From Flavobacteriales bacterium (GTDB lineage Bacteria; Bacteroidota; Bacteroidia; Flavobacteriales_D; Sanyastnellaceae), in contig JBMYJR010000002.1 in assembly GCA_049594615.1 (NCBI GenBank), positions 39,028 through 103,027 on the forward strand: 64,000 bases of DNA, in the 5' to 3' direction. How positions within the stretch are numbered: the stretch's first letter is position 1; each line of letters starts with the position of its first letter. The notes below the pieces were generated by a model. That model was not told where the DNA came from and did not search any database. It worked only from the letters and a program-made list of their open reading frames with translations. This document shows positions 1 to 64,000 of this stretch, in pieces. Both the position numbers and the translations under genes were made by a program.

Positions 1-3000
1 GCTGTCCCCCCACATGGCCATGCCGATGTCGTGGGACAGGGCTTCGAGGGCCTTTACCTCTTCCATCCACGCCAGGTCTGCACCTGGGTAGGTTTGGATC
101 GCGGTTTTGATGTGGCGCAGGCGGCCGTCGAGCTCGCCTTGCTGGTTACCGCTGCCCAAAAGCTTGCGGCGGAGCTCTTGCACCTCGCGCTTGAAGGCAA
201 TGTTGGCCTCGGTTTGGCGGTCAAGCGATGAGTTCTCCAAAGCTTGCACTTCAAAGGGAGTGGCGTCTACCAGCTGCGTGAATACCCCGTTGTCGGCTTG
301 CCAGAGTTCAACCGTGTATTGGCCAGGTAGCGCGAGCGGTCCTTCATTCGGGTTGCTGTAGCGGCCCACCTCGCCTTGCGACAATTCGATGGGACTGGTG
401 GCTGGGTAACGCAGGTTCCAGGTGGCGCGTTGGACACCGGTAGAAGCTGGACGTTTCATCTTGCGCACCTCGCTGCCGTTGGCGTCTTTCACCACAAACA
501 GCAAGTAGGCTGACTCGTAAGTGTCCTCCAACACAAACTCCTCGTAGGTGGGGTAGTCGATGGCACGGCCAGCGTCCTTGGCTTCTTGCTCTTTCTCCTG
601 GCGCAAAGCCTTGGGCGATTTGGGCGATTCCTTGACGTAGTAGGTAAAGGTGGCGCCAAATTCAGGGTTAGGCGCTGCGTACATCGAAGCCCCTTGGCTG
701 CCCACTCCGCGCAGTCCAAGCGGGTTGGATTCCACGTAGGCGAGGGCCGTTTTGATCGGGAAGATGGCCGCGTCTTGGTCCATCAGGTCTTTGCTCAGTT
801 TGCGCAACGGGGTGTAGTCGTCCAGCACGTAAAAGCCGCGTCCGAAGGTGCCGAGCACCAAATCGTTCTCACGTTTTTGGATGGCCATGTCGCGCACGCA
901 AATGGTAGGTAGACCTGCGGTGAGTTGCACCCAATTTGCACCGCCGTCCACGCTGGTAAAGCAGCCAAACTCGGTGCCGGCAAACAGCAGGTTGGGCTCC
1001 ACGTGGTCTTCAGCCACAGCGTAAACCGTACCGCGTTCAGGCAAGTTGTTTTGCAACGAAGACCAAGTTTTACCCTTGTCCGAACTCTTGAGTAGGTACG
1101 GTTTGAAGTCACCCCGCTTGTGGTTGTTGAACGTGGCGTAAACCACGTTTTCGTCGTGTTGGGATGCCCACACCATGTTCACGTAGGTCAGCGAAGGCAC
1201 GCCCGGGAAGGACCCGATTTTGCGCCAGTTGTCGCCACCGTCTTCCGAAACCTGGATCAGCCCATCATCGGTACCCGCGTAAAGCAAGTTGGGGTTGACC
1301 GGAGATTGGTCAAAGGCCACGATGTTGCCGTATATGGTGGTGGATTTGTTCTTCATCACCACGTCCGGCGATTGCACTTCACCCATCACTTCCAGCTGGT
1401 TGCGATCGATTTGACGGGTGAGGTCTGGTGAGATGGCCTTCCAGCTGTTTCCGCGGTCGGTGGTCTTGAAGACTTTGTTGGCGCAGAAAAACAGGGTCTT
1501 GTGGTTGTGGGGCGAGATCAGCAGGGGAGAGTCCCAGTTCCAACGGAAGGCCGCTTCGCCTTTGCCAGGTTGGGGTTTGATGCCGATGCGCTCGCCCGAT
1601 TGCTTGTCAAAGCGGATCAGACCGCCGTATTGCCATTGGGCGTAAATGATGTTGGGGTCGGTGGGGTCGACTTGGGTTTCGTAGCCGTCGCCGCCCACGG
1701 TGATGTACCAGTCCGAGTTCAGGATGCCCGCGTTGTTGAGGGTGCGGGCAGGACCTGCTTGCGAGTTGTTGTCCTGGGTACCGCCAAACACGTTGTAGAA
1801 CGGCTCGTCGTAGTCGATGGACACCTTGTAGAATTGGGTGATGGGCAGGTTGGCCTTGAACTCCCAGGTGTGCGCATGGTCGTAGGTTTCGTACAAGCCG
1901 CCGTCGCAGCCCACAATCCAGTGGTCGGTGTCGTTGGGGTCAATCCAAATGCAGTGGTTGTCTACGTGTTTGTTGGTCTCACCAGTGGGTACGAACGATT
2001 GTCCGCCGTCCTCGGTGTGGTGCAGCCAAGTGGCCATGCTGAAGACTTTGTTTACGTCGTACGGGTCGCAAATGATCTCTTGGTAGTAATTGCCGGAGGT
2101 TTTGTAACCGCTTTGCTTCGACCACGTGCCCGCTTTGTTGGTAGAGCGGAAGAACCCGCCGGCGTCGCCTTCTGCTTCGATGATGGCGTACACCACGTTG
2201 GCATCTGCCGGAGATACTGCCAATCCAACGCGGCCCATTTTGCCTTGGGGCAGACCGCTCATGGCTTCCTGCCAGGTTTCGCCGCCGTCGGTGCTTTTGT
2301 AGACCGCGCTTTCGGGTCCACCGCCGATGTAGGTGAATACGTGACGACGACGTTGGTGGTAAGCGGCATACAGGATGTCGGGGTTGGTGGGGTCCATGAT
2401 GAGGTCTGCCGCACCGGTTTTGTCGGAAACGTTGTGGAGGTTCTCCCAGGTTTCGCCGCCGTCCGTCGAACGGTAAATGCCGCGGTCACCGCCGTCAGAC
2501 CAAAGCGGGCCGTAGGCAGCCACGTAAATGACATCCGAGTTGTCGGGGTGGACGATGATTTTGGAGATGTGTTCGGAGTCTTTCAACCCCATGTTCTTCC
2601 ACGAACGGCCAGCATCTACCGATTTGTAGACCCCGTCGCCATAGGCCACCGAGCGTTGGTTGTTGTTCTCTCCCGATCCTACCCAAAGGGTTGAAGATTG
2701 GTTCGGGTCCATGGTGATGCAGCCTACCGAGTAGGAGGCTTCGTTGTCGAAAATGGGTTGGAAACTGACCCCGTGGTTGGTGGTCTTCCATACGCCGCCG
2801 GAGGCCACGGCCACGTAATATTCGTTGTGGTTGTCGGGGTTAACTGCGAGGTCTACCACACGGCCCGAAGTCAAGGCAGGGCCAATGCAGCGGAAGTCCA
2901 ATCCGCTGATTTGTCCGGAGGTCAGCCAGTATTCATCGGAATCACCGCCCTTGTCTTTTTTGCGCTGCGCGTCGAGTTGGGCGGTGGTTAACACAGCAAT

Positions 3001-3030
3001 AAGGAGAAGGAAAAAATGCTTCAAATTCAT
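1..3030 (-). CDS. Sortilin/VPS10-type BNR (Asp-box) repeat beta-propeller protein, secreted; 3' end runs off the window
   Basis: Absent from the ORF track because it has no in-window stop. Manual reverse-complement translation from ATG 3030-3028 gives MNLKHFFLLLIAVLTTAQ (signal peptide). Repeated Asp-box motifs follow: SVDAGRSW, STDGGETW (x2), TEDGGQSF, TTDRGNSW, SEDGGDNW, SSDKGKTW, SVDGGANW. The track lists no minus-strand ORF in this frame across 3 kb, as expected for one open frame. The + strand ORF 1501..2694 is its V/G-rich shadow. Confidence 0.85.
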   Translation of the reverse strand, partial: MNLKHFFLLLIAVLTTAQLDAQRKKDKGGDSDEYWLTSGQISGLDFRCIGPALTSGRVVDLAVNPDNHNEYYVAVASGGVWKTTNHGVSFQPIFDNEASYSVGCITMDPNQSSTLWVGSGENNNQRSVAYGDGVYKSVDAGRSWKNMGLKDSEHISKIIVHPDNSDVIYVAAYGPLWSDGGDRGIYRSTDGGETWENLHNVSDKTGAADLIMDPTNPDILYAAYHQRRRHVFTYIGGGPESAVYKSTDGGETWQEAMSGLPQGKMGRVGLAVSPADANVVYAIIEAEGDAGGFFRSTNKAGTWSKQSGYKTSGNYYQEIICDPYDVNKVFSMATWLHHTEDGGQSFVPTGETNKHVDNHCIWIDPNDTDHWIVGCDGGLYETYDHAHTWEFKANLPITQFYKVSIDYDEPFYNVFGGTQDNNSQAGPARTLNNAGILNSDWYITVGGDGYETQVDPTDPNIIYAQWQYGGLIRFDKQSGERIGIKPQPGKGEAAFRWNWDSPLLISPHNHKTLFFCANKVFKTTDRGNSWKAISPDLTRQIDRNQLEVMGEVQSPDVVMKNKSTTIYGNIVAFDQSPVNPNLLYAGTDDGLIQVSEDGGDNWRKIGSFPGVPSLTYVNMVWASQHDENVVYATFNNHKRGDFKPYLLKSSDKGKTWSSLQNNLPERGTVYAVAEDHVEPNLLFAGTEFGCFTSVDGGANWVQLTAGLPTICVRDMAIQKRENDLVLGTFGRGFYVLDDYTPLRKLSKDLMDQDAAIFPIKTALAYVESNPLGLRGVGSQGASMYAAPNPEFGATFTYYVKESPKSPKALRQEKEQEAKDAGRAIDYPTYEEFVLEDTYESAYLLFVVKDANGSEVRKMKRPASTGVQRATWNLRYPATSPIELSQGEVGRYSNPNEGPLALPGQYTVELWQADNGVFTQLVDATPFEVQALENSSLDRQTEANIAFKREVQELRRKLLGSGNQQGELDGRLRHIKTAIQTYPGADLAWMEEVKALEALSHDIGMAMWGDS

Positions 3031-3177
3031 GGTTGAGGCGTTGGTGTCGTTGGTGTTTTGAGGTCAGGGACCGACAAGTTAATTGCTGAGCGCTTGCCAC
3101 GGTGACTATTGATAGAAAACAACATTTTCCATCCGGTAAGAAATCGGGTAAATCAGGTCGGCGAGCCGTAAGCGAGG

Positions 3178-4188
3178 TTAGCCCAACAGCGCACGCTCCA
3201 CTGCAGTCACGTCGGCGTCATTGATGTCCAAATGGGTCACAAAGCGCACCTTGTCCGGACCAAACGGCACCGCCAAGATGCCTTTGGTCTTGGCCGCTTC
3301 CACCCAAGCGGCTGAGCCTTGTTTGTCGGCCAACTCAAAGATGACAATGTTTGTTTCCACGGGCATAACACCGCTGACCTCTGGCAATTGCTGGACAATG
3401 GCGGCCAGTATGTGTGCACGGGCGTGGTCTTCGGCCATACGGTCCACGTGGTGGTCGAGGGCATGGAGTACCGCACCTGCGAGGTAGCCCGCTTGGCGCA
3501 TGCCGCCTCCAAAGGTCTTGCGCACGCGGTGGGCTTCGTGGATGAAGTCCTTGCTGCCAATCACCGCGCTCCCCACCGGACAGCCCAGGCCTTTGCTGAA
3601 GCACACCGAAATGGAATCATACGCACGGCCGTACTCCACAGGGTTGTGACCCTTGTGCACCAGCGCATTGAACAGTCGGGCACCATCCAAGTGCACGCCC
3701 AGGTTTTTGCTCCGCGCAGCGCTTGAAACCGCAATGATGTCGTCCAATTCATAGCAACAACCGCCGCCTTTGTTCACGGTGTCTTCCAAGCTCACCAGGC
3801 GGGTGCGCGCCAAGTGGGCATCGTCGCTGTTGATGTTGGCCAGCACGTCTGCAGCACTGAGTCGTCCGCGGTCGCCCTTCACCAAACGTACGCTGGCACC
3901 GGAGTTGCGGGCAATGCCGCCGCCTTCATACAGGTACACGTGCGATACGCCTGCACAAATCACCTCGTCGCCCGGACGGGTGTGCACTCGGATGGCAATC
4001 TGGTTGGTCATGGTGCCGCTGGGACAGAACAATGCGGCTTCGTGCCCAAAGTAGGCGGCAATGCGCTCTTGCAAGGCGTTGACGGTGGGATCTTCACCAA
4101 ATACGTCGTCGCCCACGGAGGCGTCAAACATGGCGTGGTGCATGGCCGCAGTAGGGCGGGTTACGGTGTCGCTGCGCAAGTCGATCAT
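3178..4188 (-). CDS. ltaE: Low-specificity L-threonine aldolase (PLP-dependent beta-eliminating lyase family)
   Basis: Family motifs [35 protein letters not shown] and the PLP-lysine region [14 protein letters not shown]. Start placed at the internal ATG 4188 (MIDLRSD). The track start at 4242 would overlap the divergent neighbour. Confidence 0.8.
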
Positions 4189-4220
4189 GGCTTGAAAAGG
4201 GGTATTTTTCGAAGTCAAAG

Positions 4221-5819
4221 ATGACCATTCTTCGCGCAGCATACATCTGGATAGCGGCCTTGATCCTCGGCCCGGTGTGTTGCAGCGCGCAACAAGACCT
4301 CCACAAGTGCTGGGTCCATTTCACTGACAAGCACGGTGCTAACTTTGATCCCAACACGTATTTCCATCCCAAGGCGTTGGCCCGCCGTGCCCAGTTGGGG
4401 CTGGATCCTGCCGATTCGCTCAATTGGCCGGTCTCTCCCGACTATCTGCGTGAGACCCAGGCGCTGCTCGTCACCCACACGGCCACTTCACGCTGGTTGA
4501 ATTTGGTGGTGGGATATGCCTCGCAGGATGACATCGAAGCATTGCGAGCGTTGCCCTTCGTGCGGGAAGTACGCCTCGAAGACAAGCCACTCGAAATGCT
4601 CCAAGCGTTGGAAACCCTGCCCACCGGATATGACCGCAACGTGCTTGAGGCCCAAACCGCCGTGTTGGGCCGATGCCATTTTGAAGCCGAGGGACTCAAC
4701 GGCCAAGGGCTGCGCATTGCAGTGTTGGATGCGGGATTTTCTGGGGTAGACGAGCGCCCGGCATTTGCCCACCTGTGGGACCAAGGGCGCATTGTGGCCA
4801 GCTATGACTTTCTACGCAAACGCGAGAACGTATTTGTGCACAGCTCACACGGCGCCCATGTGCTCTCCTGCATTGCGGGCAAGGTGGACACGGTGCCCAT
4901 GGGACTGGCCACCGGCGCGGAATTCATCCTGTGCCGCACCGAAAAGGCCCGGTTTGAATACCGCGGCGAAGAAGAGCATTGGCTTGAAGCCGTAGAGTAC
5001 GCCGATCGCTTGGGCGCTGACATCATCAACTCCTCGTTAGGCTACACCAACACCCGCTACTACCAGTACGAAATGGACGGCCGTACGGCAGGGGTCACCC
5101 AGTCCGCACGGATTGCTGCCCGCCTGGGCATGCTTGTGGTCAATGCCGCTGGCAATGAGGGCGACACCTGGTGGCAAGTCATCGCAGCTCCAGCCGACGC
5201 CGACAGCGTGTTGGCCGTCGGTGCAGTTGACCCAGAAACCCGGATGCGCAGTGGTTTTTCTTCATTTGGTCCCAGCAGTGATGGGCGGATCAAGCCGGAT
5301 GTAGCGGCCTTTGGTTGGGCCTATGCCAGCGGCCCCCGCCGCAACGAAGTGGTGCCAGGAACCAGTTTTGCCAGCCCCTTGATTGCCGGGTTTGCCGCCT
5401 GCGTATGGCAAGCCCACCCGGACTGGAACAACATGCAAGTCTTGGAAGCCGTGCGCAAGGCGGGCCACCTGTATCCCTACTATGATTACTCTTACGGCTA
5501 CGGGCTGCCCCAAGCCGATCGGGCCCTTGGACTTTCTGCCGAGGCGGACACCACCTTTGACGTCTCTGTGCACAAAGGCCGGTTGGTGTTGACGGTTCGC
5601 GAAGGTTCTGCACCGGAAGCTAACTGCGAGGGCGGTATTTTTGCCACGTTGCCACATACGGTGCACTGCCACTTTCAGACGCCGGGCAAAGGGCTGAGCT
5701 ACTACGCCACTTACGCAGTGGTCCCCGAGGAGCGCATCACCCTGAATTTGAAACCCTACCGCGGAATGATTCTGCGGATCTACTGCAATGGATACCTCTA
5801 TGAACGCAAACTGGAATAG
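4221..5819 (+). CDS. Secreted subtilisin-like serine peptidase, family S8
   Basis: Signal peptide [24 protein letters not shown]. Catalytic triad motifs AVLDAGF (Asp), [11 protein letters not shown] (His) and [12 protein letters not shown] (Ser). Confidence 0.85.
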
Positions 5820-6540
5820 CCGTCTGCTGGCCCTGCTGCTCGCCTTTACCACCTTGAGCGCATCGGCCCAACTCCCCGATGAATCCCGCGATGTAGACGC
5901 GGCCAGCACCTTGGCTGGTCCCCGTGGTCCGCGCGCTGTGTACGTGGATTACGGCCTCGGACTCATTTTGCCTGGCGGCGAAACCGACACCCTGCAAAAC
6001 GAGGGGTGGAGCAACAACTTTTGGTACGGCGTGCAATTGCACCGTAACCTCAACAACACCTTTGGCGCAGGCATTGAGCTGGCCTACGTGCGCAACAGCT
6101 ACAATCTTGCCCAAGACACCATCAACCCGCTCGGCGACACCCAGGTGCACGACCAGCAGCGCTACATCCAAAACGGCTTGGGCCTGATGGTCTATGGCCG
6201 CGTCCAATTGGCCAACAACGGCAACAACCAAGGCCGCTACTTGGATGTGGGGGTGTTCAGCAATTTTTGGCTGGGCGAACGCCTCCACACCGAAAACGAA
6301 GTCGACCCTTCCACCAGTGGCGGCGCCAACGTGGCCGAGTCGGACTTGAAAAAACTTGATTACACCAATGCACTGACCTACGGAGGTTTTGCCCGTGTGG
6401 GATTCGGATCGTTCTACCTGTTTGGTCGCTACCGCGCAAGTGACTTGTTCACCGCCAACGACAACGTCAACAACGGCGTCAAGTTGTCGGAGTTTGAGCG
6501 TATTAGTGTAGGCATCGGATTCAGTGTATTCACCCAATAA
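5788..6540 (+). CDS. Outer-membrane beta-barrel (porin-family) protein, paralog 1
   Basis: Signal peptide (M)[23 protein letters not shown], alternating beta-strand pattern, aromatic C-terminus (GIGFSVFTQ). An alternative start lies at 5800. Overlaps the end of the S8 gene. Confidence 0.6.
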   Translation: MDTSMNANWNSRLLALLLAFTTLSASAQLPDESRDVDAASTLAGPRGPRAVYVDYGLGLILPGGETDTLQNEGWSNNFWYGVQLHRNLNNTFGAGIELAYVRNSYNLAQDTINPLGDTQVHDQQRYIQNGLGLMVYGRVQLANNGNNQGRYLDVGVFSNFWLGERLHTENEVDPSTSGGANVAESDLKKLDYTNALTYGGFARVGFGSFYLFGRYRASDLFTANDNVNNGVKLSEFERISVGIGFSVFTQ

Positions 6541-6550
6541 TATTGGCCTT

Positions 6551-7324
6551 ATGAAACTGTTCAACGCCCTTGTGCTGTGCACCGCTGTCTGGTGCGCGGC
6601 CCCCAATCTCCAAGCCCAAAGTGATGTTCCACCACCTCCTTTCGACGGGTTTGCGGAGGTCAACCGCACCGGTTTGGTGACCGGCTCTGGCTGGTCTTAC
6701 TACGGCGTAGGCTTCTACGCCCTCGACCAAGAAGCCTCCAACCCTGAAACCCAAGGCTCTTCGTTCTCGATCTGGGGATCAGAGCACGTGATGGACTACC
6801 GCGCAGGACGCGTGTCCCTCGCGCTGGAAACCTTGGGAAGTCGCCACCAATTCAACCTGTCTCAGGACAGCATTTCACCGTTGAGCTTTGGCGGCACCTA
6901 CGACCGTCAGCGCTTAATTACGTATGGTTTGGGCGTACAACTCACACTGCGTCTTTCTTTGGAGCCTTCTTCACGTTTGGCTTACGAACGCACCTTGGAA
7001 GGCGGCGGTTACTTCGCATGGAATTACTCGCGTCGCCTCAAGTCCTTCATCGACATCGACCCGGCGCAAAACCAAGGCGCTCCTGAAAACAAAATTGTCC
7101 AGAAGAAGCTGGCCTACGTAAATCCCATTGAGTTTGGGGTCTTTGGCCGCGTCCACATCAACCGCATGTACCTCTGGGGCCGCATGCGCCTGAGCGATTT
7201 TTTCGTGCAACAAGACGGGGTCAACCCGGTGACCGATACCAACGGCGGATCCACCTTTGTCAAGCTTAACGAACTCGAGCGCTTGGCCATTGGTGTAGGC
7301 TTCTGCATCAACAGTAGCAATTAA
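6551..7324 (+). CDS. Outer-membrane beta-barrel (porin-family) protein, paralog 2
   Basis: Signal peptide MKLFNALVLCTAVWCAAPNLQAQ. The C-terminal block LNELERLAIGVGFCI matches LSEFERISVGIGFSV of the upstream gene. ATG 6551 preferred over the GTG at 6524. Confidence 0.6.
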   Translation: MKLFNALVLCTAVWCAAPNLQAQSDVPPPPFDGFAEVNRTGLVTGSGWSYYGVGFYALDQEASNPETQGSSFSIWGSEHVMDYRAGRVSLALETLGSRHQFNLSQDSISPLSFGGTYDRQRLITYGLGVQLTLRLSLEPSSRLAYERTLEGGGYFAWNYSRRLKSFIDIDPAQNQGAPENKIVQKKLAYVNPIEFGVFGRVHINRMYLWGRMRLSDFFVQQDGVNPVTDTNGGSTFVKLNELERLAIGVGFCINSSN

Positions 7325-7333
7325 TCTGATGGG

Positions 7334-7897
7334 GTGAAGAATTACTACCGCATCCTGGATCTGGAGCCATCGGCGTCGGAGGCTGACATCAAACAAGCCT
7401 ACCGCCGATTGGCCAAACAATGGCACCCGGATGTCAATGGGGCCGCCCAAGCCCGGATGCGGTTCATTGAGGTCAACGAGGCGTATGAGTTCCTGATGGA
7501 TCCGCGCCGCCGTGACCTCTATTCACGCCGATCTACCATCGACGAGCGTGAACGCTTGCGCCGCGAAATGCTGTACAAGCAATGGGTAGCTCAGCAACAG
7601 CAACAGGCCCGCAACAAGGCCAAGCGCTACGCAGAGCGGCCTATGGATGAGTTCGTGAATTCGCCCATTTTCAAGGCGGCCATGCGGGTCAGCCATGTAT
7701 ACAATTACATCTTCATTGCCGTAGGGATCATCATCACCTTCGGCCCTGGAATCAAATACTTGATGATGACTGCCGAGGAGTTGGAAGAGCGACAGGTCAC
7801 CACAGCCTCTGTGGTGACACCCATGATTATGGGCGCGCTATTTACCTACGGCATTTATACCTTCCTGTTCAAATACAACCCTGACCGCGATGCGTAA
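7334..7897 (+). CDS. J-domain (DnaJ-like) membrane protein
   Basis: N-terminal J domain YYRILDLEPSASEADIKQAYRRLAKQWHPDVN with the HPD motif. Two C-terminal hydrophobic helices. GTG start. Confidence 0.75.
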   Translation: MKNYYRILDLEPSASEADIKQAYRRLAKQWHPDVNGAAQARMRFIEVNEAYEFLMDPRRRDLYSRRSTIDERERLRREMLYKQWVAQQQQQARNKAKRYAERPMDEFVNSPIFKAAMRVSHVYNYIFIAVGIIITFGPGIKYLMMTAEELEERQVTTASVVTPMIMGALFTYGIYTFLFKYNPDRDA

Positions 7898-10097
7898 CCT
7901 GCTGCTGCACTCTTGGGCCACCTTGCTTTTGGCCCTCACCGTTTCTTTCTCCGCCCACGCCACCGAGGGCATGTGGATTCCCACCTTGCTCAAAGCTGTG
8001 GAGGGCGACATGCAAACCTTCGGGCTCGAGCTCACCGCCGCGGACCTGTACAGCGTCAACCAAAGCAGCCTCAAGGACGCCATAGTGCTCTTTGGTGGCG
8101 GTTGCACTGCCTCGGTGATTTCCAAAGACGGCTTACTGTTGACCAACCATCACTGTGGCTACAGCCAAATCCAACAGCACAGCTCGGTGGAGCACGATTA
8201 CTTGAAGGACGGATTTTGGGCCGCCTCGCACAAAGACGAATTGCCCAACCCGGGGCTGACCGCCACCTTCATTGTGCGCATTGACGATGTCACGGGAGAA
8301 ATGAACAAAGGCATCACCGCGGGCATGAGTCCCGAGGCCGAACAAGAACTGTTTGAAGCCAACCGCAAGCGCATCGAAGCTGACGCCACCGAAGGCACAG
8401 CCTATGCTGCTCGCGTCAAGGCTTTCAACTATGGCAACAGCTATTTTGTAATCGTGACCCGCACTTTTGACGATGTGCGTCTTGTGGGGGCTCCGCCGTC
8501 TTCCATCGGCAAGTTTGGGGGAGATACCGACAACTGGGTGTGGCCGCGCCATACCGGTGACTTTTCGCTCTTCCGCATTTACGCCGGCGCCGACAACGGC
8601 CCTGCAGCGTATAACGAGGCCAACCGCCCGTGGCAACCCGAAGAGCACCTCAAGGTCAATATGGATGGCGTGCAGGAAGGCGACTTCACCATGGTCTACG
8701 GCTTCCCCGGACGCACTTCGGTGTACTTGACCAGTTATGCGGTGGACTACGTGATGAACCGCTCCAACCCCATGCGTATCGACATGCGTCGCAACAGCTT
8801 GGCGCTGATCGACGCAGCCATGCTGGCAAGCGATACGGTGCGCATCCAGTATGCCGCCAAACAGTCACGCATCTCCAACGCCTACAAAAAATGGCAAGGG
8901 CAGAACTTTGGCCTGGAGCGCAACCGTGCCCTGCAAAAAAAGGCCGACATCGAGGCTCGCATGCGTAAAGCAGGACCCCAATACGTAGACCTGTTAGACA
9001 AGTTTGAGCTGGTGTACGCCCAACTCAACGATGCCCAATTTGCCCGCGAATTGTTCATTGAATATTACTACTACGGCCCCGAAGTCTTGCGTTTTGCCGA
9101 GCGTTTCCGGCTGTTCGAACAATGGGAAGAACTGGCCGCCAAGGGCAAACTCGATCGCGCCACCGCTGATTTGGAAGCGAGCTTCGACGGCTACTTTGGC
9201 GACTACAACTACGCGTTGGACCAAGCGCTTTTTGCCAAACTCACCGAGCTCTACCTCGGCTACGCCGACCCCAGCACTGTACCGGCTGTCCTCCATACCT
9301 GGAAGGCCAAGAACGGTTCCTGGGAAGCTGCAGCCAAGGCCATCTATGCCAAGAGTATGCTTACCACCGAGGAGGATGTACAGGCCCTGATGGACATGTC
9401 GCCCAAAAAGGCCTTGAAGAAACTCATCAAGGATCCCCTCTACCTACTGATGAAGGCGGTGCGTAGCAGCTACTTTGAACACACCGCGACCAACTACAAC
9501 GCCTTAAAGGCTGAAGAAGAAAAACTGATGCAAACATGGGTGGTAGGCCTGGTTGATTATTTCCCAGACCGCACCTTCTGGGCAGACGCGAATAGCACCT
9601 TGCGCGTGACCTTTGGTAAGGCCGAGGGCAGCGCCCCCAAGGACGGTATGGAGTACCACTACCGCACCACGGCTGATGGCATCTTGCAGAAGTACATTCC
9701 TGGCCACGCCGATTTTGACCTGCCTACTGCCATGGTAGACCAACTCCGTGCCCGCGACTACGGGCAATGGGCCGGCGCCGACGGAGAGCTGCAAGTGTGT
9801 TTCACCGGTTCCAACCATACCACTGGCGGAAACTCGGGCAGCCCCACGCTGAACGGACGTGGTGAGCTCATTGGACTCAACTTCGATCGGAGCTGGGAAA
9901 GCACCATGAGCGACATCTTGTTTGATCCCGAGATCTGCCGCAACATCATGGTGGACATCCGCTATGTGATGTGGGTCGTGGACCGCTACGCTGGGGCCAC
10001 ACATTTGATTGAGGAGCTAACCCTGGTGCGCAACCCCAAGGAACGGCCCGAGATGGATGCTTTACCCGAGCTTAACACGCAGCTCGAACAAGACTAA
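7890..10097 (+). CDS. S46 family dipeptidyl-peptidase (DPP7/DPP11-like)
   Basis: Signal peptide followed by EGMWIPTLL. Catalytic His region LLLTNHHCG and catalytic Ser region GGNSGSPTLN. The ~735-aa length is typical of S46. Confidence 0.85.
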   Translation: MRNLLLHSWATLLLALTVSFSAHATEGMWIPTLLKAVEGDMQTFGLELTAADLYSVNQSSLKDAIVLFGGGCTASVISKDGLLLTNHHCGYSQIQQHSSVEHDYLKDGFWAASHKDELPNPGLTATFIVRIDDVTGEMNKGITAGMSPEAEQELFEANRKRIEADATEGTAYAARVKAFNYGNSYFVIVTRTFDDVRLVGAPPSSIGKFGGDTDNWVWPRHTGDFSLFRIYAGADNGPAAYNEANRPWQPEEHLKVNMDGVQEGDFTMVYGFPGRTSVYLTSYAVDYVMNRSNPMRIDMRRNSLALIDAAMLASDTVRIQYAAKQSRISNAYKKWQGQNFGLERNRALQKKADIEARMRKAGPQYVDLLDKFELVYAQLNDAQFARELFIEYYYYGPEVLRFAERFRLFEQWEELAAKGKLDRATADLEASFDGYFGDYNYALDQALFAKLTELYLGYADPSTVPAVLHTWKAKNGSWEAAAKAIYAKSMLTTEEDVQALMDMSPKKALKKLIKDPLYLLMKAVRSSYFEHTATNYNALKAEEEKLMQTWVVGLVDYFPDRTFWADANSTLRVTFGKAEGSAPKDGMEYHYRTTADGILQKYIPGHADFDLPTAMVDQLRARDYGQWAGADGELQVCFTGSNHTTGGNSGSPTLNGRGELIGLNFDRSWESTMSDILFDPEICRNIMVDIRYVMWVVDRYAGATHLIEELTLVRNPKERPEMDALPELNTQLEQD

Positions 10098-10416
10098 CTT
10101 CGGGTTCGCCCGCAGACGGTGTCCAAGGCAGAAGGGAAACCACGGGCCCTTGGGAATCAAGCCAAAAGGAAATCTGCTCGGAGACGTAAAAAAAGGACCT
10201 TCCCAACGTCAAGATGAGCATGGTCGTTGGAGGCAGTTTGAGGCAATGTGCAGTGCGCTCGGCTGTGTATTTATAGCACAGGAAGCAAGTGGTTCTAACG
10301 CGATGCGCTGGAACCACGTCGCACGTGGAGTCGTTATCTGGTGGGCAACTCCATGCTCAAGGCGTTGACTGTTCAAAAGCTGTTCAGCCCTGAGCCGCCA
10401 CTGGCTTGAAGCCAGA

Positions 10417-10521
10417 TCAGACCATCAGGTAGATCGAGAGGATAACAATGGCAAACAGGATCAGTGCAAATACAACTGGTCCGCCAATCTCGTTCTGTTC
10501 TGCTTCTTTGTGATCGCCCAT
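10417..10521 (-). CDS. Possible 34-aa single-pass membrane peptide
   Basis: MGDHKEAEQNEIGGPVVFALILFAIVILSIYLMV: a charged N-terminus and one hydrophobic helix. A small hairpin (ctggcttcaagccag) follows immediately on the minus strand. This is the only coding-like part of track ORF 10417..11046. Confidence 0.3.
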   Translation of the reverse strand: MGDHKEAEQNEIGGPVVFALILFAIVILSIYLMV

Positions 10522-10780
10522 GGCTTTCTGATTTGTTTCCGGCAAAATTAGGAAAGGCCCGCGCGAGGGCAAACCGCTCCGCGGATTATTTCCCCTCTCG
10601 CCCCACAAACCATTCGTACGCATATTCGTGCAGCTCATACCTGCATTGCGACCATTCATACCCCGAAAAAGGTGCGCACGAAAGTGGAGGTGTACATTTG
10701 ACACACGCAGCACCCGTGTGCTGCTGGTTAGCAAATGGTTTTCGCTCGGAAAGTCATTCGTTTTAGTTTTAAGTGTTTTG

Positions 10781-10812
10781 AGTCCCTTATAACGATAAGG
10801 GACTTTTTTTTT
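10781..10812 (+). terminator. Rho-independent terminator with no obvious upstream + strand gene
   Basis: agtcccttat-aacg-ataagggact hairpin (10-bp stem) followed by 8 T. Confidence 0.8.
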
Positions 10813-10891
10813 GCCCTCCAACATTGGTGCAGGGTAGGGTTGGATGGTAGCCTGTGATGGTCGTACCTTATGGGGCTTAAACCAACCTGCA

Positions 10892-13261
10892 ATGAATAGA
10901 GTACTAATGCTTTGCGCTTTGATGTGCGCGATGGTCACCACGGGCATAGCCCAGTGTGACGACGGCGAAATGCAAATCGAAATCATCATCAACCCCGACC
11001 AATACGACTGGGAAACCAGCTGGGATCTGGTCGGTGTTTCCACCACTTATGCCAGCGGATTAGCAGAAGGCGCCACCGTGTGCGTGCCTGAAGGAGACTG
11101 CATTTCTTTCCTGCTTCACGACTCTTACGGCGACGGTATTTTCAACGCGGACGCGTACACCATCAACATCGACGGCGAGCTTTTTGAAACCGGCACGTTC
11201 GACGGGCATGAGCACCAAGTGATCATCGATTGCTGGGAGGGAGGTGTGTGCGATACAGCAACTGCGATTGAACCGGGAGATTGGGTCGCCTCAAATGGCA
11301 ACGCTTGGTATACGTTTACCCCCGAGGTGAACGGCATGTATTTGGTGACAACCTGCGCCGAGGCCAACACGTGCGACACACGCATATGGATCTACGACTA
11401 CTGCAACATGTCCAACTTTGACAACAGCAATGAGGGATCCATCTATTTCGATGACAATGAAGGTGGGTGTGGAGAACAAGCCCAGTTCAATGCGTTGTTG
11501 GAAGGAGGGGTAACCTATTGGATTCGGATTGGGAGCACCGCGGGAGATTGCGGAGGTACCGATGTGTTCTGGAGCTTGAGCTACAATGGCTTGCCTGAAG
11601 GTTGCACGGATCCTGAAGCTTGCAATTACTCACCGATTGCTGATCTCGATGATGGCACTTGCGTGTATGAAGGTGATCCCTTGTGTGCAGCGCCAGACTT
11701 GATTATCGTCGAAGAAGCCATCGCCAACAGCATTTATGCCGAAGTGATGTTTGTAGACGAGAGCGATTGTTACATCGAAGAGGGCTGCCTAAACGGGTAC
11801 GGTGAGCGCGAGCTTATTCGATTTACGACACACATCAAGAACATTGGTGATGTAGATTACTACATCGGTTCTGCAGGGGATCCAGATGCTCCCGAGCAAT
11901 TCGAATGGGGTGACTGCCACAACCACTGGCACTACGAAGGATACGCAGCTTACATGCTCACCGATGCAGAAGACAATCTTCTTCCCATTGGACAAAAGAA
12001 TGGCTTTTGCGTGATGGACCTGGAGTGTTCAGACGGAGGGACTTTTCAATACGGTTGTAGCGTGATGGGTATTTCGGCGCACTGTGGCGACATATACGGA
12101 TCTGGTCTGAGCTGCCAATGGATCGACGTGACAGGCATTGCCGATGGGATCTACAAATTGGGTGTTATTGTGAACTGGGATCACACACCAGATGCCCTCG
12201 GACGTGAAGAAGCATCTTACGACAACAATTGGGGCCAAGTCTGCCTCGAATTGGACCGCACAAGCGGCGAATTAGAAGTGGTTGTCGTCGAAGAAAATTG
12301 TGAACCCTATGTGGATTGCAATGGGAATGTATGGGGCAATGCGACCGTGGACTGCAACGGTGAATGCGGAGGCTCAGCCCTTGCTGGAGATCTGGATGCC
12401 AATGGCGAACAGGAGTTGATCGATGCTGAAATGTACGTAGATCATATCCTGGGTGATGACATCGAAAGCACGCTATGTAACGACCTGAACGCGAGTGGCA
12501 GCATTACTGTCGCAGATGCCGCACTCTTGAGCCTGTGCAATGTGTACAATCTCGCTCACGAACACCCAGACAGTTCTGGGGTCCACAACAAATGCAATCT
12601 GCCTACCGATAACATTGTAAATGTCTTCGATACCACCACCTTCTCGATTGGCAATGTCAACTTCAATGAGAATTATTTGGATGTTCATGTGAAGAACCCC
12701 TACAACCGCATTGTAGGCTACCAGTTTTCGCTGACAGGGTTGGAGATCACCTCAGTGGTGTCCATTGCGGATCCGATAGGTTACCCGATTACTCCTTCAT
12801 TTTTGTTGGGTGGTCAAGAGGTTATCGGATTGAGTTACCAAGATTCTAGTTTGGCCAAGAGTCCAGAATTCCAGGCGTTGTGCCGTGTGTACTTTATCAA
12901 TCCTGAAGATGAGATTTGTATTGACCCCGTAGTGGATGTGGTGAATGAGGATTATCACACCACCTTGCATAATGTGGTTGATGGTTGTGTGATCAGCAGT
13001 TCTGTTGACGAGGTGGCACTCCAACGTGAAGTCATGTTCTCACCCAATCCCATGACCCAAGAGGCCACATTAAGCTTTTACAACCCCACACGCGAACAAT
13101 TCACCCTGGTCATCACCGATTTGGCCGGACGTGAGGTGATGCGTCAGACCGGTATCACCGGAACTTCTGTGCGCATTGATCGCGGCGATTTGGCGGTAGG
13201 AACGTACCAATACGTCTTGCAAGGACGTATACGTTACACCGGCAAATTCGGTGTGCGGTAA
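10892..13261 (+). CDS. Secreted multidomain lysyl oxidase (LOX)-like copper amine oxidase with dockerin-like pair, cohesin-like module and T9SS type A C-terminal sorting domain
   Basis: Signal peptide MNRVLMLCALMCAMVTTGIAQ. The LOX catalytic domain (nt ~11690-12253) aligns by eye to animal LOX: LIRFTTHIKNIGDVDY; FEWGDCHNHWHY, which carries the Cu His triad CH-xH-xH; GQKNGFCVMD, the LTQ lysine; CGDIYGSGLSCQWIDVTGIADGIYKL, the LTQ tyrosine; and SYDNNWGQVC. The C-terminus (FSPNPMTQEATLSF...GTYQYVLQG) is of Por_Secre_tail type. Confidence 0.85.
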   Translation: MNRVLMLCALMCAMVTTGIAQCDDGEMQIEIIINPDQYDWETSWDLVGVSTTYASGLAEGATVCVPEGDCISFLLHDSYGDGIFNADAYTINIDGELFETGTFDGHEHQVIIDCWEGGVCDTATAIEPGDWVASNGNAWYTFTPEVNGMYLVTTCAEANTCDTRIWIYDYCNMSNFDNSNEGSIYFDDNEGGCGEQAQFNALLEGGVTYWIRIGSTAGDCGGTDVFWSLSYNGLPEGCTDPEACNYSPIADLDDGTCVYEGDPLCAAPDLIIVEEAIANSIYAEVMFVDESDCYIEEGCLNGYGERELIRFTTHIKNIGDVDYYIGSAGDPDAPEQFEWGDCHNHWHYEGYAAYMLTDAEDNLLPIGQKNGFCVMDLECSDGGTFQYGCSVMGISAHCGDIYGSGLSCQWIDVTGIADGIYKLGVIVNWDHTPDALGREEASYDNNWGQVCLELDRTSGELEVVVVEENCEPYVDCNGNVWGNATVDCNGECGGSALAGDLDANGEQELIDAEMYVDHILGDDIESTLCNDLNASGSITVADAALLSLCNVYNLAHEHPDSSGVHNKCNLPTDNIVNVFDTTTFSIGNVNFNENYLDVHVKNPYNRIVGYQFSLTGLEITSVVSIADPIGYPITPSFLLGGQEVIGLSYQDSSLAKSPEFQALCRVYFINPEDEICIDPVVDVVNEDYHTTLHNVVDGCVISSSVDEVALQREVMFSPNPMTQEATLSFYNPTREQFTLVITDLAGREVMRQTGITGTSVRIDRGDLAVGTYQYVLQGRIRYTGKFGVR

Positions 13262-13278
13262 TTCCACTAAACACAATA

Positions 13279-13316
13279 CCCCGATCGACGTGAAACCACG
13301 ATCGGGGTTTTGTGTT
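13279..13316 (+). terminator. Rho-independent terminator of the lysyl oxidase-like gene
   Basis: ccccgatcg...cgatcgggg hairpin followed by ttttgtgttt, 18 nt after the stop. Confidence 0.75.
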
Positions 13317-13401
13317 TCACTTGTGTGAATCTTTCGTTAACAAGACCGTGCAACCTTCTGTATCTTTACCGTGTCTGTTTTGAGACGCGAAACCGCCTGC
13401 A

Positions 13402-16400
13402 ATGCGAATATTTTTGAACCATGCGATCATCCTGCTTGCGCTCTTGCCCTTCTCGGGCGCTGCCCAAGTGGTGATCAACGAATTTACAGCTGCCAACTAC
13501 AACGACTGGGACGTGGGCGACGAACACGACTGGATTGAGTTGTACAATACCGGCACGGCTGCCTTTGATCTGTCCGGACACTTCCTGTCGGACAACATGG
13601 ACAACCCCGATAAATGGGAATTCCCTGCCGGTACCGTTTTGAACGCCGGTGAGCACGCAGTGGTGCTCTGCTCGGGCTTGGGCGACACCAACCCCTACGC
13701 TTTTGGATACATGAATTCCAACTTCCGCCTCCGCCAAACCGGCAACGAGGAAGTGGTGTTTACAGATCCTTCGGGGACCATTCTGGAGGTCTACGAGTTC
13801 AACGTGATCGGTGCGGTACAGACAGACATGTCTTGGGGCCGCAACGGCGATGGTGGTGCCGACTGGGTCATCTATCCAGACCCCACCCCGAATAACAGCA
13901 ATACTGGTCCTACTGGCACGGCGTTCGCCGCGAAGCCACAATTCAATTTGGAAGCTGGCTACTACCCAGCATCCATCGAAGTGGAAATCACAACCCCCGA
14001 AGCAGGGGCAGAGATCCGTTACACCTTGAACGGTGATGCACCCACCGCCGCGTCCACCCTGTATACCGGCCCCATCACGGTGGCCAATACAACGGTGATT
14101 CGCTCTGTAGCCATCCATCCGGATGACAATATCTTGGACAGTTTCAATGAAACCAACACCTACTTCATTGGTGCTGATAGTCACGTGATCCCAGTGGTCA
14201 GTGTTTCAGGGGATGATATCGGCGACGGTTCTTGGCCTTGGGGCGATGGTGAGGTGTGTGCCATCGAGTTCTTTGACGAAAACGGCGTGTTCATTGACGA
14301 CGCAGAAGGCGACTCCAACGAGCATGGCAACGATTCAAACGCCTACGACCAGCGCGGGTTTGATTACATCACCCGCGACCAGATGGGGTACGACCATGCC
14401 ATCCACCACAACCCGTTCCCGGGCTACACCGATCGCGACGAGTACCAGCGTTTCATCTTCAAGGCTGCGGCCAACGACAATTACAGTTTTGCCAACGGCG
14501 CGCACTGCCGTGACCTGTTCTGCCACATGATCTCCGAAGCCGGTGACATGAAGTTGGACGAACGCCGCGGCTCCTACTGCATTGTATACCTCAATGGAGA
14601 ATACTGGGGCGTGTACGACATCCGCGAAAAGGCTGATGACTTGGACTACACCCGCTACTACTACGACCAACCCCGCGGTTTTGTGGATTGGCTCAAGACT
14701 TGGGGCGGTACCTGGGAAGAGTACGGTACGGGCGATGACTGGTACGACTTGGTAGACTTCATTACCGGCAACGACATGACCGATGCGGCCAACTACGAGT
14801 ACGTGGAGTCGCAGCTCAACACCAAGAGTTTGATCGATTACTTCATCTTGAACACTTACGTGGTAAGTGCCGACTGGCTCAACTGGAACACCACTTGGTG
14901 GCGAGGACGTCATCCAGACGGCGACGCCAAGCGCTGGCGCTATGTCCTGTGGGACTTGGATGCCTCCTTTGGCCACTACGTGAACTACACCGGTATCCCT
15001 GACACTGGCCCCACCGCAGATCCATGTGACCCTGAAGGCATGGGCGACGTGGGCGGTCAAGGACACATCCCCGTACTCAACGCACTGCTGGACAACGAGG
15101 AATTCTACAGCACCTACCTCGCACGCTACGCATCGTACAGCAACACCATCTTCAGCTGTGAGTACATGAATGCGTTCTTGGACTCCATCACCGGCGTGAT
15201 CGCCCCCGAGATGCAACGCCAAGTGGACGTCTGGGGAGGCACCTACGCCGGCTGGGAGGATGCCATCCAAACCATGCGTGACTTCATCAACGACCGCTGT
15301 GCAGATGAGCTCATCGGCGGCATCGAAGATTGCTACGATGTTGAAGCAGTAACTGTGACTGTGATCATTGACGGCATCGGCCAAGTAGAAGTCGAAAACG
15401 CATTGATCAACTGGGACGAGTCTCCATGGGTGGGTACTTACTACACCGACATCGGCATTGACTTTGATGCCTTTGAGACTGCCGGTGTCTTTCTGGGTTG
15501 GGAAGTCTTGGAGGGGGACGTCACCATTGACGACCTGCTAGATCCAAGTTTCGAAACCACACTTACGGGGAACATCACGATTGTTGCTCACTTCGACACC
15601 AACATCGATCCGCAATTGGTCATGTACGACGTACAACCGGCAGGAGCAGGGGACATCCTTTTGGACGGGGCCTCAACAGCGCCACACGCCAACACCATCC
15701 TGACCGATGGTGGTACCCGTGTGATCACTGCTGTACCCAACGAGTGGTACGTGTTTGACGATTGGGACATCCTGAACGCCACCTTCATCCCTGGTGCTTC
15801 GGATACCACCGGAGCGGTCTTTATCAACCAGACCGATACCATCATCGCCAACTTTATAGAGATCCCTCACTTTGATGTGATGGTGGACGTTCAACCTGCA
15901 GGTGCAGGGTCCATTTCCATCGATGCGCTGGACTACCCAGACCTTCCTTGGGAAGGTACTTTGGCAGGTGAGGTAGACCTCCAGTTCGTCACCTCTCCTG
16001 TGGACGAGTGGAGTGAGTTCCAATACTGGATGGTGAACAACCACGTGGTGAGCCCAGACGAGTTCTCGGCCAACATGGTATTGAACCTGAACCAGACCGA
16101 TACCATTGTGGCGGTCTACGAAGTGACTCCACACAACGAAATCACGGTCATGATCGATCCCCCGCTTGCCGGCGCCGTGAAGCCCGGTGACGGCCCCATC
16201 GTTCAGGACAGCTGGACCGATGAGGTCGAAGCAGGCGTTAATCACTTGTATGTGGCTACGCCCATCGACTTCTGGCGATTTACCGGCTGGTCGGCCAGCA
16301 ACCACAGCCCTACGCCAGACAACCGAGAGCCTGTAGTAAACTTCAATTTCTCCCAGAACGACACCATCGTGGCGCACTTTGAAAAAGAAGAGTTCTCGTT

Positions 16401-16680
16401 CTACGTGCCCAACTCTTTCTCACCTGACAACGACGGTATCAATGAAGTGTGGCAACCGGTCAGCGGTGCCATCGATGCCGACAACTACGAGGTGTGGGTG
16501 TTTGGGCGCAACGGCGAAATCGTCTTCCACTCGACCAACCCCAACCAGGTTTGGGATGGCGGCCACACCGGCGGCGACCACTACGTACAGAACGAAACTT
16601 ACGCGTTCCGCATCGTGGTCAAACCGATACATGAATTGGAGCCGCGCACCATTACTGGTCACGTGACCTTGTTGCGTTAA
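13402..16680 (+). CDS. Lamin-tail-domain / CotH kinase-family protein with 4 tandem ~83-aa repeats and T9SS type B (gliding motility-associated) C-terminal domain
   Basis: LTD: VVINEFTAANYNDWDVGDEHDWIELYNTG...HFLSD. Chitobiase-C-like segment AGYYPASIEVEITTPEAGAEIRYTLNGDAPT. CotH core: YLNGEYWGVYDIREK, DYFILNTYVVSADWLNWNTTWW, RWRYVLWDLDASFGH. The C-terminus FYVPNSFSPDNDGINEVWQP...ETYAFRIVV is of type B CTD. Confidence 0.8.
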   Translation: MRIFLNHAIILLALLPFSGAAQVVINEFTAANYNDWDVGDEHDWIELYNTGTAAFDLSGHFLSDNMDNPDKWEFPAGTVLNAGEHAVVLCSGLGDTNPYAFGYMNSNFRLRQTGNEEVVFTDPSGTILEVYEFNVIGAVQTDMSWGRNGDGGADWVIYPDPTPNNSNTGPTGTAFAAKPQFNLEAGYYPASIEVEITTPEAGAEIRYTLNGDAPTAASTLYTGPITVANTTVIRSVAIHPDDNILDSFNETNTYFIGADSHVIPVVSVSGDDIGDGSWPWGDGEVCAIEFFDENGVFIDDAEGDSNEHGNDSNAYDQRGFDYITRDQMGYDHAIHHNPFPGYTDRDEYQRFIFKAAANDNYSFANGAHCRDLFCHMISEAGDMKLDERRGSYCIVYLNGEYWGVYDIREKADDLDYTRYYYDQPRGFVDWLKTWGGTWEEYGTGDDWYDLVDFITGNDMTDAANYEYVESQLNTKSLIDYFILNTYVVSADWLNWNTTWWRGRHPDGDAKRWRYVLWDLDASFGHYVNYTGIPDTGPTADPCDPEGMGDVGGQGHIPVLNALLDNEEFYSTYLARYASYSNTIFSCEYMNAFLDSITGVIAPEMQRQVDVWGGTYAGWEDAIQTMRDFINDRCADELIGGIEDCYDVEAVTVTVIIDGIGQVEVENALINWDESPWVGTYYTDIGIDFDAFETAGVFLGWEVLEGDVTIDDLLDPSFETTLTGNITIVAHFDTNIDPQLVMYDVQPAGAGDILLDGASTAPHANTILTDGGTRVITAVPNEWYVFDDWDILNATFIPGASDTTGAVFINQTDTIIANFIEIPHFDVMVDVQPAGAGSISIDALDYPDLPWEGTLAGEVDLQFVTSPVDEWSEFQYWMVNNHVVSPDEFSANMVLNLNQTDTIVAVYEVTPHNEITVMIDPPLAGAVKPGDGPIVQDSWTDEVEAGVNHLYVATPIDFWRFTGWSASNHSPTPDNREPVVNFNFSQNDTIVAHFEKEEFSFYVPNSFSPDNDGINEVWQPVSGAIDADNYEVWVFGRNGEIVFHSTNPNQVWDGGHTGGDHYVQNETYAFRIVVKPIHELEPRTITGHVTLLR
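15343..16377 (+). repeat. Four tandem ~83-aa domain repeats inside the CotH protein
   Basis: Each unit has V(T/M)V..D(V)QPAGAG...W.(F/Y).(G)W......(T)I(V/I)A.F, for example VMYDVQPAGAGDILLDG...TDTIIANF and VMVDVQPAGAGSISID...TDTIVAVY. This resembles divergent InlB B-repeat-type domains. Confidence 0.7.
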
Positions 16681-16683
16681 GAC

Positions 16684-17436
16684 ATGCACGTTTCCCTGGA
16701 CGGACAGGCCATCTTGGTCACCGGTTCCAGCCGGGGCATCGGCCGTGAGCTTGCCATTTCATTGGCGAATTCGGGCGCCCAGGTGTGCATCCATTACAAC
16801 ACGTCAAAAAATGAAGCAGAGGCCTTGGCCTATGAATTAGGTCCGGGCTGCTTTGCTTTACAGGCCAATTTGGAAGACCCCGATGCGGTCGAGCGCCTCT
16901 TCTCCCAATGTGTAGATAGAGTGGGCAAATTAACGGGTCTGATCAACAATGCGGCTGTGGCCCTGAGCGCCGCACCAAACAGTCCGCAGTGGCTCGAGTT
17001 CTGGCAACGCACCATGGACATCAATGCGCAAGCTGCTGCCCAACTTTCCATGCTTGCTGTGGCGCATTTCACTGCGAATGGAGGGGGACGTCTGGTGCAC
17101 ATGGCCTCCCGCGCAGCACACCGTGGCGATACGGTGGATTATTTGGCATATGCCGCCAGTAAGGCCGCTGTGGTGGCACTCAGCAAATCGCTAGCACGTG
17201 CATACGGCAAGGACAACATCCAGTCCTTTGCCCTGGCCCCCGGCTTTGTCAATACCGACATGGCCCAAGACTTTGTGGAGCAATACGGAGAAGAGTATCT
17301 ACTGCAAGGCATGGCTCTTGATCAAATGACACGCCCCGAACATTTGGCGCCACTCACAACCCTCATCCTCAGTGGCATGATGGACCATGCTACGGGGCAA
17401 ACGTTTGACCTGAACGCAGGCAGCTACCTACGTTAG
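16684..17436 (+). CDS. SDR family oxidoreductase
   Basis: Glycine-rich NAD(P) motif VTGSSRGIGRE and catalytic YAASKAA (YxxxK). Confidence 0.8.
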   Translation: MHVSLDGQAILVTGSSRGIGRELAISLANSGAQVCIHYNTSKNEAEALAYELGPGCFALQANLEDPDAVERLFSQCVDRVGKLTGLINNAAVALSAAPNSPQWLEFWQRTMDINAQAAAQLSMLAVAHFTANGGGRLVHMASRAAHRGDTVDYLAYAASKAAVVALSKSLARAYGKDNIQSFALAPGFVNTDMAQDFVEQYGEEYLLQGMALDQMTRPEHLAPLTTLILSGMMDHATGQTFDLNAGSYLR

Positions 17437-17441
17437 GGCAT

Positions 17442-17470
17442 AAAAAAAGGGCACCCGCTCGGACGCCCTT
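17442..17470 (-). terminator. Probable terminator of the YceI gene
   Basis: On the minus strand, aagggc..gccctt hairpin followed by T7. Lies between convergent genes. Confidence 0.5.
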
Positions 17471-17494
17471 CATCTCTTCGATTGAGACGTTCGC

Positions 17495-18130
17495 CTACTT
17501 TGCAGTCTCCATTTCGGTAGACGCTTCGAGGTTGAAGCCAATTTCCATGTTGTCGCCCAAGGTAGCGTCGCCCAGCGATGAGCCGTACTCAACGCCCCAC
17601 TGGGTGCGGTCGATCACTACAGAGCCTTTGGCAGCCATCTTTCCGTCCAACTCGCTCATACGGATGGGGAAGCTGATTTCGCGGCTAACGCCCTTGAGTT
17701 CAAGGTTGCCGCCCAAGATGCCATCTGCGTGCTTGGTTACTGTGAAGGTGGCATAGGGGTGGGTTGCAACGTCAAAGAAATCGGGGCTGCTGAGGTGACC
17801 CACCAAATTTGCGCGTTGTTCTTTATCCTCGAGATCGGTATTGGCCATGGTGTTCATATCGATGATAACCATGCCTGAGGTAATCACACCGCCTTCAATG
17901 GTGACCTTGCCTTTCTTGATGCCAATGGTGCCGTTGTGGCCGCCGCCAATGATTTTGGTGCCTTCCCAGGTGACCGAGCTGGCGTCGGTGCTGACAAAGT
18001 AATCGGTGCTAGTGGCTTCAGCTACAGCAGGTTCTGCAGGTGCTTGTGATTCAACAGCGGTGGTGCTTTCGCCGCATGAGGCAAACAGGGCAACACCGGC
18101 TGCAAGTGCGAAGGTGTAAATCGCTTTCAT
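17495..18130 (-). CDS. YceI family lipid/polyisoprenoid-binding lipoprotein
   Basis: Lipobox MKAIYTFALAAGVALFASC. YceI-like blocks SSVTWEGTK, IDMNTMANTD, HLSSPDFFDVATHPYATF. Confidence 0.7.
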   Translation of the reverse strand: MKAIYTFALAAGVALFASCGESTTAVESQAPAEPAVAEATSTDYFVSTDASSVTWEGTKIIGGGHNGTIGIKKGKVTIEGGVITSGMVIIDMNTMANTDLEDKEQRANLVGHLSSPDFFDVATHPYATFTVTKHADGILGGNLELKGVSREISFPIRMSELDGKMAAKGSVVIDRTQWGVEYGSSLGDATLGDNMEIGFNLEASTEMETAK

Positions 18131-18221
18131 AATTGTTTCGGATTCAGATTATGGACGCAAATATATGTTTAGAACAACAGTTGTGCATAACGTAAGTTCG
18201 CAAAATAATTGTAATCGTCCG

Positions 18222-19817
18222 CTACGCCTCGGCCAGCTTGAATTCTGATGTGAAATGGAATTCGAGGTCGGGGTAGTTTTGGCGCTCCATATCGAGCATA
18301 AACTGGCTCGGAGCGAGGAAAACATCCAACCCATCTTTGTCCTTGACCACCTCTTGGCCTTTGATGCGTTTGAATTCCATGAGCTTCTCTTCGTTGTCTG
18401 AGGTCAACCAGCAGGCCTTGAAGTAGTTCTTGGGCTGGAATTCACATTTGGCACCGTACTCGTTCTCCAGACGGTACTTGATCACTTCAAACTGCAGCTC
18501 GCCGACGGTACCCACAATTTTTCGGTTGCCCACTGGGGTGTAGAACACCTGTGCAACACCTTCCTCAGTGAGTTGTCGAATACCTTTGTCCAACTGCTTG
18601 CTCTTCATGGGGTCTTTGTTGACCAGTTCCTTGAAGATCTCTGGCGAGAAGCTTGGGATGCCTCGGAACATGAGCGGTTCGCCTTCGGTCAGGGTATCGC
18701 CGATTTTGAAGTTTCCGGTGTCATAAAGGCCCACCACATCCCCAGGAAAGGCTTCGTCCACCACGTTTTTGGAGCTGGCCATAAAGGTGGCCGGATTGGC
18801 AAATTTGAGTTGCTTCTCCAGGCGCACGTGGGTGTAGAACTTGTTGCGCTCGAACTTGCCCGAGCACACGCGCACAAATGCAATGCGATCGCGGTGGCGC
18901 GGATCGATGTTGGCGTGGATCTTGAACACAAAGCCCGAGAACTTGGCCTCGGTAGGTTGCACCTCACGGGTTTGCGCTTCACGCGATTTGGGAGTGGGGG
19001 CGATCTCGATGAACTTGTCGAGCATCTCCTGTACGCCAAAGTTATTCACCGCGGATCCAAAGAACACCGGGGCGAGTTTGCCTTCGCGGTAAGCTTCTAT
19101 GTCAAAGTCGTCGTACACGCCGTCAACCAACTCGGCTTCTTCGCGCAGTTCGTCGGCCAGGTCTTCACCCACGAGCTGTTCCAAGCGTTCGTCGTCGAGG
19201 TCGTTGATCTCCACCACGTCCTGGGCAATCTTGGTCTTGGAGGCGTCAAACAGGTTGAGTTTCTTCTCGTAGAGCTTGTACACGCCTTTGAAGGTATGGC
19301 CTATTCCAATGGGCCAAGAGAGTGGACGCACGCGGATGTCGAGTTTTTCTTCCAACTCATCCAACAGGTCAAAAGCATCGCGGCCTTCGAGGTCCATTTT
19401 GTTGATGAAGACGATCACCGGGGTGTCGCGCATGCGGCAGACTTCCATCAGGCGCTCGGTCTGGGCCTCCACGCCTTTTACGCAGTCGATCACCAAAATG
19501 ACGCTGTCCACCGCAGTCAGGGTGCGGTAGGTGTCTTCTGCAAAGTCCTTGTGACCTGGTGTGTCGAGCAGGTTCACCAGCATGTCCTTGTAGTGGAAGG
19601 CCATCACCGAGGTGGCCACCGAAATCCCACGCTGCTTCTCGATCTCCATGAAATCCGAGGCGGCGGTTTTGGTGATCTTGTTGCTCTTGACGGCACCCGC
19701 GGTTTGGATGGCGCCTCCAAACAGGAGGAGCTTCTCGGTCAGGGTGGTCTTACCCGCATCCGGGTGGGAAATGATGGCGAAGGTTTTGCGCTTCGCGATT
19801 TCGACGTTCAAACTCAT
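18222..19817 (-). CDS. prfC: Peptide chain release factor 3
   Basis: GTPase motifs [18 protein letters not shown] (G1), DTPGHKDF (G3), NKMD (G4). Full-length RF3-like. Start placed at ATG 19817 ([13 protein letters not shown]). The track extension to 19955 adds a non-conserved leader. Confidence 0.9.
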
Positions 19818-19906
19818 GGACTCAGCGACTGGAACGGCAAAGGTAGCAAGTCTTTCGCGTGGTGCCTTTCGGCAATTCGTACCTTTCAAGTACCAAATGA
19901 ATTGCC

Positions 19907-21433
19907 GTGAAGTACCCTGTTTTTCTGGCCGCTTTACTTGTGGCCTGCACCGCATGGTCGCAAGCTGACTTGCAATCGCCTCCGGAGGTGGTGTTTTCTT
20001 CTTTCATTACCGGACTGAACGACCCGGTGCGACTGGTTCCTGCTCCCGATGGGCGCCTCTTCATCCTGGAGCAATCCCAAGGTGACGTTGAAATCTACCA
20101 GCCCGACGGCACCTACATCGGCACCTTCCTGGACGTTTCTGGACTGATTTCAACCGGTAGCGAACGCGGCCTGTTGGGTATGGCTTTTCACCCGGATTAT
20201 ACTGCCAACGGCAAGTTTTACTTGAACTACACCGATGTGGGCGGAGATACCGTTGTTTCCGAATGGAGCGTTTCATCCAACCAGAATGTCGCAGATCCTG
20301 CAAGCGAGGTGGTGCTGCTGAACATTGTCCAGGATTTCTCCAACCACAACGGCGGGCACATTGCATTTGGTCCTGACGGCCACCTGTACATCGGCACGGG
20401 GGACGGCGGCTCTGGCGGTGACCCGTTGGCCCGAGCTCAAGACGGCCAAAGCCTGCTCGGCAAGATGTTGCGTATCGCGGTGGCCGGCGACGGTACGTAT
20501 ACCATCCCTGCGGACAACCCTTTCCTTGGTGCACCCGGCGTACTGGATGAAATCTGGGCCATTGGCCTGCGCAACCCTTGGAACTTCAGTTTTGACCCGT
20601 TGACTGGAGACCTCTGGAACGGTGATGTGGGCCAAGACCAATTTGAAGAAATCAGCGTGCAGTCTGGCGCCAGCACCGGTGGAGAAAACTACGGATGGCG
20701 GTGTTGGGAAGGGCTGGTGACGTTCAACACTTCAGAGTGTAGCACCTTGCCGCATCACCCTCCGGTCATCACCCACGCCCACACCGGATTTACCGGTTGG
20801 TGCAGTATCACCGGTGGATTCGTGTACCGCGGGACTGAATACCCGGGCATGGAAGGCTACTACCTCTACACCGATTACTGTCTGGGCGAAATACACGCCC
20901 TCAAAGACGACGGCGCAGGAGGCTACAACGCCTACACGGTCAACAGCGATGGCAACTTCGGCTACGTGCATTTGGCCACGGGCACCGACGGTACAGCCTA
21001 CATCGTGGATATCGGCGGCCAAGTACTCAAGGTGGAAGACGCCTGCAACACCTTGCCTGAGATTTCTTTGGACGTTGCGGGCACCTTGGAAGTCAACCTT
21101 GCTGGCGCGACTACTTACACGTGGTACCAAGACGGCTCTGCGCTTACAGGCTCGGATGCCGAAACGTGGACTCCTGCCACGAGCGGCACATACAGCTGTT
21201 TGGTAGATGTAGATGGATGCGTACGCTTGAGCAACGCCCAAGAGGTGGCTGTGCAAGTGGGGGTGCCCGGATGCACCTACGCCAACGCGACCAACTACGA
21301 AGCCAATGCTTCGGTGGATGATGGTTCGTGCCTGTTCACGGACTCCTGTGACGCAGACCTCAACGCTGATGGCACCATCGGCACCGCCGACATCCTAGAC
21401 ATTCTGGGCGCATTTGGAACAGACTGTCCTTAG
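19907..21433 (+). CDS. Secreted PQQ-dependent sugar dehydrogenase (soluble glucose/sorbosone dehydrogenase family) with Ig-like domain, one Cys-rich repeat and one dockerin-like C-terminal segment
   Basis: Signal peptide [19 protein letters not shown] (GTG start). GSDH blocks [43 protein letters not shown]. Tail: [23 protein letters not shown]...[28 protein letters not shown]. Confidence 0.8.
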
Positions 21434-22536
21434 GACAAGAGTTTCTGCAGTTGGTCCAGCACCGCTTGCTTGGTGTAGTGCTTCAAGGCCCGCTGGTAGC
21501 CGGCCTCTGCTAAGGCATCCACCTTCTCGGGTTGGGTGCAGAGCGCTTGCAATGCACGGGTGAGTCCATGTTTCTCTTGAGGATCGAAGAGCATGCCGGC
21601 CTTACCGTGATCCAAAATCTCTGGAGTGCCGGAAGTATTGGTGCCCAGCACTGCCACTCGGCTCAACATGGCCTCCACGGTCACGTTGCCAAAGGTCTCT
21701 CCGGCCGAAGCCATCACAAACACATCCAACGCTCGGTATGCCAATGCGACCTGCGACGAATAGGGGCGTAGGTGCACCACTTTTTGGAGCCCGTGCTGTG
21801 CAATGGCTGCTTGCACCGATTTCATGTAAGCCAGGCCTTCCCCGTGGGTGGGTTCTCCCATGAGCAGCAACTGCACGTGATGTCCTTGGGCGTGTAACGC
21901 AGCCACGGCTCTCACGGCTTCAAGCTGACCCTTCAAAGGATCGATGCGACCGATGATTCCAGCGATCCACGCGTCTTCGGGCAAGTCCAATGCGGCTCGT
22001 GCTTCAGAACGGGTATGACGCTCAGGAGAGAACCGTTCGGCCTCTTGCCCCAGCGGCACCGTTGCTATGCGCGTTCTGGGAAACCGCGTTTGTGTTTCCA
22101 CCTGCTGCGCCAGAAAGGGGAGTAAGGCAATCCACGTATCGATTTTGCGGAACCGCCAGGTGTGCAGCGGGTCTTTCTTGGCCACGCCCAATTGCATGGC
22201 TTGGTGGTAGACCAGTTGGAAGGGATGACGGGCAAACACCTTGGTCCACGCCAATACATCCATGTCTCGGTTGTCTCGGAACCACAGGACGTCTGGTGCA
22301 AAGGCGTTCACTTCTCGGGCCAGAGCACGGGCATGTTTCCAGTCGAAGTATTTGCGGTTGCGCGGTGTGGTCTGCACGGCCAAACCTAACTCCAAGGCAC
22401 GTTGGTATACAGGTGTATCGGCCACACAAATCAGCTTGACTTCGGCACCGGCTTCGGCAAACCAATGCACGTACCGCACGGCGTTCATTTCCAGTCCGCC
22501 CCAACTGGTGGAGCTGATGTAGGAGAGCAGGCGCAC
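21430..22536 (-). CDS. Glycosyltransferase family 4 (GT-B fold)
   Basis: C-terminal donor-binding block ASAGETFGNVTVEAMLSRVAVLGTNTSGTPEIL. GTG start abuts the stop of the upstream SDR gene, suggesting an operon. Confidence 0.75.
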   Translation of the reverse strand: MRLLSYISSTSWGGLEMNAVRYVHWFAEAGAEVKLICVADTPVYQRALELGLAVQTTPRNRKYFDWKHARALAREVNAFAPDVLWFRDNRDMDVLAWTKVFARHPFQLVYHQAMQLGVAKKDPLHTWRFRKIDTWIALLPFLAQQVETQTRFPRTRIATVPLGQEAERFSPERHTRSEARAALDLPEDAWIAGIIGRIDPLKGQLEAVRAVAALHAQGHHVQLLLMGEPTHGEGLAYMKSVQAAIAQHGLQKVVHLRPYSSQVALAYRALDVFVMASAGETFGNVTVEAMLSRVAVLGTNTSGTPEILDHGKAGMLFDPQEKHGLTRALQALCTQPEKVDALAEAGYQRALKHYTKQAVLDQLQKLLS

Positions 22537-23247
22537 CTATCCTCGGGCACGGTTGGGGCGCACGATGATCTCGCTCACCAGCGCGTCGTCTGGAGTTTCG
22601 ATGGCCATGCGGATGGCTTCTGCAATGCGCTCCACGGGCAGCCCTTTGCTGAAGTAGGTTTTGTATTCCTTGAGCAGCTCTTGGTTCGTGGTTTGATCCA
22701 CAAAGGCGGTGTTGACTGCTCCTGGAGAAATGGTGGTGACCTTTACTTCACTGGCCAGTTCGGTGCGGATACTTTCAGAAAGCGCGAGTACGGCCCACTT
22801 GGTGGCGCAGTACACCCCCGAGTTTGGGAAGACGTGGTGCGAAGCGACCGACCCCACATTGACCACGTGGCCAAACCCTTGGCGCAGGTGTGGCAGGCTG
22901 GCGTGCAAGAAGTTGAGCACCCCTTTGATGTTGGTGTCCACCATGGTATGCCATTGCTCCAAGTTGCCGTCTGCAAGCGGGTCAAAGTACCCCAGTCCGG
23001 CATTGTTGAGCAAGACGTCCAATCCGCCCATGGCTTCCACGGCAGCCGCTACACTGGATCGGGCTTGGTTGTGGTCGCGCACATCACAGGGGTGGATGCT
23101 CACGCGGTCGCCAAGTTGGTCGGCCAGGGCTTGGAGTTTGGCTTCGTTGCGGGCGCTGAGTGCGAGGGTATGGCCTTGCTTGTGAAGTAGGGCGGCGGTG
23201 GCGGCACCTATGCCTGAACTGGCGCCGGTGATCAGAATCTTCTTCAT
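22537..23247 (-). CDS. SDR family NAD(P)-dependent oxidoreductase
   Basis: MKKILITGASSGIGAATA and catalytic YCATKWAV. Start placed at ATG 23247. Confidence 0.8.
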   Translation of the reverse strand: MKKILITGASSGIGAATAALLHKQGHTLALSARNEAKLQALADQLGDRVSIHPCDVRDHNQARSSVAAAVEAMGGLDVLLNNAGLGYFDPLADGNLEQWHTMVDTNIKGVLNFLHASLPHLRQGFGHVVNVGSVASHHVFPNSGVYCATKWAVLALSESIRTELASEVKVTTISPGAVNTAFVDQTTNQELLKEYKTYFSKGLPVERIAEAIRMAIETPDDALVSEIIVRPNRARG

Positions 23248-23284
23248 GACCCAAAGAACCGAAATATTCCGTGCGGGTTCACAC

Positions 23285-23321
23285 CCAAACAAAAGCGCCC
23301 CGGTTTTCGAACCGGGGCGCT
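23285..23321 (-). terminator. Rho-independent terminator of the metalloprotease/BNR operon
   Basis: 12-bp stem agcgccccggtt-ttcg-aaccggggcgct, followed on the minus strand by ttttgttt. Confidence 0.8.
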
Positions 23322-23345
23322 TCTATACGTCAAACCTAAAGTCGT

Positions 23346-26300
23346 TTATGGACATGCAGTTCCGAACATGGCAAGCATGGTCAGCAGGTCAGAGGTGTCG
23401 GTACTGAGGTCGTCGTTGACGTCTCCGCTACACACGCCGGCGCAACCAAAGTCGCCGATAATCGCCAGCACATCACCGGTGCCAATGAAGCCGTCGTTGT
23501 TGAGGTCCATAGGACATGCGCACGAAGCATACTCACACGTGCCGTCGTCCAAGGTGGCACCTGCGTCGTAGTTGCAGGCACCGCTATCGGTGCAACCCGC
23601 GCATGTAGCGTACTCACATGAACTGTCGTCGATGGTGGCGGTAGCGTCATAGTTGCAGGCGCCGCTGTCGGTACAACCTGCGCACGATGTGAACTCACAC
23701 GAGCCGTCGTCGTTGGTGGCCGTTGCATCGTAGTTGCACGCACCGCTGTCGGTACACCCGTAGCAGCTCACCAAGTCACACGAGCCGTCGTCGATGGTGG
23801 CGGTGGCGTCGTAGTTGCACGCCACTGGATTTGTACATCCTGCGCAGGAAGTATACTCACACGAGCCGTCGTCCGAAGTGGCCGCAGGGTCGAAGTTGCA
23901 GGCGCTGCCGTCGGTACAGCCCAGCACGGTTGCCGGTACGGTACAGAAGGGGTGCAAAGCGTTGAAATCAAAATCGACAACGGGCATGGTCACCAGTACA
24001 GTGCCGTCTGCTTGGGTCAGGTAGTAGTCGCCGTCAATGGCACACCCATAGGCGGTGCCGTTCAGGCCGTCGCCGTAGCTGTCGAAGATTTCAAACTCGT
24101 AACAGGCATCGGTCAAACACACGTTGGTGGCAATGACTGAGTTGCTGGCCAATGGCCCGCCGCTGGCAATAACCGCGGTGCTGGCGTCGCGCAATTCCCA
24201 AGTGGTTTCTCCACCCCAACAATCGGTTTCGATGGTGATGGTGGTTTCAATTTCTCCCTCGCCGATTTCGTAGATGGACTCTTTGCTGTCGTTCGTGTTG
24301 TTCTGATCTGAGGCGATCACAATGCGCACAACAAAGGTGGCTGTGCCGGGCGTGCCTGTAACCGCCGGGAGGTTGACTTGCTCAGTCTCGCCAGTGGCCA
24401 GCGAACCGGTCCACGCGAACGATTGATCGTATACGCCGTTGAGTCCATATTCGATGGTGGCCGCCGTCAAGGTGTTGGCACCAAAGTTTCCGATGGTCAC
24501 AATGCCTTCCACATCGGGGTCACACTGAGTGGTGTTGGGAGCATCTACGGTCACAATGGCAGCATCGTCTGCGGGGATAACATACAGAGGTGCGTGCCAC
24601 AAACCGCGTCCGTATGTAGCTGCTACGATGGTGTTGCTGCCATAGTGGATTTCCAATTCAGAAACCACAGTATTTGGCAGCCCGTCGGTGTAGGGTTGCC
24701 ATGCAGCAAAGGAATTCTCGCGGTAGTACACACCGGCATCGGTGCCTACGTAAAGACCGTCGTCGGTGTCCTTCTGGTAAACGATGGTGTTGCAAGGTAT
24801 GGCCGGAAGCCCGTCGGAGTAATTGGTCCAGGTATCGCCTGAATCACCGCTGTAGTAGACTTTCGCACCCGAACCGAAGCCCGAGAAGCTCACCCACAAT
24901 CGTGTGGCGTCGGTAGGATCGATGGCAATGTAGGTGATCGATGAGCCCGAGAGTCCCGAGAGCGTGGTCCAGGTGGTACCTCCGTCTAGCGTACGGTAGA
25001 GGTTTCCGCCTTTGCCCACGAAAATCACATTCTCATCGGATTCGGCCACTGCAAGTGCGTTGCTGTTGCCTGTGGTGGGCATGGCGTATGAGGTCCAGCT
25101 GCCACCGGCATCTGTAGAGACGTGCAGACTCTTTTTGGCTACAATCAGTTTGTTGTGGTCGTTTTCGCTCATCACGTAAGGGGTGAGCCAAGCACCGCCT
25201 TCATTCGCACCGGACCCGTCGCTGTTCAGGATGGTCGAAAAGCTCGAACCGTAGTTGGTGGACTTGTAGATGCGACCGTAGTAGATGGTGCCATACATAA
25301 TGCTCTCATCGGTGTGGTCCACGATGCTTTCAAAGCCGTCGCCACCAATAGGGCGGGTCCAGTTGTTGCCGATTTTCAAGTTGCTGCCATTGTCTTGCCA
25401 GCCTGAGAACACAATGTTCTGGGTTTGGGCACTCAGCCCCAATCGGTAAATCTGGGCGATCTCCAGGTTGCTGGAAAGGTCCGAGAACGAAGTGCCGCCA
25501 TTCAGCGTACGGAACACGCCGCCGTCACAGCCGATCAGCAGGGTGGAGGTGCCGGGGATGAAGTACATGCCGTGGATGTCCGCGTGCACGTAAGGCGTAC
25601 CTGAGGCGCCGTACCAGTGGCCTACAATGTTCCAAGTGGCACCGCCGTCCGAGGATTTCCAAGTGTTTACACCACCTACATACACGACGTCTTCGTTGGT
25701 GGGGTCACATGCCGTAGCCAAGTCGTACCAGGCTTGACCGCCTGAGTCGGTACCATTCACGTTCCAACCGAGCAGGTTGATGGTGGCGGCGCTCGCCATT
25801 TGAGTCCAGGTGAGGCCCGCATCTTGCGATCGGTAGTAACCTTCAAAGCCTTGATCCGAAGAGCGGCCGGCCAAAATGTACAGGGTGTTCGGGTCAGAGG
25901 AACCTACGGTCAACGCCAAACGTGAAATGCCCGAAGTGGGCAGTCCAGTGGTGGATTGAGTCCAGGTGACCCCGTTGTCGTTCGAGAAGAAGAAATCATC
26001 ACCGTTGCCCACTGCAAACACTGTGTTTGCATCGCCGGACTTGAACTGCACGTCTTTGAAGTTGCCGCTCAAGGTTTGTGCCCAATTGGCCCCGCCGTCG
26101 GTGGTGCGGTGCACCCCGTTGGAGGTGGCCACCAGCAATACGTCGCTGTCAGAAGGATCCATGATGATGCGGTTGCAGCGGCGCACTTGTTGCACGGTCC
26201 AGTTGAGTCCGGTGGTGTTCCACGTTACGCCGTTGTCGGTGGACTTGAGTACACCCAGCGCGTAGGTGTCTCCAGCGTCACCGTCACCGGTGGCGATGTA

Positions 26301-26858
26301 GAGGGTGTTGGGATCGTTGGGGTCAATCGCCACATCCGAAACGCCAATGGAACCGAGTTGGTCGGTGTTGACCACCTCCCAGTTGGTTCCAGCGTTGTTT
26401 GAGCGCCAGAGGCCTCCTGCTGGAGCACATGCGTAGTAACGCAAGGTGTTGGACGGATCCACGCGCACCATATTTACGCGGCCAGCGCCTCCGCCACCCC
26501 CTGGAACCGAGGTGTTGCCAAAGTAGGTCCACACGCCCGACTGCGAGAGGCGGACCTCACTTCCACGGTTGCGTTGCACAGCTTGGTACACCGCATCTGG
26601 GGCTACCATGTCGCCGCTCGGGGCAAGGCGGGGCTCCCAAAAGTGCTCCCAGCGCTTGTATTGTTTGTAGCCTTGGCCACGTTCGATTTCGCGTCCTTCC
26701 CAATAGTCGTTGAATTCGGTTTGGACTTCGTAAAGGTTGACGTTAGGATCTTGGATCCGTTCGGCCCAGACCTTGTCTTGGCCAAACAGGGAAACCGAAA
26801 GGCCCATTGCAATTGCAATGAGCCCTCCGTTCCCGAGAATGCAGGAAATGTATTTCAC
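23346..26858 (-). CDS. Secreted BNR/Asp-box (sortilin-like) multi-propeller protein with CARDB-like domain, DSYGDG module, 5 Cys-rich repeats and paired dockerin-like C-terminus
   Basis: Signal peptide. Asp-box motifs STDNGVTW, TTDGGANW, SNDNGVTW, SQDAGLTW, SSDGGATW, STDAGGSW, TLDGGTTW, SGDSGDTW. C-terminal cassette described under findings. Starts 11 nt after the upstream metalloprotease gene on the same strand. Confidence 0.8.
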   Translation of the reverse strand: MKYISCILGNGGLIAIAMGLSVSLFGQDKVWAERIQDPNVNLYEVQTEFNDYWEGREIERGQGYKQYKRWEHFWEPRLAPSGDMVAPDAVYQAVQRNRGSEVRLSQSGVWTYFGNTSVPGGGGGAGRVNMVRVDPSNTLRYYACAPAGGLWRSNNAGTNWEVVNTDQLGSIGVSDVAIDPNDPNTLYIATGDGDAGDTYALGVLKSTDNGVTWNTTGLNWTVQQVRRCNRIIMDPSDSDVLLVATSNGVHRTTDGGANWAQTLSGNFKDVQFKSGDANTVFAVGNGDDFFFSNDNGVTWTQSTTGLPTSGISRLALTVGSSDPNTLYILAGRSSDQGFEGYYRSQDAGLTWTQMASAATINLLGWNVNGTDSGGQAWYDLATACDPTNEDVVYVGGVNTWKSSDGGATWNIVGHWYGASGTPYVHADIHGMYFIPGTSTLLIGCDGGVFRTLNGGTSFSDLSSNLEIAQIYRLGLSAQTQNIVFSGWQDNGSNLKIGNNWTRPIGGDGFESIVDHTDESIMYGTIYYGRIYKSTNYGSSFSTILNSDGSGANEGGAWLTPYVMSENDHNKLIVAKKSLHVSTDAGGSWTSYAMPTTGNSNALAVAESDENVIFVGKGGNLYRTLDGGTTWTTLSGLSGSSITYIAIDPTDATRLWVSFSGFGSGAKVYYSGDSGDTWTNYSDGLPAIPCNTIVYQKDTDDGLYVGTDAGVYYRENSFAAWQPYTDGLPNTVVSELEIHYGSNTIVAATYGRGLWHAPLYVIPADDAAIVTVDAPNTTQCDPDVEGIVTIGNFGANTLTAATIEYGLNGVYDQSFAWTGSLATGETEQVNLPAVTGTPGTATFVVRIVIASDQNNTNDSKESIYEIGEGEIETTITIETDCWGGETTWELRDASTAVIASGGPLASNSVIATNVCLTDACYEFEIFDSYGDGLNGTAYGCAIDGDYYLTQADGTVLVTMPVVDFDFNALHPFCTVPATVLGCTDGSACNFDPAATSDDGSCEYTSCAGCTNPVACNYDATATIDDGSCDLVSCYGCTDSGACNYDATATNDDGSCEFTSCAGCTDSGACNYDATATIDDSSCEYATCAGCTDSGACNYDAGATLDDGTCEYASCACPMDLNNDGFIGTGDVLAIIGDFGCAGVCSGDVNDDLSTDTSDLLTMLAMFGTACP
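23517..23921 (-). repeat. Five in-frame tandem 81-bp coding repeats (27-aa Cys-rich unit)
   Basis: The protein reads GCTDGSACNFDPAATSDDGSCEYTSCA / GCTNPVACNYDATATIDDGSCDLVSCY / GCTDSGACNYDATATNDDGSCEFTSCA / GCTDSGACNYDATATIDDSSCEYATCA / GCTDSGACNYDAGATLDDGTCEYASCA. Similarity between units is also visible at the DNA level. Confidence 0.9.
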
Positions 26859-26869
26859 TTGGTAAAGGT

Positions 26870-29800
26870 TTAATCACATGAGGTCCCGAACACAGAGAGC
26901 AGTTCCAGGATATCTCCCGAGGCCACTTCGCCGTCTTCGTTGATGTCTGCGATGCACTCGGATCCTGAGCACCCGAATTCGGCTAGCAGTATCAATAGGT
27001 CAGTTACGTTGCGGTCCAAGTCGCCGTTCAGGTCGGCGTAGCAGGTGCAGCTGGTGAATTCGCACGAGCCGTCGTCGCACGCAGCGGTTGCATCGTAGTT
27101 GCAGGCGGTAGCATCAGTACAACCGTCGGGCAAGATGCACGAGCCGTCATCGATGGTGGCCGTCGCGTCGTAGTTACATGCGGCAGCATCGGTACATCCT
27201 GCGCATGAGGTAAACTCACACGAGCCGTCGTCTGAGGTAGCAGCAGGGTTGTAGTTGCACGCGGTGTTGTCGGTACAGCCCAGCACAGTGCTTGTCACGC
27301 AGAAGGTTTCGGTAATGCTTGCGCCATAGTTGGAGGCCGCCATTTGAACCAGAACAGTACCTCCGTTGTCGGTCACTGAGTAGTCGCCGTCCACCCCACA
27401 CGCGCCGTAGGAAGCGCCCGAGAGCCCGTCACCATACGTGTCAGTGATGGTCAGGTCGTAACACCCGTTCGAAAGGCAGAATTCGGTGTCGTAGGTGGTT
27501 TGGTTGCCCAGGGTTCCAGAGGATAATGAGCCCAGCACTTCACCAGTGGTTTGGTTGGTGAGGGTCCAGCCCACTTCGCTGCCCCAGCAGTCGGTCAACA
27601 GCGAGAAGGTGACCAGGTTAGGGGCCGCCACCGTAGAGAAGTTGGTGGTTTGGCTATTGTTGGCAGGGTTTTCGTCGGCTTGGCCGTTGGGGTTGCTGAC
27701 AACTGCTTCATAGGTGTGCGAACCGTCTGCTGGAAATAGGGTGGGCAATGTGACCAACTCAGTGGATCCGAGTGTGAGGGAACCGGTCCAGTTGACAGTT
27801 CCTTGTGAAACGCCATCTACAAAAGTCTCAATGTCTGCAGATGTAAGGGTCTCGGTACCGAGGTTGAGGAGTTGGATGATGGGATTGATGGTGTTTCCAC
27901 AGTAATCGCCTTCTGGTTCGATGATGGCGTTGATCACAGCATCGTACTGTGCAGAAACGACTGATGAGGTGATTTCTACGTTGGCGTTGCTGATGTCAAA
28001 GAACACATTGCCGTTGCCTTTGATCTTGATCCGCGCGGTGGTGGTTTCCACAGACGGCATGGTCACGAGTTCGGCGCCGTCGTTGGCGGTACCTGAAACC
28101 AGCAGCGTAGGGTAGGTGAGGCCACCGTCGGTGGACAGGTAAATGTCCACAGCCGTGCAGTTTACAGGTGCACCGTCGGTACCGGCGACGTCCCAGCTAA
28201 CTGGAACAGGTCCGCCGCTTGGGAGGGCTTCTCCTCCGTTGGGGTACGTCACCAAAAACGGCCCCGTATCGCCGTCTACCGTGATCTGCATTTCGTCTTC
28301 GTTCACGCCACCACCACCAGCGCGGTTGTCGCGCACCGAACAACGGAAGGTCATGCCGCGGTCGTAATCAGGGAGGTGCTCACCTACTACGGTGGTGTTG
28401 TTGATCAGATCAGTGATGCGTGGGAATACACGTGTGGGGTCTTCAGTCCCTTTCCAGGAGCGGAAGGTGGGCTGGTTGCCCGAAGGATTGCTCAGGTCGC
28501 TGTCACCAGCGGCTGTCGCAGGGCCAAGATCGTATTCCTCCCACGTGTAGGTGATGGCGTCGCCGTCTGGATCCGATCCGGTGGCAGTCAGCTCAAACGG
28601 TGTGGCACCGGGAATGGTGTAGTCGGCACCGGCATCTACGGTTGGCACTCCGTTACCGGTGGTGGTCACCACTGCACAGGTGTTGCCGTTGCCGTTGACG
28701 GTAAACGCCTTCATTTCGTTGAAGCTGTGGATGTGGAAGTAATCGTCCGAGTTGCTTTGCAGGTTGGGCGAGCAAATGCCAGCGTAACCCATGATGGTGG
28801 ATGCACTGCCTGGCTCGTAGGCAGCACCCGAGGAACGGTTGCAGCTGTTGTTTTGGGTGTGATTGCCGCCGTATTGGTGGCCCATCTCGTGGCACACGTA
28901 GTCGATGTCAAAAGGATCGCCTACCGGTGTAGGTTGTCCGGTAACACCACCGGCTTTGTTTGAGCCGCAAGGGCTTTGCAGGTAGGCCACACCTCCGCCG
29001 CCGGTAGAATATACGTGGCCAATGTCGTAGTTGGCCGATCCGATCTGCGCATTGCAGGTGTTGATGTTTTGGCCCAGCATGGTGCCGCCGCTGTTGTTGG
29101 TGTAGGGGTCGGTGGCGCCATCGAGGAAGATCACGTTGTTGTTGTTGGCGACCAAATCCATATGTACCGCAACTTCGCGCTCGTAAACACCGTTCACTCG
29201 GGTCAGGGAGGTGTTGTAGGCATCCACTACATCGGGCACAGTTCCTCCGTGGAATTGGGCGTACTCACCGGTGCAGGCCAGTGCCAGACGGTAGGTTCGC
29301 AGCTCAGTGCCGCTTTCGGTGCGGACTTGCGCGGCCGATTGACCAAAGTGGCGCACTTGGCGGTCGTGTGCAGGCTTGTCGTACTTGGTACTGTTGCTCT
29401 CGTCGAACTTCTGCAGGTCCATCTGCACGTCGTCCACGATGGGAGGAAGTTCTTCAAATACCTTATCAGTGTTGGCGTAGAAGGCCTTTTTCGTGTATGA
29501 CTGGTAGGCCTCGGTGGTCCCGTCGGTCAAGGGGTCGATGTACCACGTATCGCCATTGTTGATGACCATGGCATGGAAGCCTTTGGGAGACATGCTCAAG
29601 CGCACAGTGGCCGAAGGGTCGGTGATCCCTTGACCCGCATACGAGCGGATGTTGGGGTAGCGTTCCTGCAGGGCAGGCGCCATCACGGGGAACTCCACAA
29701 TGCTAAATACTTGGATGGTGCCGTCGGGTGCAGGCAGCTCCAACAGGGTGCCGCTATCTTTGGCGCGCACATCTTGAATGTGAGGGGCTTGGCGCAGCAC

Positions 29801-29971
29801 GCCCCAGAGGGCCGCAGGGGAAGTAGTTATGCCACGGTAGGTCGCGGGCTGTATCCAGCGTTGGCCGCTCACGCGTTGTTCTGAAGCTTGGTCTTGCCAA
29901 AGTTGGGCCAAGCCAGAGGAGGAGAGCAGAAGAGCCGTGACGAGGCTCAGGAGGGTGTAACGTTGCATCAT
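26870..29971 (-). CDS. Secreted reprolysin-like (metzincin) zinc metalloprotease with CARDB-like domain, DSYGDG-like module, 3 Cys-rich repeats and paired dockerin-like C-terminus
   Basis: Signal peptide MMQRYTLLSLVTALLLSSSGLAQ. Zinc motif HEMGHQYGGNH (HExxHxxGxxH) at nt 28859-28891. Tail: CYADLNGDLDRNVTDLLILLAEFGC...ADINEDGEVASGDILELLSVFGTSCD*. Confidence 0.8.
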   Translation of the reverse strand: MMQRYTLLSLVTALLLSSSGLAQLWQDQASEQRVSGQRWIQPATYRGITTSPAALWGVLRQAPHIQDVRAKDSGTLLELPAPDGTIQVFSIVEFPVMAPALQERYPNIRSYAGQGITDPSATVRLSMSPKGFHAMVINNGDTWYIDPLTDGTTEAYQSYTKKAFYANTDKVFEELPPIVDDVQMDLQKFDESNSTKYDKPAHDRQVRHFGQSAAQVRTESGTELRTYRLALACTGEYAQFHGGTVPDVVDAYNTSLTRVNGVYEREVAVHMDLVANNNNVIFLDGATDPYTNNSGGTMLGQNINTCNAQIGSANYDIGHVYSTGGGGVAYLQSPCGSNKAGGVTGQPTPVGDPFDIDYVCHEMGHQYGGNHTQNNSCNRSSGAAYEPGSASTIMGYAGICSPNLQSNSDDYFHIHSFNEMKAFTVNGNGNTCAVVTTTGNGVPTVDAGADYTIPGATPFELTATGSDPDGDAITYTWEEYDLGPATAAGDSDLSNPSGNQPTFRSWKGTEDPTRVFPRITDLINNTTVVGEHLPDYDRGMTFRCSVRDNRAGGGGVNEDEMQITVDGDTGPFLVTYPNGGEALPSGGPVPVSWDVAGTDGAPVNCTAVDIYLSTDGGLTYPTLLVSGTANDGAELVTMPSVETTTARIKIKGNGNVFFDISNANVEITSSVVSAQYDAVINAIIEPEGDYCGNTINPIIQLLNLGTETLTSADIETFVDGVSQGTVNWTGSLTLGSTELVTLPTLFPADGSHTYEAVVSNPNGQADENPANNSQTTNFSTVAAPNLVTFSLLTDCWGSEVGWTLTNQTTGEVLGSLSSGTLGNQTTYDTEFCLSNGCYDLTITDTYGDGLSGASYGACGVDGDYSVTDNGGTVLVQMAASNYGASITETFCVTSTVLGCTDNTACNYNPAATSDDGSCEFTSCAGCTDAAACNYDATATIDDGSCILPDGCTDATACNYDATAACDDGSCEFTSCTCYADLNGDLDRNVTDLLILLAEFGCSGSECIADINEDGEVASGDILELLSVFGTSCD
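27044..27280 (-). repeat. Three in-frame tandem copies of the same Cys-rich unit (27, 25, 27 aa)
   Basis: GCTDNTACNYNPAATSDDGSCEFTSCA / GCTDAAACNYDATATIDDGSCILPD / GCTDATACNYDATAACDDGSCEFTSCT. Confidence 0.9.
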
Positions 29972-30447
29972 AATAGTTCAGGCACAGATAGACAGGGCGT
30001 ACTTTTCAATTGGGTTTGGTTCGCTGAGGTGTGGTACGTCCGCGGCATCTCTGTTCTACGTTTAGCGAACAGACAAGGTTGGACGTATGGTGGATATTGA
30101 TCCTCACGCACTCATTGGTTTTGCACCTGCAACGCATGTTGCGTCATACGCAGCCTTCGCACCCTATCACAACGAAGGATGGCTTTGCAAGTGCAGTTGC
30201 ACTCATGGATTCAGGATGAAAAACGGAGCGGGAACTCCTTGAAATCGCACAGACAGCAGGCAGTAAAGTACAAAAATCCCTTCTTGAAAGGTTTGTTTTT
30301 GGCCAATAAGTTCGGCGCGCAGAGTTTTTTGAAAACTCGGGCACGTTGTTGATAAGTGGCTTTCAGCGATTCCGGGCTAGCGGAGGTGGTTTTGCTAATT
30401 TAGTTGGCTTGTTGCCTTTATCGGGCGATTTAGATCAACCCCTAACC

Positions 30448-32304
30448 ATGGCTCAGGAAGTTCAGTACACCGAAGACAATATCCGCTCGCTTGACTGGAA
30501 GGAACACATCCGGATGCGTCCGGGGATGTACATCGGCAAACTTGGCGATGGGACTTCGGCAGATGACGGCATTTACGTCCTGCTCAAAGAAGTCCTTGAC
30601 AACTGCATCGATGAGTACGTCATGGGCTACGGCAAAACCGTTGAAGTCAGCATTCGTGACAACTCGGTAAAGGTCCGTGACTACGGCCGGGGCATTCCTT
30701 TGGGCAAAGTGGTGGACGTGGTATCCAAGATCAACACGGGGGGGAAGTACGACTCACGCGCATTTAAAAAGTCGGTAGGTCTGAACGGAGTAGGTGCCAA
30801 GGCAGTCAACGCACTCAGCACCGAATTTACCGTGCAGTCTGTACGTGAAGGCCAATCCAAGACGGCTCAATTCTCTCGCGGGGAACTCCTGGAGGACGGC
30901 GCACTCGAGGAATCCACCAAACGTCGTGGCACCAAGATCACCTTCGTGCCCGATCCCGAGATCTTCCCGAATTTCCAGTACAAGCTTCAACACGTTGAGA
31001 AGCTGCTCTGGAACTACTGTTACCTCAACACCGGGCTCACCATCTACTTCAACGGCCAGAAGTACCACTCCGAGCACGGCCTCAAGGACTTGTTGGAGAC
31101 CAACGTGGGTGACAACATCCGCTATCCCATCATTCACTTGCGCGGCGATGACATTGAAGTTGCCATCACCCACACTGACGCATACGGAGAGGACTACTAC
31201 AGCTTCGTGAATGGTCAGTTTACCACCCAGGGCGGCACGCACCAACGTGCCTTCCGAGAGGCTTACGTCAAAGTGGTGCGCGACTTTTTTGGCAAGGACT
31301 ACGACCCGCAGGATGTGCGATCAGGCATCTCTGCAGCCGTAGCTGTGAAGGTCATGGAGCCCGTGTTTGAGTCCCAAACCAAAACAAAGCTGGGCAGCAA
31401 CGAGGTGGAGCCCGGAGGCACCACCATGCGCACATTTGTGTTGGACTTTCTCAAAACCGCCCTCGACAACTTCCTGCACCGCAACGCCGATGTCGCTGAA
31501 GCTTTGCAGAAACGCATCCTCCAATCCGAGCGTGAGCGCAAGGATTTGGCCGGCATCAAAAAACTGGCCCGCGAGCGCGCCAAGAAGGCCAACTTGCACA
31601 ACCGTAAACTCCGCGATTGCCGCGCCCACTACAACGATACCAAGAACGACAAGGGGCAATTCTCCACCCTGTTCATCACCGAGGGGGACAGTGCATCTGG
31701 TTCCATCACCAAAGCGCGTGATGTGAACACCCAAGCGGTGTTCAGCCTCAAAGGAAAGCCTCTGAACTCCTACGGACTCACCAAAAAAGTGGTCTACGAA
31801 AACGAGGAGTTCAACCTGCTTCAAGCGGCCCTCAACATTGAGGAAGGTTTGGAAACCCTGCGTTACAAGAACGTCGTGATCGCCACCGATGCCGATGTGG
31901 ACGGCATGCACATCCGTTTGCTGTTGATCACCTTCTTCCTCCAGTTCTTTCCCGAGCTGGTGCGCGCCGGCCACGTGCACGTGTTGCAGACCCCACTGTT
32001 CCGTGTGCGCAACAAAAAAGAAACCATTTATTGCTACAGCGAAGCTGAAAAGCAGGACGCCATGCAAAAACTCAAAGGCAAACCCGAGATTACCCGCTTC
32101 AAGGGGCTCGGTGAGATTTCGCCAGACGAGTTCAAGCATTTTATCGGTGAACACATCCGCCTGGACCCCGTGGTCTTGGGCAAAGACAGCCAAATTCCGG
32201 AATTGCTCAAATTCTTCATGGGCAAGAACACCCCGGAACGTCAGGAATTCATCATCGAAAACCTGAAAGTCGAAAAAGACGAAGTGGAAGAAGAGGCCGC
32301 CTGA
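30448..32304 (+). CDS. parE: DNA topoisomerase IV subunit B (type IIA topoisomerase ATPase subunit)
   Basis: [38 protein letters not shown], Toprim EGDSASG and [11 protein letters not shown]. Short Bacteroidota ParE-like N-terminus ([16 protein letters not shown]). Start placed at ATG 30448. Confidence 0.8.
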
Positions 32305-32318
32305 GCCCGCCGTGACCT

Positions 32319-35102
32319 ATGAGCGAAGAACAACTGCCCAACGACGACAACGAACGCGACGACGACTTTGACCGCGACGAGAGCGGGGAACAACTCGAGA
32401 ACGTCATTCCCATCAAAGGGATGTACAACGAGTGGTTCCTGGACTACGCCTCGTACGTCATCCTCGAGCGCGCGGTGCCTCACTTGCACGACGGCCTCAA
32501 ACCGGTGCAGCGCCGCATCCTCCATTCCTTGCGTGAAATGGACGACGGCCGTTTCCACAAGGTGGCCAACGCCATTGGCAACACCATGAAGTACCACCCG
32601 CATGGGGACGCTTCCATCGGCGACGCCATGGTCCAAATCGGCCAGAAGGAGTTGCTCTTGGACATGCAGGGAAACTGGGGCAACGTCGCCACCGGCGACC
32701 GTGCTGCAGCCCCGCGTTACATCGAGGTCAAGCTCAGTAAGTTTGCCTTGGACGTGGCCTTTAACGCCAAGACCACCAACTGGCTCAGCTCCTATGACGG
32801 CCGCAACAAAGAGCCCGAAACCCTGCCGATGAAGTTTCCGCTTCTGCTGGCGCAAGGGGTGGAAGGGATTGCGGTAGGTCTGGCGTGTAAAATGTTGCCC
32901 CACAATTTTGTGGAGCTCATCGATGCCAGCATCCAGATCCTCAAAGGCAAAAAGGCCCAGATCGTCCCAGATTTCATCTCGGGCGGTATGGCTGACATGT
33001 CCAACTACAACGACGGACTGCGTGGGGGCAAGATTCGCGTACGTGCCCGCATTCGTAAGGAAGACGACCGTACCTTGATCGTGCACGAGATTCCATACGG
33101 CACCACCACGACCTCGCTTATTGACAGCGTACTCAAAGCCAACGACAAAGGCAAAATCAAGATCAAGAAGATCGAGGACAACACCGCCGAGTTCGTGTCC
33201 ATCGTGATCCACCTGCCCAAGGGTGTCTCGCCGGACAAGACCATTGACGCGCTGTATGCCTTCACCGATTGTGAGGTGAAAATCTCGCCCAACGCCTGCG
33301 TGATTTTTGACGACAAGCCGCACTTCATGGGCGTCTCGGAAATCCTGCGCAACAGCACCGAGCAAACCCGGGACCTGCTGCGCCAAGAACTCGAGATCGA
33401 GAAGGCTGAGCTGGAAGAGTCCTGGCATTTTGCTTCGCTGGAGAAGATCTTCATCGAAAACCGCATTTACCGAGACATTGAGGAGTGCGAAACGTGGGAA
33501 GAAATCCTGAGCACCATCCACGAAGGCCTCAAACCGCACATCAAACACCTCTTGCGTGAGGTGACCGACGAGGACGTCACCCGTTTGACCGAGATCCGCA
33601 TCAAGCGCATCTCTAAATTCGACTCCTTCAAAGCCGACGAGCGCTTGGCAGCACTTGAAGGTGAGATTGCCCGCGTCAAGCATGATCTTGAACACCTGAC
33701 CGAGTTTGCCATCGCCTACTTCCAAGACCTCAAGAAGAAGTACGGCAAAGGCCGCGAGCGCCGCACTGAATTGCGCACGTTCGACAAAGTGGACGCCGCC
33801 AAGGTGGCGGTCAACAACGCCAAACTCTACGTCAACAAGGAAGAAGGCTTCGTGGGCACCGGCCTCAAGCGCGGCGAGGGTGAATTTGTGACCGACTGCT
33901 CGGACATTGACGACATCATCATCTTCCGCGAGGACGGCATCATGCAAGTCACCCGCGTGAGTTCCAAAGCCTTTGTAGGCAAAGGCATATTGCACGTGGG
34001 CATTTGGAAGAAAGGCGATGCACGCACCATCTACAACCTGATTTACCAAGACGGTAAAGGTGGCCGCGCCATGTGGAAACGCTTCGCCGTTACTTCCATC
34101 ACCCGCGATCGCGAATACAACTTGACCAAGGGCACTGCTGGGTCCAAGGTGTTGTACTTCACCGCCAATCCCAACGGCGAGGCCGAGGTCGTCACTGTGC
34201 ACCTGCGTGCCCTTCAGCGTCTGAAGAAGTTGCGCTTTGACGCAGACTTCTCGGAATTGGCCATCAAGGGCCGCGGCGCCGGCGGAAATGTGCTCAGCAA
34301 GCATCCGGTCAAGCGCATCGAGCTCAAGGAGCGCGGCGTATCCACGTTGGGCGCCCGTAAAATCTGGTTCGACGAAACCGTCAAGCGCCTCAACATTGAG
34401 GAACGCGGACGTTACCTTGGAGCCTTCGCTCCGGAGGATAAAATCCTAGTGCTGCTCAGCTCTGGCGAATACAAGTTGACCGGTTTTGACTTGTCCACCC
34501 ACTTTGATGAGAAGATGATTCACCTGGAAAAGTGGATTCCCGAAAAGCCCGTGAGCTGCGTTTACTACGATGGCTCCAAAGAGACGTGGTACGTCAAACG
34601 TTTCTTGGTAGAGTCCTCCACCAAAGTGGTGGGCTTCATTGGCGACCACGAGGAGTCGCGTATGGCCTTGGCCAGCACGTTGCACTTCCCGCAAGCGCGC
34701 ATCAAATGGAACCGCAAGTTTAAAGCCACCCGCGACCGCCCCGATGAGGTGATCGACCTCTGGGATTTCATCTCGGTCAAAGGCATGAAAGCCCAGGGCA
34801 ATCGCCTGAGCACCTTGCCCATCACTGATGTGGTCCTGGATCCGCCCAACACCGATAAGGAAGCCGAAGCCGAAGCAGTGCTTGCTGAACGTTTGGCCCC
34901 AGCGCCGACTCCTGACCCTGCACCGTTGGTAGAAGTGCCTGAAAGCCCCGCTCCCGAGCAGCCCAAGGCCGCAGTTCCCCCGCCTGCTCTCAAAGCGGCT
35001 CCGGTAAAAGATGAGGTGTCGCAGCCCATTGAACTGGATGTCACCCCCAAGAAATCGGACGGCGACTCGGATGAAGAAGCACCTCAGTTGGGCTTGTTTT
35101 AA
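32319..35102 (+). CDS. parC: DNA topoisomerase IV subunit A (type IIA topoisomerase breakage-reunion subunit)
   Basis: LKPVQRRIL, KYHPHGDASI, active-site Tyr region AAPRYIEVKL. Lies directly downstream of parE. Has an acidic N-terminal extension and a Pro/Ala-rich C-terminal tail. Confidence 0.8.
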   Translation: MSEEQLPNDDNERDDDFDRDESGEQLENVIPIKGMYNEWFLDYASYVILERAVPHLHDGLKPVQRRILHSLREMDDGRFHKVANAIGNTMKYHPHGDASIGDAMVQIGQKELLLDMQGNWGNVATGDRAAAPRYIEVKLSKFALDVAFNAKTTNWLSSYDGRNKEPETLPMKFPLLLAQGVEGIAVGLACKMLPHNFVELIDASIQILKGKKAQIVPDFISGGMADMSNYNDGLRGGKIRVRARIRKEDDRTLIVHEIPYGTTTTSLIDSVLKANDKGKIKIKKIEDNTAEFVSIVIHLPKGVSPDKTIDALYAFTDCEVKISPNACVIFDDKPHFMGVSEILRNSTEQTRDLLRQELEIEKAELEESWHFASLEKIFIENRIYRDIEECETWEEILSTIHEGLKPHIKHLLREVTDEDVTRLTEIRIKRISKFDSFKADERLAALEGEIARVKHDLEHLTEFAIAYFQDLKKKYGKGRERRTELRTFDKVDAAKVAVNNAKLYVNKEEGFVGTGLKRGEGEFVTDCSDIDDIIIFREDGIMQVTRVSSKAFVGKGILHVGIWKKGDARTIYNLIYQDGKGGRAMWKRFAVTSITRDREYNLTKGTAGSKVLYFTANPNGEAEVVTVHLRALQRLKKLRFDADFSELAIKGRGAGGNVLSKHPVKRIELKERGVSTLGARKIWFDETVKRLNIEERGRYLGAFAPEDKILVLLSSGEYKLTGFDLSTHFDEKMIHLEKWIPEKPVSCVYYDGSKETWYVKRFLVESSTKVVGFIGDHEESRMALASTLHFPQARIKWNRKFKATRDRPDEVIDLWDFISVKGMKAQGNRLSTLPITDVVLDPPNTDKEAEAEAVLAERLAPAPTPDPAPLVEVPESPAPEQPKAAVPPPALKAAPVKDEVSQPIELDVTPKKSDGDSDEEAPQLGLF

Positions 35103-35157
35103 ACCCGTGGTGTGCGGCGCACACTTATCCCTAATTTTGGATCAAACTTGAATCTGC

Positions 35158-36588
35158 ATGCAACGTTTTATTTGCCTGTTCGCAGCGGTTGCCCTTGTGT
35201 TGGCAGGTTGCGGTGATACCCCATCTGCCCCTGACGCAGAAAACGTAACTGAAACCGTTGAAACACAGGTGTATCCACACGCGGAGTGGACCAAAGATGC
35301 CACCATCTACGAGGTCAACATTCGCCAGCATACGCCTGAAGGCACCTTTGACGCTTTCACCCGTGACATCCCCCGCCTCGCAGAAATGGGGATCGAAATC
35401 CTGTGGCTGATGCCCGTACAACCCATCGGCGTTGAAAACCGCAAAGGCGGTTTGGGCAGTTACTACAGCATCCAAGACTATACCGACATCAACCCTGAAT
35501 TTGGGGATGCGGACGCTTTGCGCAACTTGGTGGAAAAGGCCCACGCCAAAGGCATGAAAGTCATTTTGGACTGGGTGGCCAACCACACTTCATGGGACAA
35601 CGCTTGGACGGCCAATCCCGAGTGGTACAGCCAGGATTCACTGGGCAACTTTTACCCTCCCGTGCCTGATTGGAGCGATGTGATTGACCTGAACTACGAC
35701 AACCCAGACATGCGCGCCGCCATGATCGAGGCCATGAAGCACTGGGTGCAAGCATATGAGATCGACGGCTTCCGTTGTGATGTAGCCATGGAAGTGCCTA
35801 CCGACTTCTGGAACGAGGCCACCGCCGCGCTGCGCGAGCTCAATCCTGAACTCTTCATGCTGGCCGAAGCAGAGACCCCAGAACACCACTTGGAGGCGTT
35901 TGACATGAGCTACAGCTGGGAGCTGATGCACATCCTCAACCAATTGGCCATGACCGAAGGCCTGACCGATCCTGCACTGATGGAAGAAAAGGGCTGGCAC
36001 CCTGAGGGCATGACCTTGGAATCGTTGGACAACTACATGGCCAAAGAGGACACCAACTTTGTGGACTATGCCTACCGCATGACCTTCATCACCAACCACG
36101 ACGAAAATTCATGGAACGGCACGCAGTTTGAACGCTTTGGCCCTGCGGTGGAGCTGTTTACCACCCTGGCTTACACCATCAACGGTATGCCACTGGTCTA
36201 CAGCGGAAACGAAGCGCCCAACCGCCATCGATTGCTGTTCTTCGAAAAAGACAGTATCGATTGGAACGGGTATGAGATGCAGGATTTTTACGCCACCCTG
36301 CTCAAGGCCAACAAGGAAAATCCTGCGCTGTGGAACGGTACATATGGTGGTGACTTCAAGCGCATTGCGACCTCAAATGATGCCGACATTTACGCATACT
36401 CCCGCACCAAGGGGAACAACCAAGTGATCACAGTACTCAACTTTAGCGACCAATCGCAACAAGTCAAGTTTGCCGAGGCCGTGAGCGGCGAGTACCCCAG
36501 CATTTTCAACAACCAAACCCTGAGTGTATTCACCGATGGCGACATGACGCTCGCTCCGTGGGGCTACCAGGTGTTTGTGAAGCACTGA
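35158..36588 (+). CDS. Alpha-amylase family glycoside hydrolase (GH13) lipoprotein
   Basis: Lipobox FAAVALVLAGC. GH13 conserved regions DWVANH (I), GFRCDVAME (II), MLAEAE (III), FITNHDEN (IV). Confidence 0.85.
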   Translation: MQRFICLFAAVALVLAGCGDTPSAPDAENVTETVETQVYPHAEWTKDATIYEVNIRQHTPEGTFDAFTRDIPRLAEMGIEILWLMPVQPIGVENRKGGLGSYYSIQDYTDINPEFGDADALRNLVEKAHAKGMKVILDWVANHTSWDNAWTANPEWYSQDSLGNFYPPVPDWSDVIDLNYDNPDMRAAMIEAMKHWVQAYEIDGFRCDVAMEVPTDFWNEATAALRELNPELFMLAEAETPEHHLEAFDMSYSWELMHILNQLAMTEGLTDPALMEEKGWHPEGMTLESLDNYMAKEDTNFVDYAYRMTFITNHDENSWNGTQFERFGPAVELFTTLAYTINGMPLVYSGNEAPNRHRLLFFEKDSIDWNGYEMQDFYATLLKANKENPALWNGTYGGDFKRIATSNDADIYAYSRTKGNNQVITVLNFSDQSQQVKFAEAVSGEYPSIFNNQTLSVFTDGDMTLAPWGYQVFVKH

Positions 36589-36589
36589 T

Positions 36590-36970
36590 ATGAAGATTGC
36601 AGTTATTGCCCACGATGGCAAAAAGGCGGAGATGGTTCAATTCCTCGCTCGCCACTTGGACGTATTCAAGCGCAAAGACATTGACCTGATTGCCACCGGT
36701 ACTACAGGTAAACACGCCATGGATGCTGGCTTGCAAGTACAACGCGTGCAAAGTGGCCCGCTTGGAGGCGACGCCCAAATTGCCGCAGAGGTCACCGAAG
36801 GCAAAATCCACATGGTGTTCTTTTTCCGCGATCCATTGGACAAGCATCCGCACGAGCCGGACATTGCCATGCTCATGCGCCTGTGCGACGTGCACAACAT
36901 CCCCATGGCCACCAACCCGGCCACTGCTGAATTGTTGCTCAAAGGCATCGACGGCCACCCTGAGCAATGA
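36590..36970 (+). CDS. mgsA: Methylglyoxal synthase
   Basis: IAVIAHDGKK, ATGTTG, SGPLGGDAQI, FFRDPLDKHPHEPD. 126 aa. Confidence 0.9.
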   Translation: MKIAVIAHDGKKAEMVQFLARHLDVFKRKDIDLIATGTTGKHAMDAGLQVQRVQSGPLGGDAQIAAEVTEGKIHMVFFFRDPLDKHPHEPDIAMLMRLCDVHNIPMATNPATAELLLKGIDGHPEQ

Positions 36971-37809
36971 TCCAAACCCGCGGCGAGCTGGCGGCCTACC
37001 TCACCGAGGACCTTACCCTGCGTCACGGCCAGCGGGAGGCGGCGCACATGGCCGCGTGGATCTTGGAGGACACCTTCGGGTGGACCAGGGTGGATGTCAT
37101 TCTAGAAGCCGAACAAGACGTGCCCTTGGAATCCGTGGCCCAAGTGCAAGGCATCCTGCGCCGGTTACGTGACGGAGAACCCCTGCAATACATTTTGGGT
37201 ACCGCGGTCTTCTTGGACCTGGAGCTGCAGGTTGACCCCCGCGTTTTGATCCCCCGCCCCGAAACCGAAGAATTGGTGATGTGGGCCTGCGAGTTGCTGG
37301 ACGGCAAGGCGCCCCACGTGCTTGATGTGGGCACCGGCAGCGGTTGCATCGCGCTGGGCATCAAACAGCGCATTCCCGCAGCACAGGTGTGGGGTTGTGA
37401 TGTAAGCGCTCCTGCGTTGGAGGTAGCCACGGCAAACGGCGTGGAAATAGGCTTGGAGGTGCAGTGGATGCAACTCAACATCCTCGAGGAGGAACCGCGT
37501 GTGCCTCTCTTGCAGCTGCTTGTTTCCAACCCACCCTACATCGGAACCGATGAGGCTGGAGCACTGGAGGAGCGCGTCGTTGCCCACGAACCCCATTTGG
37601 CACTCTTTGCCGATGGTGATCCTCTGCTGTTCTATCAAGCCTTGGCCGTGCAAGGCGAGACGCTGTTGGCCCCGGGCGGACAGATTCTGGTGGAGATGCA
37701 CAGCAACTACGCCACCGAAACCAAGGCCCTTTTTGAACGCAGCGGCTACCACACCGAAATGCGCAAGGACCTCCAAGGCCGCTGGCGCATGCTGCGGGCC
37801 TGGAAGTAG
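36967..37809 (+). CDS. prmC: Release factor glutamine N5-methyltransferase
   Basis: SAM motif LDVGTGSGCIAL and the NPPY motif (LVSNPPYIG). ATGA overlap with the mgsA stop. Confidence 0.85.
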   Translation: MIQTRGELAAYLTEDLTLRHGQREAAHMAAWILEDTFGWTRVDVILEAEQDVPLESVAQVQGILRRLRDGEPLQYILGTAVFLDLELQVDPRVLIPRPETEELVMWACELLDGKAPHVLDVGTGSGCIALGIKQRIPAAQVWGCDVSAPALEVATANGVEIGLEVQWMQLNILEEEPRVPLLQLLVSNPPYIGTDEAGALEERVVAHEPHLALFADGDPLLFYQALAVQGETLLAPGGQILVEMHSNYATETKALFERSGYHTEMRKDLQGRWRMLRAWK

Positions 37810-37909
37810 GTGCAAAAAAAGCCGGACAACCCGCCCTTGAACATCTGTTGGCAACTGGAGTTCCTCTAACTGTCTTGCTTTGCCGTCTTTTGCACCGAAA
37901 ATTAAATCC

Positions 37910-40285
37910 ATGCGACCCAACCCATGGCTGCTGTTCGCTTTGTTGAGCGTTCCCTTTTTTGCCCAAGCCCAAGAGATGGCGCCTTGCCAAATCACTGGAC
38001 AAGTCCAAGATGCGCGGAATGGGCAACCCATTCCATATGCCACGGTGATTGAGCTGGCAGCCCCATCAGGCGCCGTTTTGAACGGAACTACAACGGGTGA
38101 AGACGGCCGCTTTGCGGTCCCTTCGGTCCAAGTGGAAGCCACATTGGTGGTCACCTTCATCGGGTTCAAACCCGACACGTTGCGAGGCATCCGACCGCAA
38201 GGGCTGCAAGTGGACGTGGGCATCGTTGCCCTCCAGCCCGATCAAGAGCTGCTTGACGTGGCCGAGGTGCAGGCCGAACAATCCACCACCACCTTTGCCT
38301 TGGACAAACGGGTGTTCAACGTAGGCAAGGACCTGAGTACCACAGGTGCCAGCGCTTTGGAAGTGCTGAACAATGTGCCATCGGTGACCGTCAGCATCGA
38401 AGGTGAAATCAACCTCCGCGGGAGTGGCGGCGTGCAAATCCTGATCGACGGCAAACCCTCGGTCTTGACCGATGATCCTGCCAACGCCTTGGGCGCCATT
38501 ACCGCCGACATGATCGAAAGCATTGAGGTCATCACCAACCCTTCGGCCAAGTATGAAGCCTCGGGCACTTCAGGCATCCTGAACATCGTGCTCAAAAAGG
38601 AAGAAAAAGAAGGGCTCAACGGTTCGATCTCGCTCAATACAGGGATCCCAGACAACCACAGCATTGGCATCAGCTTGCAGCGCCGCGCCAGCAAATTCAA
38701 CCTGTTTACCCAAATGGGAGCAGGGTACCGCTCCAACCCGCGCTTCTCGGAAAACCTCAATCAGGATCGCGGTAATGGAAGCGCCATTGAAAGCGACGGT
38801 GAGTCGTTTCGAAATGAGCGCTTTGCCAACATCACTCTTGGCACCGACTACCACTTGAACGACTTCAATGTGATCACCTTGTCAGGCCGGTTTGCTTACG
38901 AATGGGAGAAGAACCCAGCGCTCACCGTATTTCGTGAGCTTGACGGCGATGGCCAAGCCATTGCCGGTTGGGAGCGCCGCGAAGAAACCGAAGCCACCAA
39001 CCCCAAATGGCAGTTTGACCTGCAGTACGTCAAGGACTTTCCCGACCACAAGGACCACAAACTCATGATGAGTGCATTGGGGGCCTACTTTGGCAAGGCA
39101 CTGGCGTCCCAGTACACCAACCTGGTCACCCTGGGCAGCGGTGCGTACGAAGACCAACGGACCAATACCGCGTTTGATCGCGCAGATTACACCTTCAAGA
39201 TCGACTACACCCATCCGGTGAATGAAGTGTTCAAGTTTGAGACTGGAGCGCAGTTTGTCAGCAACGATGTGGGCAACGATTTTGCTGTGCGCGATTTGAT
39301 CGATGGCGAATACGTGGCCAACCCCGACTTTACGAATGACTTCAGCTGGCAGCAGCAAGTATTGGGTGCTTACCTATTGGCATCGGCCGAGGGCGAGCGC
39401 GCCGGCATTCAGATTGGTGTACGCCCCGAGTACACCGATGTCAACACCCTGCTGGCCACCACGGGCGAGACCAATGCCACTGACTACCTCAACCTCTTCC
39501 CAAGTCTGCATACCTCCTACAAGTTCAGCGACCAGTTAAGCGCACAAGCCGGCTACTCGCGCCGCGTATCGCGTCCACGTCTGTGGGACTTGAACCCGTT
39601 CTTCAACATCACCAACAACTTCAACATCCGCACCGGCAACCCCAACTTGCAACCGGAGTTCACCGACTCCTACGAGGTAACCTCGATTTGGATTTTGGAA
39701 AAACTATCGCTCAACGGAAGCGTGTATTACCGCTACACAACCGATGTGGTCGAACGCATATCGCGGTTTGAGGACAACGTGACCCTTACCACTCCCGAGA
39801 ACATCGGCACCAACGGCACACTTGGCTTTGAATTCAACGGCAAGTACAAGCCCAATAAGTGGTGGTCGTTGAACGGCGATTTCAACGTGAACCGCTTTGA
39901 ACGTTTGGGTGAGTTTGAAGGGCAGTCCTTCGACTTCACGGGACAACAGTGGACCGCGCGCCTAAGCAACAAATTCAAGTTGCCCATGGATTTTGAACTG
40001 GAAGTGACCGGCGATTACCGCTCTGGCTTCCGAACGGTACAAGGGGATGTTACCGGCTTTGGAGCCATGGATCTAGGTGTGCGCAAGAAGGTGTTTGGCG
40101 GCAAAATCGTGTGCAACTTGGGCGTGCGCGATGTATTTGCCAGCCGCATCCGCGAAAGCATCATCGACCGCGGCGATTTCTTTGTGTCGTCACGAAGCTA
40201 CAGGGGGCGTTTTGTCACCTTTGGCGTGAGTTACGGTTTTGGCAAGGGCGAGGCCATGACCTACGGGGGCGGCCGTCGTTACTGA
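37910..40285 (+). CDS. TonB-dependent receptor-like outer-membrane beta-barrel protein with N-terminal carboxypeptidase-regulatory-like domain
   Basis: Signal peptide MRPNPWLLFALLSVPFFAQAQ. CarboxypepD_reg-like segment ITGQVQDARNGQPIPYATV. Plug-like SALEVLNNVPSVTV...INLRG. Long beta-barrel ending in an aromatic residue. Confidence 0.75.
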   Translation: MRPNPWLLFALLSVPFFAQAQEMAPCQITGQVQDARNGQPIPYATVIELAAPSGAVLNGTTTGEDGRFAVPSVQVEATLVVTFIGFKPDTLRGIRPQGLQVDVGIVALQPDQELLDVAEVQAEQSTTTFALDKRVFNVGKDLSTTGASALEVLNNVPSVTVSIEGEINLRGSGGVQILIDGKPSVLTDDPANALGAITADMIESIEVITNPSAKYEASGTSGILNIVLKKEEKEGLNGSISLNTGIPDNHSIGISLQRRASKFNLFTQMGAGYRSNPRFSENLNQDRGNGSAIESDGESFRNERFANITLGTDYHLNDFNVITLSGRFAYEWEKNPALTVFRELDGDGQAIAGWERREETEATNPKWQFDLQYVKDFPDHKDHKLMMSALGAYFGKALASQYTNLVTLGSGAYEDQRTNTAFDRADYTFKIDYTHPVNEVFKFETGAQFVSNDVGNDFAVRDLIDGEYVANPDFTNDFSWQQQVLGAYLLASAEGERAGIQIGVRPEYTDVNTLLATTGETNATDYLNLFPSLHTSYKFSDQLSAQAGYSRRVSRPRLWDLNPFFNITNNFNIRTGNPNLQPEFTDSYEVTSIWILEKLSLNGSVYYRYTTDVVERISRFEDNVTLTTPENIGTNGTLGFEFNGKYKPNKWWSLNGDFNVNRFERLGEFEGQSFDFTGQQWTARLSNKFKLPMDFELEVTGDYRSGFRTVQGDVTGFGAMDLGVRKKVFGGKIVCNLGVRDVFASRIRESIIDRGDFFVSSRSYRGRFVTFGVSYGFGKGEAMTYGGGRRY

Positions 40286-40312
40286 GGCAACGCAAACGGG
40301 CGCACAGGAATG

Positions 40313-41596
40313 CTACGCTAGGAAATACACCAAACAGAACCCGACCAAGAACACCATGCCCGCGATGGCCAACCCGCGCAGCCACAGTGGTGGGCGCCCC
40401 TCCTCGGGAAATCGTTCGCTCACCACCAAACGGTAGTTGGCAAAGGCCACCAGTGGCGCTACCAAGAAGCTCATGGTCGTCGCAAAATCTACCAACTGAC
40501 GGAAGCCCGAAGGGTCGTCCGGACGGTTGAAGATGAACACGTGAATCACCCCATACGCTCCTGCACCGATCAGCACCAACCACAGGATGTAGGCGCCGGG
40601 CACTTGCTTGGGCAGCAGCAATTCTCCACAGCGTTTCATGGCACGCGCGTACCCGTCGAACACCGCAATGCAGGTGCCTAGCATGATGGAAAAAGCGGCT
40701 GCTCCTATCAATACGCGGCTCCAAGGTCCCATGACCTCGGTGTACATCTTAACCACAACTCCAGCAAAGGCTGCAGCGGGTTTGGGTGCGGGGTTAGGCG
40801 TGCCGTGAAGCAGGAAGGCGCCCAATACTACAAAGCACACGGCTAGCGCGGTGGAGGCGAGGTATCCAAAGTTGAAATCAAACAGTGTTTGCTTCAGGGT
40901 GGGGCGAAAGCCGGTTTGGGCCATGCGCTCGACGGTCCACAGGCTGTTCCACGCGCTCATGTCCACAGCGGTGGGCATCCAGCCCATCAAGGCAATCAGA
41001 AAACCCAATGAAATGCCGTCGCCCCAGTCAATCGCAGGGAGGAGGGGTGCGTCGTAAACCGGTCCTTTTCCCAAGGCCAATCCAAAGGCCACCAGGGTAG
41101 AGATCAACAGCACCGCGCCAATGAGTTTGATGAGGCTGTCCAATACGCCGTACTTGCCCAAGGCCAGTACTACCACCGTTCCTGCCAGCAGAACCCCTGT
41201 AATCAGCGGCAAGTTGCCCACCCCAAACAGGTTGTCCAAAAAGCCCGCGGTCACGGCGCCTACGGCAGCTGCCACAAAGAACAAGGTGCCCAGCGTCAGC
41301 GCGGCATACCCACCAATCACCCACTTGCTTTGCTTGGCGTACCCGTCCAAAATACTGGTGCCGGTCACGTTCGCGTAGCGCGAGCCAAACTCAAAAAAGG
41401 GGTACTTGAACAGGTTGGCGAGCAGCACGGCCCACAGCAGCGCAAAGCCATAGTCTGCCCCGGCCCGGGTGCTCTGCACCAAGTGGCTCACCCCAATGCA
41501 CGTAGAGGCAAACACAATGCCTGGCCCCAAAGTCTGGACCAGTGCTTGGCGGTTGGGAAAGAGAGACATGGGGCGGAAGATCGGGAATTTGTGCAT
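40313..41596 (-). CDS. Nramp-family divalent metal transporter-like membrane protein
   Basis: ~11 hydrophobic helices. The N-terminal block GPGIVFASTCIGVSHLVQSTRAGADYGF resembles the Bacteroidota Nramp-like family. The canonical DPGN motif is absent. Confidence 0.55.
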   Translation of the reverse strand: MHKFPIFRPMSLFPNRQALVQTLGPGIVFASTCIGVSHLVQSTRAGADYGFALLWAVLLANLFKYPFFEFGSRYANVTGTSILDGYAKQSKWVIGGYAALTLGTLFFVAAAVGAVTAGFLDNLFGVGNLPLITGVLLAGTVVVLALGKYGVLDSLIKLIGAVLLISTLVAFGLALGKGPVYDAPLLPAIDWGDGISLGFLIALMGWMPTAVDMSAWNSLWTVERMAQTGFRPTLKQTLFDFNFGYLASTALAVCFVVLGAFLLHGTPNPAPKPAAAFAGVVVKMYTEVMGPWSRVLIGAAAFSIMLGTCIAVFDGYARAMKRCGELLLPKQVPGAYILWLVLIGAGAYGVIHVFIFNRPDDPSGFRQLVDFATTMSFLVAPLVAFANYRLVVSERFPEEGRPPLWLRGLAIAGMVFLVGFCLVYFLA

Positions 41597-41642
41597 TGCA
41601 GTTTGGCTGTGATTCCCGAGGTTTAATCCTCAAAACTTCGCC

Positions 41643-42689
41643 ATGCGCAACCTCTTCTTCCTCCCACTTCTCCTGCTCTTTGCCGCCTGCCAATCGCACG
41701 AAACCGGCGAAAACCCGGACATGCTTGAACCCAACGTACCCGAGTGGGCATTGGTTATCCATGGCGGCGCAGGCTACTTTGACTCCGAGTCGTACACCGA
41801 TGAAGAAGAAGCCGCGTACCGCGACCGTTTGACCGCGGCGTTGGACGCCGGAGAAGCCGTGTTGGCCGCTGGAGGCAGTAGCACCGACGCGGTGGTGGCT
41901 GCCATCCAGGTGCTGGAGAACAGCCCACTGTTCAACGCAGGCAAAGGTGCTGTATTTACCGCCGAAGGCATCAACGAGATGGACGCCAGTATCATGCGAG
42001 GCTCGGACTTGAATTGTGGTGCGGTCACTGGCATCCAACAAGTCAAGAACCCGATCACTGCTGCACGCGCGGTCATGGAACACAGTGAGCACGTGTTTTT
42101 CAGCGGCGGTGGCGCCACCTTGTTTGCACAAGACCAAGGATTGACCATGGTGGATTCCAGCTACTTCTGGAGCGAAAAATCGTGGAACCGTTACATGCGC
42201 ATCAAAGCCAACGAAGATTCTTTGGCTGCAGCCGGGCAGGCCTTCCACCTGCACCGCTGGCCGGACGCCAAGTTTGGTACCGTTGGTTGCGTGGCCTTGG
42301 ACAAAGAGGGCAACCTGGCCGCCGGTACTTCAACTGGGGGCATGACCTTCAAACGCAATGGACGCATCGGGGATAGCCCGGTGATTGCCGCCGGTACCTA
42401 TGCCGACAACAACTCAGCTGCCATCTCCTGCACAGGACACGGAGAATTCTTTATTCGTACTGCGGTGGCGCATGACATCTGTGCCCGTGTGGAGCACGGG
42501 GGCGCATCGCTCGAAGAAGCTGCGCGTGCGGTGGTGATGGACAAGCTGGTGCGCATGGAAGGCGAGGGGGGCATCATTGGCCTTGATCACCACGGCAATG
42601 TGGCCATGACCTTCAACTCCGCTGGAATGTTCCGCGGCTTCCGCAAGTCCACCGGCGAGACCGCCGTCAAGATGTACGGGAACGAATAG
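41643..42689 (+). CDS. Isoaspartyl peptidase / L-asparaginase (Ntn hydrolase, asparaginase 2 family)
   Basis: Lipoprotein-like signal LLLLFAAC. HGGAG, NAGKGAVFT, nucleophile region FGTVGCVALD, GTSTGGMTFKRNGRIGDSPVIAAGTYA. Confidence 0.85.
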   Translation: MRNLFFLPLLLLFAACQSHETGENPDMLEPNVPEWALVIHGGAGYFDSESYTDEEEAAYRDRLTAALDAGEAVLAAGGSSTDAVVAAIQVLENSPLFNAGKGAVFTAEGINEMDASIMRGSDLNCGAVTGIQQVKNPITAARAVMEHSEHVFFSGGGATLFAQDQGLTMVDSSYFWSEKSWNRYMRIKANEDSLAAAGQAFHLHRWPDAKFGTVGCVALDKEGNLAAGTSTGGMTFKRNGRIGDSPVIAAGTYADNNSAAISCTGHGEFFIRTAVAHDICARVEHGGASLEEAARAVVMDKLVRMEGEGGIIGLDHHGNVAMTFNSAGMFRGFRKSTGETAVKMYGNE

Positions 42690-42693
42690 GGTT

Positions 42694-44007
42694 CTAGCGC
42701 GCTGTGTGCGCGTAAGACACCGATCGGGCGCCTGCGCTGCTGTGTACCGCTACAATGTACTGGCCTGAGGGCCAATCGGCAGCGGGTACTTCCACGGTTT
42801 GAGCCCCACGATCAGCTGTGAAGAGCAACTTTCCAAAGACGTCAAAGACACTGCAACTGTGCAGCAAAACCCCTTCAAGTGAAACACTCCAATCACCTGA
42901 GTATGTGGGTTTTATCAGTAGTTTGTAGTCCGCGATTTCTTCTATACCGATGGGCTCTTCTTCGTCCGCTGGGGGCATGCCGAAGTACACGTCGTCGATG
43001 TAGTAGGTTTGCTCGCCAATCTGCCAACCTTCAAGTCCAAAGTTGAAGAAGATAGAGGCCTTGTTAAAGGCCCAGCCCTGCCCCAATCCAGAGGCTAAAG
43101 AAGGCGTGCCAGGAACGGCATCGGAGAAGTCAAACACCATGGTTTCCCATGCTCCAGACGCGGTGGTAACGGATTCTGTCTCGCAGGTTTGACCGCCGTC
43201 CATGGAGTTCTCCACTTTCAAGCGCACGTTGTAACCTGCTTGTGGTGACCACACGCGCACAGTCATGATGGTGGAGTCGTTGCTGAAGGGAATATTGGAC
43301 ACAAAACCACCTGGTGTACCGATGGTGGTGCCAGCGTAGGTCCATGCGGTTTCCATGCGTACGATACGCGCCACGTTGTTTTCTTCGTCTTCAGGGTCGG
43401 TTTCCAGAAATGAGGTGTTGCCTGCAAAATCGGTGAGTCCGTAGTTGATGAGCGGCTCCTCAAAAGTCACCGGCAGGTCCAATTGCTCGCCGATGTAGGA
43501 TTGCTTGATGTCGTCGAAATAGAAGGTTGAGGTCTCCGAACCGTCGCCGTAATTGCCAAAGTCAAACATGAACACCAAATCGGTGTAAACCATGGGTTGG
43601 CCGGTGTAGTCCCAGACCAAGGTTTCCCATTCGCCAGAAACGGTGGTCTCGGCGTCGTTGTCGAACGCTGCGCCGCCTTCGAGTTTAAGGCGTACCGTGG
43701 TGCCCACGGGAGCGTCGGTGTACACCTTCATCTGGATGGTTGTGTTGACAGAGAAGTCCAAGGTTTCTTCCAGAAGGATTTTGGATCCGGCCCAAATCTC
43801 ACCGCCGATGCGCACGATGCGTCCCACATTTTCGCTGGGGTTTGCAGGGTTTTGGTAGGGGTTGGCCACCACCTCGCCCGTACCGCCGTCGAAGTCTACA
43901 AAGTCAGCGGTGGTGACGTCGCTTTCGAAGTAAATGGGAAGGGTTTGGGCTTGCGCAGTGATGGTCAACAGGCAGGCGCTCAGGGCAATCAGGGAAAATC
44001 GCAGCAC
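42694..44007 (-). CDS. Secreted protein with two tandem CBM-like beta-sandwich domains and T9SS type A C-terminal sorting domain
   Basis: Internal duplication: LPIYFESDVTTADFVDFDGG...VRLKLEG versus LPVTFEEPLINYGLTDFAGN...VRLKVEN. CTD-like end SVFDVFGKLL...WPSGQYIVAVHS. Start placed at GTG 44007 (MLRFSLIALSACLLTITAQAQ). The track start GTG 44109 lies inside the upstream gene's terminator T-tract. Confidence 0.65.
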   Translation of the reverse strand: MLRFSLIALSACLLTITAQAQTLPIYFESDVTTADFVDFDGGTGEVVANPYQNPANPSENVGRIVRIGGEIWAGSKILLEETLDFSVNTTIQMKVYTDAPVGTTVRLKLEGGAAFDNDAETTVSGEWETLVWDYTGQPMVYTDLVFMFDFGNYGDGSETSTFYFDDIKQSYIGEQLDLPVTFEEPLINYGLTDFAGNTSFLETDPEDEENNVARIVRMETAWTYAGTTIGTPGGFVSNIPFSNDSTIMTVRVWSPQAGYNVRLKVENSMDGGQTCETESVTTASGAWETMVFDFSDAVPGTPSLASGLGQGWAFNKASIFFNFGLEGWQIGEQTYYIDDVYFGMPPADEEEPIGIEEIADYKLLIKPTYSGDWSVSLEGVLLHSCSVFDVFGKLLFTADRGAQTVEVPAADWPSGQYIVAVHSSAGARSVSYAHTAR

Positions 44008-44058
44008 GATTCGGGTTTTTAAGTTGGAAGGTGTGAAACGTACACCTTTTGTAGTGTG

Positions 44059-44065
44059 CAAAGTA
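44059..44065 (-). promoter_or_regulatory. Candidate Bacteroidota -7 promoter element (TAnnTTTG)
   Basis: The minus strand reads TACTTTG about 50 nt upstream of GTG 44007 and downstream of the preceding terminator. It matches the TAnnTTTG consensus of Bacteroidota sigma-A promoters. Confidence 0.3.
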
Positions 44066-44109
44066 CACTTAATATTCCGCTGAACGGTAACGGCCGATAG
44101 GTTGGGCAC

Positions 44110-44132
44110 AAAAAAAGCCCGGCGAACCGGGC
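44110..44132 (-). terminator. Rho-independent terminator of the DUF5606 gene
   Basis: On the minus strand, gcccgg-ttcg-ccgggc followed by T7. Confidence 0.7.
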
Positions 44133-44150
44133 GGGAAAAGGGAGGGAGGC

Positions 44151-44579
44151 TTATTCAGCGCTTTCCTTTGCGTCCTCGCTGGGTGCTTCCTCGGCGTCAG
44201 GCAAGAGCAAGCCGTGCTTGTGCAGGAGGTTGTACCACTGGAAGAGCTTCTTGAGATCCGACGGGTACACGCGGTCCTCGTCAAACTTGGGGAGTACTTC
44301 ACCCATGTAGTCGCGCAATTCTTCGTTGGAAGACTTATGTGAGATGGCGGGATCGTCGCCTGCGTGGTCCTTGATTTTGTCGAAGACTTTGCTCAAGGGC
44401 ACATCGTCGTCGTAGGTGTAGATGGAGATGTCCTGCAGGGCGCTCACTTTGTGGGTGGCTTGCACAGGCATACGCTTGCCGTCGAGCAGAGATTCTACAA
44501 TGATGCTGCGGCCGCTGTTGGACAGCATTTTAAACAGACCGGGTTTGCCGCTGATGGCGAGGATGTTCTCCAGGTTCAT
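44151..44579 (-). CDS. DUF5606-like conserved Bacteroidota protein
   Basis: N-terminus ILAISGKPGLFKMLSNSGRSIIVESLLDGKRMPVQATHKVSALQDISIYT matches my memory of the DUF5606 family. Followed by an intrinsic terminator. Confidence 0.55.
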   Translation of the reverse strand: MNLENILAISGKPGLFKMLSNSGRSIIVESLLDGKRMPVQATHKVSALQDISIYTYDDDVPLSKVFDKIKDHAGDDPAISHKSSNEELRDYMGEVLPKFDEDRVYPSDLKKLFQWYNLLHKHGLLLPDAEEAPSEDAKESAE

Positions 44580-44656
44580 CGAGATGGATTTCCGACAAAA
44601 ATAGCGTCACGGTGCAGTTGCTCCTAGGTCAAGGACGCATTTTGTTGCGCAGTTAT

Positions 44657-45094
44657 TCACGCCCCTGAAGGCCAGTCTTCCAAAAACACCACTTGGCCCT
44701 CGACCCAGGTGCAGCAATGGTGTTCCAATCCGTTGGACACCGCCAAATACGGCATGCCGAGCACTTGGTTGTACTGTACGGCCTGGTCAAACACGGCTTC
44801 AGTGAGCTTGATTTTGGGTGCTTTGCATTCCACGAGCAGCTGAGGATTTCCGGTGGCATCAAAGGTCACAATGTCGGCTCGCCGAGTAATGCCCGAAAGG
44901 GTCAACGCATGCTCAATCCCAATCCGCCCTTTGGCGTAGCCTTTGTGGTGGATCAGGTACATGACCAAATGCTGGCGCACCCACTCTTCGGGCGCGCAAA
45001 CCAGCCACTTGGACCGCAGCTCATCAAAGATGTGGACCTCCCCGTGGACGCGCTTGAGGCGAAAAGGGTAGGGAGGTAGGTTCAGCGGTTGCAT
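44657..45094 (-). CDS. Type I restriction enzyme HsdR N-terminal (PD-(D/E)xK-like) domain protein, standalone
   Basis: EEWVRQHLVMYLI...RADIVTFD...LLVECKAPKIKL is typical of the HsdR_N domain family. Start placed at ATG 45094. Confidence 0.6.
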   Translation of the reverse strand: MQPLNLPPYPFRLKRVHGEVHIFDELRSKWLVCAPEEWVRQHLVMYLIHHKGYAKGRIGIEHALTLSGITRRADIVTFDATGNPQLLVECKAPKIKLTEAVFDQAVQYNQVLGMPYLAVSNGLEHHCCTWVEGQVVFLEDWPSGA

Positions 45095-45137
45095 ATTTTG
45101 CGATCTTCCGACCAAACTACTCAGCACAACCCGTTCC

Positions 45138-45911
45138 ATGAAGACCAAAGAGGAAATTGTTCGCAATTGGCTCCCCCGTTACACAGGCACCGAAATCGAG
45201 GCCTTTGGGGATTACGTCCTGCTCACCAACTTTGAAGACTACGTAGAGAAGTTTGCCGAATGGCACAAAGCAGAGGTGCACGGGCGCGACAAGGCCATGA
45301 GCAACTGCACCGCAGACAACCTCTCGATCATCAACTTTGGCATGGGGTCGGCCAACGCGGCCACGATCATGGATTTGCTTAGCGCCAAGCGCCCCAAGGC
45401 GGTCCTGTTTTTGGGCAAGTGCGGGGCGCTCAAGTCCAAAATCAAACTCGGAGACTTTGTGCTGCCCATCGCCGGCATCCGCGGTGAAGGAGCCTCGAAC
45501 GATTACTTCCCCACCGAGGTGCCTGCGCTCCCGGCTTTTGCGCTGCAGCGCGCCATCTCTTCTACGGTCCGCGATTACAAGAAGGACTACTGGACGGGCA
45601 CCTGTTACACCACCAACCGCCGCGTGTGGGAGTGGGACGAAGAGTTCAAGCAGTACCTGCGCAAGATCCGCGCGGGGGCCATCGACATGGAAACCGCCAC
45701 GCTCTTTTCGGTGGGGTTTGCCAATAAAATTCCCACCGGAGCGCTGCTGCTTGTAAGCGACAACCCCATGACGCCCGACGGGGTCAAGACCTCTTCATCG
45801 GACCAAAAGGTGAGTCGGAATTTTGTTGATTTGCAGATTAAAATGGGCATCGACGCGCTGCACGAGATCAAGAACAATGGCCGTTCTGTGCGTCACCTGC
45901 TCTGGACCTGA
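45138..45911 (+). CDS. amn: AMP nucleosidase (short form, PNP/UDP phosphorylase fold)
   Basis: N-terminus KEEIVRNWLPRYTG...YVLLTNF, and GKCGALKSKIKLGDFVLPIAGIRGEG, AIDMETATLF. Confidence 0.65.
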   Translation: MKTKEEIVRNWLPRYTGTEIEAFGDYVLLTNFEDYVEKFAEWHKAEVHGRDKAMSNCTADNLSIINFGMGSANAATIMDLLSAKRPKAVLFLGKCGALKSKIKLGDFVLPIAGIRGEGASNDYFPTEVPALPAFALQRAISSTVRDYKKDYWTGTCYTTNRRVWEWDEEFKQYLRKIRAGAIDMETATLFSVGFANKIPTGALLLVSDNPMTPDGVKTSSSDQKVSRNFVDLQIKMGIDALHEIKNNGRSVRHLLWT

Positions 45912-45914
45912 TCC

Positions 45915-46931
45915 ATGGACCACCTCCGCATTCTACGAGACATCCGCTCGGGCGAAATCGCGCCCATTTACGCCCTGATGGGTGAGGAGCCGTACTTCAT
46001 CGACCAGATCACCCAAGTGCTGGAAGACGAGCTGCTGACCGAGGCCGAAAAGGCCTTCAACCTCACGGTGGTCTACGGACGCGACGTGAGCATGGACCAG
46101 GTGATATCTTCGGCCAAAGCGTTTCCCATGATGGGCGAGCGCCAGGTACTCGTGGTGCGCGAAGCCCAAGCCATGGCCGATTGGAAGAAGTCCGAGAACC
46201 TCTCGGCCTTGGAGCACTACGCCGGCAACCCGCAACCCTCCACAGTGCTGGTATTTGCCTACAAGGGAAAGAAAATGGACGGGCGTTCCAAGGCGGTCAA
46301 AAAGCTCAAGACCACCGGCGTGTGGTTCGAAAGCCCTCGCCTCAAAGAAGCCCGCATCCCCGGCTGGGTCAAGCAATACACCGAGGATCACGGCTACGCG
46401 ATCACCGACAAGGCCTCCTACCTGCTCGCCGAATTCCTGGGCACCGACCTCAGCAAGCTCTCCAACGAGCTGGACAAGCTGATGATCTTGGTACCCAAAG
46501 GCGCCGAAATTACCCCGGATGAGATCGAGAAGAACATCGGCATCTCTAAGGATTACAACATCTTCGAGCTCCAACGCGCCCTCAGTGTGAAGGACGTGAC
46601 CAAGGCCAACCGCATCGTGAACTACTTCTTGGCCAATCCCAAGACCCACCCGTTGCAAATGGTGATTCCGGTGTTGTACAGCTACTTCTCCAAGCTGCTG
46701 GTGTACAGCACGCTCAAAGACAAGAGCTCGGCCAATGTGGCCAAGGTGCTGCGCATTCCACCTTTTGTGGTGGGCGATTACGCGAAGGCGGGCCAGCTCT
46801 ATCCGTACGGCAAGTTGCGCCGCATCATCGGTTACCTGCGAGAGATGGACCGCAAGGTCAAGGGCATAGATGTGGACAAAATGGAGACCGATGCGTTGAT
46901 GCGCGAGATGATCTTCAAAACGTTGCACTAG
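45915..46931 (+). CDS. holA: DNA polymerase III subunit delta
   Basis: Length and N-terminal block IYALMGEEPYFID...FNLTVVYG...FPMMGERQVLVVREAQ are typical of HolA. Confidence 0.75.
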   Translation: MDHLRILRDIRSGEIAPIYALMGEEPYFIDQITQVLEDELLTEAEKAFNLTVVYGRDVSMDQVISSAKAFPMMGERQVLVVREAQAMADWKKSENLSALEHYAGNPQPSTVLVFAYKGKKMDGRSKAVKKLKTTGVWFESPRLKEARIPGWVKQYTEDHGYAITDKASYLLAEFLGTDLSKLSNELDKLMILVPKGAEITPDEIEKNIGISKDYNIFELQRALSVKDVTKANRIVNYFLANPKTHPLQMVIPVLYSYFSKLLVYSTLKDKSSANVAKVLRIPPFVVGDYAKAGQLYPYGKLRRIIGYLREMDRKVKGIDVDKMETDALMREMIFKTLH

Positions 46932-47006
46932 TCACCATTTCTGGTGTGCAGCTTTGGTTCAGGTAGCTTAGCTAACTTCGTCTCAACTTACAATACAACT
47001 GTTAAA

Positions 47007-47660
47007 ATGCTCACCCTCCTCCGCAAAGAACTCCGCTTGGAATTACGCAGCCGTGAAACGCTCGTGGGGGTGGTCATGTACATGGTCAGTACAGTGTATG
47101 TATGCTACCTGAATTTCAAGGAGTTGGATGCGGTGGCCACGTGGAATGCACTGCTGTGGATCATTGTGTTGTTCACTGCGTTTCAGGCCATGGCGCGCAC
47201 CTTTCGGCACGAGCCGCCACGGGTGCAGTTGTACTTGTATACACTGGTTTCACCCGAGCAATTGATCCTGGCCAAGTTGGTGTTCAACGCGCTGTTTATG
47301 GGCGTGCTTTCCTTGCTGGCGCTGGGCTGTCTGGTGTTGTTTTTGGGCGATGCGGTGCTGGCAGCGGCCAACATGGGAGCCTTTGTTACCGGATTGGTGG
47401 TGGGCGCCATGGCCTTGGGCGCCGGGTTGACCCTCATTTCAGGCATCGCGGTCAAGACCGGAAACAACGTGGGGTTGACGGCGGTATTGGCCTTTCCGGT
47501 GCTCATTCCCGTGCTGCTGGTTTTGCGCGACATCACCTTCAGCGCGTTGCAAGGCCAAGCCTTTGCAGAAATTGTGGGAAAATTGGGCCTGTTGGGGGGC
47601 ATCACCGTGCTCATTCTGGGCCTCAGCTACTTGCTGTTTCCATACCTTTGGCGCGAGTAA
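47007..47660 (+). CDS. ccmB: Heme exporter permease CcmB
   Basis: Six hydrophobic helices and a CcmB-like N-terminus LLRKELRLELRSRETLVGVVMYMVSTVYVCY. First gene of the ccm cluster. Confidence 0.7.
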   Translation: MLTLLRKELRLELRSRETLVGVVMYMVSTVYVCYLNFKELDAVATWNALLWIIVLFTAFQAMARTFRHEPPRVQLYLYTLVSPEQLILAKLVFNALFMGVLSLLALGCLVLFLGDAVLAAANMGAFVTGLVVGAMALGAGLTLISGIAVKTGNNVGLTAVLAFPVLIPVLLVLRDITFSALQGQAFAEIVGKLGLLGGITVLILGLSYLLFPYLWRE

Positions 47661-47675
47661 AAACGCCGTGTCTGC

Positions 47676-48722
47676 ATGAAATCCCTTTGGTGGAAGTTTT
47701 TGGCGCTCGCCATCTTGGTGTACGCCGCCGTTCGCAGCCTGTTGACGCCGCTGAATCCGTGCATTTTGGATGTGGGCACCGGCACGGTTTCTCCCGGAGA
47801 GCAGGTGGTGGACGTCATCGGTTACCGCACTCATTTTCAGGACGCTTCGGTGCAGTTCATGCTGCTGGCTTCTGGAGTGGTTGAAGGCGACACGGTAGCG
47901 CACTGGCTCGTCTCGCGTGAAGTGACCGCCACCGACGGCGATCACGCACAGGTCACCTTCACCATTCCCCAACAACTGCCCGACACGGTTCTTGATCTGT
48001 ACGCCAACACTGATGTGGACGGCACCCTCTACCTGCCTAATGCTCTGCGTTTGGAGAACTTCACGACGGGCAAGCCTTTGGCAGCCAGTGCCGAAATCCA
48101 AGTCGAACGCAACGAACCCGCCGAGCTCGGCTTCCCCTTCCAAGTGGTGTTGTTTGAGACCATCCGCAACCTGTGTTGGCACGTGCCCATGTGGTTCACC
48201 ATGTTTTTGCTGATGATCATCGCGGTGGTCAACTCCATCCAATACCTGATCGGCGGCAAAGTCAACAACGACTTGCGTGCCAAGGGTGCGGTGGATGTGG
48301 GGCTGATGTTTTGCCTCTTGGGCCTGATCACCGGATCCTTCTGGGCCCGCTTCACCTGGGGCGACTGGTGGGTGGATGACCCCCAACTCAACGGGGCCAT
48401 GGTCACCTTCATGATCTATGTGGCCTACGCCGTGCTGCGCGCCAGCATTGATGATCCCGACAAACGCGCCCGCATTGCTGCGGTCTACAACATATTTGCC
48501 TTTGCCATGCTGGTGGTGCTGTTGATGGTGCTGCCCCGCTTCACCGAGTCTTTGCACCCGGGCAAAGGCAGCAGCCCCGCCTTTTCACAATACGATTTGG
48601 ACGATACCCTGCGCTGGGTGTTTTACCCGGCGGTCATCGGTTGGATGCTGGTGTCGGTGTGGCTGTATAACCTGAACGTACGCTTGGATCGCGTACGCCT
48701 CAAAATCGAAGAGCGCTCATGA
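47676..48722 (+). CDS. ccmC: Heme exporter/heme-handling protein CcmC with ~150-aa N-terminal extension
   Basis: Trp-rich WWD heme-handling motif WARFTWGDWWVDDPQLNG, with conserved flanking histidines in TM loops. Confidence 0.8.
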   Translation: MKSLWWKFLALAILVYAAVRSLLTPLNPCILDVGTGTVSPGEQVVDVIGYRTHFQDASVQFMLLASGVVEGDTVAHWLVSREVTATDGDHAQVTFTIPQQLPDTVLDLYANTDVDGTLYLPNALRLENFTTGKPLAASAEIQVERNEPAELGFPFQVVLFETIRNLCWHVPMWFTMFLLMIIAVVNSIQYLIGGKVNNDLRAKGAVDVGLMFCLLGLITGSFWARFTWGDWWVDDPQLNGAMVTFMIYVAYAVLRASIDDPDKRARIAAVYNIFAFAMLVVLLMVLPRFTESLHPGKGSSPAFSQYDLDDTLRWVFYPAVIGWMLVSVWLYNLNVRLDRVRLKIEERS

Positions 48723-48958
48723 ACCCTGTTTTGACCCGAAGTCTGACAACATTGGCCTTGTTGGTGGTGTTTTCAATACACGCAACGGCCGCAGCTGACC
48801 AGCCTGTGAGCGCCTTGGAAGGCACCTTCTTCCAATCGGCCAAGTTCTACACCGTGCTTGCGGTGGTGGTGCTGATTTTGCTGGGCATGTTCGGTTATTT
48901 GTTTGTGTTGGACCGCCGCGTGCGCAAGCTCGAGGCGGAAGTTGAATCTGAAGCGTAA
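48719..48958 (+). CDS. ccmD: CcmD family protein
   Basis: Small protein with a single TM helix (FYTVLAVVVLILLGMFGYLFVL) and a charged tail. ATGA overlap with the ccmC stop. Position lies between ccmC and ccmE. Confidence 0.55.
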   Translation: MNPVLTRSLTTLALLVVFSIHATAAADQPVSALEGTFFQSAKFYTVLAVVVLILLGMFGYLFVLDRRVRKLEAEVESEA

Positions 48959-48962
48959 TGTC

Positions 48963-49370
48963 ATGCAAAAGACCCACGTTGTCCTGGTCATTCTGTTTGC
49001 CGCCCTCGCCGGCATCCTGGTGTTCAACTTTGTGGACACCAGCTCCAACGAGCCCTTTGCCACCGCGTTTGAAATGCCCGGCACTACTTACAAAATCAAA
49101 GGCACGGTGGACAAAGCGAAAGGCATCCACTACGACCCGGAGGTGGATGCCAACCTGTGCACCTTCTACGTGACCGATACCGAAGGGCAAACCGTCCAGG
49201 TCCACTACCGCAACAGCGAAGACCCACGCCCCCAAGGCTTGGAACAATCCGAAGAAATTGACCTTTATGGCAAAGTCGTAGATGGCCGCTTTGAAAGCAG
49301 CAAGGTCATGCTCAAATGCCCCTCGAAATACGACGAGGATAAACACCAATTTGAAACCGCAGGCAAGTGA
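48963..49370 (+). CDS. ccmE: Cytochrome c maturation heme chaperone CcmE, CxxxY variant
   Basis: N-terminal TM anchor, OB-fold-like body, C-terminal MLKCPSKYDED. Canonical CcmE has HxxxY here (E. coli KHDENY). Confidence 0.75.
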   Translation: MQKTHVVLVILFAALAGILVFNFVDTSSNEPFATAFEMPGTTYKIKGTVDKAKGIHYDPEVDANLCTFYVTDTEGQTVQVHYRNSEDPRPQGLEQSEEIDLYGKVVDGRFESSKVMLKCPSKYDEDKHQFETAGK

Positions 49371-52135
49371 TCGAAGACATCGCCTACGTAGGAGAGCACC
49401 TGCTTCCCGGCCAAATCGGCACCGCGTTCATCCTCTTGGCCGTAGCCACTTCCTTGATGAGCGCCTTTGGCTACTTCCGCAGCGAAAAGCTGGGCGAAGA
49501 GTCCTGGTTAGGCTTTGGTCGCACCACCTTCCGCTTGCACACCGTGGCCATGCTCGGGGTGATTGGGATGTTGTTCTACATCATCATAGGTAAGCATTAC
49601 GAGTACTACTACGTATCGGAGCACATGAACAACACCATGCCGTGGCAGTTCATCCTCTCGTGCTTTTGGGAAGGGCAGGAGGGCAGCTTTTTGCTGTGGA
49701 CCTTCTGGAACGTGGTGTTGGGCAATGTGCTCATTCGCATTTCCGGCAAATGGGAAGGCCCCGTGGTGGGTACCTTTGCCGCGGTACAGGTGTTCTTGAC
49801 CACCATGATGGTGGGCGTGTACTTTGGCGAATTTCAGTTTGGTCAGAACCCGTTTGCGCTCATCCGTGAGCTGCCGGCCAACATTTCCAGCCCCATGTTC
49901 TTGGATCCGGAGTACCTGTTCAACTTCGACAAGTTTGCCGACGGCAAGGGCCTGAATCCGCTGCTGCAGAACTACTGGAACACCATTCACCCGCCTACAC
50001 TGTTCTTGGGCTTTGCGAGCACCCTTGTGCCGTTTGCCTACGCCATTGGCGGACTGGTGCGCAAAGATTTCAAAGGCTGGATGGCCCCCGCCATTCCGTG
50101 GAGCTTCTTTGTGATCATGATCCTGGGAACCGGCATCCTGATGGGCGGTGCTTGGGCATACGAAGCGCTGGGCTTTGGCGGCTTCTGGGCGTGGGACCCG
50201 GTAGAGAACTCCTCGCTGGTGCCGTGGATCACCATGGTGGGCGGTGCGCACTTGATGCTCATCAATAAGCGCAAGCAAACCAGTCTGTTTACCACCTTCA
50301 TCTTGGTACTCAGCACGTTTTTGTTGGTGCTTTACAGCACCTTCCTGACCCGCTCGGGGGTGTTGGGCGACAGCTCGGTGCACTCCTTTGTGGAGACCGG
50401 CATTCTCCCCCAGCTGTACTTCTACTACCTCTTCTTCATCTTCGCCGCGGTGTACTTGCTGTTGCAATCGCGCAAACACCGTTTGGGCTACTTCATCACC
50501 GGAGCACTCACCTTGCTGCTGGTGTTGATTTTTCGCGAGAAGCTGTCCATGAGCGTGACCACCTTCTTCTTGGTGGCCACCGCCGTTTGGGCGGTGGTGG
50601 CCTACATCAAGTTTGAACGCACCGAGGAAGAGGAAGACCTCTGGAGCCGGGAGTTCTGGATGTTTATTGGATCGCTCGTGCTGGTGATTTCGGCCGTGCA
50701 CATTTCGCTGCGTAACTCGATTCCGGTGTGGAACTTGGTGTTTGGGGAAATGGGTATCGACGCCCACTTTGCCGAGCCCGAAAACATTGCAGATGCGTAT
50801 CACAAGGTGCAGATCCCGATTGCCATTCTGCTGTGCATCTTGATTGCCATCACGCACTACTTCCGCTACACCAAGACCGACATGCGCAAGTTCGTGCGCA
50901 ACATGGTGTGGCCGTTTGCATTGGCTTTGCTGGGTTCAGCAGCGTTCATCCACTTTACTGACTTCAGCTACAACGCCAACCCATTGGTGGTGGTGTTGTT
51001 GGCCGCGAGCATTTTTGTGATTGCCGCCAGTGTGGACTACGCGGTGCGCATCCTCAAAGGCAAACTCAACTTCTCGGGTGCCAACATTGCGCACGTGGGT
51101 TTTGGAATGATCCTGTTGGGCGCGGTGGTCTCTACCTCGCAACAGGAATTCATTTCTTCGAACGACATCGGCGACCTGTCGCAACTCTCAGACAACTTCT
51201 CCAACGCCGAAAACAAGGCCATGTACGAGGGCGATACCTTGGGCATGCGCGATTACTTTGTGGTCTACAAAGACAAACGTTGGCAACCTGACAGCGTACA
51301 CTTTGAAGTGGATGTGGAATACTACGACCGCGCCCCCCGAACCTACGAGCAAGGTGACTTGGTCTTCAAGAAAGGAGCCCTGTTCATTTGCGTGCAAGAC
51401 CACACTCCAAGCGCCGAGTTTTTGGACGATATGGAGCCCTACTGGAGTGAAGTGCCCTTCCCCAACTCGCGCCAACTCAAAGTGGCCCAGCCTTGGGAAA
51501 ACGGCAAGCCCGGTGCATACCTGTTCACCCTGCACCCGAGCCTGATCCGCAACGACCGTATGGGATCCACCAGCCGCGAGCCCAGCATCAAGCACTACTT
51601 GGGCAAGGACATCTACACCTACCTGAACTACGTGGACACCGAAGACCCCGTCATCGACGAACGCGGGTACCACGAGGAGCGCAAGCACGTGCTCATGGTG
51701 GGCCAGAGCATTTCCATTTCGGGTCACATTGTGGAGGTGGACAGCGTCAACCTGATCACCGACGGCCGCCCGGAGATTCTCCAAAACGAGGACACCTACA
51801 ACGTCTTCTTCACCGTCAGCCGCAAGGACCGTGCGCAGCCTTTCAACCTGCCGTTCATCAGCCTGCGTGGCCAGGTGATTGCCGAGGATTACTTCTTGGA
51901 CGACTGGGGCTTCAAGTTCCGACTGGAGAACTTTGACCCACAGCGCCGCGAAGTGACCCTACAGGTGGCCGAACACGATTCGGTGGCCAAGGATTTCATT
52001 GTGATGACCGCTGTGGTATTTCCGCAGATCAACATTCTGTGGATCGGGTGTTTGGTGATGGTGATCGGAACCGTCATTGCCATCCTTCACCGCATCCGCG
52101 AATTCCGCCGACGAAACACACGCGATGCGGGTTAA
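49367..52135 (+). CDS. ccmF: Cytochrome c-type biogenesis protein CcmF (heme lyase component), long form
   Basis: WEGQEGSFLLWTFW and the WWD motif GGFWAWDPVENSSLVPW. Many TM helices. GTGA overlap with the ccmE stop. 922 aa. Confidence 0.85.
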   Translation: MIEDIAYVGEHLLPGQIGTAFILLAVATSLMSAFGYFRSEKLGEESWLGFGRTTFRLHTVAMLGVIGMLFYIIIGKHYEYYYVSEHMNNTMPWQFILSCFWEGQEGSFLLWTFWNVVLGNVLIRISGKWEGPVVGTFAAVQVFLTTMMVGVYFGEFQFGQNPFALIRELPANISSPMFLDPEYLFNFDKFADGKGLNPLLQNYWNTIHPPTLFLGFASTLVPFAYAIGGLVRKDFKGWMAPAIPWSFFVIMILGTGILMGGAWAYEALGFGGFWAWDPVENSSLVPWITMVGGAHLMLINKRKQTSLFTTFILVLSTFLLVLYSTFLTRSGVLGDSSVHSFVETGILPQLYFYYLFFIFAAVYLLLQSRKHRLGYFITGALTLLLVLIFREKLSMSVTTFFLVATAVWAVVAYIKFERTEEEEDLWSREFWMFIGSLVLVISAVHISLRNSIPVWNLVFGEMGIDAHFAEPENIADAYHKVQIPIAILLCILIAITHYFRYTKTDMRKFVRNMVWPFALALLGSAAFIHFTDFSYNANPLVVVLLAASIFVIAASVDYAVRILKGKLNFSGANIAHVGFGMILLGAVVSTSQQEFISSNDIGDLSQLSDNFSNAENKAMYEGDTLGMRDYFVVYKDKRWQPDSVHFEVDVEYYDRAPRTYEQGDLVFKKGALFICVQDHTPSAEFLDDMEPYWSEVPFPNSRQLKVAQPWENGKPGAYLFTLHPSLIRNDRMGSTSREPSIKHYLGKDIYTYLNYVDTEDPVIDERGYHEERKHVLMVGQSISISGHIVEVDSVNLITDGRPEILQNEDTYNVFFTVSRKDRAQPFNLPFISLRGQVIAEDYFLDDWGFKFRLENFDPQRREVTLQVAEHDSVAKDFIVMTAVVFPQINILWIGCLVMVIGTVIAILHRIREFRRRNTRDAG

Positions 52136-52889
52136 CCTGATCGGGACAGGCAACGTGGCCTGGCACATGGCCCACGCCTTTCAGCAGGCTGGGGTGGAGG
52201 TGGTGGCCGTCGCCGGACGTGCTTTAGAACCGTTACATACCCTTGCAAGCAGCGTTCAAGCCCAACCGGTATCGTGGCCAGCAACCCTGCCCGAGGCCGA
52301 CGTGAACATCCTTGCGGTAAGCGACCGTGCGGTAGCTCAAGTGGCCCAGCAACTGCCTGAGGACATCTTGGTGGTGCACACCTCAGGCAGTGTGCCTCTG
52401 CAGGACATGGGCCCCGGAAGACGCGGCGTGTTCTACCCCTTGCAAACTTTCAGCAAAGCGGCTGCCGTGGACTTCATCGGTATTCCGCTGTGTGTGGAAG
52501 CGGCACAAGCACAAGACTTGGCCACGCTTGAAGCTTTGGGAGCTGCACTCGGCATGGATGTGCGCAGCATTTCATCGGCCCAACGCGCTACGCTGCATTT
52601 GGCGGCGGTGTTTGCCTGCAATTTTCCCAACGCCCTCTACGAAACGGCGAGCCGCATCCTGCAAATTGGCGGCATGGAGCTTGACCTGCTGTACCCCCTC
52701 ATGCGAGAGACCACTGAAAAAGCAGTGTCCCAAGCGCCGTTGGACGCACAAACCGGCCCCGCCCGACGCGGCGACCACCCCGTGCTCGAGACCCACCTGC
52801 GTGCACTGCAAGACCACCCCGAACTTGCCACACTCTACCAACTACTCTCTGAATTGATTCGAAACCGCTACCATGGCCCAGAACTATAA
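52125..52889 (+). CDS. Rossmann-like / DUF2520 domain protein
   Basis: N-terminal dinucleotide-binding motif VNLIGTGNVAWHMAHAF. C-terminal block AQTGPARRGD is typical of DUF2520. Confidence 0.6.
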   Translation: MRVNLIGTGNVAWHMAHAFQQAGVEVVAVAGRALEPLHTLASSVQAQPVSWPATLPEADVNILAVSDRAVAQVAQQLPEDILVVHTSGSVPLQDMGPGRRGVFYPLQTFSKAAAVDFIGIPLCVEAAQAQDLATLEALGAALGMDVRSISSAQRATLHLAAVFACNFPNALYETASRILQIGGMELDLLYPLMRETTEKAVSQAPLDAQTGPARRGDHPVLETHLRALQDHPELATLYQLLSELIRNRYHGPEL

Positions 52890-53397
52890 AGAACTCCTGC
52901 GCGGCATCAAGGCCGTCTGCCTCGATTACGACGGGGTGTTCACCGATGCCATCATCTACCTGTTTTCCGACGGCGAGCTCGCCCGCACTGCCAATGTCAA
53001 GGACGGTTACGCGGTGCAGTATGCCAATAAAAAGGGCCTGCGCATGGCCATCATTACTGGCGGCACCCAAGAGGCGGTACGCAGCCGTTTTGAAGGCTTG
53101 GGCGTGCACGAGGTGTATCTGGGGTCCAAGAACAAGATGGATGTGCTCAATGCCTTTTGCGAAAAGCACAGTGTAGACCCAGAGCACATCCTGTACATGG
53201 GTGACGACATTCCAGATATCCCTGTGCTCAAGCATGTGGGCTTGGCTACCTGTCCCGCTGACGCCGCGCCTGAGGTGAAGGCCGTATGCGCCTATGTGTC
53301 TCCCTATGGCGGTGGCAAAGGCTGCGTGCGCGACATTCTGGAGCAGGTGCTCAAGGCCAAGGGCCAATGGCTCGACGCCGAGTCTTACGAGTGGTAG
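52873..53397 (+). CDS. kdsC: 3-deoxy-D-manno-octulosonate 8-phosphate phosphatase (HAD-IIIA)
   Basis: HAD motif I LDYDGVFTD, then ITGG and YMGDDIPD. 174 aa. Confidence 0.8.
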   Translation: MAQNYKELLRGIKAVCLDYDGVFTDAIIYLFSDGELARTANVKDGYAVQYANKKGLRMAIITGGTQEAVRSRFEGLGVHEVYLGSKNKMDVLNAFCEKHSVDPEHILYMGDDIPDIPVLKHVGLATCPADAAPEVKAVCAYVSPYGGGKGCVRDILEQVLKAKGQWLDAESYEW

Positions 53398-53513
53398 GCG
53401 TGTAGGACCTTTCCACGGGCTTTTGCGCCATAATCTGACATCCGCATCCGAAGCGGGTTTGCGCTACACCCTGAGCTTGTTTACGAGGTTTGGACCGGAC
53501 TGATAGCTCTGGT

Positions 53514-55205
53514 ATGAAAACTCGAATTCGCGCTTTTTGGAAACGCGTTACCAACATTGGGGTGACCGACGCGCTCTCCAGCGGCGAAGCCAAGCGGGTG
53601 CGCTTGGTAAACCGTATTGGCATAGTGGTGGCCCTGTTTATGGTACCCTTTGTGTTCCAGTACTTGGACATGGGACTGCCGCTGGCCACCGCCACCTCGG
53701 TGTTCAGCATTGCGTGTATGTTGCTGAGTGTTTGGCTCAATTCGCGCGCGTACTACCTGAGCGCTCGGTATTTGATTTTGATTGGCGGGGGATTGGTCAA
53801 CATTTTCGTCATCAGCTCTGTGATGGGTTTTGAGAACGGCGACCACACTGCCCTCACCATGGCGGTGCTGTTCACCTTCATGCTGTTTGACCTCAAGCAA
53901 CGCCGCCATTTGGTGTTGGGGCTAATCGCAACCGTAGCTTGTTGGATCGGTTTGGAAGCAACAGGGTACGAGGCCTTTGGCAACTTTGACATCGACGCGG
54001 CCTTGCAACGGACCAACTACACCGTCACCTTCACGCTCTCTCTGTTTTGTGTGATGCTGATGGCCTTCTATTTTCAGAACCTGTCCAATCGGCAGGTGGA
54101 CGACATTGTTTTCCGTGCACAACAAGAGCTGAAGGCGGTCTTCAACAATGCCTACGATGCCATATTCTTGGTACATCCCAGAACCCTTGACATCGAAGAA
54201 TGCAACGAGCGGTCCTTGGAGATGTTTACCATAGATGAAAAGGAGCACATCTTGGGTACCAACGTCAACCTTTTGCTCGAAAAGCCTTTCACGCGGCAAG
54301 AGTTGGCAGAGGTCAAACGCCGTCCGGCATCCGGCCACAAATGGAGCGTGGAGCGCAAGCTCAAAAGTCCGGGAACCGACCCCTTTTGGGGCAACATCGC
54401 ATTCACCAATGTGCGCTTTGGGGAGCGAGACTCCCTGCTGGTGCGGATTTCGGACATTACCGAAAAGAAACTCGCTGAGGTCCAAATGCGTCAAGCGCGC
54501 GACAAGGCAGAGGCTGCCAATCAAGCCAAGGACAACTTCCTGGCCAACATGTCCCACGAGTTGCGCACGCCGTTGAACGGCATTTTGGGCATGACGCAAC
54601 TTATCCAGATGACTTCCACCGACGCGGCCTTGCAAGAGTATGCCCAGCTACTTTGGGAATCTGGAGGCCGTCTGCTCAACGTGTTCAACACCATGCTGGA
54701 CCTCTCCAAGCTGGAAACCACCGACCGTCTCGTCGATCTCGAGCCCACCAACGTGGCCCCACTCTTGCGTACAACCACCCAGCTGTTTGCAGCAGAGGCG
54801 GAAGCCAAAGGACTGGCCTTCGAGCTCGACTTGCCCGAGGGAGAGGTGATCACCCTTCTGGAGAAGGACTTCTTTGAAAAGTCCATGGCGCAAGTACTTT
54901 CCAACGCGCTCAAATTCACAGAGTCTGGCCAGATCAAACTTTCTGTTGCCCAAGACGAGGAGGAGGAGGCTGTGTCGATTACAGTCAGTGACACTGGCAT
55001 TGGCATGAGCCAAGAGTTCTTGGACAACCATCTGTTTACCAAGTTTAAACAGGAAAGTGGCGGCTACACGCGCAAGTATGAAGGCGCGGGCTTGGGCTTG
55101 GCACTGACCAAACGCATGACCGAACTCATGCAGGGTGAAATCGAAGTGAAAAGCCAGAAAGAAATAGGCACCGCCGTGATCTTGCGCTTCAAAAACGGGG
55201 GGTAG
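53514..55205 (+). CDS. Membrane sensor histidine kinase (multi-TM sensor, PAS, HisKA, HATPase_c)
   Basis: Six N-terminal hydrophobic helices, a PAS-like segment, the H-box FLANMSHELRTPLNGILG, and N/G boxes (SNALKFT, DTGIGM, GAGLGLAL). ATG 53514 preferred over TTG 53490. Confidence 0.85.
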   Translation: MKTRIRAFWKRVTNIGVTDALSSGEAKRVRLVNRIGIVVALFMVPFVFQYLDMGLPLATATSVFSIACMLLSVWLNSRAYYLSARYLILIGGGLVNIFVISSVMGFENGDHTALTMAVLFTFMLFDLKQRRHLVLGLIATVACWIGLEATGYEAFGNFDIDAALQRTNYTVTFTLSLFCVMLMAFYFQNLSNRQVDDIVFRAQQELKAVFNNAYDAIFLVHPRTLDIEECNERSLEMFTIDEKEHILGTNVNLLLEKPFTRQELAEVKRRPASGHKWSVERKLKSPGTDPFWGNIAFTNVRFGERDSLLVRISDITEKKLAEVQMRQARDKAEAANQAKDNFLANMSHELRTPLNGILGMTQLIQMTSTDAALQEYAQLLWESGGRLLNVFNTMLDLSKLETTDRLVDLEPTNVAPLLRTTTQLFAAEAEAKGLAFELDLPEGEVITLLEKDFFEKSMAQVLSNALKFTESGQIKLSVAQDEEEEAVSITVSDTGIGMSQEFLDNHLFTKFKQESGGYTRKYEGAGLGLALTKRMTELMQGEIEVKSQKEIGTAVILRFKNGG

Positions 55206-55309
55206 GCAACTGCACAATCCCCATTTGTAGGGACTCAGTACGTGGGGCAGTTGGATGATATTTGGTTAGTTTCAACCAAACCAAACTGCATTTAACGTAA
55301 GCCACACCT

Positions 55310-55699
55310 ATGGCTATCAATTGCTACACTACCAGCCCTACCCAAGCATTTTCGGTAGACCCGAGCCTCACCAATAACGCAGCTGTCTTGCCCGTCACGG
55401 TCAACCCACCTTCGGACCACCCCCCCTATGAGGTCGATTCCCACGGCGAAGTTTCCGATGACGGGCGCGCTGTGGAGTGCCAAATCACCCTCAAGGCTTC
55501 CCTTTCTTCAGCGCCCAACGGCCAGCTGGATATTCAAGTCAAAGACTACCTGCAGGACGCTGCAGGCACCCTGCGCTTTGCCGTGCGCTTGATGTGTACC
55601 TCACGGACGGTACCGCCTGCGAAAAGAAGACGGAAAGACAAGTGCTCAACGGCAACTACAAAAAGTAATTACTACCCATGGCTCGCCTCGCTTCCCTGA
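55310..55699 (+). CDS. Small hypothetical protein, possibly frameshifted near 55588
   Basis: Strong GC3 coding signal from 55310 to ~55588. After that the -1 frame, which ends at TAA 55666-55668, shows better codon usage than the annotated frame. See finding. Confidence 0.4.
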   Translation: MAINCYTTSPTQAFSVDPSLTNNAAVLPVTVNPPSDHPPYEVDSHGEVSDDGRAVECQITLKASLSSAPNGQLDIQVKDYLQDAAGTLRFAVRLMCTSRTVPPAKRRRKDKCSTATTKSNYYPWLASLP

Positions 55700-57717
55700 T
55701 CTTCACAGCATGCGTTTTTCTGACATCCGTCCAAGGGCAGTCCCAATCGGCAGCGGCAGTTTGGGAGGCTGGGCAACGGGCCATATCCAACTTGGCGGGT
55801 GCCGACAGCCTCACGGTGGTGCGCACCGGTCAAGACATCCCAGGCGGCTCCGAGGCTTACGGGCAGCTGCTCTGGGCGCACTACCTCCATGAATACGGTC
55901 ATCCCGACCAGGCACTTGCTGTATGCAATGCTATGGATGTGGAATCACTCGATATGGATGAGGCGTTTTGGCATGCATACACCAGCTTGAACTATTTGGT
56001 GCACAACACCAAGTATGCGCAGGCACATGCAACCGGGGTGCGTATGATGCACCTTGCTGAGGATATGGCTTGTCCAGCATGTCTGGCAGCCGCTCAATTG
56101 GAATGGGGTGTGCAGTTGCAAGAAGATTACAACGGCTTTTCGGCTTACGAAATGGGACTGAAAGGCAAGCGCGCTGCGGCAGCGCTTGAATCCCCTTTTT
56201 ACATGCACCTTTTATTGGCGCGCAGCATCACCTTGATCCAAGACCGCGATACCGTTCAAACCGCAGACCTGCTGTTGCGCCCCGCTTTGGACTATCTGCA
56301 GGCAGAAGATCTAAAAGCATTGGCAGCGAGGGTGATGTTGAATTTAGCGCAAAATGAAGGGGTACATTACAATACCCAGTCGGCGTTTGAACTGATTGAA
56401 CAAGCACGCGACCTGTACGTCCAACTTGACAATCAGGGGGCACTCTGCGACTTGGGACACATGTATGGGGTCCTTCTGTTCTACGAAGGCAATCCGCTCA
56501 AAACGCAAGCGGCCATCGACAGTTTGGATGCTGCCTTTGCTTGTATGGATACAAACGTCAATCCGGGGCTCGCATGCCAAAATCGCATTTGTCGCGCTCA
56601 GCTCGAGTACTATTCCTCTGATGAAGGGGGACTAGAAAGCGTTCCTTTCTTTGAAGAAGCCCTTGTCTTCGCGGAAATGGCGCGAGATGACAACAGTTAC
56701 ATTTCGGGCACGGACTTCTTGATTTACATCTGGGCCGATAGCGATGACCCCGACCGTGCTCCCCGCTGCGAAGCATTGTTCAAACGCATGAGTGTGGTCT
56801 TGGCAAACATTCAAGCTGAACACTACAACGTACGCGCAGCAATGCTCAACCGCGCCGACTACGAAGTGCTCAACCTCCAAAAAGAACTCGAGCAATCCGA
56901 GCGTGAAAAAGCTGAATCCCAAGCCAATACCTTGTGGGTGGCAGCTGTGGGATTGGCTATTGTCTTGGGCTTGGGCATGATCGGGTGGTTGCAATACCGC
57001 AAACGCCAAGCTGAACGCCTAGAGGCGGCCCATGCCATGCGCGAACAGTCCGAACTCAAGTCCCAACGCGAGGTAGAAGAACTCGTGGCCCGTCACCGGT
57101 ACGATAACCTGCTCGCAGGCATTCAAGGAGAGGAGCAGGAGCGCGAACGCATTGCGCAAGAATTGCACGACAACATCGGGGGATCGCTCGGCATCATCGC
57201 CGCCCAGTTTGAGTCTGAAGGTCCCATGGAAAGTGCAGAACGCCAGCAAATTGGCACACAACTTCGAGGCATATATGAGGACTTACGGAGCCTCTCGCAT
57301 ACCCTCAATTTGCCGGACACCCAGCACAATACGCTTGTGGAGTTGACCCAGATCTTGTTGGACAACTTACGCCGCGCAGGCAAGCTGGAAACCAAGCTCA
57401 CCGTGTTTCCGATAGACCGTCCGCTCAACCTTCCAGCGCAGGTGGAAATTCAGGTGTACCGCGTGTTGCAAGAACTGTCCAACAACGCGCTCAAACACGC
57501 CGACGCCCAAAACATCGAGGTCAACATCACCCGCACTGCGGATTCACTTTCGGTCATTTTTGAGGACGACGGCAAGGGTTTCGATTCAACTGCAGCAGCA
57601 GAAGGCATAGGCCTGACGAACATCTCCAACCGTTTGGAAGCGTTGCAAGCCACCTTGAGCATTGACGCCGTGCCAGGCCGCGGTGCCATCTTCTCATTTG
57701 AATTGCCGCTGAGCTAA
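55678..57717 (+). CDS. TPR-like sensor histidine kinase (HisKA_3 / NarL-partner type)
   Basis: Signal/TM, ~390-aa helical repeat sensor, TM LWVAAVGLAIVLGLGMIGWL, coiled coil, H-box ERERIAQELHDNIGGSL, and HATPase_c (LSNNALKHA, DDGKGF, GIGLTNI). Confidence 0.85.
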   Translation: MARLASLIFTACVFLTSVQGQSQSAAAVWEAGQRAISNLAGADSLTVVRTGQDIPGGSEAYGQLLWAHYLHEYGHPDQALAVCNAMDVESLDMDEAFWHAYTSLNYLVHNTKYAQAHATGVRMMHLAEDMACPACLAAAQLEWGVQLQEDYNGFSAYEMGLKGKRAAAALESPFYMHLLLARSITLIQDRDTVQTADLLLRPALDYLQAEDLKALAARVMLNLAQNEGVHYNTQSAFELIEQARDLYVQLDNQGALCDLGHMYGVLLFYEGNPLKTQAAIDSLDAAFACMDTNVNPGLACQNRICRAQLEYYSSDEGGLESVPFFEEALVFAEMARDDNSYISGTDFLIYIWADSDDPDRAPRCEALFKRMSVVLANIQAEHYNVRAAMLNRADYEVLNLQKELEQSEREKAESQANTLWVAAVGLAIVLGLGMIGWLQYRKRQAERLEAAHAMREQSELKSQREVEELVARHRYDNLLAGIQGEEQERERIAQELHDNIGGSLGIIAAQFESEGPMESAERQQIGTQLRGIYEDLRSLSHTLNLPDTQHNTLVELTQILLDNLRRAGKLETKLTVFPIDRPLNLPAQVEIQVYRVLQELSNNALKHADAQNIEVNITRTADSLSVIFEDDGKGFDSTAAAEGIGLTNISNRLEALQATLSIDAVPGRGAIFSFELPLS

Positions 57718-57795
57718 GCGGGGGGGTAAGTTGTTCCTATAGGCACACGCGTGTGCGCTTATAGGTGTGCGAATCCACCAAAATTCAGGGCAAAC

Positions 57796-57820
57796 AAAAA
57801 CCGCCCCGTTGGGCGGTTTT
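57796..57820. terminator. Bidirectional terminator between the convergent kinase and regulator genes
   Basis: aaaaccgccc-cgtt-gggcggtttt is a perfect 10-bp stem whose A/T arms give a U-tract on both strands. Confidence 0.75.
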
Positions 57821-58007
57821 GATAGGAGCAATGCTTTGTTGAAAGGGTTGTTTCAGGATAAGTGTCGTCGTCGAGATCCTTGCATTGTCCCAAGGGGTTT
57901 AGTTTATCAGTCTACGGGTCAAAGATGCGATGGTGTCACCACTTGGAGAATCACCATTATTGGTGAATCTTCCATTTGTTGGAACATAGGGCCGGATTGT
58001 TATCAAA

Positions 58008-58832
58008 TCAGACGAGGCCGTTTCGCACGGCAAAGGCGGCGACTTCGGCACTGTTCTTCAGACCTGTTTTCACCTTGATGTTCTTGCGGTGCGAGTGGAC
58101 GGTTTCAATGGAGATGAACAAGCCGTCGGCAATCTCTTGGCTGCTTTTGCCTTGGGCAACGAGCTTAAGGATTTCCAACTCACGCTTGCCGAGCGAGAAG
58201 CGCTCCATGAAGTTGTCCTTAAGTTGGCTGTCCATGCCCAAGTCTACGTCGTATCCGTGCTCTTCCAGGTGGTTGATTTGAGGCATGGCCACCGGTTGGT
58301 TTTGGGCCACCTTCTGCAACACAGTGATCAGGTCCTGTTGGCTGGTGTTTTTGAGCAGATACGCGGCAATGTTCAGCTTTTTGAGCCCCTTGCGAATGCG
58401 AGCATCGCGATACATCGAGAGCACCACAATGCGCAAATCGGGAAAGTCCCGGCGGATCTCGGTGAGCATGTCCAGGCCGTTAAGGCCGGGCATGTTGAGG
58501 TCGGTGAGCAGGATGTCAGGACGCTTTTCGTGCAACAGAGAAAGCGATTCGCGGCTGTTGGAAGCCACGCCGGTAACTTCAATCCCGCCCTGGCCCTGCA
58601 GCATGTTTTGCAAGCCTTGCACCACAATTTGGTGGTCGTCTGCGAGGACTACGCGGATTTCAGGTGGTGCAACATCTGGGTTTTCATGATCCATGCTGGC
58701 CGGTACTTGTTCCCAAATATATCTGCTGTCTTCCAGTTGTTGTTTGCGGTAAAATTTCCGCTTAGGAGAAGTTGAAGACGATTCTTCGCTGGAAGCTGCA
58801 GAGGCAGAGGTAGGGGCCGAGGAGTTTTTCAT
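58008..58832 (-). CDS. LuxR/NarL family response regulator with Ser-rich N-terminal extension
   Basis: REC domain IRVVLADDHQIVVQGL...DILLTDLNMPGLNG. LuxR HTH: LGKRELEILKLVAQGKSSQEIADGLFISIETVHSHRKNI. Start ATG 58832 overlaps the upstream stop (ATGA). An alternative start lies at 58694. Confidence 0.85.
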   Translation of the reverse strand: MKNSSAPTSASAASSEESSSTSPKRKFYRKQQLEDSRYIWEQVPASMDHENPDVAPPEIRVVLADDHQIVVQGLQNMLQGQGGIEVTGVASNSRESLSLLHEKRPDILLTDLNMPGLNGLDMLTEIRRDFPDLRIVVLSMYRDARIRKGLKKLNIAAYLLKNTSQQDLITVLQKVAQNQPVAMPQINHLEEHGYDVDLGMDSQLKDNFMERFSLGKRELEILKLVAQGKSSQEIADGLFISIETVHSHRKNIKVKTGLKNSAEVAAFAVRNGLV

Positions 58833-59122
58833 GAAGCCAGCGAGATTGTTTTTTCAAAATCGTCCAACTGCAGGCGGAGTAGTTTGCCTTCCGGGTATCC
58901 TCCGGTGTAGAATTCCATCAAGCCAGCATCCAAAGCATCTAGGTCTTGGTAGGTCTGGGTGTAAATGGGGGACAGCTGCTCGTTGAGAATGGTGAGTTGG
59001 AACTGGGCAATGCGCTCGCGGATACCTGACAACTTGATGAAGGTGCCTGGGCGGTTGTTCGGATCCTCCCCGAGGAGGATGAACATGTTGTGTGGTGAGA
59101 ACGAAACAAAAATGTTTTGCAT
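58829..59122 (-). CDS. Hypothetical 97-aa protein translationally coupled to the response regulator
   Basis: ORF with good GC3 and an ATGA overlap with the regulator start. I recognise no motif in it. Confidence 0.5.
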   Translation of the reverse strand: MQNIFVSFSPHNMFILLGEDPNNRPGTFIKLSGIRERIAQFQLTILNEQLSPIYTQTYQDLDALDAGLMEFYTGGYPEGKLLRLQLDDFEKTISLAS

Positions 59123-59180
59123 AACGAGCCATCCAGCGATTGCCTCAAGTAACTGTTAATCTTTTCGGCGTTCATTATCC

Positions 59181-59217
59181 AAAACCGGGAAAAATGGCGG
59201 CCAAAAGGCCGCCATTT
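59181..59217 (-). terminator. Orphan rho-independent terminator inside a divergent intergenic region
   Basis: aaatggcggcc-aaaa-ggccgccattt (11-bp stem). On the minus strand it is followed by tttttcccggtttt. Confidence 0.6.
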
Positions 59218-59355
59218 CTATGGTGGTCAACAGTAGCTCAAGTTTTGCCGAATGCAGAGTTCGACAAACGTGTGAACCGCTAATGTTTAGTGTGAGTCAA
59301 AGTTCGCGCGCGAAGTTGGATTGGGCGCTCCCCATTTCTGGTTAATTTTTCGACT

Positions 59356-60045
59356 ATGAGCAGACAGCACCTTGTGGTTCTAACCGGCGCAGGCATCAGC
59401 GCCGAGAGTGGCATCCCGACTTTCAGAGGGTCGGATGGCCTCTGGGAGGGACACGACATTTACCAAGTGGCCTCTCCAGAGGGGTGGGCGGCCGACCCCA
59501 AGCTCGTGCTGGACTTCTACAACATGCGCCGCGAAAAAGTGCTCGAGGTGGCTCCCAACCCCGGTCATCACATTCTGGCTGAGCTGGAAGCGCATTTCCA
59601 CCTGGACATCATCACCCAAAACATCGATGACTTGCACGAACGCGCAGGATCCACCCGCATCATGCATCTCCACGGTGAAATCCGCAAAGCGCGTAGCACG
59701 TGCAATCCCGATTGGGTGCAAGAGATCGAAGGACCTCATTTGAATTGGGGAGAGGTGTGTCCAGAGGGCAGTCAATTGCGCCCACACATCGTGTGGTTCG
59801 GAGAGGCTGTACCTTTGATTGAGCCTGCAGCAGCGCTAGTGGCAGCCGCCGATATATTTGTGGTAGTGGGTACCTCGCTCAATGTGTATCCGGCCGCAGG
59901 ACTGTTCCAAGTGGCCCGTCCCGAAATTCCCAAGTACATCATCGACCCTGCGGTGCCTGAAGTCACTGGGGTGCAAAACCTTACAGCCATCGAAGAGGTG
60001 GGGTCACGCGGGTTGGCGCAGCTACGTCAGCTGTTGCTTACATGA
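59356..60045 (+). CDS. cobB: NAD-dependent protein deacylase (Sir2/CobB family)
   Basis: GAGISAESGIPTFRG, ITQNIDDLHERAG, HLHGE, VWFGE, VVGTSLNVYPAA. Confidence 0.85.
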   Translation: MSRQHLVVLTGAGISAESGIPTFRGSDGLWEGHDIYQVASPEGWAADPKLVLDFYNMRREKVLEVAPNPGHHILAELEAHFHLDIITQNIDDLHERAGSTRIMHLHGEIRKARSTCNPDWVQEIEGPHLNWGEVCPEGSQLRPHIVWFGEAVPLIEPAAALVAAADIFVVVGTSLNVYPAAGLFQVARPEIPKYIIDPAVPEVTGVQNLTAIEEVGSRGLAQLRQLLLT

Positions 60046-62245
60046 CGTCCTGCCCAAAATTGGCCAGGATCATCAGCAAGTCATCGGTACCCACGGTGGT
60101 GTTGAAATTGAAGTCGCTTTCGTAGCAGTCGGGTTCAAAGATGTTGCACCCAAAGTCAGCGATTACATTCAATATATCAGCGGTCCCAATCATACCGTCA
60201 CCCGACACGTCGATCACCACCAGTTCTTCCAACACCTCCACATCGCGCTGGACTGAAACGCTCCAGTTGCCTTCTGCGTCTTGCACGCGCACAGTGATGG
60301 TGTGTGCGCCCAACTCCAAGCCTTCCGCAGGTGGCATCATGTTGAAGTAGGCCGTCCAATCGGTCAGGGTCTCGCCGGGCACGTCCAATGGGGTGGCGTT
60401 GCCATATCCGGGGTCGTCTTCGTCCCAGTAGTACTCCAGTCCTGAAATGGAGAGTTCAATTGGAGTGTCCACCAGGTACACCCCAGTGCTATAGGTCACG
60501 CTGAAATTGCCTTCCACATCACGCGTGCGCACAAAAAGTGTGTGTTGCCCTGGGTTCAATCCAGAGAAGGGAATGAAGGCGTCAAAGACCTCGTCAAAGG
60601 TCAGCGTGCTACCACCGTCTATGATGAAGGTCTCTTGGCCGTAACCTGGGTCGTGGTCAAAGAAGGCGTGGACTCCGGCCAGCGGTACTTCTGGGGCAGG
60701 AGCGTCCAAGAGCAGTACTTCGGTGCCATAGGTGACGCTGGGGTTGCCGGCGACATCGTATGTGCGCACAAACAGACGGTGCAGGCCCGGTTGAAAGTCA
60801 GTTTCGGGAACAATGACTTGCTGCACAGTCACGTTGGTCAGATCGTCGTCGTCGTCTGCACCGGTGGCAAAAACGGTGATCAATTCTTGGCCATAGCCGG
60901 GGTCATCATCCCAGAAATACACAAAGCGATCAATGTCAATGGCAGGCAGTTGCGGCAGTTTGGTGACCTCGGTTTCCACCGGGATGCTCCAATTGCCGTT
61001 GGCATCGAGCACCTGTACGGTTAACACATGAGGGCCAGGAGGCAAACCCACCAGCGAAATGCTGAATGGAAAACTGATCTCAGTGTTTGGTTGGGGCATC
61101 TCCAGGACAAACCCAGGAGTTGCCGTGGGGTCATTGTTCACCCCATATGTCACTGCTACTATGGGCACATCGTCGGGAGAAATGGCCTCAACCACAATGG
61201 GGACTACGCAGCTTCCGCGGTCGTCTGGAGTCACTTCCAGGCCCACGATTTCAGGCAGGGTGGAGCTGCCACCAGGTACGTACGAAGGAATCTCCACCGT
61301 GTATGCTCCGCGGTTGTCTCCGTTAGAGGCCGTGCCAATGGCAGAGGATGAATTCTCGGGAATATAGGCTTGATCCGGGGTGGTCGGCATACCCACAAAG
61401 AAGGCACTCATATCTACGTCGAAGAAGTTATCGGCGCCGGGATTTAGGATGTCGGTAACGTCATTGTCGCTTCCGTCAGGAGCGACGGACAGGGCGATGC
61501 CTGCCTGCGAGAAGATGGAGGTTTGCACCTGCACATTGGCCGTGCTTTCCAACAAGGCAGCGGTAAAGATGCTGTTGAACACCATGGCCTGTTGCAACAG
61601 CACTGAGCCTTGCGCAAACACCATGTGATCAAACAGGTTGGTACCGTTGGCATTGAACTCTTCTATGGCGCGCTGGTTCAAGAATCCCGTGCCTGAATAA
61701 ACGCCTTGAATGATGGTGTTTTGCACCATGCAGTTGTCGGCCCCAATCAATTGCAGGGAGGGGAGGTTTTCAAATTCTTGCTCCAAGAAGCAGCCGAACA
61801 CGTTGCAGTTGCCCACGTTTTGCAGCCGCAAGTGACGGACGCGCGAGTGATTCACGTCCACATCGCTGGCACCTACTTGCAATCGGTAGATGTCCAGGTT
61901 CCCGAGGTGACTGCCGGTGGCTGTCGAGGTCAAGGTCAGTCGGCGAATCCGGGCGTCTGAGCTGGACAGCCCTGAGCCCAAACTACCGTTAAAGTAGCCA
62001 TTGCCCAAGATGACCACCGGGGTAGAGATCACCGCCGGCGCAAAGCCATACAACGAGTCCAAGGTGGTAAATCCAGGGTCGTAGTAGCCTTCGATCAACA
62101 AGGTGTCGCCCGCCTCGGCTGCGTCGTGCGCCGTTTGGACATCGTTGTAAGTGGCGGTGGTGCCCGGTAGGTTGCTGACCCTGTGCACGGTTCCCCATGC
62201 GCCCAAGGCCACCAAGCAGGTAAGAAGGGTTGTAAGCAATCGCAT
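60038..62245 (-). CDS. Secreted right-handed beta-helix protein with 4 tandem ~85-aa repeats and dockerin-like C-terminus
   Basis: Signal peptide MRLLTTLLTCLVALGAWG. N-terminal block HRVSNLPGTTATYNDVQTAHDAAEAGDTLLIEG plus parallel beta-helix-like N/V/I-rich rungs. Repeats carry the YFWDDDPGYG motif. Tail: VSGDGMIGTADILNVIADFGC...TVGTDDLLMILANFGQDVM*. Confidence 0.7.
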   Translation of the reverse strand: MRLLTTLLTCLVALGAWGTVHRVSNLPGTTATYNDVQTAHDAAEAGDTLLIEGYYDPGFTTLDSLYGFAPAVISTPVVILGNGYFNGSLGSGLSSSDARIRRLTLTSTATGSHLGNLDIYRLQVGASDVDVNHSRVRHLRLQNVGNCNVFGCFLEQEFENLPSLQLIGADNCMVQNTIIQGVYSGTGFLNQRAIEEFNANGTNLFDHMVFAQGSVLLQQAMVFNSIFTAALLESTANVQVQTSIFSQAGIALSVAPDGSDNDVTDILNPGADNFFDVDMSAFFVGMPTTPDQAYIPENSSSAIGTASNGDNRGAYTVEIPSYVPGGSSTLPEIVGLEVTPDDRGSCVVPIVVEAISPDDVPIVAVTYGVNNDPTATPGFVLEMPQPNTEISFPFSISLVGLPPGPHVLTVQVLDANGNWSIPVETEVTKLPQLPAIDIDRFVYFWDDDPGYGQELITVFATGADDDDDLTNVTVQQVIVPETDFQPGLHRLFVRTYDVAGNPSVTYGTEVLLLDAPAPEVPLAGVHAFFDHDPGYGQETFIIDGGSTLTFDEVFDAFIPFSGLNPGQHTLFVRTRDVEGNFSVTYSTGVYLVDTPIELSISGLEYYWDEDDPGYGNATPLDVPGETLTDWTAYFNMMPPAEGLELGAHTITVRVQDAEGNWSVSVQRDVEVLEELVVIDVSGDGMIGTADILNVIADFGCNIFEPDCYESDFNFNTTVGTDDLLMILANFGQDVM
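60230..61168 (-). repeat. Four tandem ~85-aa domain repeats (YFWDxDPGYG ... GxHxLxVRxxDxxGNWS)
   Basis: FVYFWDDDPGYGQE...GLHRLFVRTYDVAGNPS; HAFFDHDPGYGQE...GQHTLFVRTRDVEGNFS; LEYYWDEDDPGYGNA...GAHTITVRVQDAEGNWS; and a degenerate first copy ...GPHVLTVQVLDANGNWS. Confidence 0.8.
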
Positions 62246-62254
62246 GGGACCGGG

Positions 62255-63331
62255 TTACTTGTGGGTTCTTGACTTGGTTTCCGAGGAGGTACCGCTGCCG
62301 GAAGTTCCCGAGGCATTGCCGGTATACTCGTACACCGAAGGTATGCGCGGCATGCCCGAGAGCAAGTACGGATCGTTGCCGCCGTACATGCCATGGGTAG
62401 TGATGACCCCATTGAAAATGGGGTTACCCGAGGCTGGCATGTATCCACCTGTGTTGGTCTGGTAGCGTCCGTCCGAAGACAGCGTCCCTGGAATGGCCGA
62501 ACTAAAACAAAAGACCGAATCGGGGATGGCCAAGGGGGCCGAGTCTCCACCTGCCGAGGTGAACAGGAAATTGACGGGCAGCACACCCGCATTGTCTGAA
62601 ACCGTGAGGTTGGATGACGTAGTGGTGAGGTCAAATTCAGAGCTGTTGAAATAGTTGCCTTGCACCGTCAAGTTGTGGAACACGTTGTCAGGATCGCCCC
62701 AAAAGCTGTTGTAGAGCAGGATGCCCGATGAGGTATTGTCCATCACCATATTGCCAGCACCAGCTGCGTCGGTGTTGAAGACCAGGTTGTTGATGAATAC
62801 CAGACCGGTCGCACCTGTAACGGTCACCAAAGCGGTGGACGAGGCGCCCTCAATAAAGTTCTTGCTGGCCGTGCAGTTGTTGCCTTCAATGTTCAGCTCC
62901 AGCAGGATCTTGTTTTTGCTGACGGTGATGTTGTTCGTCTCCACACTCAAGGTCGAGATTTTGACCCCGTAGACCTCAGAGTTCTCACTGCCAGGGCCAA
63001 AAGTGAGGCTGGTGATTTCGCTGTCGCGGGTATCGGCCTGGGTTTGAGGATTTTCGTCCAAGTAGTAGCCGGTGCCGTAGATGATCACGGGAAAGTCGAA
63101 GACGAACGAGGTGGCCGGATCGTATAGCGTGTTGGAACCTTCTACAATGAAGATGGCTTCTTGGGTGGGGTCACCCAAATAGGCGGCCTGCGCCTGGTTG
63201 AAGGCATCCTGGAAGGATGAAAAGATGTTGGTGCCGCTCAAGTTGTTGTTGATGCGGTAGTAGGTTTGGGCAGCAGCCAGTGACGAAACCAGCACCGCTG
63301 CCACCATGGGCAAGAGGTGAGTTGCTTTCAC
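62255..63331 (-). CDS. Secreted right-handed beta-helix protein, shorter paralog of the downstream gene
   Basis: With GTG 63331 the N-terminus is MKATHLLPMVAAVLVSSLAAAQ, a signal peptide. YYRINNNLSGTNIFSSFQDAFNQAQ...IFIVEG and PVIIYGTGYYLDEN parallel the neighbour's HRVSNLPG...LLIEG and PVVILGNGYFNGS. The track start at 63469 adds a non-signal leader. Confidence 0.6.
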   Translation of the reverse strand: MKATHLLPMVAAVLVSSLAAAQTYYRINNNLSGTNIFSSFQDAFNQAQAAYLGDPTQEAIFIVEGSNTLYDPATSFVFDFPVIIYGTGYYLDENPQTQADTRDSEITSLTFGPGSENSEVYGVKISTLSVETNNITVSKNKILLELNIEGNNCTASKNFIEGASSTALVTVTGATGLVFINNLVFNTDAAGAGNMVMDNTSSGILLYNSFWGDPDNVFHNLTVQGNYFNSSEFDLTTTSSNLTVSDNAGVLPVNFLFTSAGGDSAPLAIPDSVFCFSSAIPGTLSSDGRYQTNTGGYMPASGNPIFNGVITTHGMYGGNDPYLLSGMPRIPSVYEYTGNASGTSGSGTSSETKSRTHK

Positions 63332-63465
63332 AGGATTGGTTTTTTGGTTGAGTATGGTGAGTCCAAGATACGCGGAATCCTCTTGGGGGTAGCTGTTGGG
63401 CCATTGGATTGCGAATTTGGTCGCCTCAAGTGAGGATTTGGCAGCAGGCCGCCCGTAAGCGGCGA

Positions 63466-64000
63466 TCACATCTTGGCCTCAAACACCACATTCTGACGAA
63501 TCAGGCGTGCAAACGCGGTGTTGGGCTGGCTCAAATCGCCGTTTTGGGCGTAGTCGGGCGCAAAACCGTTGACGAAGTACATCTCCAAGTCCCCCATGTT
63601 TTTGGCAGCCACGGCCCCTCGTACTTCAACGTCAAAGAAAGGAGCCACCATGTCATAGGTAGCCGCCGAAATGTTCACGCGGCCCGGTGCACCGCTGGAT
63701 TCCATCCGCGAGGCAGTGTTGACCGTATCGCCCCAGACGTCGTAGGCAAACTTATTCTTGCCCACCACACCTGCAATGGCAGGTCCGGAATGGATGCCAA
63801 TCCGAATGGGCCAGGTGGCCAACCCTTCTGCGGTGAGTTCGGTGTTGAGCGCATCGGTGATCCGCAGCATTTCCAGGCCAAAGGCCACCAACCGGGCGGC
63901 GTGCTGATCGGTGGGATTTGGGATGCCTGCGGCGCACATGTACGCGTCGCCGATGGTTTTGATCTTCTCCAGCCCATAGCGGATGGCTGCGTCGTCAAAC
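63466..64000 (-). CDS. Class III adenylate/guanylate cyclase catalytic domain protein; 5' end runs off the window
   Basis: Reading upstream of the track ORF gives ...FDDAAIRYGLEKIKTIGDAYMCAAGIP, followed by RIGIHSGPAIAGVVGKNKFAYDVWGDTVNTASRMES. These are hallmark class III cyclase motifs. Confidence 0.85.
   Translation of the reverse strand, partial: FDDAAIRYGLEKIKTIGDAYMCAAGIPNPTDQHAARLVAFGLEMLRITDALNTELTAEGLATWPIRIGIHSGPAIAGVVGKNKFAYDVWGDTVNTASRMESSGAPGRVNISAATYDMVAPFFDVEVRGAVAAKNMGDLEMYFVNGFAPDYAQNGDLSQPNTAFARLIRQNVVFEAKM

Follow-up and report, generated by a model that had tools for sequence, protein, structure and literature searches.

Dockerin-type C-terminal tails on predicted exported proteins of uncultured marine Flavobacteriales

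In a 64,000-nucleotide stretch of a Flavobacteriales contig (hereafter the window), four signal-peptide proteins end in short EF-hand-like segments, and a lysyl oxidase (LOX) protein carries such a pair internally. What are these tails, and what might they do for the proteins that carry them? An earlier note on this DNA had read them as dockerins of a surface enzyme system in which the LOX protein supplies an anchored cohesin or, alternatively, as a new sorting tag. A regular-expression search of all six frames of the window found six dockerin-like segments of 22 residues, all in frame and at the C-termini of four open reading frames (Table 1); it missed the first segment of the reprolysin tail, which is visible in the sequence. 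A profile of the four-cysteine tail picked out exactly these four reading frames in the window and no others. Signal peptides were called by visual inspection and a hydrophobicity heuristic rather than a dedicated predictor. As the earlier note had held, none of the four proteins matched the T9SS CTD models TIGR04183, TIGR04131, PF18962 or PF13585.

Table 1. Features of the window that bear on the tails and on the LOX protein.
Feature	Position	Strand	Support
LOX (lysyl oxidase) signal-peptide protein gene	10892-13261	+	PF01186 Lysyl_oxidase E 2.4e-27, aa 284-468
LOX internal dockerin-like F-hand pair	12386-12544	+	Dockerin_1 15.6 bits, profile 1-52/57, below cut-off
LOX cohesin-like beta-sandwich module (fold-level assignment only)	12611-13003	+	AF2, Foldseek
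T9SS type A CTD of LOX	13040-13258	+	TIGR04183 24.5 bits (cut-off 23); PF18962 24.4 bits (cut-off 27)
CotH/LTD protein gene, adjoining LOX gene	13402-16680	+	PF08757 CotH 6e-36
PQQ glucose/sorbosone dehydrogenase gene, single-segment Cys-bracketed tail	19907-21433	+	PF07995 GSDH 1.4e-44
PQQ half-dockerin tail, 29 residues, then stop codon	21344-21430	+	regex match
BNR/Sortilin-type propeller gene, four-Cys dockerin tail	23346-26858	-	PF15902 Sortilin-Vps10 2.8e-31; NF045728
BNR four-Cys tail, two segments, CACPMDLNNDG...FGCAGVCSGDVNDD...FGTACP, then stop	23349-23522	-	
5 CNY repeats of BNR propeller protein	23535-23918	-	
Reprolysin-like M12B metalloprotease gene, four-Cys dockerin tail	26870-29971	-	PF13583 Reprolysin_4 5.1e-31
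Reprolysin four-Cys tail, two segments, CTCYADLNGD...FGCSGSECIADINEDG...FGTSCD, then stop	26873-27049	-	
3 CNY repeats of reprolysin protein	27062-27277	-	
Signal-peptide protein with Ig-like (Big_13/Y_Y_Y-like) repeats, degenerate dockerin tail	60038-62245	-	
Tail of Ig-like repeat protein, two segments, …ADFGCNIFEPDCYESDFNFN…FGQDVM, then stop	60041-60220	-	regex matches

Sequence comparison and structure prediction both support the assignment of the tails to dockerin-type modules. Scanned alone, the reprolysin tail scored 26.9 bits against Pfam Dockerin_1 (cut-off 22.9) and the BNR tail 18.3 bits. All 12 matches of the tails in a PDB sequence search were dockerin-bearing chains, the best being 2y3n_B (E 4e-4, reprolysin tail). 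An AF2 model of the BNR tail (pLDDT 91.9) had dockerin-containing entries as its top 32 Foldseek matches, again with dockerin 2y3n_B as the best (TM 0.84/0.83, rmsd 1.0 A, 31% identity); Clostridium perfringens 2ozn_B was also matched. Each double tail is thus predicted to consist of two EF-hand-like loops that would bind Ca2+, with a helix after each.

All four cysteines were invariant in 26 aligned tails, and two disulfides probably staple each module. Since Cys2 and Cys3 co-vary (phi 0.76), we infer that they pair across the linker; since the tail of the Ig-like repeat protein lost Cys1 and Cys4 together, these two would form a clasp between the ends. The latter tail keeps the central Cys2-x-Cys3 pair and was recognized by the four-Cys profile at E 8e-13, though it is absent from that profile. 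The PQQ tail comprises one segment, matching positions 27-56 (the second half) of the profile at E 9e-8; it had no Pfam or NCBIfam match when scanned alone and, though half a dockerin, retains both bracketing cysteines. Consequently, the earlier description of the tails as Cys-bracketed holds for the BNR, reprolysin and PQQ proteins and fails for the Ig-like repeat protein. Nor did the protein at 60038-62245, previously called a beta-helix protein, match any beta-helix family; only Big_13- and Y_Y_Y-like stretches were found in it.

Judged by sequence, the tails belong to the "GC-type" dockerin class already catalogued by NCBI. The model NF041540 (dockerin_GC, 67 positions; "GC-type dockerin domain-anchored protein") aligned over its full length (1-67/67) with the reprolysin tail at 20.8 bits and the BNR tail at 16.3 bits, against a cut-off of 29, and the PQQ and Ig-like repeat protein tails matched no curated model at all. 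At E <= 1e-3 it matched 58 of 96 representative tail proteins and 35 of 82 from Flavobacteriales, so that the tail is not the undescribed tag that had been supposed; a literature search found no paper describing NF041540. What the tails share with this class is a C-terminal site, an F-hand pair and an ending in Gly...Cys. The Flavobacteriales tails differ in their fixed C-P-x-D...FGC-x3-C...FG-x-x-C pattern, their linker of 3-5 residues and the CNY repeats often found upstream, whereas many of the best NF041540 matches have another form, …FGPC-x2-CPEDVNGDG…HFGPCP. The tails form a four-Cys, short-linker subclass of GC-type dockerins.

The tail profile matched 14,340 representative clusters (E <= 1e-3); among the best 150 of these, 97 have a [FWY]G..C ending near the C-terminus, and the four-Cys form accounts for 34. 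A degenerate pattern found at least 120 GTDB loci, 111 of them labelled Flavobacteriales, Crocinitomicaceae or Bacteroidota, and four-Cys tails are common in uncultured marine Flavobacteriales. The pattern used to collect 153 tails imposed no stop codon; nevertheless, the tail ended 0-5 residues from the stop codon in 149 of them, and the last cysteine lay 0, 1 or 2 residues from it in 145. A hydrophobic N-terminus was present in 71 of 101 full-length carriers and a lipobox-like motif in only 2, which indicates that the carriers are predicted Sec-exported, mostly non-lipoprotein enzymes. T9SS models scanned against the tail proteins of the window and their relatives gave no match.

The cargo is diverse. 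Choice-of-anchor proteins (B, 17/82; Q, 10/96; also X and J) are joined by CotH, reprolysin, subtilase, Sortilin, endonuclease I and PHB depolymerase families; with one GH16 among 82 Flavobacteriales tail proteins, the cargo is, as expected earlier, mostly not glycoside hydrolases. Reprolysin, subtilase, PHB depolymerase, GH16, CotH and choice-of-anchor proteins are typically extracellular. Other carriers fall in families whose members elsewhere among bacteria are classically periplasmic: plastocyanin-like (4), thioredoxin/AhpC-TSA (2), endonuclease I (8) and PQQ-sGDH. Proteins termed "choice-of-anchor" are surface proteins whose anchor is of the LPXTG, PEP-CTERM or T9SS kind (bioRxiv 10.1101/2023.03.06.531300). 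Since the carriers belong to families with other anchors elsewhere (choice-of-anchor B/Q, CotH, M12B), the tails sit in the slot held by T9SS CTDs or other anchors in related cargo. Dockerin repeats also occur together with Por_Secre_tail, in proteins P0029 and P0030 and in the LOX protein, where the dockerin is internal, and internal dockerin modules were found upstream of a Fib_succ_major domain.

Our preferred reading, held tentatively, is that the tails are GC-type dockerins serving as non-covalent tags that would tether enzymes to a cohesin-like receptor. The enzymes would be exported via Sec with the dockerin module at their extreme C-terminus; the module would most likely act in protein-protein attachment, the tagged enzyme being held by a putative cohesin-like receptor that would reside in the envelope or at the cell surface. 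The co-occurrence of internal dockerin repeats with Por_Secre_tail speaks for a role in binding and against one as export signal. The computations on sequences and models show the dockerin identity, strict C-terminal position, taxonomic spread and cargo range of the tails; Ca2+ binding, the disulfide pattern, the tethering and the kind of receptor are inferred. We know of no outer-membrane route in Bacteroidota for a Sec substrate that has neither a T9SS CTD nor a lipid anchor. Moreover, with several cargo families classically periplasmic, the tagged proteins might not get to the surface at all.

Could the LOX protein be the receptor? It consists of an N-terminal module, a CNY repeat, the lysyl oxidase domain, the dockerin-like pair, the cohesin-like module and a T9SS type A CTD, a layout identical in its orthologs. 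The internal pair found PDB dockerin 4uyp_B at E 0.019, was modelled with pLDDT below 50 and went undetected by the four-Cys profile even at E 10; by sequence it is another type of dockerin than the C-terminal tails, with which it had been wrongly grouped. The following beta module was modelled with 10-residue block-mean pLDDT mostly of 78-95 (range 61-95). Its top 20 Foldseek matches in the PDB were all cohesins (6kgf_A, E 1.6e-5, probability 1.00), at a target-normalized TM of about 0.6 (6kgf_A 0.60) and an rmsd of 4-5 A, and its matches include the Archaeoglobus fulgidus cohesin 2xdh and the Clostridium perfringens cohesin-like 2jh2 and 2w1n. Pfam Cohesin did not match the module at E <= 10, and a PDB profile search with it found no cohesin. 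Thus, a cohesin-like module does precede a T9SS type A CTD, as the earlier note had it, with the cohesin likeness residing in the predicted fold and not in the sequence. LOX homologs have a precomputed PF18962 match, and 20 of the 30 LOX-family clusters a precomputed T9SS CTD match. The cohesin-like module is restricted to these 30 clusters, mostly fragments and apparently one orthologous LOX/Doc/Coh/CTD family, and in every case follows a conserved dockerin of the other type in the same protein.

The T9SS-anchored LOX module is one candidate receptor. That it acts as a scaffoldin binding the four tails of the window, and so displays protease, propeller and dehydrogenase, is possible but rather unlikely, and a role as general receptor is unlikely. 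The predicted fold and the CTD on the same protein speak for the scaffoldin role, as does the position of the gene: three tail genes lie 6.6-17 kb away, both in the window and in the close relative L001. In the distant relatives L124, L125 and L126, however, tail genes are absent up to 10 kb from the LOX gene, whose conserved neighbours there are S46 peptidase and CotH (the LOX-CotH pair is kept in L124 and L126). Neither the window nor 120 tail loci yielded a second cohesin-like module, a 30-cluster family faces thousands of tail clusters, and the module's adjacent dockerin is a more obvious partner; the modest TM, the high rmsd and the lack of a cohesin profile signal weaken the scaffoldin logic further. 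That no cohesin was detectable beside the tails would fit an arrangement with no heterologous partner, which we consider unlikely: a Ca2+- and disulfide-stabilized terminal module would fold in the oxidizing periplasm as a stabilizer or homo-oligomerizer (two single-segment PQQ dehydrogenase tails, for instance, could pair into one dockerin-like unit), and the carriers would remain periplasmic or leave non-specifically. Periplasmic cargo families, the missing T9SS CTD and lipobox, and a half-dockerin that still has both bracketing cysteines are consistent with this. Yet some cargo families are typically extracellular, the CNY repeats that link the module to its carrier are long and Cys-rich, as would be expected of a displayed module, and a pure stabilizer would not need a strictly terminal site across unrelated catalytic domains.

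A tail that replaces the T9SS CTD as an export or sorting signal, read by outer-membrane or attachment machinery and perhaps processed at the terminal cysteine, seems quite improbable. The last cysteine is placed more strictly than a plain binding module needs, the tails stand where choice-of-anchor proteins and typical T9SS cargo have their anchor, Sec signals are accompanied by no other known outer-membrane export signal, and such an anchoring role would agree with the NCBIfam name "domain-anchored". But the dockerin fold is a known binding module, neither a beta-sandwich CTD nor a sortase-type TM-plus-basic tail; dockerins also occur inside proteins, ahead of a genuine T9SS CTD or a Fib_succ_major domain; classical dockerins are likewise usually C-terminal; and no candidate export or attachment machinery genes were seen adjoining the tail genes. 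That tail and T9SS CTD exclude each other, which the earlier note proposed to test, follows trivially from the C-terminal position that both require, and dockerin repeats do co-occur with Por_Secre_tail. An origin by chance, as Asp/Asn/Gly-rich low-complexity matches, has a negligible probability and was rejected. The segments are short and two of five carriers match no curated model; however, 100 shuffles of the window gave 0.00 expected matches to a 99-nt degenerate tail DNA pattern, the segments lie in frame directly before stop codons, and invariant cysteines, a confident dockerin model and hundreds of homologous tails argue against it.

The supported dockerin tag invites comparison with known systems. 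Clostridial cellulosomal dockerins (PF00404; Pseudobacteroides cellulosolvens Cel48 dockerin 2y3n_B) also consist of duplicated Ca2+-loop-plus-helix segments at the C-terminus of secreted enzymes. The window tails differ in their four conserved cysteines, which to our knowledge classical dockerins lack, and in a much shorter linker than the spacer of the clostridial dockerins in the PDB alignment. The host is a Gram-negative marine member of the Flavobacteriales rather than a Firmicute, the cargo comprises proteases, nucleases, redox proteins and propellers instead of glycoside hydrolases, and no multi-cohesin scaffoldin was found here. Non-cellulolytic proteins, too, can bear cohesins and dockerins (Peer et al. 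2009, as cited in PMC6487960 and PMC8542988), including both in one polypeptide, as in LOX. To these non-cellulosomal modules belong 2xdh, 2jh2 and 2w1n, matched by the LOX module, and 2ozn, matched by the tail. Here, in contrast, the cohesin is assigned by fold only, the dockerin is probably Cys-stapled and a T9SS CTD would serve as the anchor. A cellulosome-like complex was predicted in silico for "Ca. Stygibacter" of the Cloacimonadota, which are related to Bacteroidota (Williams et al. 2021, PMC8542988). In that scheme, signal-peptide enzymes including peptidases carry C-terminal dockerins and a cohesin protein has a conserved surface-attachment CTD (PMC8542988), so a CTD-anchored cohesin combined with dockerin-tagged peptidases has been put forward before. 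The Stygibacter scaffoldin has 3,755 aa with tandem cohesins and CBMs (PMC8542988), whereas here a single cohesin-like module sits on a LOX enzyme and the dockerins are of the four-Cys type.

T9SS CTDs (TIGR04183 type A, TIGR04131 type B) resemble the tails in forming the very C-terminal end of Sec-exported cargo in Bacteroidota. The former are beta-sandwiches of about 70-90 residues and the latter predicted alpha-helical F-hand pairs of about 55. CotH, M12B, subtilase and choice-of-anchor families carry one or the other, and both kinds are present in the window, whose CotH protein, with a type B CTD at aa 1002-1092 (PF13585 CHU_C; TIGR04131 40.4 bits, cut-off 35), is an example of cargo on a T9SS anchor.

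The window (G+C about 56%) holds a cluster of secreted-protein genes among housekeeping genes, and four proteins encoded there, each with a hydrophobic N-terminus, end in a dockerin-type tail (see the table). When all six frames of the window were scanned with a loose regular expression, six dockerin-like segments were found, every one of them in frame at the C-terminus of a tail ORF; a seventh, CYADLNGDLDRNV..., was seen by eye in the reprolysin sequence. The BNR, reprolysin and Ig-repeat tails are each built from two segments in tandem, every segment being some 22 residues long and made up of a Ca2+ loop (D1, N/D3, D/N5, D12) and a helix after it; the PQQ tail has a single segment. A profile of four-Cys tails (the 26-tail profile) matched the four tail ORFs and nothing else in the window. 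The terminal tails are a real feature. The earlier note had described them as Cys-bracketed, which holds for the BNR and reprolysin tails and for the PQQ tail, although this last one is just half of a module; the Ig-repeat tail has lost both its first and its last Cys. The Ig-repeat protein had also been called a beta-helix protein, but no beta-helix model matches it. As had been claimed, the four tail proteins have no T9SS CTD (no match to TIGR04183/PF18962 or TIGR04131/PF13585 at E <= 0.1).

Features of the window, with positions in nucleotides unless stated otherwise
Feature	Position	Remarks
S46 peptidase	7890-10097	
Lysyl oxidase (LOX) protein	10892-13261 (+)	frame read from 10844 = 805 aa; probable start Met at 10892; PF01186 lysyl oxidase, E 2.4e-27
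DCWG module, LOX N-terminus	~10950-11200	
CNY repeat, LOX	11603-11662	1 copy
CotH/LTD protein	13402-16680	gene after LOX; T9SS type B domain, TIGR04131 40.4 bits (cut-off 35)
PQQ glucose/sorbosone dehydrogenase	19907-21433	hydrophobic N-terminus; tail, 26-tail profile E 9e-8 (profile positions 27-56 only)
CNY repeat, PQQ	21272-21331	1 degenerate copy
PQQ tail	21344-21430	one Cys-bracketed segment, half a dockerin
BNR/Sortilin propeller	23346-26858	hydrophobic N-terminus; tail, 26-tail profile E 1e-22 (included in profile)
CNY repeats, BNR	23535-23918	5 copies
DCWG module, BNR	aa ~878 onward (nt ~24227 downward)	
Reprolysin-like M12B protease	26870-29971	hydrophobic N-terminus; tail, 26-tail profile E 3e-22 (included in profile)
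CNY repeats, reprolysin	27062-27277	3 copies
DCWG module, reprolysin	27425-27592	
Ig-repeat protein	60038-62245	hydrophobic N-terminus; tail, 26-tail profile E 8e-13 (left out of profile)

The dockerin identity of the tails, put forward in the earlier note, is supported. Pfam Dockerin_1 (gathering threshold 22.9 bits) gave a mixed result: the reprolysin tail, scanned by itself, scored 26.9 bits, the BNR tail scored 18.3 bits and the PQQ and Ig-repeat tails gave no match to this model. In a sequence search of the PDB with the reprolysin tail, all 12 matches were dockerin-bearing chains, the best of them (2y3n_B, E 4e-4) covering both segments. The BNR tail was modelled with AF2 from the 26-tail alignment; the model has two helices and a mean pLDDT of 91.9, and its top 32 Foldseek matches in the PDB were dockerin-containing entries; with the best one, again 2y3n_B, it superposes at TM 0.84/0.83 and an rmsd of 1.0 A over 54 columns. 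By these computed comparisons, the tails have a dockerin fold and fall into a C-terminal class that is already catalogued. Four other identities were rejected: a generic EF-hand protein (calmodulin-type Foldseek matches had TM < 0.3), a T9SS CTD variant (the fold differs and no model matches), a sortase-type signal such as PEP-CTERM or LPXTG (there is neither a TM helix nor a basic tail) and a chance match (for a degenerate pattern of 99 nt covering the second tail half, shuffled sequence is expected to give zero matches).

The closest described entity is the NCBIfam model NF041540 ("GC-type dockerin domain-anchored protein", 67 positions, cut-off 29 bits), which we take to be a C-terminal dockerin variant with a Gly...Cys ending on otherwise unrelated secreted proteins. 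The tails likewise are terminal dockerins ending in Gly...Cys, and their carriers cover more than 30 Pfam families. The reprolysin and BNR tails resemble NF041540 end to end (profile positions 1-67/67) and score below its cut-off (20.8 and 16.3 bits), so they are not filed as members; the PQQ and Ig-repeat tails do not match it. NF041540 matches 58 of 96 C-terminal-tail representatives and, among the loci listed, 35 of 82 Flavobacteriales carriers. Dockerin_1, at E <= 1e-3, finds 70 of the same 96 but only 6 of the 82, and the tag is therefore seldom annotated. The window tails are a four-Cys, short-linker Flavobacteriales variant of the NF041540 class. The class is already catalogued, though not characterised, and no mention of a "GC-type dockerin" was found in the literature searched.

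A profile of the window tails gave 14,340 matches at E <= 1e-3, 561 of them at E <= 1e-10, among 1.84 billion representative proteins. In the best 150 of the 14,340, 97 have an [FWY]G..C ending no more than four residues from the C-terminus and 34 have the exact four-Cys layout C-P-x-D...F-G-C-x3-C-x-x-D...F-G-x-x-C. In the alignment of 26 tails, none of the four Cys varies. The co-variation of Cys2 and Cys3 (phi 0.76) is the only solid result of its kind: for Cys1 and Cys4, a fixed-offset regular expression gave phi 0.28 (Fisher p 1e-4), a value confounded by an FGPCP subtype in which the last Cys lies one residue nearer, and HMM alignments are uninformative for this pair because they trim the ends.

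The degenerate pattern, which contains no stop codon, occurs in at least 120 stretches of GTDB species representatives. The 120 listed are all in MAGs, frequently with several loci per genome, and are labelled Flavobacteriales (87), Crocinitomicaceae (7), Bacteroidota/Bacteroidetes (17) or otherwise (9; Comamonadaceae, "Methanobacteriota archaeon SP189", Gammaproteobacteria, "bacterium"). Among the loci listed, the last Cys stands 0, 1 or 2 residues before the stop in 52, 67 and 26 of 153 tails, and within 5 residues of it in 149; the one real exception continues into a Fib_succ_major-like domain. Of 101 full-length carriers among these loci, 71 have a clearly hydrophobic N-terminus, and just 2 have a lipobox-like motif. 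The non-Bacteroidota bins are L009 and L019 (Methanobacteriota archaeon SP189), L023, L050, L054, L067 and L103 (Comamonadaceae) and L064 (Gammaproteobacteria). Proteins on contigs with such labels have Bacteroidota-type signal peptides, which makes mis-binning likely; the four-Cys-tail contigs in non-Bacteroidota MAGs are probably mis-binned, and lateral transfer may otherwise lie behind their tail genes.

For 82 Flavobacteriales carriers from the listed loci we tabulated the cargo: choice-of-anchor B/LVIVD (17 carriers), endonuclease I (8), trypsin-like peptidases (8), plastocyanin-like (4), FG-GAP/ASPIC (4), reprolysin (3), Sortilin (3), CotH, PAD, subtilase, PHB depolymerase and thioredoxin/AhpC-TSA (2 each) and GH16 (1). 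Whereas cellulosome cargo consists mainly of polysaccharide-degrading enzymes, the tails sit on peptidases, nucleases, redox proteins, propellers and choice-of-anchor proteins, with that single GH16 among the 82, in agreement with the earlier claim that the cargo is not glycoside hydrolases. Choice-of-anchor families are surface proteins with LPXTG, PEP-CTERM or T9SS anchors according to lineage (bioRxiv 10.1101/2023.03.06.531300), and their presence among the carriers argues that the tail occupies the anchor slot. Two tail-bearing CotH proteins (L005, L013) are non-orthologs of the window CotH protein, sharing the family and an LTD in a different domain order; an anchor swap is therefore valid at the family level only.

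Attachment of the tails to exported proteins is often through Cys-rich CNY repeats, tandem mini-repeats of about 27 aa (GCTDxxACNYDxxAxxDDGSC) that lie directly upstream of the dockerin tails. These repeats have no Pfam match in the window proteins. Among the loci listed, PF11617 (Cu-binding_MopE) matches 27 of the 82 tail proteins of other Flavobacteriales, and these matches probably fall on the CNY repeats. The contig of the close relative GCA_041236835.1 (L001) ends within the CNY repeat region, which suggests an assembly break. A module of roughly 55-100 residues (DCWG.E..W ... D(S/T)YGDG), without a Pfam or NCBIfam family match, is common to three of the secreted proteins, namely reprolysin, BNR and LOX.

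The fifth carrier named in the earlier note, the LOX protein, differs from the other four. Its internal pair does not match the four-Cys profile, scores 15.6 bits with Dockerin_1, below the cut-off (profile positions 1-52/57), and matches dockerin 4uyp_B at E 0.019; it is a different, more classical dockerin type than the tails. The T9SS type A CTD attributed to this protein is supported by TIGR04183 (24.5 bits, cut-off 23), with PF18962 at 24.4 bits, under its cut-off of 27. The cohesin attributed to it is a matter of fold rather than of sequence. In the region after the internal dockerin, which has no Pfam match, Pfam Cohesin (PF00963) gave nothing at E <= 10 (residues ~500-735), and neither a profile of 7 LOX orthologs nor phmmer retrieved a cohesin from the PDB. 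An AF2 model from a shallow alignment of 7 sequences has 10-residue block-mean pLDDT values mostly of 78-95 (range 61-95) over the module and pLDDT < 50 in the dockerin part. With this model, the top 20 Foldseek matches in the PDB were all cohesins (clostridial types, C. perfringens cohesin-like modules and archaeal 2xdh; E 1.6e-5 to 5e-4, probability 1.00, target-normalised TM 0.47-0.61), followed at rank 21 by the CLIPPER domain 9ifr and then by CBMs at E 2e-3; a cohesin-like fold of moderate similarity is therefore the best reading of the module. A profile search with the module returned only 30 clusters, mostly fragments, with a precomputed T9SS CTD match in 20, and all appear to be one LOX/dockerin/cohesin-like/T9SS-CTD family. 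Within it, an invariant HEHPDS...KC linker joins the dockerin to the beta module, and the three are conserved as one unit.

We tentatively read the tail as a non-covalent attachment tag that would bind a protein receptor, a proposal that, drawn from sequence and models, we consider possible and a little short of probable. Its loops would bind Ca2+, given the conserved D1/N3/D5/D12 positions, and two disulfides are proposed, C2-C3 from the co-variation of these residues and C1-C4 from the joint loss of Cys1 and Cys4 in the Ig-repeat tail. It is rather unlikely that the tail is instead a stabilising or oligomerising module with no partner. An export or sorting signal is improbable: the tail fold is that of a known binding module and resembles no known sorting signal, and dockerin modules also occur internally, upstream of genuine T9SS CTDs (the library proteins P0029 and P0030, and the LOX protein). 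In Bacteroidota, a Sec substrate with neither a CTD nor a lipid anchor has no outer-membrane route that we know of, and several of the cargo families are periplasmic elsewhere. Periplasmic capture, piggy-back export with a CTD-bearing receptor and an unrecognised route are all possible.

The earlier note saw scaffoldin logic in this arrangement, with the LOX protein as the anchored receptor; its observation is confirmed and its interpretation partly supported. The predicted cohesin-like fold does occur together with a T9SS CTD, which speaks for the module as receptor of the tails. We nevertheless regard this pairing as unlikely: the module is single, its family is small, and no four-Cys tail lies within 10 kb of the LOX gene in the distant relatives L124-L126, the arrangement of the window being shared only by the close relative GCA_041236835.1 (~89-90% nucleotide identity). 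A cellulosomal scaffoldin has several cohesins, whereas a LOX-family HMM found no second LOX-type module in the window or the 120 tail loci listed. The conserved LOX neighbours in the distant relatives are an S46 peptidase upstream and a CotH protein downstream. This trio of S46 peptidase, LOX (T9SS-A) and CotH/LTD (T9SS-B) genes recurs in L124 (5741-14102) and L126 (5641-13540), with 45-58% identity in the cohesin region; its conservation suggests that the lysyl oxidase and the CotH kinase-like protein are functionally linked.

A broader scheme, which we think improbable, is a two-tier display in marine Flavobacteriales: a minority of proteins, exported and covalently anchored by way of a T9SS CTD and bearing cohesin-fold receptors, such as LOX, would serve a larger set of Sec-exported enzymes with four-Cys dockerins, the enzymes either docking in the periplasm and riding the T9SS translocon folded (piggy-back) or being captured at the surface. 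In that case, abundant ocean bacteria would have in the four-Cys dockerin a true substitute for the CTD, one that places proteases, nucleases and redox enzymes on the surface. The functional idea has precedents. Non-cellulosomal cohesin-dockerin pairs are one, as far as the citing articles indicate (Peer et al. 2009, as cited in PMC6487960, PMC8542988). Dockerins have been reported in rumen Bacteroidetes (PMC6487960), and in "Ca. Stygibacter" (Cloacimonadota) dockerin-tagged peptidases and a multi-cohesin scaffoldin with a CTD were proposed in silico (PMC8542988). Beyond reviews and the Cloacimonadota paper, the literature searched links no dockerins to Flavobacteriia or T9SS. The domain class is already curated, and the cohesin link is one moderate fold match of a predicted structure. 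The literature searched describes neither the four-Cys form nor how common it is in marine Flavobacteriales, how strictly terminal it stands or that its cargo is other than glycosidases, nor does it describe a cohesin-fold module such as the one predicted here for a lysyl oxidase with a T9SS anchor.

Much algal and particulate organic matter is broken down by uncultured marine Flavobacteriales, which rank among its major degraders, and the placement of their exo-enzymes decides who profits from the hydrolysis products. The tag is widespread in this ecologically important group, sits on several proteins per genome, is mostly invisible to Pfam and is absent from the literature searched. If it tethers proteins, enzymes in ocean metagenomes would have to be sorted anew into "secreted" and "cell-bound". 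If its partners are cohesin-like receptors anchored through T9SS, Bacteroidota would have their first cohesin-dockerin display system, and the tag would offer protein engineering a compact (~55 aa), disulfide-locked affinity pair. If it only stabilises proteins, the finding amounts to no more than a useful rule for annotation.

As a speculation, two PQQ half-tails could pair through intermolecular disulfides into one dockerin-like unit; soluble PQQ glucose dehydrogenases are dimeric, which would fit. Four-Cys-tail genes are often adjacent, in twos or threes, tandem or convergent (L005, L013, L015, L036, L044, L078, L083, L102, L115), as are the BNR and reprolysin genes of the window. Among the loci and proteins listed, the sole recurrent exception to strict terminality is an internal four-Cys dockerin that stands ahead of a Fibrobacter succinogenes major paralogous domain (PF09603), seen in L113 (923-2161, -), P0091 and P0140. 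Unlike the single terminal tails, the library proteins P0011, P0012, P0013, P0016 and P0020 contain arrays of 7-16 tandem dockerin-like stretches, and one such multi-dockerin protein also has a clostripain C11 domain.

What the first reader, a model, noticed from the sequence alone, without database searches (positions are those of the whole stretch)
11690..12253. Bacterial lysyl oxidase catalytic domain with every catalytic determinant conserved
The segment aligns by eye along its whole length to the animal LOX catalytic domain.
- LIRFTTHIKNIGDVDY aligns with LLRFPQRVKNQGTSDF.
- FEWGDCHNHWHY aligns with WEWHSCHQHYHS, which holds the three Cu-ligand histidines (nt 11900-11935).
- GQKNGFCVMD aligns with GHKASFCLED, which holds the lysine of the lysyl-tyrosylquinone cofactor.
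- CGDIYGSGLSCQWIDVTGIADGIYKL aligns with [26 protein letters not shown], which holds the LTQ tyrosine.
- SYDNNWGQVC aligns with DYTNNVVRCD.
LOX-like domains are known sporadically outside animals but are rare in bacteria. I know of none described as a T9SS surface-anchored fusion. A surface amine oxidase would crosslink or oxidise lysines and generate H2O2 and aldehydes. It could plausibly act on host or prey matrix, on biofilm proteins, or on the co-displayed partner proteins.
Basis: partly seen in the sequence, partly recalled or inferred. Interest (0 to 1): 0.72.

Follow-up and report, generated by a model that had tools for sequence, protein, structure and literature searches.

The report
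Secreted bacterial lysyl oxidase family enzyme
This is a real and apparently intact copper lysyl-oxidase domain inside a large exported protein of an uncultured aquatic Flavobacteriales bacterium, and it belongs to a widespread, already annotated but never studied protein family rather than being a rarity.

Summary
Window 11690-12253 lies in one gene (10892-13261, +; 789 aa). It matches Pfam Lysyl_oxidase PF01186 at 96.4 bits (E 2.4e-27) and human LOXL2 (5ZE3) by sequence (E 2.9e-18) and fold (Foldseek E 4.5e-13). The three copper histidines, the LTQ lysine and tyrosine, and eight framework cysteines all align. The five catalytic residues are invariant in 121 full-length relatives.

It is not rare. 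There are 942 protein clusters, and at least 576 GTDB species genomes, nearly all uncultured Flavobacteriales. Most share the same eight-module architecture, and NCBI already names some 'lysyl oxidase family protein'. Bacteroidetes LOX was reported in 2015.

New here:
- The anatomy is signal peptide, two beta modules, a Cys knot, LOX, a Cys-rich linker, a dockerin-like module, a cohesin-fold module and a T9SS type A C-terminal domain.
- The gene order S46 dipeptidyl peptidase - LOX - CotH/LTD (T9SS type B) recurs at about 50% identity.

Most likely it is an exported LTQ/Cu amine oxidase acting on lysine side chains or other primary amines outside the cell. Its biological role is unresolved: cross-linking, amine-nitrogen harvesting or H2O2 antagonism. 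I rate it a new member of a known kind, of moderate interest.

The parts
10892..13261 (+). LOX-family gene, 789 aa plus stop. An in-frame ATG at 10844 lies upstream but is probably not used.
   Evidence: ORF list. The 120 full-length homologues start at the equivalent of 10892, and M1 is nearly invariant.
10892..10954 (+). N-terminal signal peptide, MNRVLMLCALMCAMVTTGIAQ (aa 1-21)
   Evidence: Hydrophobic N-terminus seen directly in the sequence and modelled as a helix at residues 2-15. No signal-peptide predictor was available.
10955..11242 (+). N1 beta module (aa 22-117) with an invariant D-x-x-G-D-G ('DSYGDG') motif and 4 Cys; no known family
   Evidence: pLDDT about 90. No Pfam or PDB sequence hit. 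The same module occurs in the sortilin-like and reprolysin proteins of the window.
11249..11596 (+). N2 beta-sandwich module (aa 120-235), weakly galactose-binding-domain-like
   Evidence: PF23759 GBD_T9SS_assoc matched in 6 of 13 family members, best E 0.0015. pLDDT 73-95 across these residues.
11597..11689 (+). Cys 'knot' linker (aa 236-266), GCTDPEACNYSPIADLDDGTC type
   Evidence: Family HMM. The motif is repeated 5, 3 and 1 times in three other secreted proteins of the window.
11690..12295 (+). Lysyl oxidase catalytic domain
   Evidence: PF01186 at 96.4 bits. LOXL2 5ZE3 by sequence (E 2.9e-18) and by fold (E 4.5e-13). Family HMM hit at 346.5 bits, the only copy in the window.
11918..11932 (+). 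Copper-ligand motif H343-x-H345-x-H347
   Evidence: Aligned to LOXL2 H626/H628/H630. Invariant in 121 sequences. Present in 269 of 275 domains.
11996..11998 (+). Lys369, predicted LTQ lysine
   Evidence: Aligned to LOXL2 K653. Invariant in alignment A1. Present in 269 of 275 domains.
12095..12097 (+). Tyr402, predicted LTQ tyrosine
   Evidence: Aligned to LOXL2 Y689. Invariant in alignment A1. Present in 269 of 275 domains.
12293..12382 (+). Cys-rich linker (CEPYVDCNGNVWGNATVDCNGEC)
   Evidence: Invariant cysteines C470, C476, C488 and C492. Family HMM. It always precedes the dockerin-like module.
12377..12571 (+). Dockerin-like module with two 12-residue Ca-loop motifs, DLDANGEQELID and DLNASGSITVAD
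   Evidence: Pfam Dockerin_1 E 0.11. PDB dockerins 4UYP at E 0.023 and 1DAQ/2MTE at E 0.06 by profile. Two helices in the model.
12599..13018 (+). Cohesin-fold beta sandwich
   Evidence: The domain model's top 17 PDB matches are nearly all cohesins (E 1.4e-5, probability 1.00, target TM about 0.6). There is no sequence-level hit.
13031..13258 (+). T9SS type A C-terminal sorting domain
   Evidence: TIGR04183 at 24.5 bits, cut-off 23. PF18962 at 24.4 bits, below its cut-off of 27. Fold match to the mirolase C-terminal domain 8QB1, TM 0.76, rmsd 1.9 A.
13279..13317 (+). Terminator-like hairpin after the LOX stop codon: CCCCGATCG, 11-nt loop, CGATCGGGG, then TTTTGTGTTT
   Evidence: Read directly from the sequence. 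The scan tool missed it because the loop exceeds 8 nt.
7890..10097 (+). Conserved upstream neighbour: S46 dipeptidyl peptidase (Dpp7-like)
   Evidence: PF10459 E 4.8e-217. NF053519 Dpp7 at 601 bits. Found upstream on the same strand in 38 of 64 related loci.
13402..16680 (+). Conserved downstream neighbour: LTD - CHB_HEX_C/Fn3_assoc - CotH - T9SS type B C-terminal domain protein
   Evidence: Pfam. TIGR04131 at 40.4 bits, cut-off 35. Found directly downstream on the same strand in 33 of 70 related loci, median gap about 50 bp.

Best explanation
The gene encodes an exported, catalytically competent lysyl-oxidase-type amine oxidase that uses copper and a lysyl-tyrosylquinone (LTQ) cofactor.

Inferred sequence of events:
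1. The protein crosses the inner membrane by its Sec signal peptide.
2. It folds in the periplasm with many disulfides and takes up copper at His343/345/347.
3. It self-processes Tyr402 and Lys369 into LTQ.
4. The type IX secretion system exports it through its type A C-terminal domain.
5. Outside the cell it oxidises epsilon-amino groups of lysines in extracellular proteins, and probably other primary amines, to aldehydes, releasing NH3 and H2O2.

The two N-terminal beta modules probably hold the enzyme on a polymeric substrate. The dockerin-like plus cohesin-fold pair, which in this family always accompanies the LOX domain, probably forms a stalk or an assembly unit.

Shown here: domain identity, intact catalytic residues and disulfide framework, export signals, family-wide conservation and conserved gene order. 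Inferred: activity, cofactor formation, substrate and biological role.

My preferred role is modification or cross-linking of extracellular protein material, either the cell's own matrix or adhesive, or particle or algal surface protein. This may happen together with the co-located secreted CotH-family protein.
For: Domain identity:
- PF01186 at 96.4 bits over 192 of 204 profile positions.
- LOXL2 by sequence at E 2.9e-18, 33% identity.
- LOXL2 by fold at E 4.5e-13.

Catalytic residues and framework:
- All five catalytic residues and eight Cys, corresponding to four LOXL2 disulfides, align.
- The five catalytic residues are invariant across 121 full-length proteins of 45-97% identity.
- They are present in 269 of 275 domains in a wider set. 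That argues for selection on catalysis.

Export:
- The T9SS C-terminal domain is supported by NCBIfam and by fold.
- The protein has 35 Cys and is very acidic, as expected for an extracellular protein.

Age of the gene in this clade:
- LOX GC3 follows host GC3 from 0.29 to 0.80 across 31 syntenic loci.

Gene order:
- The order S46 - LOX - CotH is kept in about half of the species-level loci at about 50% identity. LOX to CotH gaps have a median of about 50 bp.
- The flanking S8 and SDR genes are not kept.
- CotH carries a T9SS type B C-terminal domain.

Precedent:
- The only characterised prokaryotic LOX, from Haloterrigena turkmenica, is an active, BAPN-sensitive amine oxidase with broad amine specificity (PMC6452851).
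Against: - No biochemical data exist for any member of this family.
Model confidence is lowest in the active-site loops (pLDDT 65-87 at residues 320-400).
- The Pfam score for the C-terminal domain is just under its gathering threshold.
- In this window a terminator-like hairpin separates LOX from CotH, so co-transcription is doubtful here.
- About half of the related loci lack CotH.
- No candidate substrate protein was identified.
- The upstream peptidase genes fit a nutritional role just as well as a cross-linking role.
Confidence: 0.7

Rival explanations
1. The enzyme is the same but the purpose is nutritional. A cell-surface amine oxidase strips nitrogen as NH3 from lysine side chains, polyamines or other primary amines in dissolved and particulate organic matter. 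It works alongside the proteases and peptidases encoded nearby.
For: - An S46 dipeptidyl peptidase lies upstream in 38 of 64 loci.
- The window also carries S8 and reprolysin proteases, a beta-eliminating lyase and an asparaginase.
- The archaeal LOX has relaxed specificity for many primary amines (PMC6452851).
- From my own knowledge, not checked here: copper-dependent cell-surface amine oxidases used for nitrogen acquisition are described in marine phytoplankton.
Against: - S46 and LOX are separated by 250-500 bp or more, about 800 bp in this window. They are probably not one transcript.
- A protein-degrading heterotroph is rarely short of nitrogen.
- The large binding and assembly modules are more than a small-molecule oxidase would need.
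Confidence: 0.25
2. The enzyme is the same but the purpose is antagonism. H2O2 released by lysine or amine oxidation kills or inhibits competing bacteria or algae, or disperses biofilm. This is how the lysine-epsilon-oxidase LodA (marinocine) of Marinomonas works.
For: - The LOX reaction produces H2O2 stoichiometrically (established chemistry).
- Marine bacteria use secreted quinoprotein lysine oxidases as antimicrobials (PMC3948610 and PMC4699246).
- The protein is exported.
Against: - No immunity, catalase or peroxidase gene is linked in the window.
- The hosts are mostly small-genome free-living aquatic Flavobacteriales, not known antagonists.
- The strict conservation of extra binding modules is not explained.
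Confidence: 0.12
3. The domain is a non-catalytic relic used only as a structural or binding module in a surface adhesin.
For: - A few relatives carry degenerate LOX copies lacking the His, Lys or Tyr residues. These are 6 of 275 domains, mainly in proteins with multiple LOX domains.
- The rest of the protein is built of adhesin-type modules.
Against: - In this protein and in 269 of 275 related domains all five catalytic residues are kept. They are invariant across 121 sequences that are only about 50% identical overall.
- Such conservation is not expected without selection on catalysis.
Confidence: 0.05
4. The LOX segment is eukaryotic contamination or a very recent transfer from an animal or protist into this contig.
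For: - The gene's GC3 (0.57) is lower than that of every neighbouring gene (0.62-0.74).
- It has 33% identity to human LOXL2.
Against: - It is one uninterrupted bacterial ORF fused to a T9SS C-terminal domain.
- It is flanked by bacterial housekeeping genes.
- It is 97% identical to an independent assembly with the same neighbours.
- Syntenic orthologues occur in hundreds of Flavobacteriales genomes, and their LOX GC3 tracks the host.
Confidence: 0.01

Closest known systems
Animal lysyl oxidases, LOX and LOXL1-4 (structure: human LOXL2, PDB 5ZE3)
   Same: - Same Pfam family, PF01186.
- Same fold.
- Same HxHxH copper site and the same LTQ Lys and Tyr.
- Four of the five LOXL2 disulfides align, with the fifth probably present.
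- Extracellular location.
   Different: - Only 33% identity.
- No SRCR domains and no LOX propeptide.
- Instead it has two bacterial beta modules, a dockerin-like module, a cohesin-fold module and a T9SS sorting domain.
- Collagen and elastin substrates do not exist in this setting.
Haloterrigena turkmenica LOX (HTU-LOX), the only biochemically characterised prokaryotic LOX (PMC6452851)
   Same: It is a prokaryotic PF01186 protein with a signal peptide. HTU-LOX shows that prokaryotic members can be active, BAPN-sensitive amine oxidases.
   Different: - HTU-LOX is essentially a single-domain archaeal protein.
- The protein here has eight modules, is bacterial and is exported by T9SS.
- The sequence relationship between the two was not tested here.
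Previously catalogued bacterial LOX homologues in Actinobacteria, Deltaproteobacteria, Bacteroidetes and others (Grau-Bove et al. 2015, PMC4448552)
   Same: The catalytic domain is the same. Bacteroidetes were already listed as a LOX-bearing phylum.
   Different: That survey found almost only single-domain architectures in prokaryotes. This family has a fixed multi-module architecture and is far more numerous than 'a few species': at least 576 species genomes.
LodA/GoxA quinoprotein amino-acid oxidases of marine bacteria (PMC3948610, PMC4699246)
   Same: These are secreted quinone-cofactor oxidases of marine bacteria. They attack the epsilon-amine of lysine and release H2O2 and NH3, so they are a functional analogue.
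   Different: - The fold is unrelated and the cofactor differs (cysteine tryptophylquinone).
- They act on free lysine or glycine.
- They need the partner flavoprotein LodB.
- They have no T9SS signal.
Cohesin-dockerin modules of cellulosomes and their non-cellulosomal relatives
   Same: - The dockerin-like segment has the duplicated 12-residue calcium-loop motif.
- The following module has a cohesin fold (Foldseek E 1.4e-5).
   Different: - Both modules sit side by side in one polypeptide, next to an oxidase.
- The organism is a Gram-negative T9SS bacterium.
- Sequence similarity is marginal (E 0.02-0.1).
- No binding was shown.

Membership tests
Lysyl oxidase family (Pfam PF01186; LTQ/copper amine oxidases) | Significant match to the family profile over most of the domain | tested here: met
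   96.4 bits against a cut-off of 20.4, E 2.4e-27, profile positions 1-192 of 204.
Lysyl oxidase family (Pfam PF01186; LTQ/copper amine oxidases) | Three copper-ligand histidines in an HxHxH motif | tested here: met
   H343/H345/H347 align with LOXL2 H626/H628/H630. They are invariant in 121 relatives.
Lysyl oxidase family (Pfam PF01186; LTQ/copper amine oxidases) | The Lys and Tyr that form the lysyl-tyrosylquinone cofactor | tested here: met
   K369 and Y402 align with LOXL2 K653 and Y689. Each is present in 269 of 275 related domains.
Lysyl oxidase family (Pfam PF01186; LTQ/copper amine oxidases) | Conserved disulfide framework of the catalytic domain | tested here: met
   C293, C299, C342, C373, C379, C389, C398 and C408 align with LOXL2 C573, C579, C625, C657, C663, C673, C685 and C695, which form four disulfides. 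C451 and C470 may form the fifth. The LOXL2 pairings come from my knowledge of the 5ZE3 paper.
Lysyl oxidase family (Pfam PF01186; LTQ/copper amine oxidases) | LOX fold | tested here: met
   The best PDB match of the model is 5ZE3: E 4.5e-13, probability 1.00, rmsd 3.5 A over 223 columns.
Lysyl oxidase family (Pfam PF01186; LTQ/copper amine oxidases) | Copper-site geometry and Lys-Tyr juxtaposition in three dimensions | not testable with these tools
   Model coordinates cannot be read. pLDDT is 65-87 at residues 320-400.
Lysyl oxidase family (Pfam PF01186; LTQ/copper amine oxidases) | Bound copper, LTQ formation and BAPN-sensitive amine oxidase activity | not testable with these tools
   This needs purified protein.
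T9SS type A cargo | C-terminal type A sorting domain | tested here: met
   TIGR04183 at 24.5 bits, cut-off 23. PF18962 at 24.4 bits, just below its cut-off of 27. Fold match to the mirolase C-terminal domain 8QB1, TM 0.76, rmsd 1.9 A. The domain is present in 226 of 268 relatives.
T9SS type A cargo | N-terminal Sec signal peptide | tested here: inconclusive
   The hydrophobic N-terminus MNRVLMLCALMCAMVTTGIAQ is visible in the sequence. No predictor was available.
T9SS type A cargo | T9SS machinery in the same genome, and covalent surface attachment versus release | not testable with these tools
   No T9SS core gene lies in the 64-kb window. The neighbouring CotH protein has a type B C-terminal domain, and the relatives are Flavobacteriales. 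Both make a T9SS very likely.
Dockerin (type I-like) | Duplicated F-hand calcium loops and helices matching the dockerin profile | tested here: inconclusive
   Two canonical 12-residue loops are seen in the sequence. Only marginal scores were obtained: Pfam E 0.11, PDB dockerins at E 0.023 and 0.06. The top PDB hits are consistently dockerins.
Cohesin | Nine-stranded cohesin beta sandwich | tested here: met
   Nearly all of the top 17 Foldseek hits are cohesins, E 1.4e-5, probability 1.00, target TM 0.5-0.6. This holds at fold level only; there is no sequence-level match.
Cohesin | Binding of a dockerin partner | not testable with these tools
   No interaction data exist. Dockerin-like and cohesin-like modules occur only next to LOX domains in the 85 loci examined.

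The most novel reading that the evidence does not exclude
The LOX - dockerin - cohesin unit, together with the co-located T9SS-secreted CotH-family kinase-like protein, forms a bacterial extracellular protein-modification system. It would build or harden a covalently cross-linked surface matrix or adhesive in aquatic Flavobacteriales, as a prokaryotic counterpart of animal extracellular-matrix cross-linking. The cohesin-dockerin pair would string the oxidase into surface assemblies. The extreme lysine poverty of the cell's own exported proteins would protect them from self-oxidation.
Probability: 0.1. Interest if true: 0.75.

Novelty: new member of a known kind. Interest (0 to 1): 0.4.

Why it matters
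The function of prokaryotic lysyl oxidases is openly described as enigmatic, and only one archaeal enzyme has been assayed (PMC6452851). This locus belongs to a large, coherent and evidently selected clade of exported multi-module LOX proteins in abundant aquatic Flavobacteriales, with conserved gene neighbours. That gives a concrete system for asking what LOX does outside animals. It also gives a possible source of soluble, disulfide-rich but bacterial LOX enzymes for structural and biotechnological work. It corrects the view that LOX is sporadic in bacteria. It does not reveal a new kind of enzyme.

Tried and rejected
- **Second LOX copy in the window.** A family HMM against all six reading frames found only the one domain.
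- **Sequence identification of N1, N2 and the cohesin-like module.**
  - Single-sequence and profile searches of PDB sequences gave nothing significant.
  - Pfam scans of the family members gave only a weak GBD_T9SS_assoc signal for N2.
- **Domain-only structure model of aa 466-712.**
  - It had low overall confidence, pLDDT 60.5.
  - The dockerin part is unreliable.
  - Only the beta sandwich was usable for fold search.
- **CotH neighbour against PDB sequences.** There was no hit, so its kinase residues were not checked.
- **Operon evidence.**
  - The sigma-70 and terminator scan is not suited to Bacteroidetes promoters and gave counts no higher than shuffled controls.
  - The hairpin after the LOX stop codon was found by eye.
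- **Rfam.** No RNA family was found anywhere in the window.
- **H2O2-defence linkage.** A YaaA-like gene lies near LOX in loci L002-L005, but none was found in this window.
- **Lysine depletion as a LOX-specific self-protection trait.** Rejected as specific, because all exported proteins in the window are equally lysine-poor.
- **Recent horizontal transfer suggested by low GC3.** Rejected, because of conserved synteny and because LOX GC3 tracks the host across genomes.
- **Literature on T9SS-linked, flavobacterial or 'bacterial' lysyl oxidase.** Nothing relevant was found.
- **Phylogeny against eukaryotic, archaeal and other bacterial LOX.** Not attempted. The available searches return only the nearest (flavobacterial) relatives, and I had no verified outgroup sequences.
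Full report

Yes. The segment lies in an ORF at 10844-13261 on the + strand. The 120 closest full-length homologues begin at the second Met (10892, MNRVLMLC...). I therefore use a 789-aa numbering from there.

Three independent tests support the LOX assignment:
- Pfam gives Lysyl_oxidase PF01186 at 96.4 bits, E 2.4e-27, cut-off 20.4. It covers profile positions 1-192 of 204.
- The only significant PDB sequence match is human LOXL2 (5ZE3), E 2.9e-18, with 33% identity over 159 aligned positions.
- An AlphaFold model of the whole protein, built from 121 sequences (pLDDT 84.7, pTM 0.65), has 5ZE3 as its best structural match. Foldseek gives E 4.5e-13, probability 1.00, 223 columns at rmsd 3.5 A.

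**2. Catalytic determinants**

In the phmmer alignment, His343/345/347, Lys369 and Tyr402 fall on LOXL2 His626/628/630, Lys653 and Tyr689. The LOXL2 numbering is from my memory of the 5ZE3 paper. It is self-consistent with the alignment at a single offset.

Eight cysteines align with LOXL2 C573, C579, C625, C657, C663, C673, C685 and C695, which form four of its five disulfides. The NN...C motif with C451, together with C470, probably supplies the fifth.

The five catalytic residues are invariant in 121 full-length proteins that are only 45-97% identical. They are present in 269 of 275 LOX domains in a wider set of 267 relatives. The exceptions are mostly extra copies in proteins with several LOX domains. 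This is strong evidence for selection on catalysis.

I could not measure the site geometry, because model coordinates are not exposed. The active-site loops are also the least confident part of the model (pLDDT 65-87).

**3. The rest of the protein**

Family HMMs, Pfam, NCBIfam and two structure models give this order:

| Module | Residues (789-aa numbering) | Evidence |
|---|---|---|
| Signal peptide | 1-21 | hydrophobic N-terminus |
| N1 beta module | 22-117 | invariant D-x-x-G-D-G (DSYGDG here) motif; no known family |
| N2 beta sandwich | 120-235 | weakly like PF23759 GBD_T9SS_assoc, 6 of 13 members, best E 0.0015 |
| Cys 'knot' | 236-266 | about 30 residues |
| LOX domain | about 267-468 | see sections 1 and 2 |
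| Cys-rich linker | about 468-497 | invariant cysteines |
| Dockerin-like module | 496-560 | two canonical 12-residue calcium loops, DLDANGEQELID and DLNASGSITVAD |
| Cohesin-fold beta sandwich | 570-709 | Foldseek hits to cohesins |
| T9SS type A C-terminal domain | 714-789 | NCBIfam and fold match |

- For the dockerin-like module, the best PDB and Pfam hits are consistently dockerins, but only at E 0.02-0.1.
- For the cohesin-fold module, the top 17 PDB hits are nearly all cohesins (E 1.4e-5, probability 1.00, target TM about 0.6). This comes from a domain model whose sandwich part has pLDDT 70-92.
- For the C-terminal domain, TIGR04183 scores 24.5 bits against a cut-off of 23. Pfam PF18962 scores 24.4 against 27. 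The fold matches the mirolase C-terminal domain at TM 0.76.

The protein has 35 Cys, 16% Asp+Glu and only 0.9% Lys.

**4. How common is it?**

The protein search returned 942 clusters. The top 120 are all full-length (E < 1e-243) and carry PF01186, mostly with PF18962. Some are already named 'lysyl oxidase family protein' or 'T9SS type A sorting domain-containing protein' by NCBI. One cluster is 97% identical and comes from an independent assembly with the same neighbours.

Nearly all are uncultured Flavobacteriales MAGs (Crocinitomicaceae, Cryomorphaceae and others) from seas, lakes and sediments. Several carry two paralogues.

The LOX domain alone finds 2567 clusters at 50% identity with E <= 1e-3, of which 248 have E <= 1e-30.

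Of 268 relatives analysed, 167 have exactly the architecture N1-N2-knot-LOX-linker-dockerin-cohesin-CTD. Variants duplicate the N-terminal modules or the linker-dockerin-cohesin unit, up to six times in P0159.

In 85 related loci, every dockerin-like and cohesin-like module (88 of each) lies just downstream of a LOX domain. None occurs in a neighbouring gene. LOX-dockerin-cohesin therefore behaves as one super-module.

**5. Gene context**

The window is ordinary chromosomal DNA. It carries parE/parC-type topoisomerase genes, RF3, cytochrome c maturation genes, two-component systems and several exported enzymes.

- Upstream, after an intergenic stretch of about 800 bp, lies an S46 (Dpp7-like) dipeptidyl peptidase. 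It ends a tightly packed run of genes that begins with an S8 protease.
- Downstream, 140 bp away, lies a 1092-aa protein with LTD, CHB_HEX_C/Fn3_assoc and CotH domains. It has a T9SS type B C-terminal domain (TIGR04131, 40.4 bits against a cut-off of 35).

Among 80 species-level loci:
- S46 lies upstream on the same strand in 38 of 64 with enough flank.
- A CotH homologue lies directly downstream on the same strand in 33 of 70, with a median gap of about 50 bp.
- All proteins involved are only about 50% identical.
- The S8 and SDR genes that flank the trio here are not found in those loci. The trio is therefore retained beyond general synteny.
- The longer paralogues lack both neighbours.

In this window a terminator-like hairpin (13279-13317) follows the LOX stop codon. 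LOX may therefore be transcribed alone here.

LOX GC3 is low in this genome, 0.57 against 0.62-0.74 for the other genes. Across 31 syntenic loci, however, it tracks the host from 0.29 to 0.80. That argues for long vertical residence rather than recent transfer.

**6. What it most likely does**

Shown:
- a complete LOX catalytic domain under purifying selection;
- export signals;
- extracellular-type composition;
- fixed accessory modules of binding and assembly type;
- conserved neighbours.

Inferred:
- The protein folds and acquires copper in the periplasm.
- It forms LTQ from Tyr402 and Lys369.
- It is exported by the T9SS.
- It oxidises primary amines outside the cell to aldehydes plus NH3 and H2O2. 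The substrates are most plausibly lysine side chains of extracellular proteins, and possibly free amines too, as with the promiscuous archaeal enzyme (PMC6452851).

I put about 0.85 on 'active exported LOX-type amine oxidase'. The biological role is open:
- **Cross-linking or modification of extracellular protein (preferred).** This would be the cell's own matrix or adhesive, or particle or algal surfaces. I favour it slightly because of the binding and assembly modules and the tight pairing with a second secreted protein-modifying-type enzyme, CotH.
- **Nitrogen harvesting** from amines or lysine residues, which would fit the peptidase neighbours.
- **H2O2-based antagonism**, for which LodA of Marinomonas is a precedent (PMC3948610, PMC4699246).
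- **Pseudo-enzyme.** This is unlikely given the invariant catalytic residues.
- **Contamination.** This is excluded by context.

**7. Comparison with what is known, and novelty**

The domain meets every testable criterion for the lysyl oxidase family. LOX in Bacteroidetes was reported in 2015 (PMC4448552), and databases already annotate these proteins.

Not in the literature I could search:
- the T9SS linkage;
- the eight-module architecture with a dockerin-like/cohesin-fold pair;
- the size of the flavobacterial clade;
- the S46-LOX-CotH gene order.

Earlier papers describe prokaryotic LOX as occurring in few species and as mostly single-domain (PMC4448552, PMC6452851), and this family contradicts that.

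I classify the finding as a new member of a known kind, with moderate interest (0.4). It is a good entry point to the unresolved question of what LOX does in prokaryotes, but it is not a new kind of system.

The one lead that could raise the interest is phylogenetic. Grau-Bove et al. noted unnamed 'environmental metagenomic sequences' grouping with opisthokont LOX. Whether these are this flavobacterial clade was not testable here.

Noticed in passing
window 23346-26858 (-), 26870-29971 (-), 19907-21433 (+): The N1 'DSYGDG' module and the roughly 25-aa Cys 'knot' (CTDPxACNYxxxAxxDDGSC) of the LOX protein recur in other exported proteins of the window. The sortilin/BNR-like protein has one N1 and five knots. 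The reprolysin-like metalloprotease has one N1 and three knots. The GSDH-like dehydrogenase has one knot. They look like shared, uncharacterised building blocks of this organism's secretome.
   Followed up: partly
window 7890-16680; loci L006-L085: The gene order S46 dipeptidyl peptidase - LOX - CotH/LTD protein is kept in about half of the related species-level loci at about 50% protein identity. The genes just outside the trio are not kept.
   Followed up: yes
window, all exported proteins (for example 13402-16680, 19907-21433, 23346-29971, 60038-62245): Exported proteins are strikingly poor in lysine, at 0.1-1.5% Lys, against about 8% in the cytoplasmic ParC, ParE and RF3. They are also very acidic. 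This may be a general trait of this lineage's secretome. Its relation to a surface lysine oxidase is unknown.
   Followed up: partly
window 10892-13261: The LOX gene has lower GC (0.505) and GC3 (0.57) than every neighbouring gene (GC3 0.62-0.74). In other genomes LOX GC3 tracks the host, with a mean difference of -0.02. The local deviation is unexplained.
   Followed up: partly
window 10098-10891: The long intergenic stretch before LOX holds a 34-aa hydrophobic ORF on the minus strand (10417-10521), which was also called as a gene in L001. It also holds a strong terminator-like hairpin with a T-run at 10780-10805 (+), with no obvious gene ending there. There is no Rfam match.
   Followed up: no
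proteins P0159, P0238, P0245, P0255, P0261: Some relatives repeat the linker-dockerin-cohesin unit up to six times (P0159, 1936 aa). Others carry 2-4 LOX domains, and some of those copies have lost the catalytic residues.
   Followed up: partly
homologues of about 1000 aa (for example P0008, P0010, P0011): These carry an insertion of about 190 aa inside the N2 module, with the motif AELGYGDGDEAT...TTYFR. It was not identified.
   Followed up: no
L002, L004, L005 (16887-18436, -): A second LOX paralogue of about 1014-1041 aa with PKD domains lies 6.5 kb from the syntenic LOX gene in these genomes. A YaaA-type peroxide-stress gene lies a few genes upstream.
   Followed up: no
L012, L027, L029, L034, L048, L059, L064, L073: Contigs carrying this typically flavobacterial gene block are labelled Comamonadaceae, Methanobacteriota archaeon or Chryseobacterium MAGs. 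These are probably binning or taxonomy errors in the public records.
   Followed up: no
window 4221-10097 (+): Five genes overlap or abut on one strand and look like one operon: an S8 protease, an OMP beta-barrel-like protein, an unknown protein, a 187-aa ORF at 7334-7897 whose L001 counterpart is annotated DnaJ, and the S46 peptidase.
   Followed up: no

Follow-up and report, generated by a model that had tools for sequence, protein, structure and literature searches.

A Bacteroidota lysyl oxidase family carries a constant pair of a dockerin-like module and a predicted cohesin-fold sandwich

The stretch of Flavobacteriales DNA analysed here (64,000 nucleotides, hereafter the window) encodes an exported lysyl oxidase family protein in which a dockerin-like module is followed by a beta-sandwich with the predicted fold of a cohesin. 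This Doc-Coh pair is a cassette specific to lysyl oxidase (LOX), found almost exclusively behind the LOX domain, and it is duplicated only as a whole. We favour, at a probability of about one half, the reading that both modules form a fixed, Ca2+-stabilised and oxidase-specific didomain, which would act as a rigid, cis-packed stalk or accessory unit on a surface lysyl oxidase.

Architecture of the window protein

The open reading frame (10844..13261, + strand) codes for 805 amino acids. Since the relative P0002, which is 99% identical to the window protein, has 789 amino acids, the start was placed at M17 (nt 10892). The protein consists, in this order, of a signal peptide, beta-rich N-terminal domains, lysyl oxidase, the dockerin-like module, the cohesin-fold sandwich and a type A tail of the type IX secretion system (T9SS). 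The following features were assigned:

10892..13261, + strand: whole gene, coding for an exported protein of the lysyl oxidase family with 789 aa when counted from M17 of the 805-aa ORF (ORF, 99%-identical relative, Pfam and NCBIfam matches)
10892..10954, + strand: putative signal peptide, MNRVLMLCALMCAMVTTGIAQ (read from the sequence; helix 2-16 in the full-length model; same start in relatives)
10955..11653, + strand: pair of beta-rich N-terminal domains, also rich in Cys (DSYGDG motif; W-Y-x-F-T sandwich), followed by the CTDPEACNYSPIADLDDGTCVY Cys unit (strands 26-238 in the full-length model; family-wide conservation)
11693..12247, + strand: catalytic domain of the lysyl oxidase, residues 284-468 of the ORF (PF01186, LOXL2 alignment, Foldseek)
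12299..12373, + strand: four-Cys segment NCEPYVDCNG...DCNGECGG ahead of the dockerin (cysteines invariant in family alignments)
12383..12559, + strand: dockerin-like module, ORF residues 514-572, built of two Ca2+ loop-helix repeats (Pfam, family profile, conservation, model helices)
12536..12595, + strand: loop C565...C584, CNVYNLAHEHPDSSGVHNKC, rich in conserved His (Cys conservation, co-loss, His conservation)
12599..13003, + strand: predicted cohesin-fold nine-strand beta-sandwich, ORF residues 586-720 (AF2 model, Foldseek, Cys pair C193/C216)
13040..13258, + strand: T9SS type A C-terminal sorting domain (TIGR04183, PF18962, fold match)

The residues that follow M17 resemble a signal peptide, and the N-terminal beta-rich domains matched no Pfam family. 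The host protein is a lysyl oxidase, which was absent from the initial annotation. PF01186 matched the window protein with an E-value of 2.4e-27 (96.4 bits, cut-off 20.4) and human LOXL2 (5ze3) was matched by sequence at E 5.7e-18. The alignment with 5ze3 keeps the WxDCHxHxH copper motif, along with K in GxK..FC and Y in D(I/M)Y. By comparison with LOXL2, we take the aligned K and Y residues to form the LTQ cofactor, and the His motif to provide the copper ligands. Judged by its sequence, the domain is a catalytic domain of the lysyl oxidase family (PF01186), with both the copper His motif and the LTQ Lys and Tyr. In addition, the domain gave a Foldseek match at 3.7e-12 when the full-length model was used.

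Lysyl oxidases with the same catalytic domain are known from bacteria and archaea and have already been reported in Bacteroidetes (Grau-Bove et al. 2015, PMC4448552; Haloterrigena LOX, PMC6452851). The prokaryotic enzymes in the survey of Grau-Bove et al. 2015 are mostly single-domain proteins, and dockerin and cohesin are unmentioned there (PMC4448552). The window family shares the catalytic domain with these bacterial and archaeal enzymes, whereas it has a constant four-part cassette. Lysyl oxidases are widespread in bacteria, but our literature search found no study on what they do in the cell.

At the C-terminus, TIGR04183 scored 24.5 bits on the window protein and 28 bits in the genome search (cut-off 23), and PF18962 scored 24.4 bits, which is under its cut-off of 27. 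The fold of the tail matched the mirolase CTD (8qb1) with a TM-score of 0.76 and an rmsd of 1.9 in the full-length model. The tail is therefore of T9SS type A, in line with the earlier assignment of the protein as T9SS-anchored. The source genome contains 121 TIGR04183 matches.

The dockerin-like module and the His-rich loop

The initial annotation had placed a pair of dockerin-like Ca2+ loop-helix segments at ORF residues 514-568, and its coordinates and sequences were exact (nt 12383 onward, reading GDLDANGEQELIDAEMYVDHILGDD...CNDLNASGSITVADAALLSLCNVY). A type I dockerin has two segments of ~22 residues, each with a 12-residue EF-hand-like loop (D/N at positions 1, 3 and 5, an O-ligand at 9 and D at 12) and a helix. 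The window module shows this loop-helix pattern, with loop 1 being DLDANGEQELID and loop 2 DLNASGSITVAD; in the didomain model, helices 26-38 and 57-72 come after the Ca loops. Among 184 non-redundant units, position 1 is D in 99-100%, position 3 D/N in 91-97%, position 5 D/N in 94-97%, position 9 acidic or hydroxyl in 87-98% and position 12 D in 100%. The window protein deviates in loop 2, with S at position 5 in place of the D found in 95% of the units.

When the window protein was searched alone, PF00404 stayed below threshold (13.1-16.2 bits, cut-off 22.9; E 0.11-0.013). The same model matched 32 of 42 relatives with a best E-value of 3.3e-7, and scores above the cut-off were obtained for P0122 (46.6 bits) and P0124 (25.9 bits). 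Moreover, a family profile searched against the PDB found the CelS dockerin 1daq at E 6e-4, followed by further dockerins. At the level of the family, these profiles support homology to dockerins and bear out the Ca2+ loop-helix pair of the initial annotation.

The dockerin-like module is joined to the sandwich by a loop bracketed by two cysteines. In alignment numbering, C66 marks where helix 2 of the dockerin ends, and C85 lies seven residues ahead of the first strand of the sandwich. Each is present in 99% of the units, and both are gone in the one unit that lacks them. From this single co-loss event, a C565-C584 disulfide probably closes the loop, which would leave hardly any effective linker. 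H73, H75 and H82 are conserved in 62-77% of the units, and the pLDDT of the His-rich loop is low (~60) in the didomain model. A second pair, C193/C216 within the Coh module, is jointly lost in three units and never singly. When we searched for an inter-domain disulfide by Cys co-variation, only this Coh-internal pair and the Doc-to-linker pair C66/C85 were found; the semi-conserved C181 (32% of units) had no co-varying partner.

The predicted cohesin fold

The AlphaFold2 model of residues 500-732 reached a pLDDT of 91 and a pTM of 0.86, with 178 of the 233 residues at pLDDT>=90. It consists of two helices followed by a nine-strand sandwich, the strands of which have a pLDDT >95. When this didomain model was compared to the PDB with Foldseek, 16 of the 18 matches at E<=1e-3 were cohesins. 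CaCohA2 (6kgf_A) was the top match (E 1.3e-5, TM 0.58), and OlpC (4dh2_C), CipA (1aoh), 2ccl, the A. fulgidus cohesin 2xdh and the C. perfringens modules 2jh2, 2vo8 and 2w1n were also found. The TM-scores of the cohesins were 0.48-0.59 per target, and 0.35 on 2w1n, a 228-residue cohesin+FN3 construct. The two non-cohesins among the 18 were a domain of the CLIPPER adhesin (9ifr) and a CBM2 (6qfs_B), while the type II cohesin 3ghp_A was found at rank 19 (E 1.2e-3). An independent model, of the full-length protein, again gave cohesin matches (6kgd_A, TM 0.60). Fold comparison across the cohesin types, a check proposed in the initial annotation, thus matched types I and II and ranked cohesins ahead of CBMs.

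A search with the cohesin profile PF00963, suggested for the same purpose, found no match in the window protein, its sub-segments or the 42 relatives, and none genome-wide at E<=10. NCBIfam gave no cohesin match for the window protein either, and the sequence profile of the didomain searched against the PDB found only dockerins and no cohesin. When an HMM of 19 Pfam-positive Bacteroidota cohesins was run on the 268 collected proteins, E-values were >=0.07. With hhalign, the alignment to the Bacteroidota cohesin profile (P=0.009-0.015) was co-linear over 107-123 columns, and its score was above all 30 column shuffles. However, 4 of 30 block shuffles matched or exceeded it, because most of the score came from a single GYQF strand block. 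As the profile-profile score fails this control, we do not claim sequence homology of the sandwich to cohesins. The cohesin-like sandwich that had been proposed at residues 596-716 is therefore upheld by the predicted fold, but not by the sequence: the predicted nine-strand jelly roll can be superimposed on solved cohesins, at moderate TM and with the CBM2 fold next in rank.

The place of CBM2 structures directly after the cohesins (6qfs, 3.4e-4; 3ndy, 1.8e-3) raises the question of whether the sandwich belongs to the wider cohesin/CBM2/CBM3 fold class and binds a ligand. The ligand would be a carbohydrate or the protein substrate, to which the sandwich would direct the oxidase, with the dockerin-like part as no more than a Ca2+-stabilised connector. 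Since cohesin homology is not established by sequence, and since restriction to one enzyme family also fits a substrate-targeting domain, we considered this explanation, but judge it quite improbable. Type I, type II, clostridial non-cellulosomal and archaeal cohesins all outrank the CBMs, no Pfam CBM family matched the window protein or the 42 relatives, and a ligand-binding role would give no reason why a dockerin always accompanies the sandwich.

Distribution and behaviour of the Doc-Coh unit

The order Nterm-LOX-Doc-Coh was present in 205 of the 268 collected proteins, and most of the others were fragments. Only three long proteins (P0156, P0224 and P0255) carried weak cohesin-like arrays without LOX or dockerin. 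Duplication occurred only as Doc+Coh: P0122 consists of LOX, 6x(Doc-Coh) and a T9SS tail, and P0124 has two copies of the unit. The C-terminal appendages differ (T9SS tail; MAM; PKD with a dockerin-like tail) and the cassette stays constant. Within the order, the module was found in 65 of 201 genomes with one or two copies each, which is the pattern of an enzyme family and not of a scaffold system. In the source genome there are exactly two cohesin-fold modules, one of them T9SS-anchored. The other LOX-Doc-Coh protein, a paralogue on contig C25, carries a C-terminal dockerin-like tail and no T9SS tag.

Tails of this kind (C..DLNGDG.IGT.DLL..LG.FGT.C) occur 29-39 times in the source genome on secreted proteins, four of them in the window, and weakly resemble the GC-type dockerin NF041540 of NCBIfam. 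Their number and this likeness, together with the presence of a T9SS-anchored module and of a paralogue that could dock on the window protein through its own tail, would fit a cellulosome-like display in which the cohesin-fold module of the oxidase is the surface receptor for the Cys-bracketed tails. However, modules and tails co-occurred poorly across the 201 genomes. Tails are abundant in nearly all genomes of family f1 (counts are lower bounds) and almost absent elsewhere, whereas 33 genomes that do not belong to f1 carry the module, and 32 of these have no tail or only one weak match (e.g. G004, G005, G015, G017, G020 and G021). Conversely, G088, G135, G143, G147 and G181 carry tails (6-39 matches each) without the module, and the module was never found on a scaffold without LOX. 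On the basis of this co-occurrence, we rate a role as tail receptor as highly unlikely, and the many dockerin-like C-terminal tails of the source genome should not be read as clients of the cohesin-fold module.

Arrangement of the two modules

The pTM of 0.86 obtained for the two modules suggests that they are placed as one rigid body, as we estimate from the domain sizes that a pTM of ~0.6 would be expected if they were placed independently. Contact between the dockerin and the sandwich is predicted from this pTM. Mean-field direct-coupling analysis of 204 units for Doc-Coh contacts gave only indel artefacts as top pairs. The full-length AF2 model was also used to see whether the didomain is fixed to the LOX domain; its overall pTM of 0.54 indicates no fixed arrangement of the protein as a whole. 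This value and the dockerin pLDDT of 69-80 in the same model speak against cis packing.

Under the reading that we favour, a copper lysyl oxidase would be exported via the type IX secretion system and retained on the cell surface, with a fixed two-module accessory unit that follows the catalytic domain and precedes the secretion tag. The dockerin homologue would be joined to the cohesin-fold sandwich via the short, disulfide-closed His-rich loop. We infer that both modules pack in the same chain and yield one rigid body stabilised by Ca2+ and disulfides. This didomain might serve as a stalk that keeps the enzyme off the membrane, or alternatively offer an accessory surface that assists in folding or in handling the substrate; a plain stalk role would leave the restriction to lysyl oxidases unexplained. 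In the course of evolution, the unit would have been lengthened by whole-unit copying.

A conserved, Ca-competent dockerin beside a cohesin fold would also be expected of a pair that binds in trans. In this case, the dockerin of one oxidase would bind the cohesin-fold module of another. The resulting dimers or head-to-tail chains would depend on Ca2+, and oxidases with tandem Doc-Coh arrays would build multivalent networks. Both modules are present, the Ca ligands of the dockerin are conserved and the predicted fold matches dockerin-binding cohesins. Non-cellulosomal proteins that combine the two modules are known, too: the Foldseek matches include the A. fulgidus cohesin 2xdh, whose parent protein has a dockerin as well. 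Restriction to one enzyme family would fit a self-recognition device as well as it fits a cis unit. However, the relative placement of the modules is confident in the monomer model (pTM 0.86), and the short, probably disulfide-stapled linker argues against a free, swinging dockerin. We therefore consider self-association in trans possible but unlikely. Equally tentative is the more specific idea of a self-complementary cohesin-dockerin pair that a Gram-negative lineage joined to a lysyl oxidase, and that has diverged past sequence models and mediates Ca2+-dependent surface arrays or the docking of the paralogue without T9SS tag. The initial annotation had suggested that a protein with both modules could self-polymerise or act as an adaptor scaffold. 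Neither proposal is supported by the unit duplication, the predicted rigidity or the tail-independent distribution; self-polymerisation is possible but unlikely, and a function as adaptor for the tails is highly unlikely.

If the modules pack in cis, they would be a natural case in which a cohesin-dockerin interface serves as a structural joint within one molecule. If they bind in trans, they would constitute a new kind of surface enzyme assembly, and a self-complementary pair would imply a lattice of a cross-linking enzyme on the outer membrane, in which cellulosome-type logic is used for protein cross-linking and not for polysaccharide breakdown. The didomain provides an expressible handle, with which Ca2+/EDTA-dependent assembly can be assayed.

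Relation to known systems

In our literature search, which left much subscription literature out of reach, we found no report of LOX with dockerin or cohesin, of T9SS with cohesin-dockerin or of an intramolecular cohesin-dockerin pair. The Bacteroidota LOX family carries a constant four-part cassette and not a bare catalytic domain. The last two parts are a dockerin and a predicted cohesin-shaped module, the latter of which is missed by current family models. The known range of cohesin-dockerin architectures is thereby extended to a pair that lies side by side, duplicates as a unit and occurs in a T9SS cargo of a Gram-negative bacterium.

With the cellulosomal type I pairs, such as C. thermocellum CipA cohesin–Cel48S/CelS dockerin and C. 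acetobutylicum CaCohA2-Doc0917 (6kgf), the window protein shares the two Ca2+ loop-helix repeats and the predicted nine-strand sandwich. In contrast to these pairs, the modules are adjacent in one chain, with Doc ahead of Coh, and form a disulfide-rich unit. They belong to a T9SS cargo protein of a Gram-negative bacterium, and the enzyme that they accompany is a lysyl oxidase and not a glycoside hydrolase. PF00963 is without a match in the window family, and we found no evidence for a scaffoldin system.

The A. fulgidus cohesin 2xdh and the cohesin-like modules of C. perfringens GH84C/GH33 (2jh2, 2vo8 and 2w1n) have in common with the window protein that a cohesin-fold module is present on an enzyme unrelated to cellulose breakdown. 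The Pfam cohesin model recognises those modules, and some of them have been shown to bind in trans, whereas the window sequence lies beyond the reach of Pfam. Moreover, the window pair is fixed, adjacent, duplicated as a unit and tied to one enzyme family.

Other T9SS cargo proteins have Ig-like stalk domains ahead of the CTD, e.g. the IgSF domain of gingipains, in which a beta-sandwich directly precedes the CTD. The position of the window sandwich and its proposed stalk role would be analogous to these. However, its predicted fold is a cohesin-type jelly roll with a dockerin ahead of it, and it stays with LOX when the T9SS tail is replaced.

The window protein is an exported lysyl oxidase

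The dockerin-like and cohesin-like segments lie entirely within one open reading frame:

10844-13261, forward strand: host open reading frame, 805 aa, containing the whole dockerin-like and cohesin-like region

The length of the relative P0002 (789 aa, 99% identity to the window protein) points to a translation start at M17 (nt 10892), with a typical signal peptide right after it; residue numbers follow the 805-aa frame. The protein had not been recognised as a lysyl oxidase (LOX) in the initial annotation. This identity was found with the Pfam domain PF01186 at residues 284-468 (E 2.4e-27, 96 bits). The catalytic domain aligns with human LOXL2 (5ze3, E 5.7e-18); the alignment retains the copper His motif together with Lys and Tyr of the LTQ cofactor. 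We take these residues to have the roles of their aligned counterparts in LOXL2. The T9SS tail gave a weak match in Pfam and passed the NCBIfam T9SS type A model (24.5 bits, cut-off 23). The window protein is a secreted bacterial lysyl oxidase and is probably active. Its relatives are publicly annotated as 'lysyl oxidase family protein' or 'T9SS type A sorting domain-containing protein', with PF01186 and PF18962 as the only precomputed domains. The oxidase gene is preceded by a gene for an S46 dipeptidyl-peptidase (7890-10097, forward strand) and followed by one for a 1092-aa lamin-tail/CotH kinase-like protein with a type B T9SS (CHU_C) tail (13402-16680, forward strand).

Lysyl oxidases have been reported before in Bacteroidetes, and prokaryotic LOX were described as mostly single-domain in a survey that mentions neither dockerin nor cohesin (PMC4448552). 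In contrast, the family of the window protein combines beta-rich N-terminal domains, LOX, a dockerin-like module and a cohesin-fold sandwich. No report of LOX together with dockerin or cohesin was found in the literature searched, a coverage that leaves out much subscription literature.

The dockerin-like module is homologous to dockerins

In the window protein alone, Dockerin_1 matched residues 514-562 below threshold (13-16 bits versus 22.9). We gathered 135 relatives of residues 500-730 at 40-99% identity from Flavobacteriales and Saprospiraceae-type Bacteroidota, nearly all of them containing LOX and most a T9SS tail, and aligned 42 diverse segments. Dockerin_1 matched 32 of these 42 (best E 3.3e-7), and the metagenomic relative P0122 scored 46.6 bits. 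When the profile of the alignment was compared with solved structures, the CelS dockerin was matched (1daq/2mte, E 6e-4), followed by eleven more dockerin entries and one unrelated chain. The dockerin-like pair proposed in the initial annotation was borne out by these sequence comparisons, which established dockerin homology at the family level.

Among 184 non-redundant units, both 12-residue loops carry D at position 1 (99-100%), D/N at positions 3 (91-97%) and 5 (94-97%), an acidic or hydroxyl residue at position 9 (87-98%) and D at position 12 (100%), as would be expected for a working EF-hand-type loop. The window protein departs from this pattern in loop 2, where Ser replaces the Asp that 95% of the units have at position 5. 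Dockerins outside cellulosomes have also been reported in rumen Bacteroidetes (PMC6487960).

The adjacent sandwich has a predicted cohesin fold

The following segment had been read as cohesin-like, with a PF00963 search proposed as a check. No PF00963 match was found in the window protein, its sub-segments or any of the 42 relatives, nor in the genome at E≤10. With hhalign, 19 Pfam-positive cohesins from other Bacteroidota aligned co-linearly over 107-123 columns (P 0.009-0.015), placing the GYQF strand on the strand-3 motif of cohesins. The score of 20.0 lay above all 30 column shuffles and was matched or exceeded by 4 of 30 shuffles of 8-column blocks, so that the sequence signal is essentially one strand motif. 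Homology of the sandwich to cohesins was thus not demonstrated by these searches.

AlphaFold2, run on the 42-segment alignment, predicts two helices followed by nine strands for residues 500-732 (mean pLDDT 91, pTM 0.86). In a Foldseek search of the PDB, 16 of the 18 matches at E≤1e-3 were cohesins, among them type I and clostridial non-cellulosomal cohesins and an archaeal one (top match 6kgf_A, 1.3e-5; target-normalised TM 0.48-0.59 across cohesins). The other two were a CLIPPER adhesin domain (9ifr) and a CBM2 (6qfs_B), and the type II cohesin 3ghp_A ranked 19th (E 1.2e-3). A separate full-length model (pLDDT 81.6) reproduced the cohesin matches and matched LOXL2 (3.7e-12), the C. perfringens cohesin+FN3 construct 2w1n (8.6e-8) and 6kgd_A (TM 0.60), while its T9SS tail matched the mirolase T9SS CTD (TM 0.76). 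On these models the sandwich is a cohesin-fold module of the cohesin/CBM2-3 fold class, nearest to cohesins; the earlier assignment holds for the predicted fold and not for PF00963 membership.

Cohesin and dockerin modules outside cellulosomes are already known, for instance in the A. fulgidus and C. perfringens proteins that Foldseek retrieved. Of 301 Bacteroidota genomes sampled, 83 encode PF00963 cohesins scoring above cut-off, frequently as several modules in one protein; most belong to other classes, and such cohesins are rare in the window's own order.

Dockerin and sandwich behave as one unit

The 135-relative search and an exhaustive profile search (330 representatives, E≤1e-3) yielded 268 module-bearing proteins. 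The order N-terminal domains, LOX, dockerin and sandwich was found in 205 of them; nearly all others are short fragments, and only three are long proteins with weak cohesin-like arrays lacking LOX or dockerin. Wherever the module is duplicated, its dockerin is copied along with it, as in P0122 (1936 aa; LOX, six dockerin-sandwich units and a T9SS tail) and P0124 (two units). The pTM of 0.86 for the two-module model compares with about 0.6 estimated from domain sizes for independently placed modules. Architecture, joint duplication and predicted rigidity argue that dockerin and sandwich form one unit. P0124 is also metagenomic, as are two of the three long proteins, P0156 (2929 aa) and P0255 (1071 aa). 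These two contain 9 and 4 weaker cohesin-like repeats, respectively, and a T9SS tail without LOX or dockerin, and look like adhesin or scaffoldin-type arrays.

The two modules are joined by a conserved loop of low model confidence:

12536-12595, forward strand: His-rich linker from dockerin to sandwich, (A)HxHPDSSGxH(D/N)(H/K)C, with two 99%-conserved Cys

One Cys ends dockerin helix 2 and the other lies just before the sandwich; both are lost in the single unit lacking them. This joint conservation and loss tentatively suggests a disulfide closing the 20-residue linker. A second Cys pair, within the sandwich, shows three losses, each of both residues. As part of a copper enzyme, the His-rich loop could bind metal.

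The best-supported explanation, to which we assign a probability of about 0.5, is an oxidase-specific didomain, stabilised by Ca2+ and disulfides, that would serve the oxidase as a single structural or accessory unit ahead of the T9SS tag. The function proposed in the initial annotation found partial support. Self-assembly of the oxidase in trans, as suggested there, is retained as a rather unlikely alternative. That the sandwich binds a ligand or substrate, with the dockerin as a connector, appears doubtful.

The module occurs exactly twice in the genome (2.96 Mb, 99% complete), in the window gene and in a paralogue:

847-3372 of locus L010 (contig C25), reverse strand: N-terminal domains, LOX, dockerin and sandwich, then a PKD-like domain

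The paralogue continues with a MopE-like Cys/Asp motif, ends in a dockerin-like tail of two repeats and has no T9SS tag. Both paralogues are also present in a genome of the same genus (G175).

C-terminal dockerin-like tails occur independently of the module

About 30 proteins of the genome end in a Cys-bracketed tail, C..DLNGDG.IGT.DLL..LG.FGT.C (at least 39 profile matches). It is a single or double EF-hand/dockerin-like element that begins 23-25 residues ahead of the stop. Four lie in the window:

19907-21433, forward strand: tail-bearing protein
23346-26858, reverse strand: tail-bearing protein
26870-29971, reverse strand: tail-bearing protein
about 60041-60136, reverse strand: tail

Across the genome, such proteins lie on contigs C2, C5, C6, C10, C11, C13, C25, C26, C29, C31, C32, C36, C39, C49, C52, C58, C64, C79, C82 and C101. 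The tails weakly resemble the GC-type dockerin model NF041540, scoring under its cut-off, and may serve as a C-terminal tag for anchoring or sorting that is specific to the family.

This abundance suggested that such tails might dock on a receptor displayed by the T9SS-anchored oxidase, in line with the scaffold proposed in the initial annotation. Co-occurrence over 201 genomes of the order was poor. Sixty-five genomes, spread over many families and 39 of 83 genera, carry the module at 1-2 copies each. Tail matches saturated the search for almost all genomes of the window's family; elsewhere there are hardly any. Outside this family, 32 of the 33 module-bearing genomes have no tails or only one weak match. 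The module is absent from five genomes that do have tails (6-39 matches each). Neither element needs the other, which makes a receptor function very unlikely.

The Cys unit GCT(D/Y)xxAxNYxxxAxxDDGSC is found once in the oxidase (about 11600-11670) and in one to several copies ahead of many tails. The genome also has 121 T9SS type A sorting domain matches, about 115 of them above cut-off, a very large T9SS secretome alongside the tail-bearing set.
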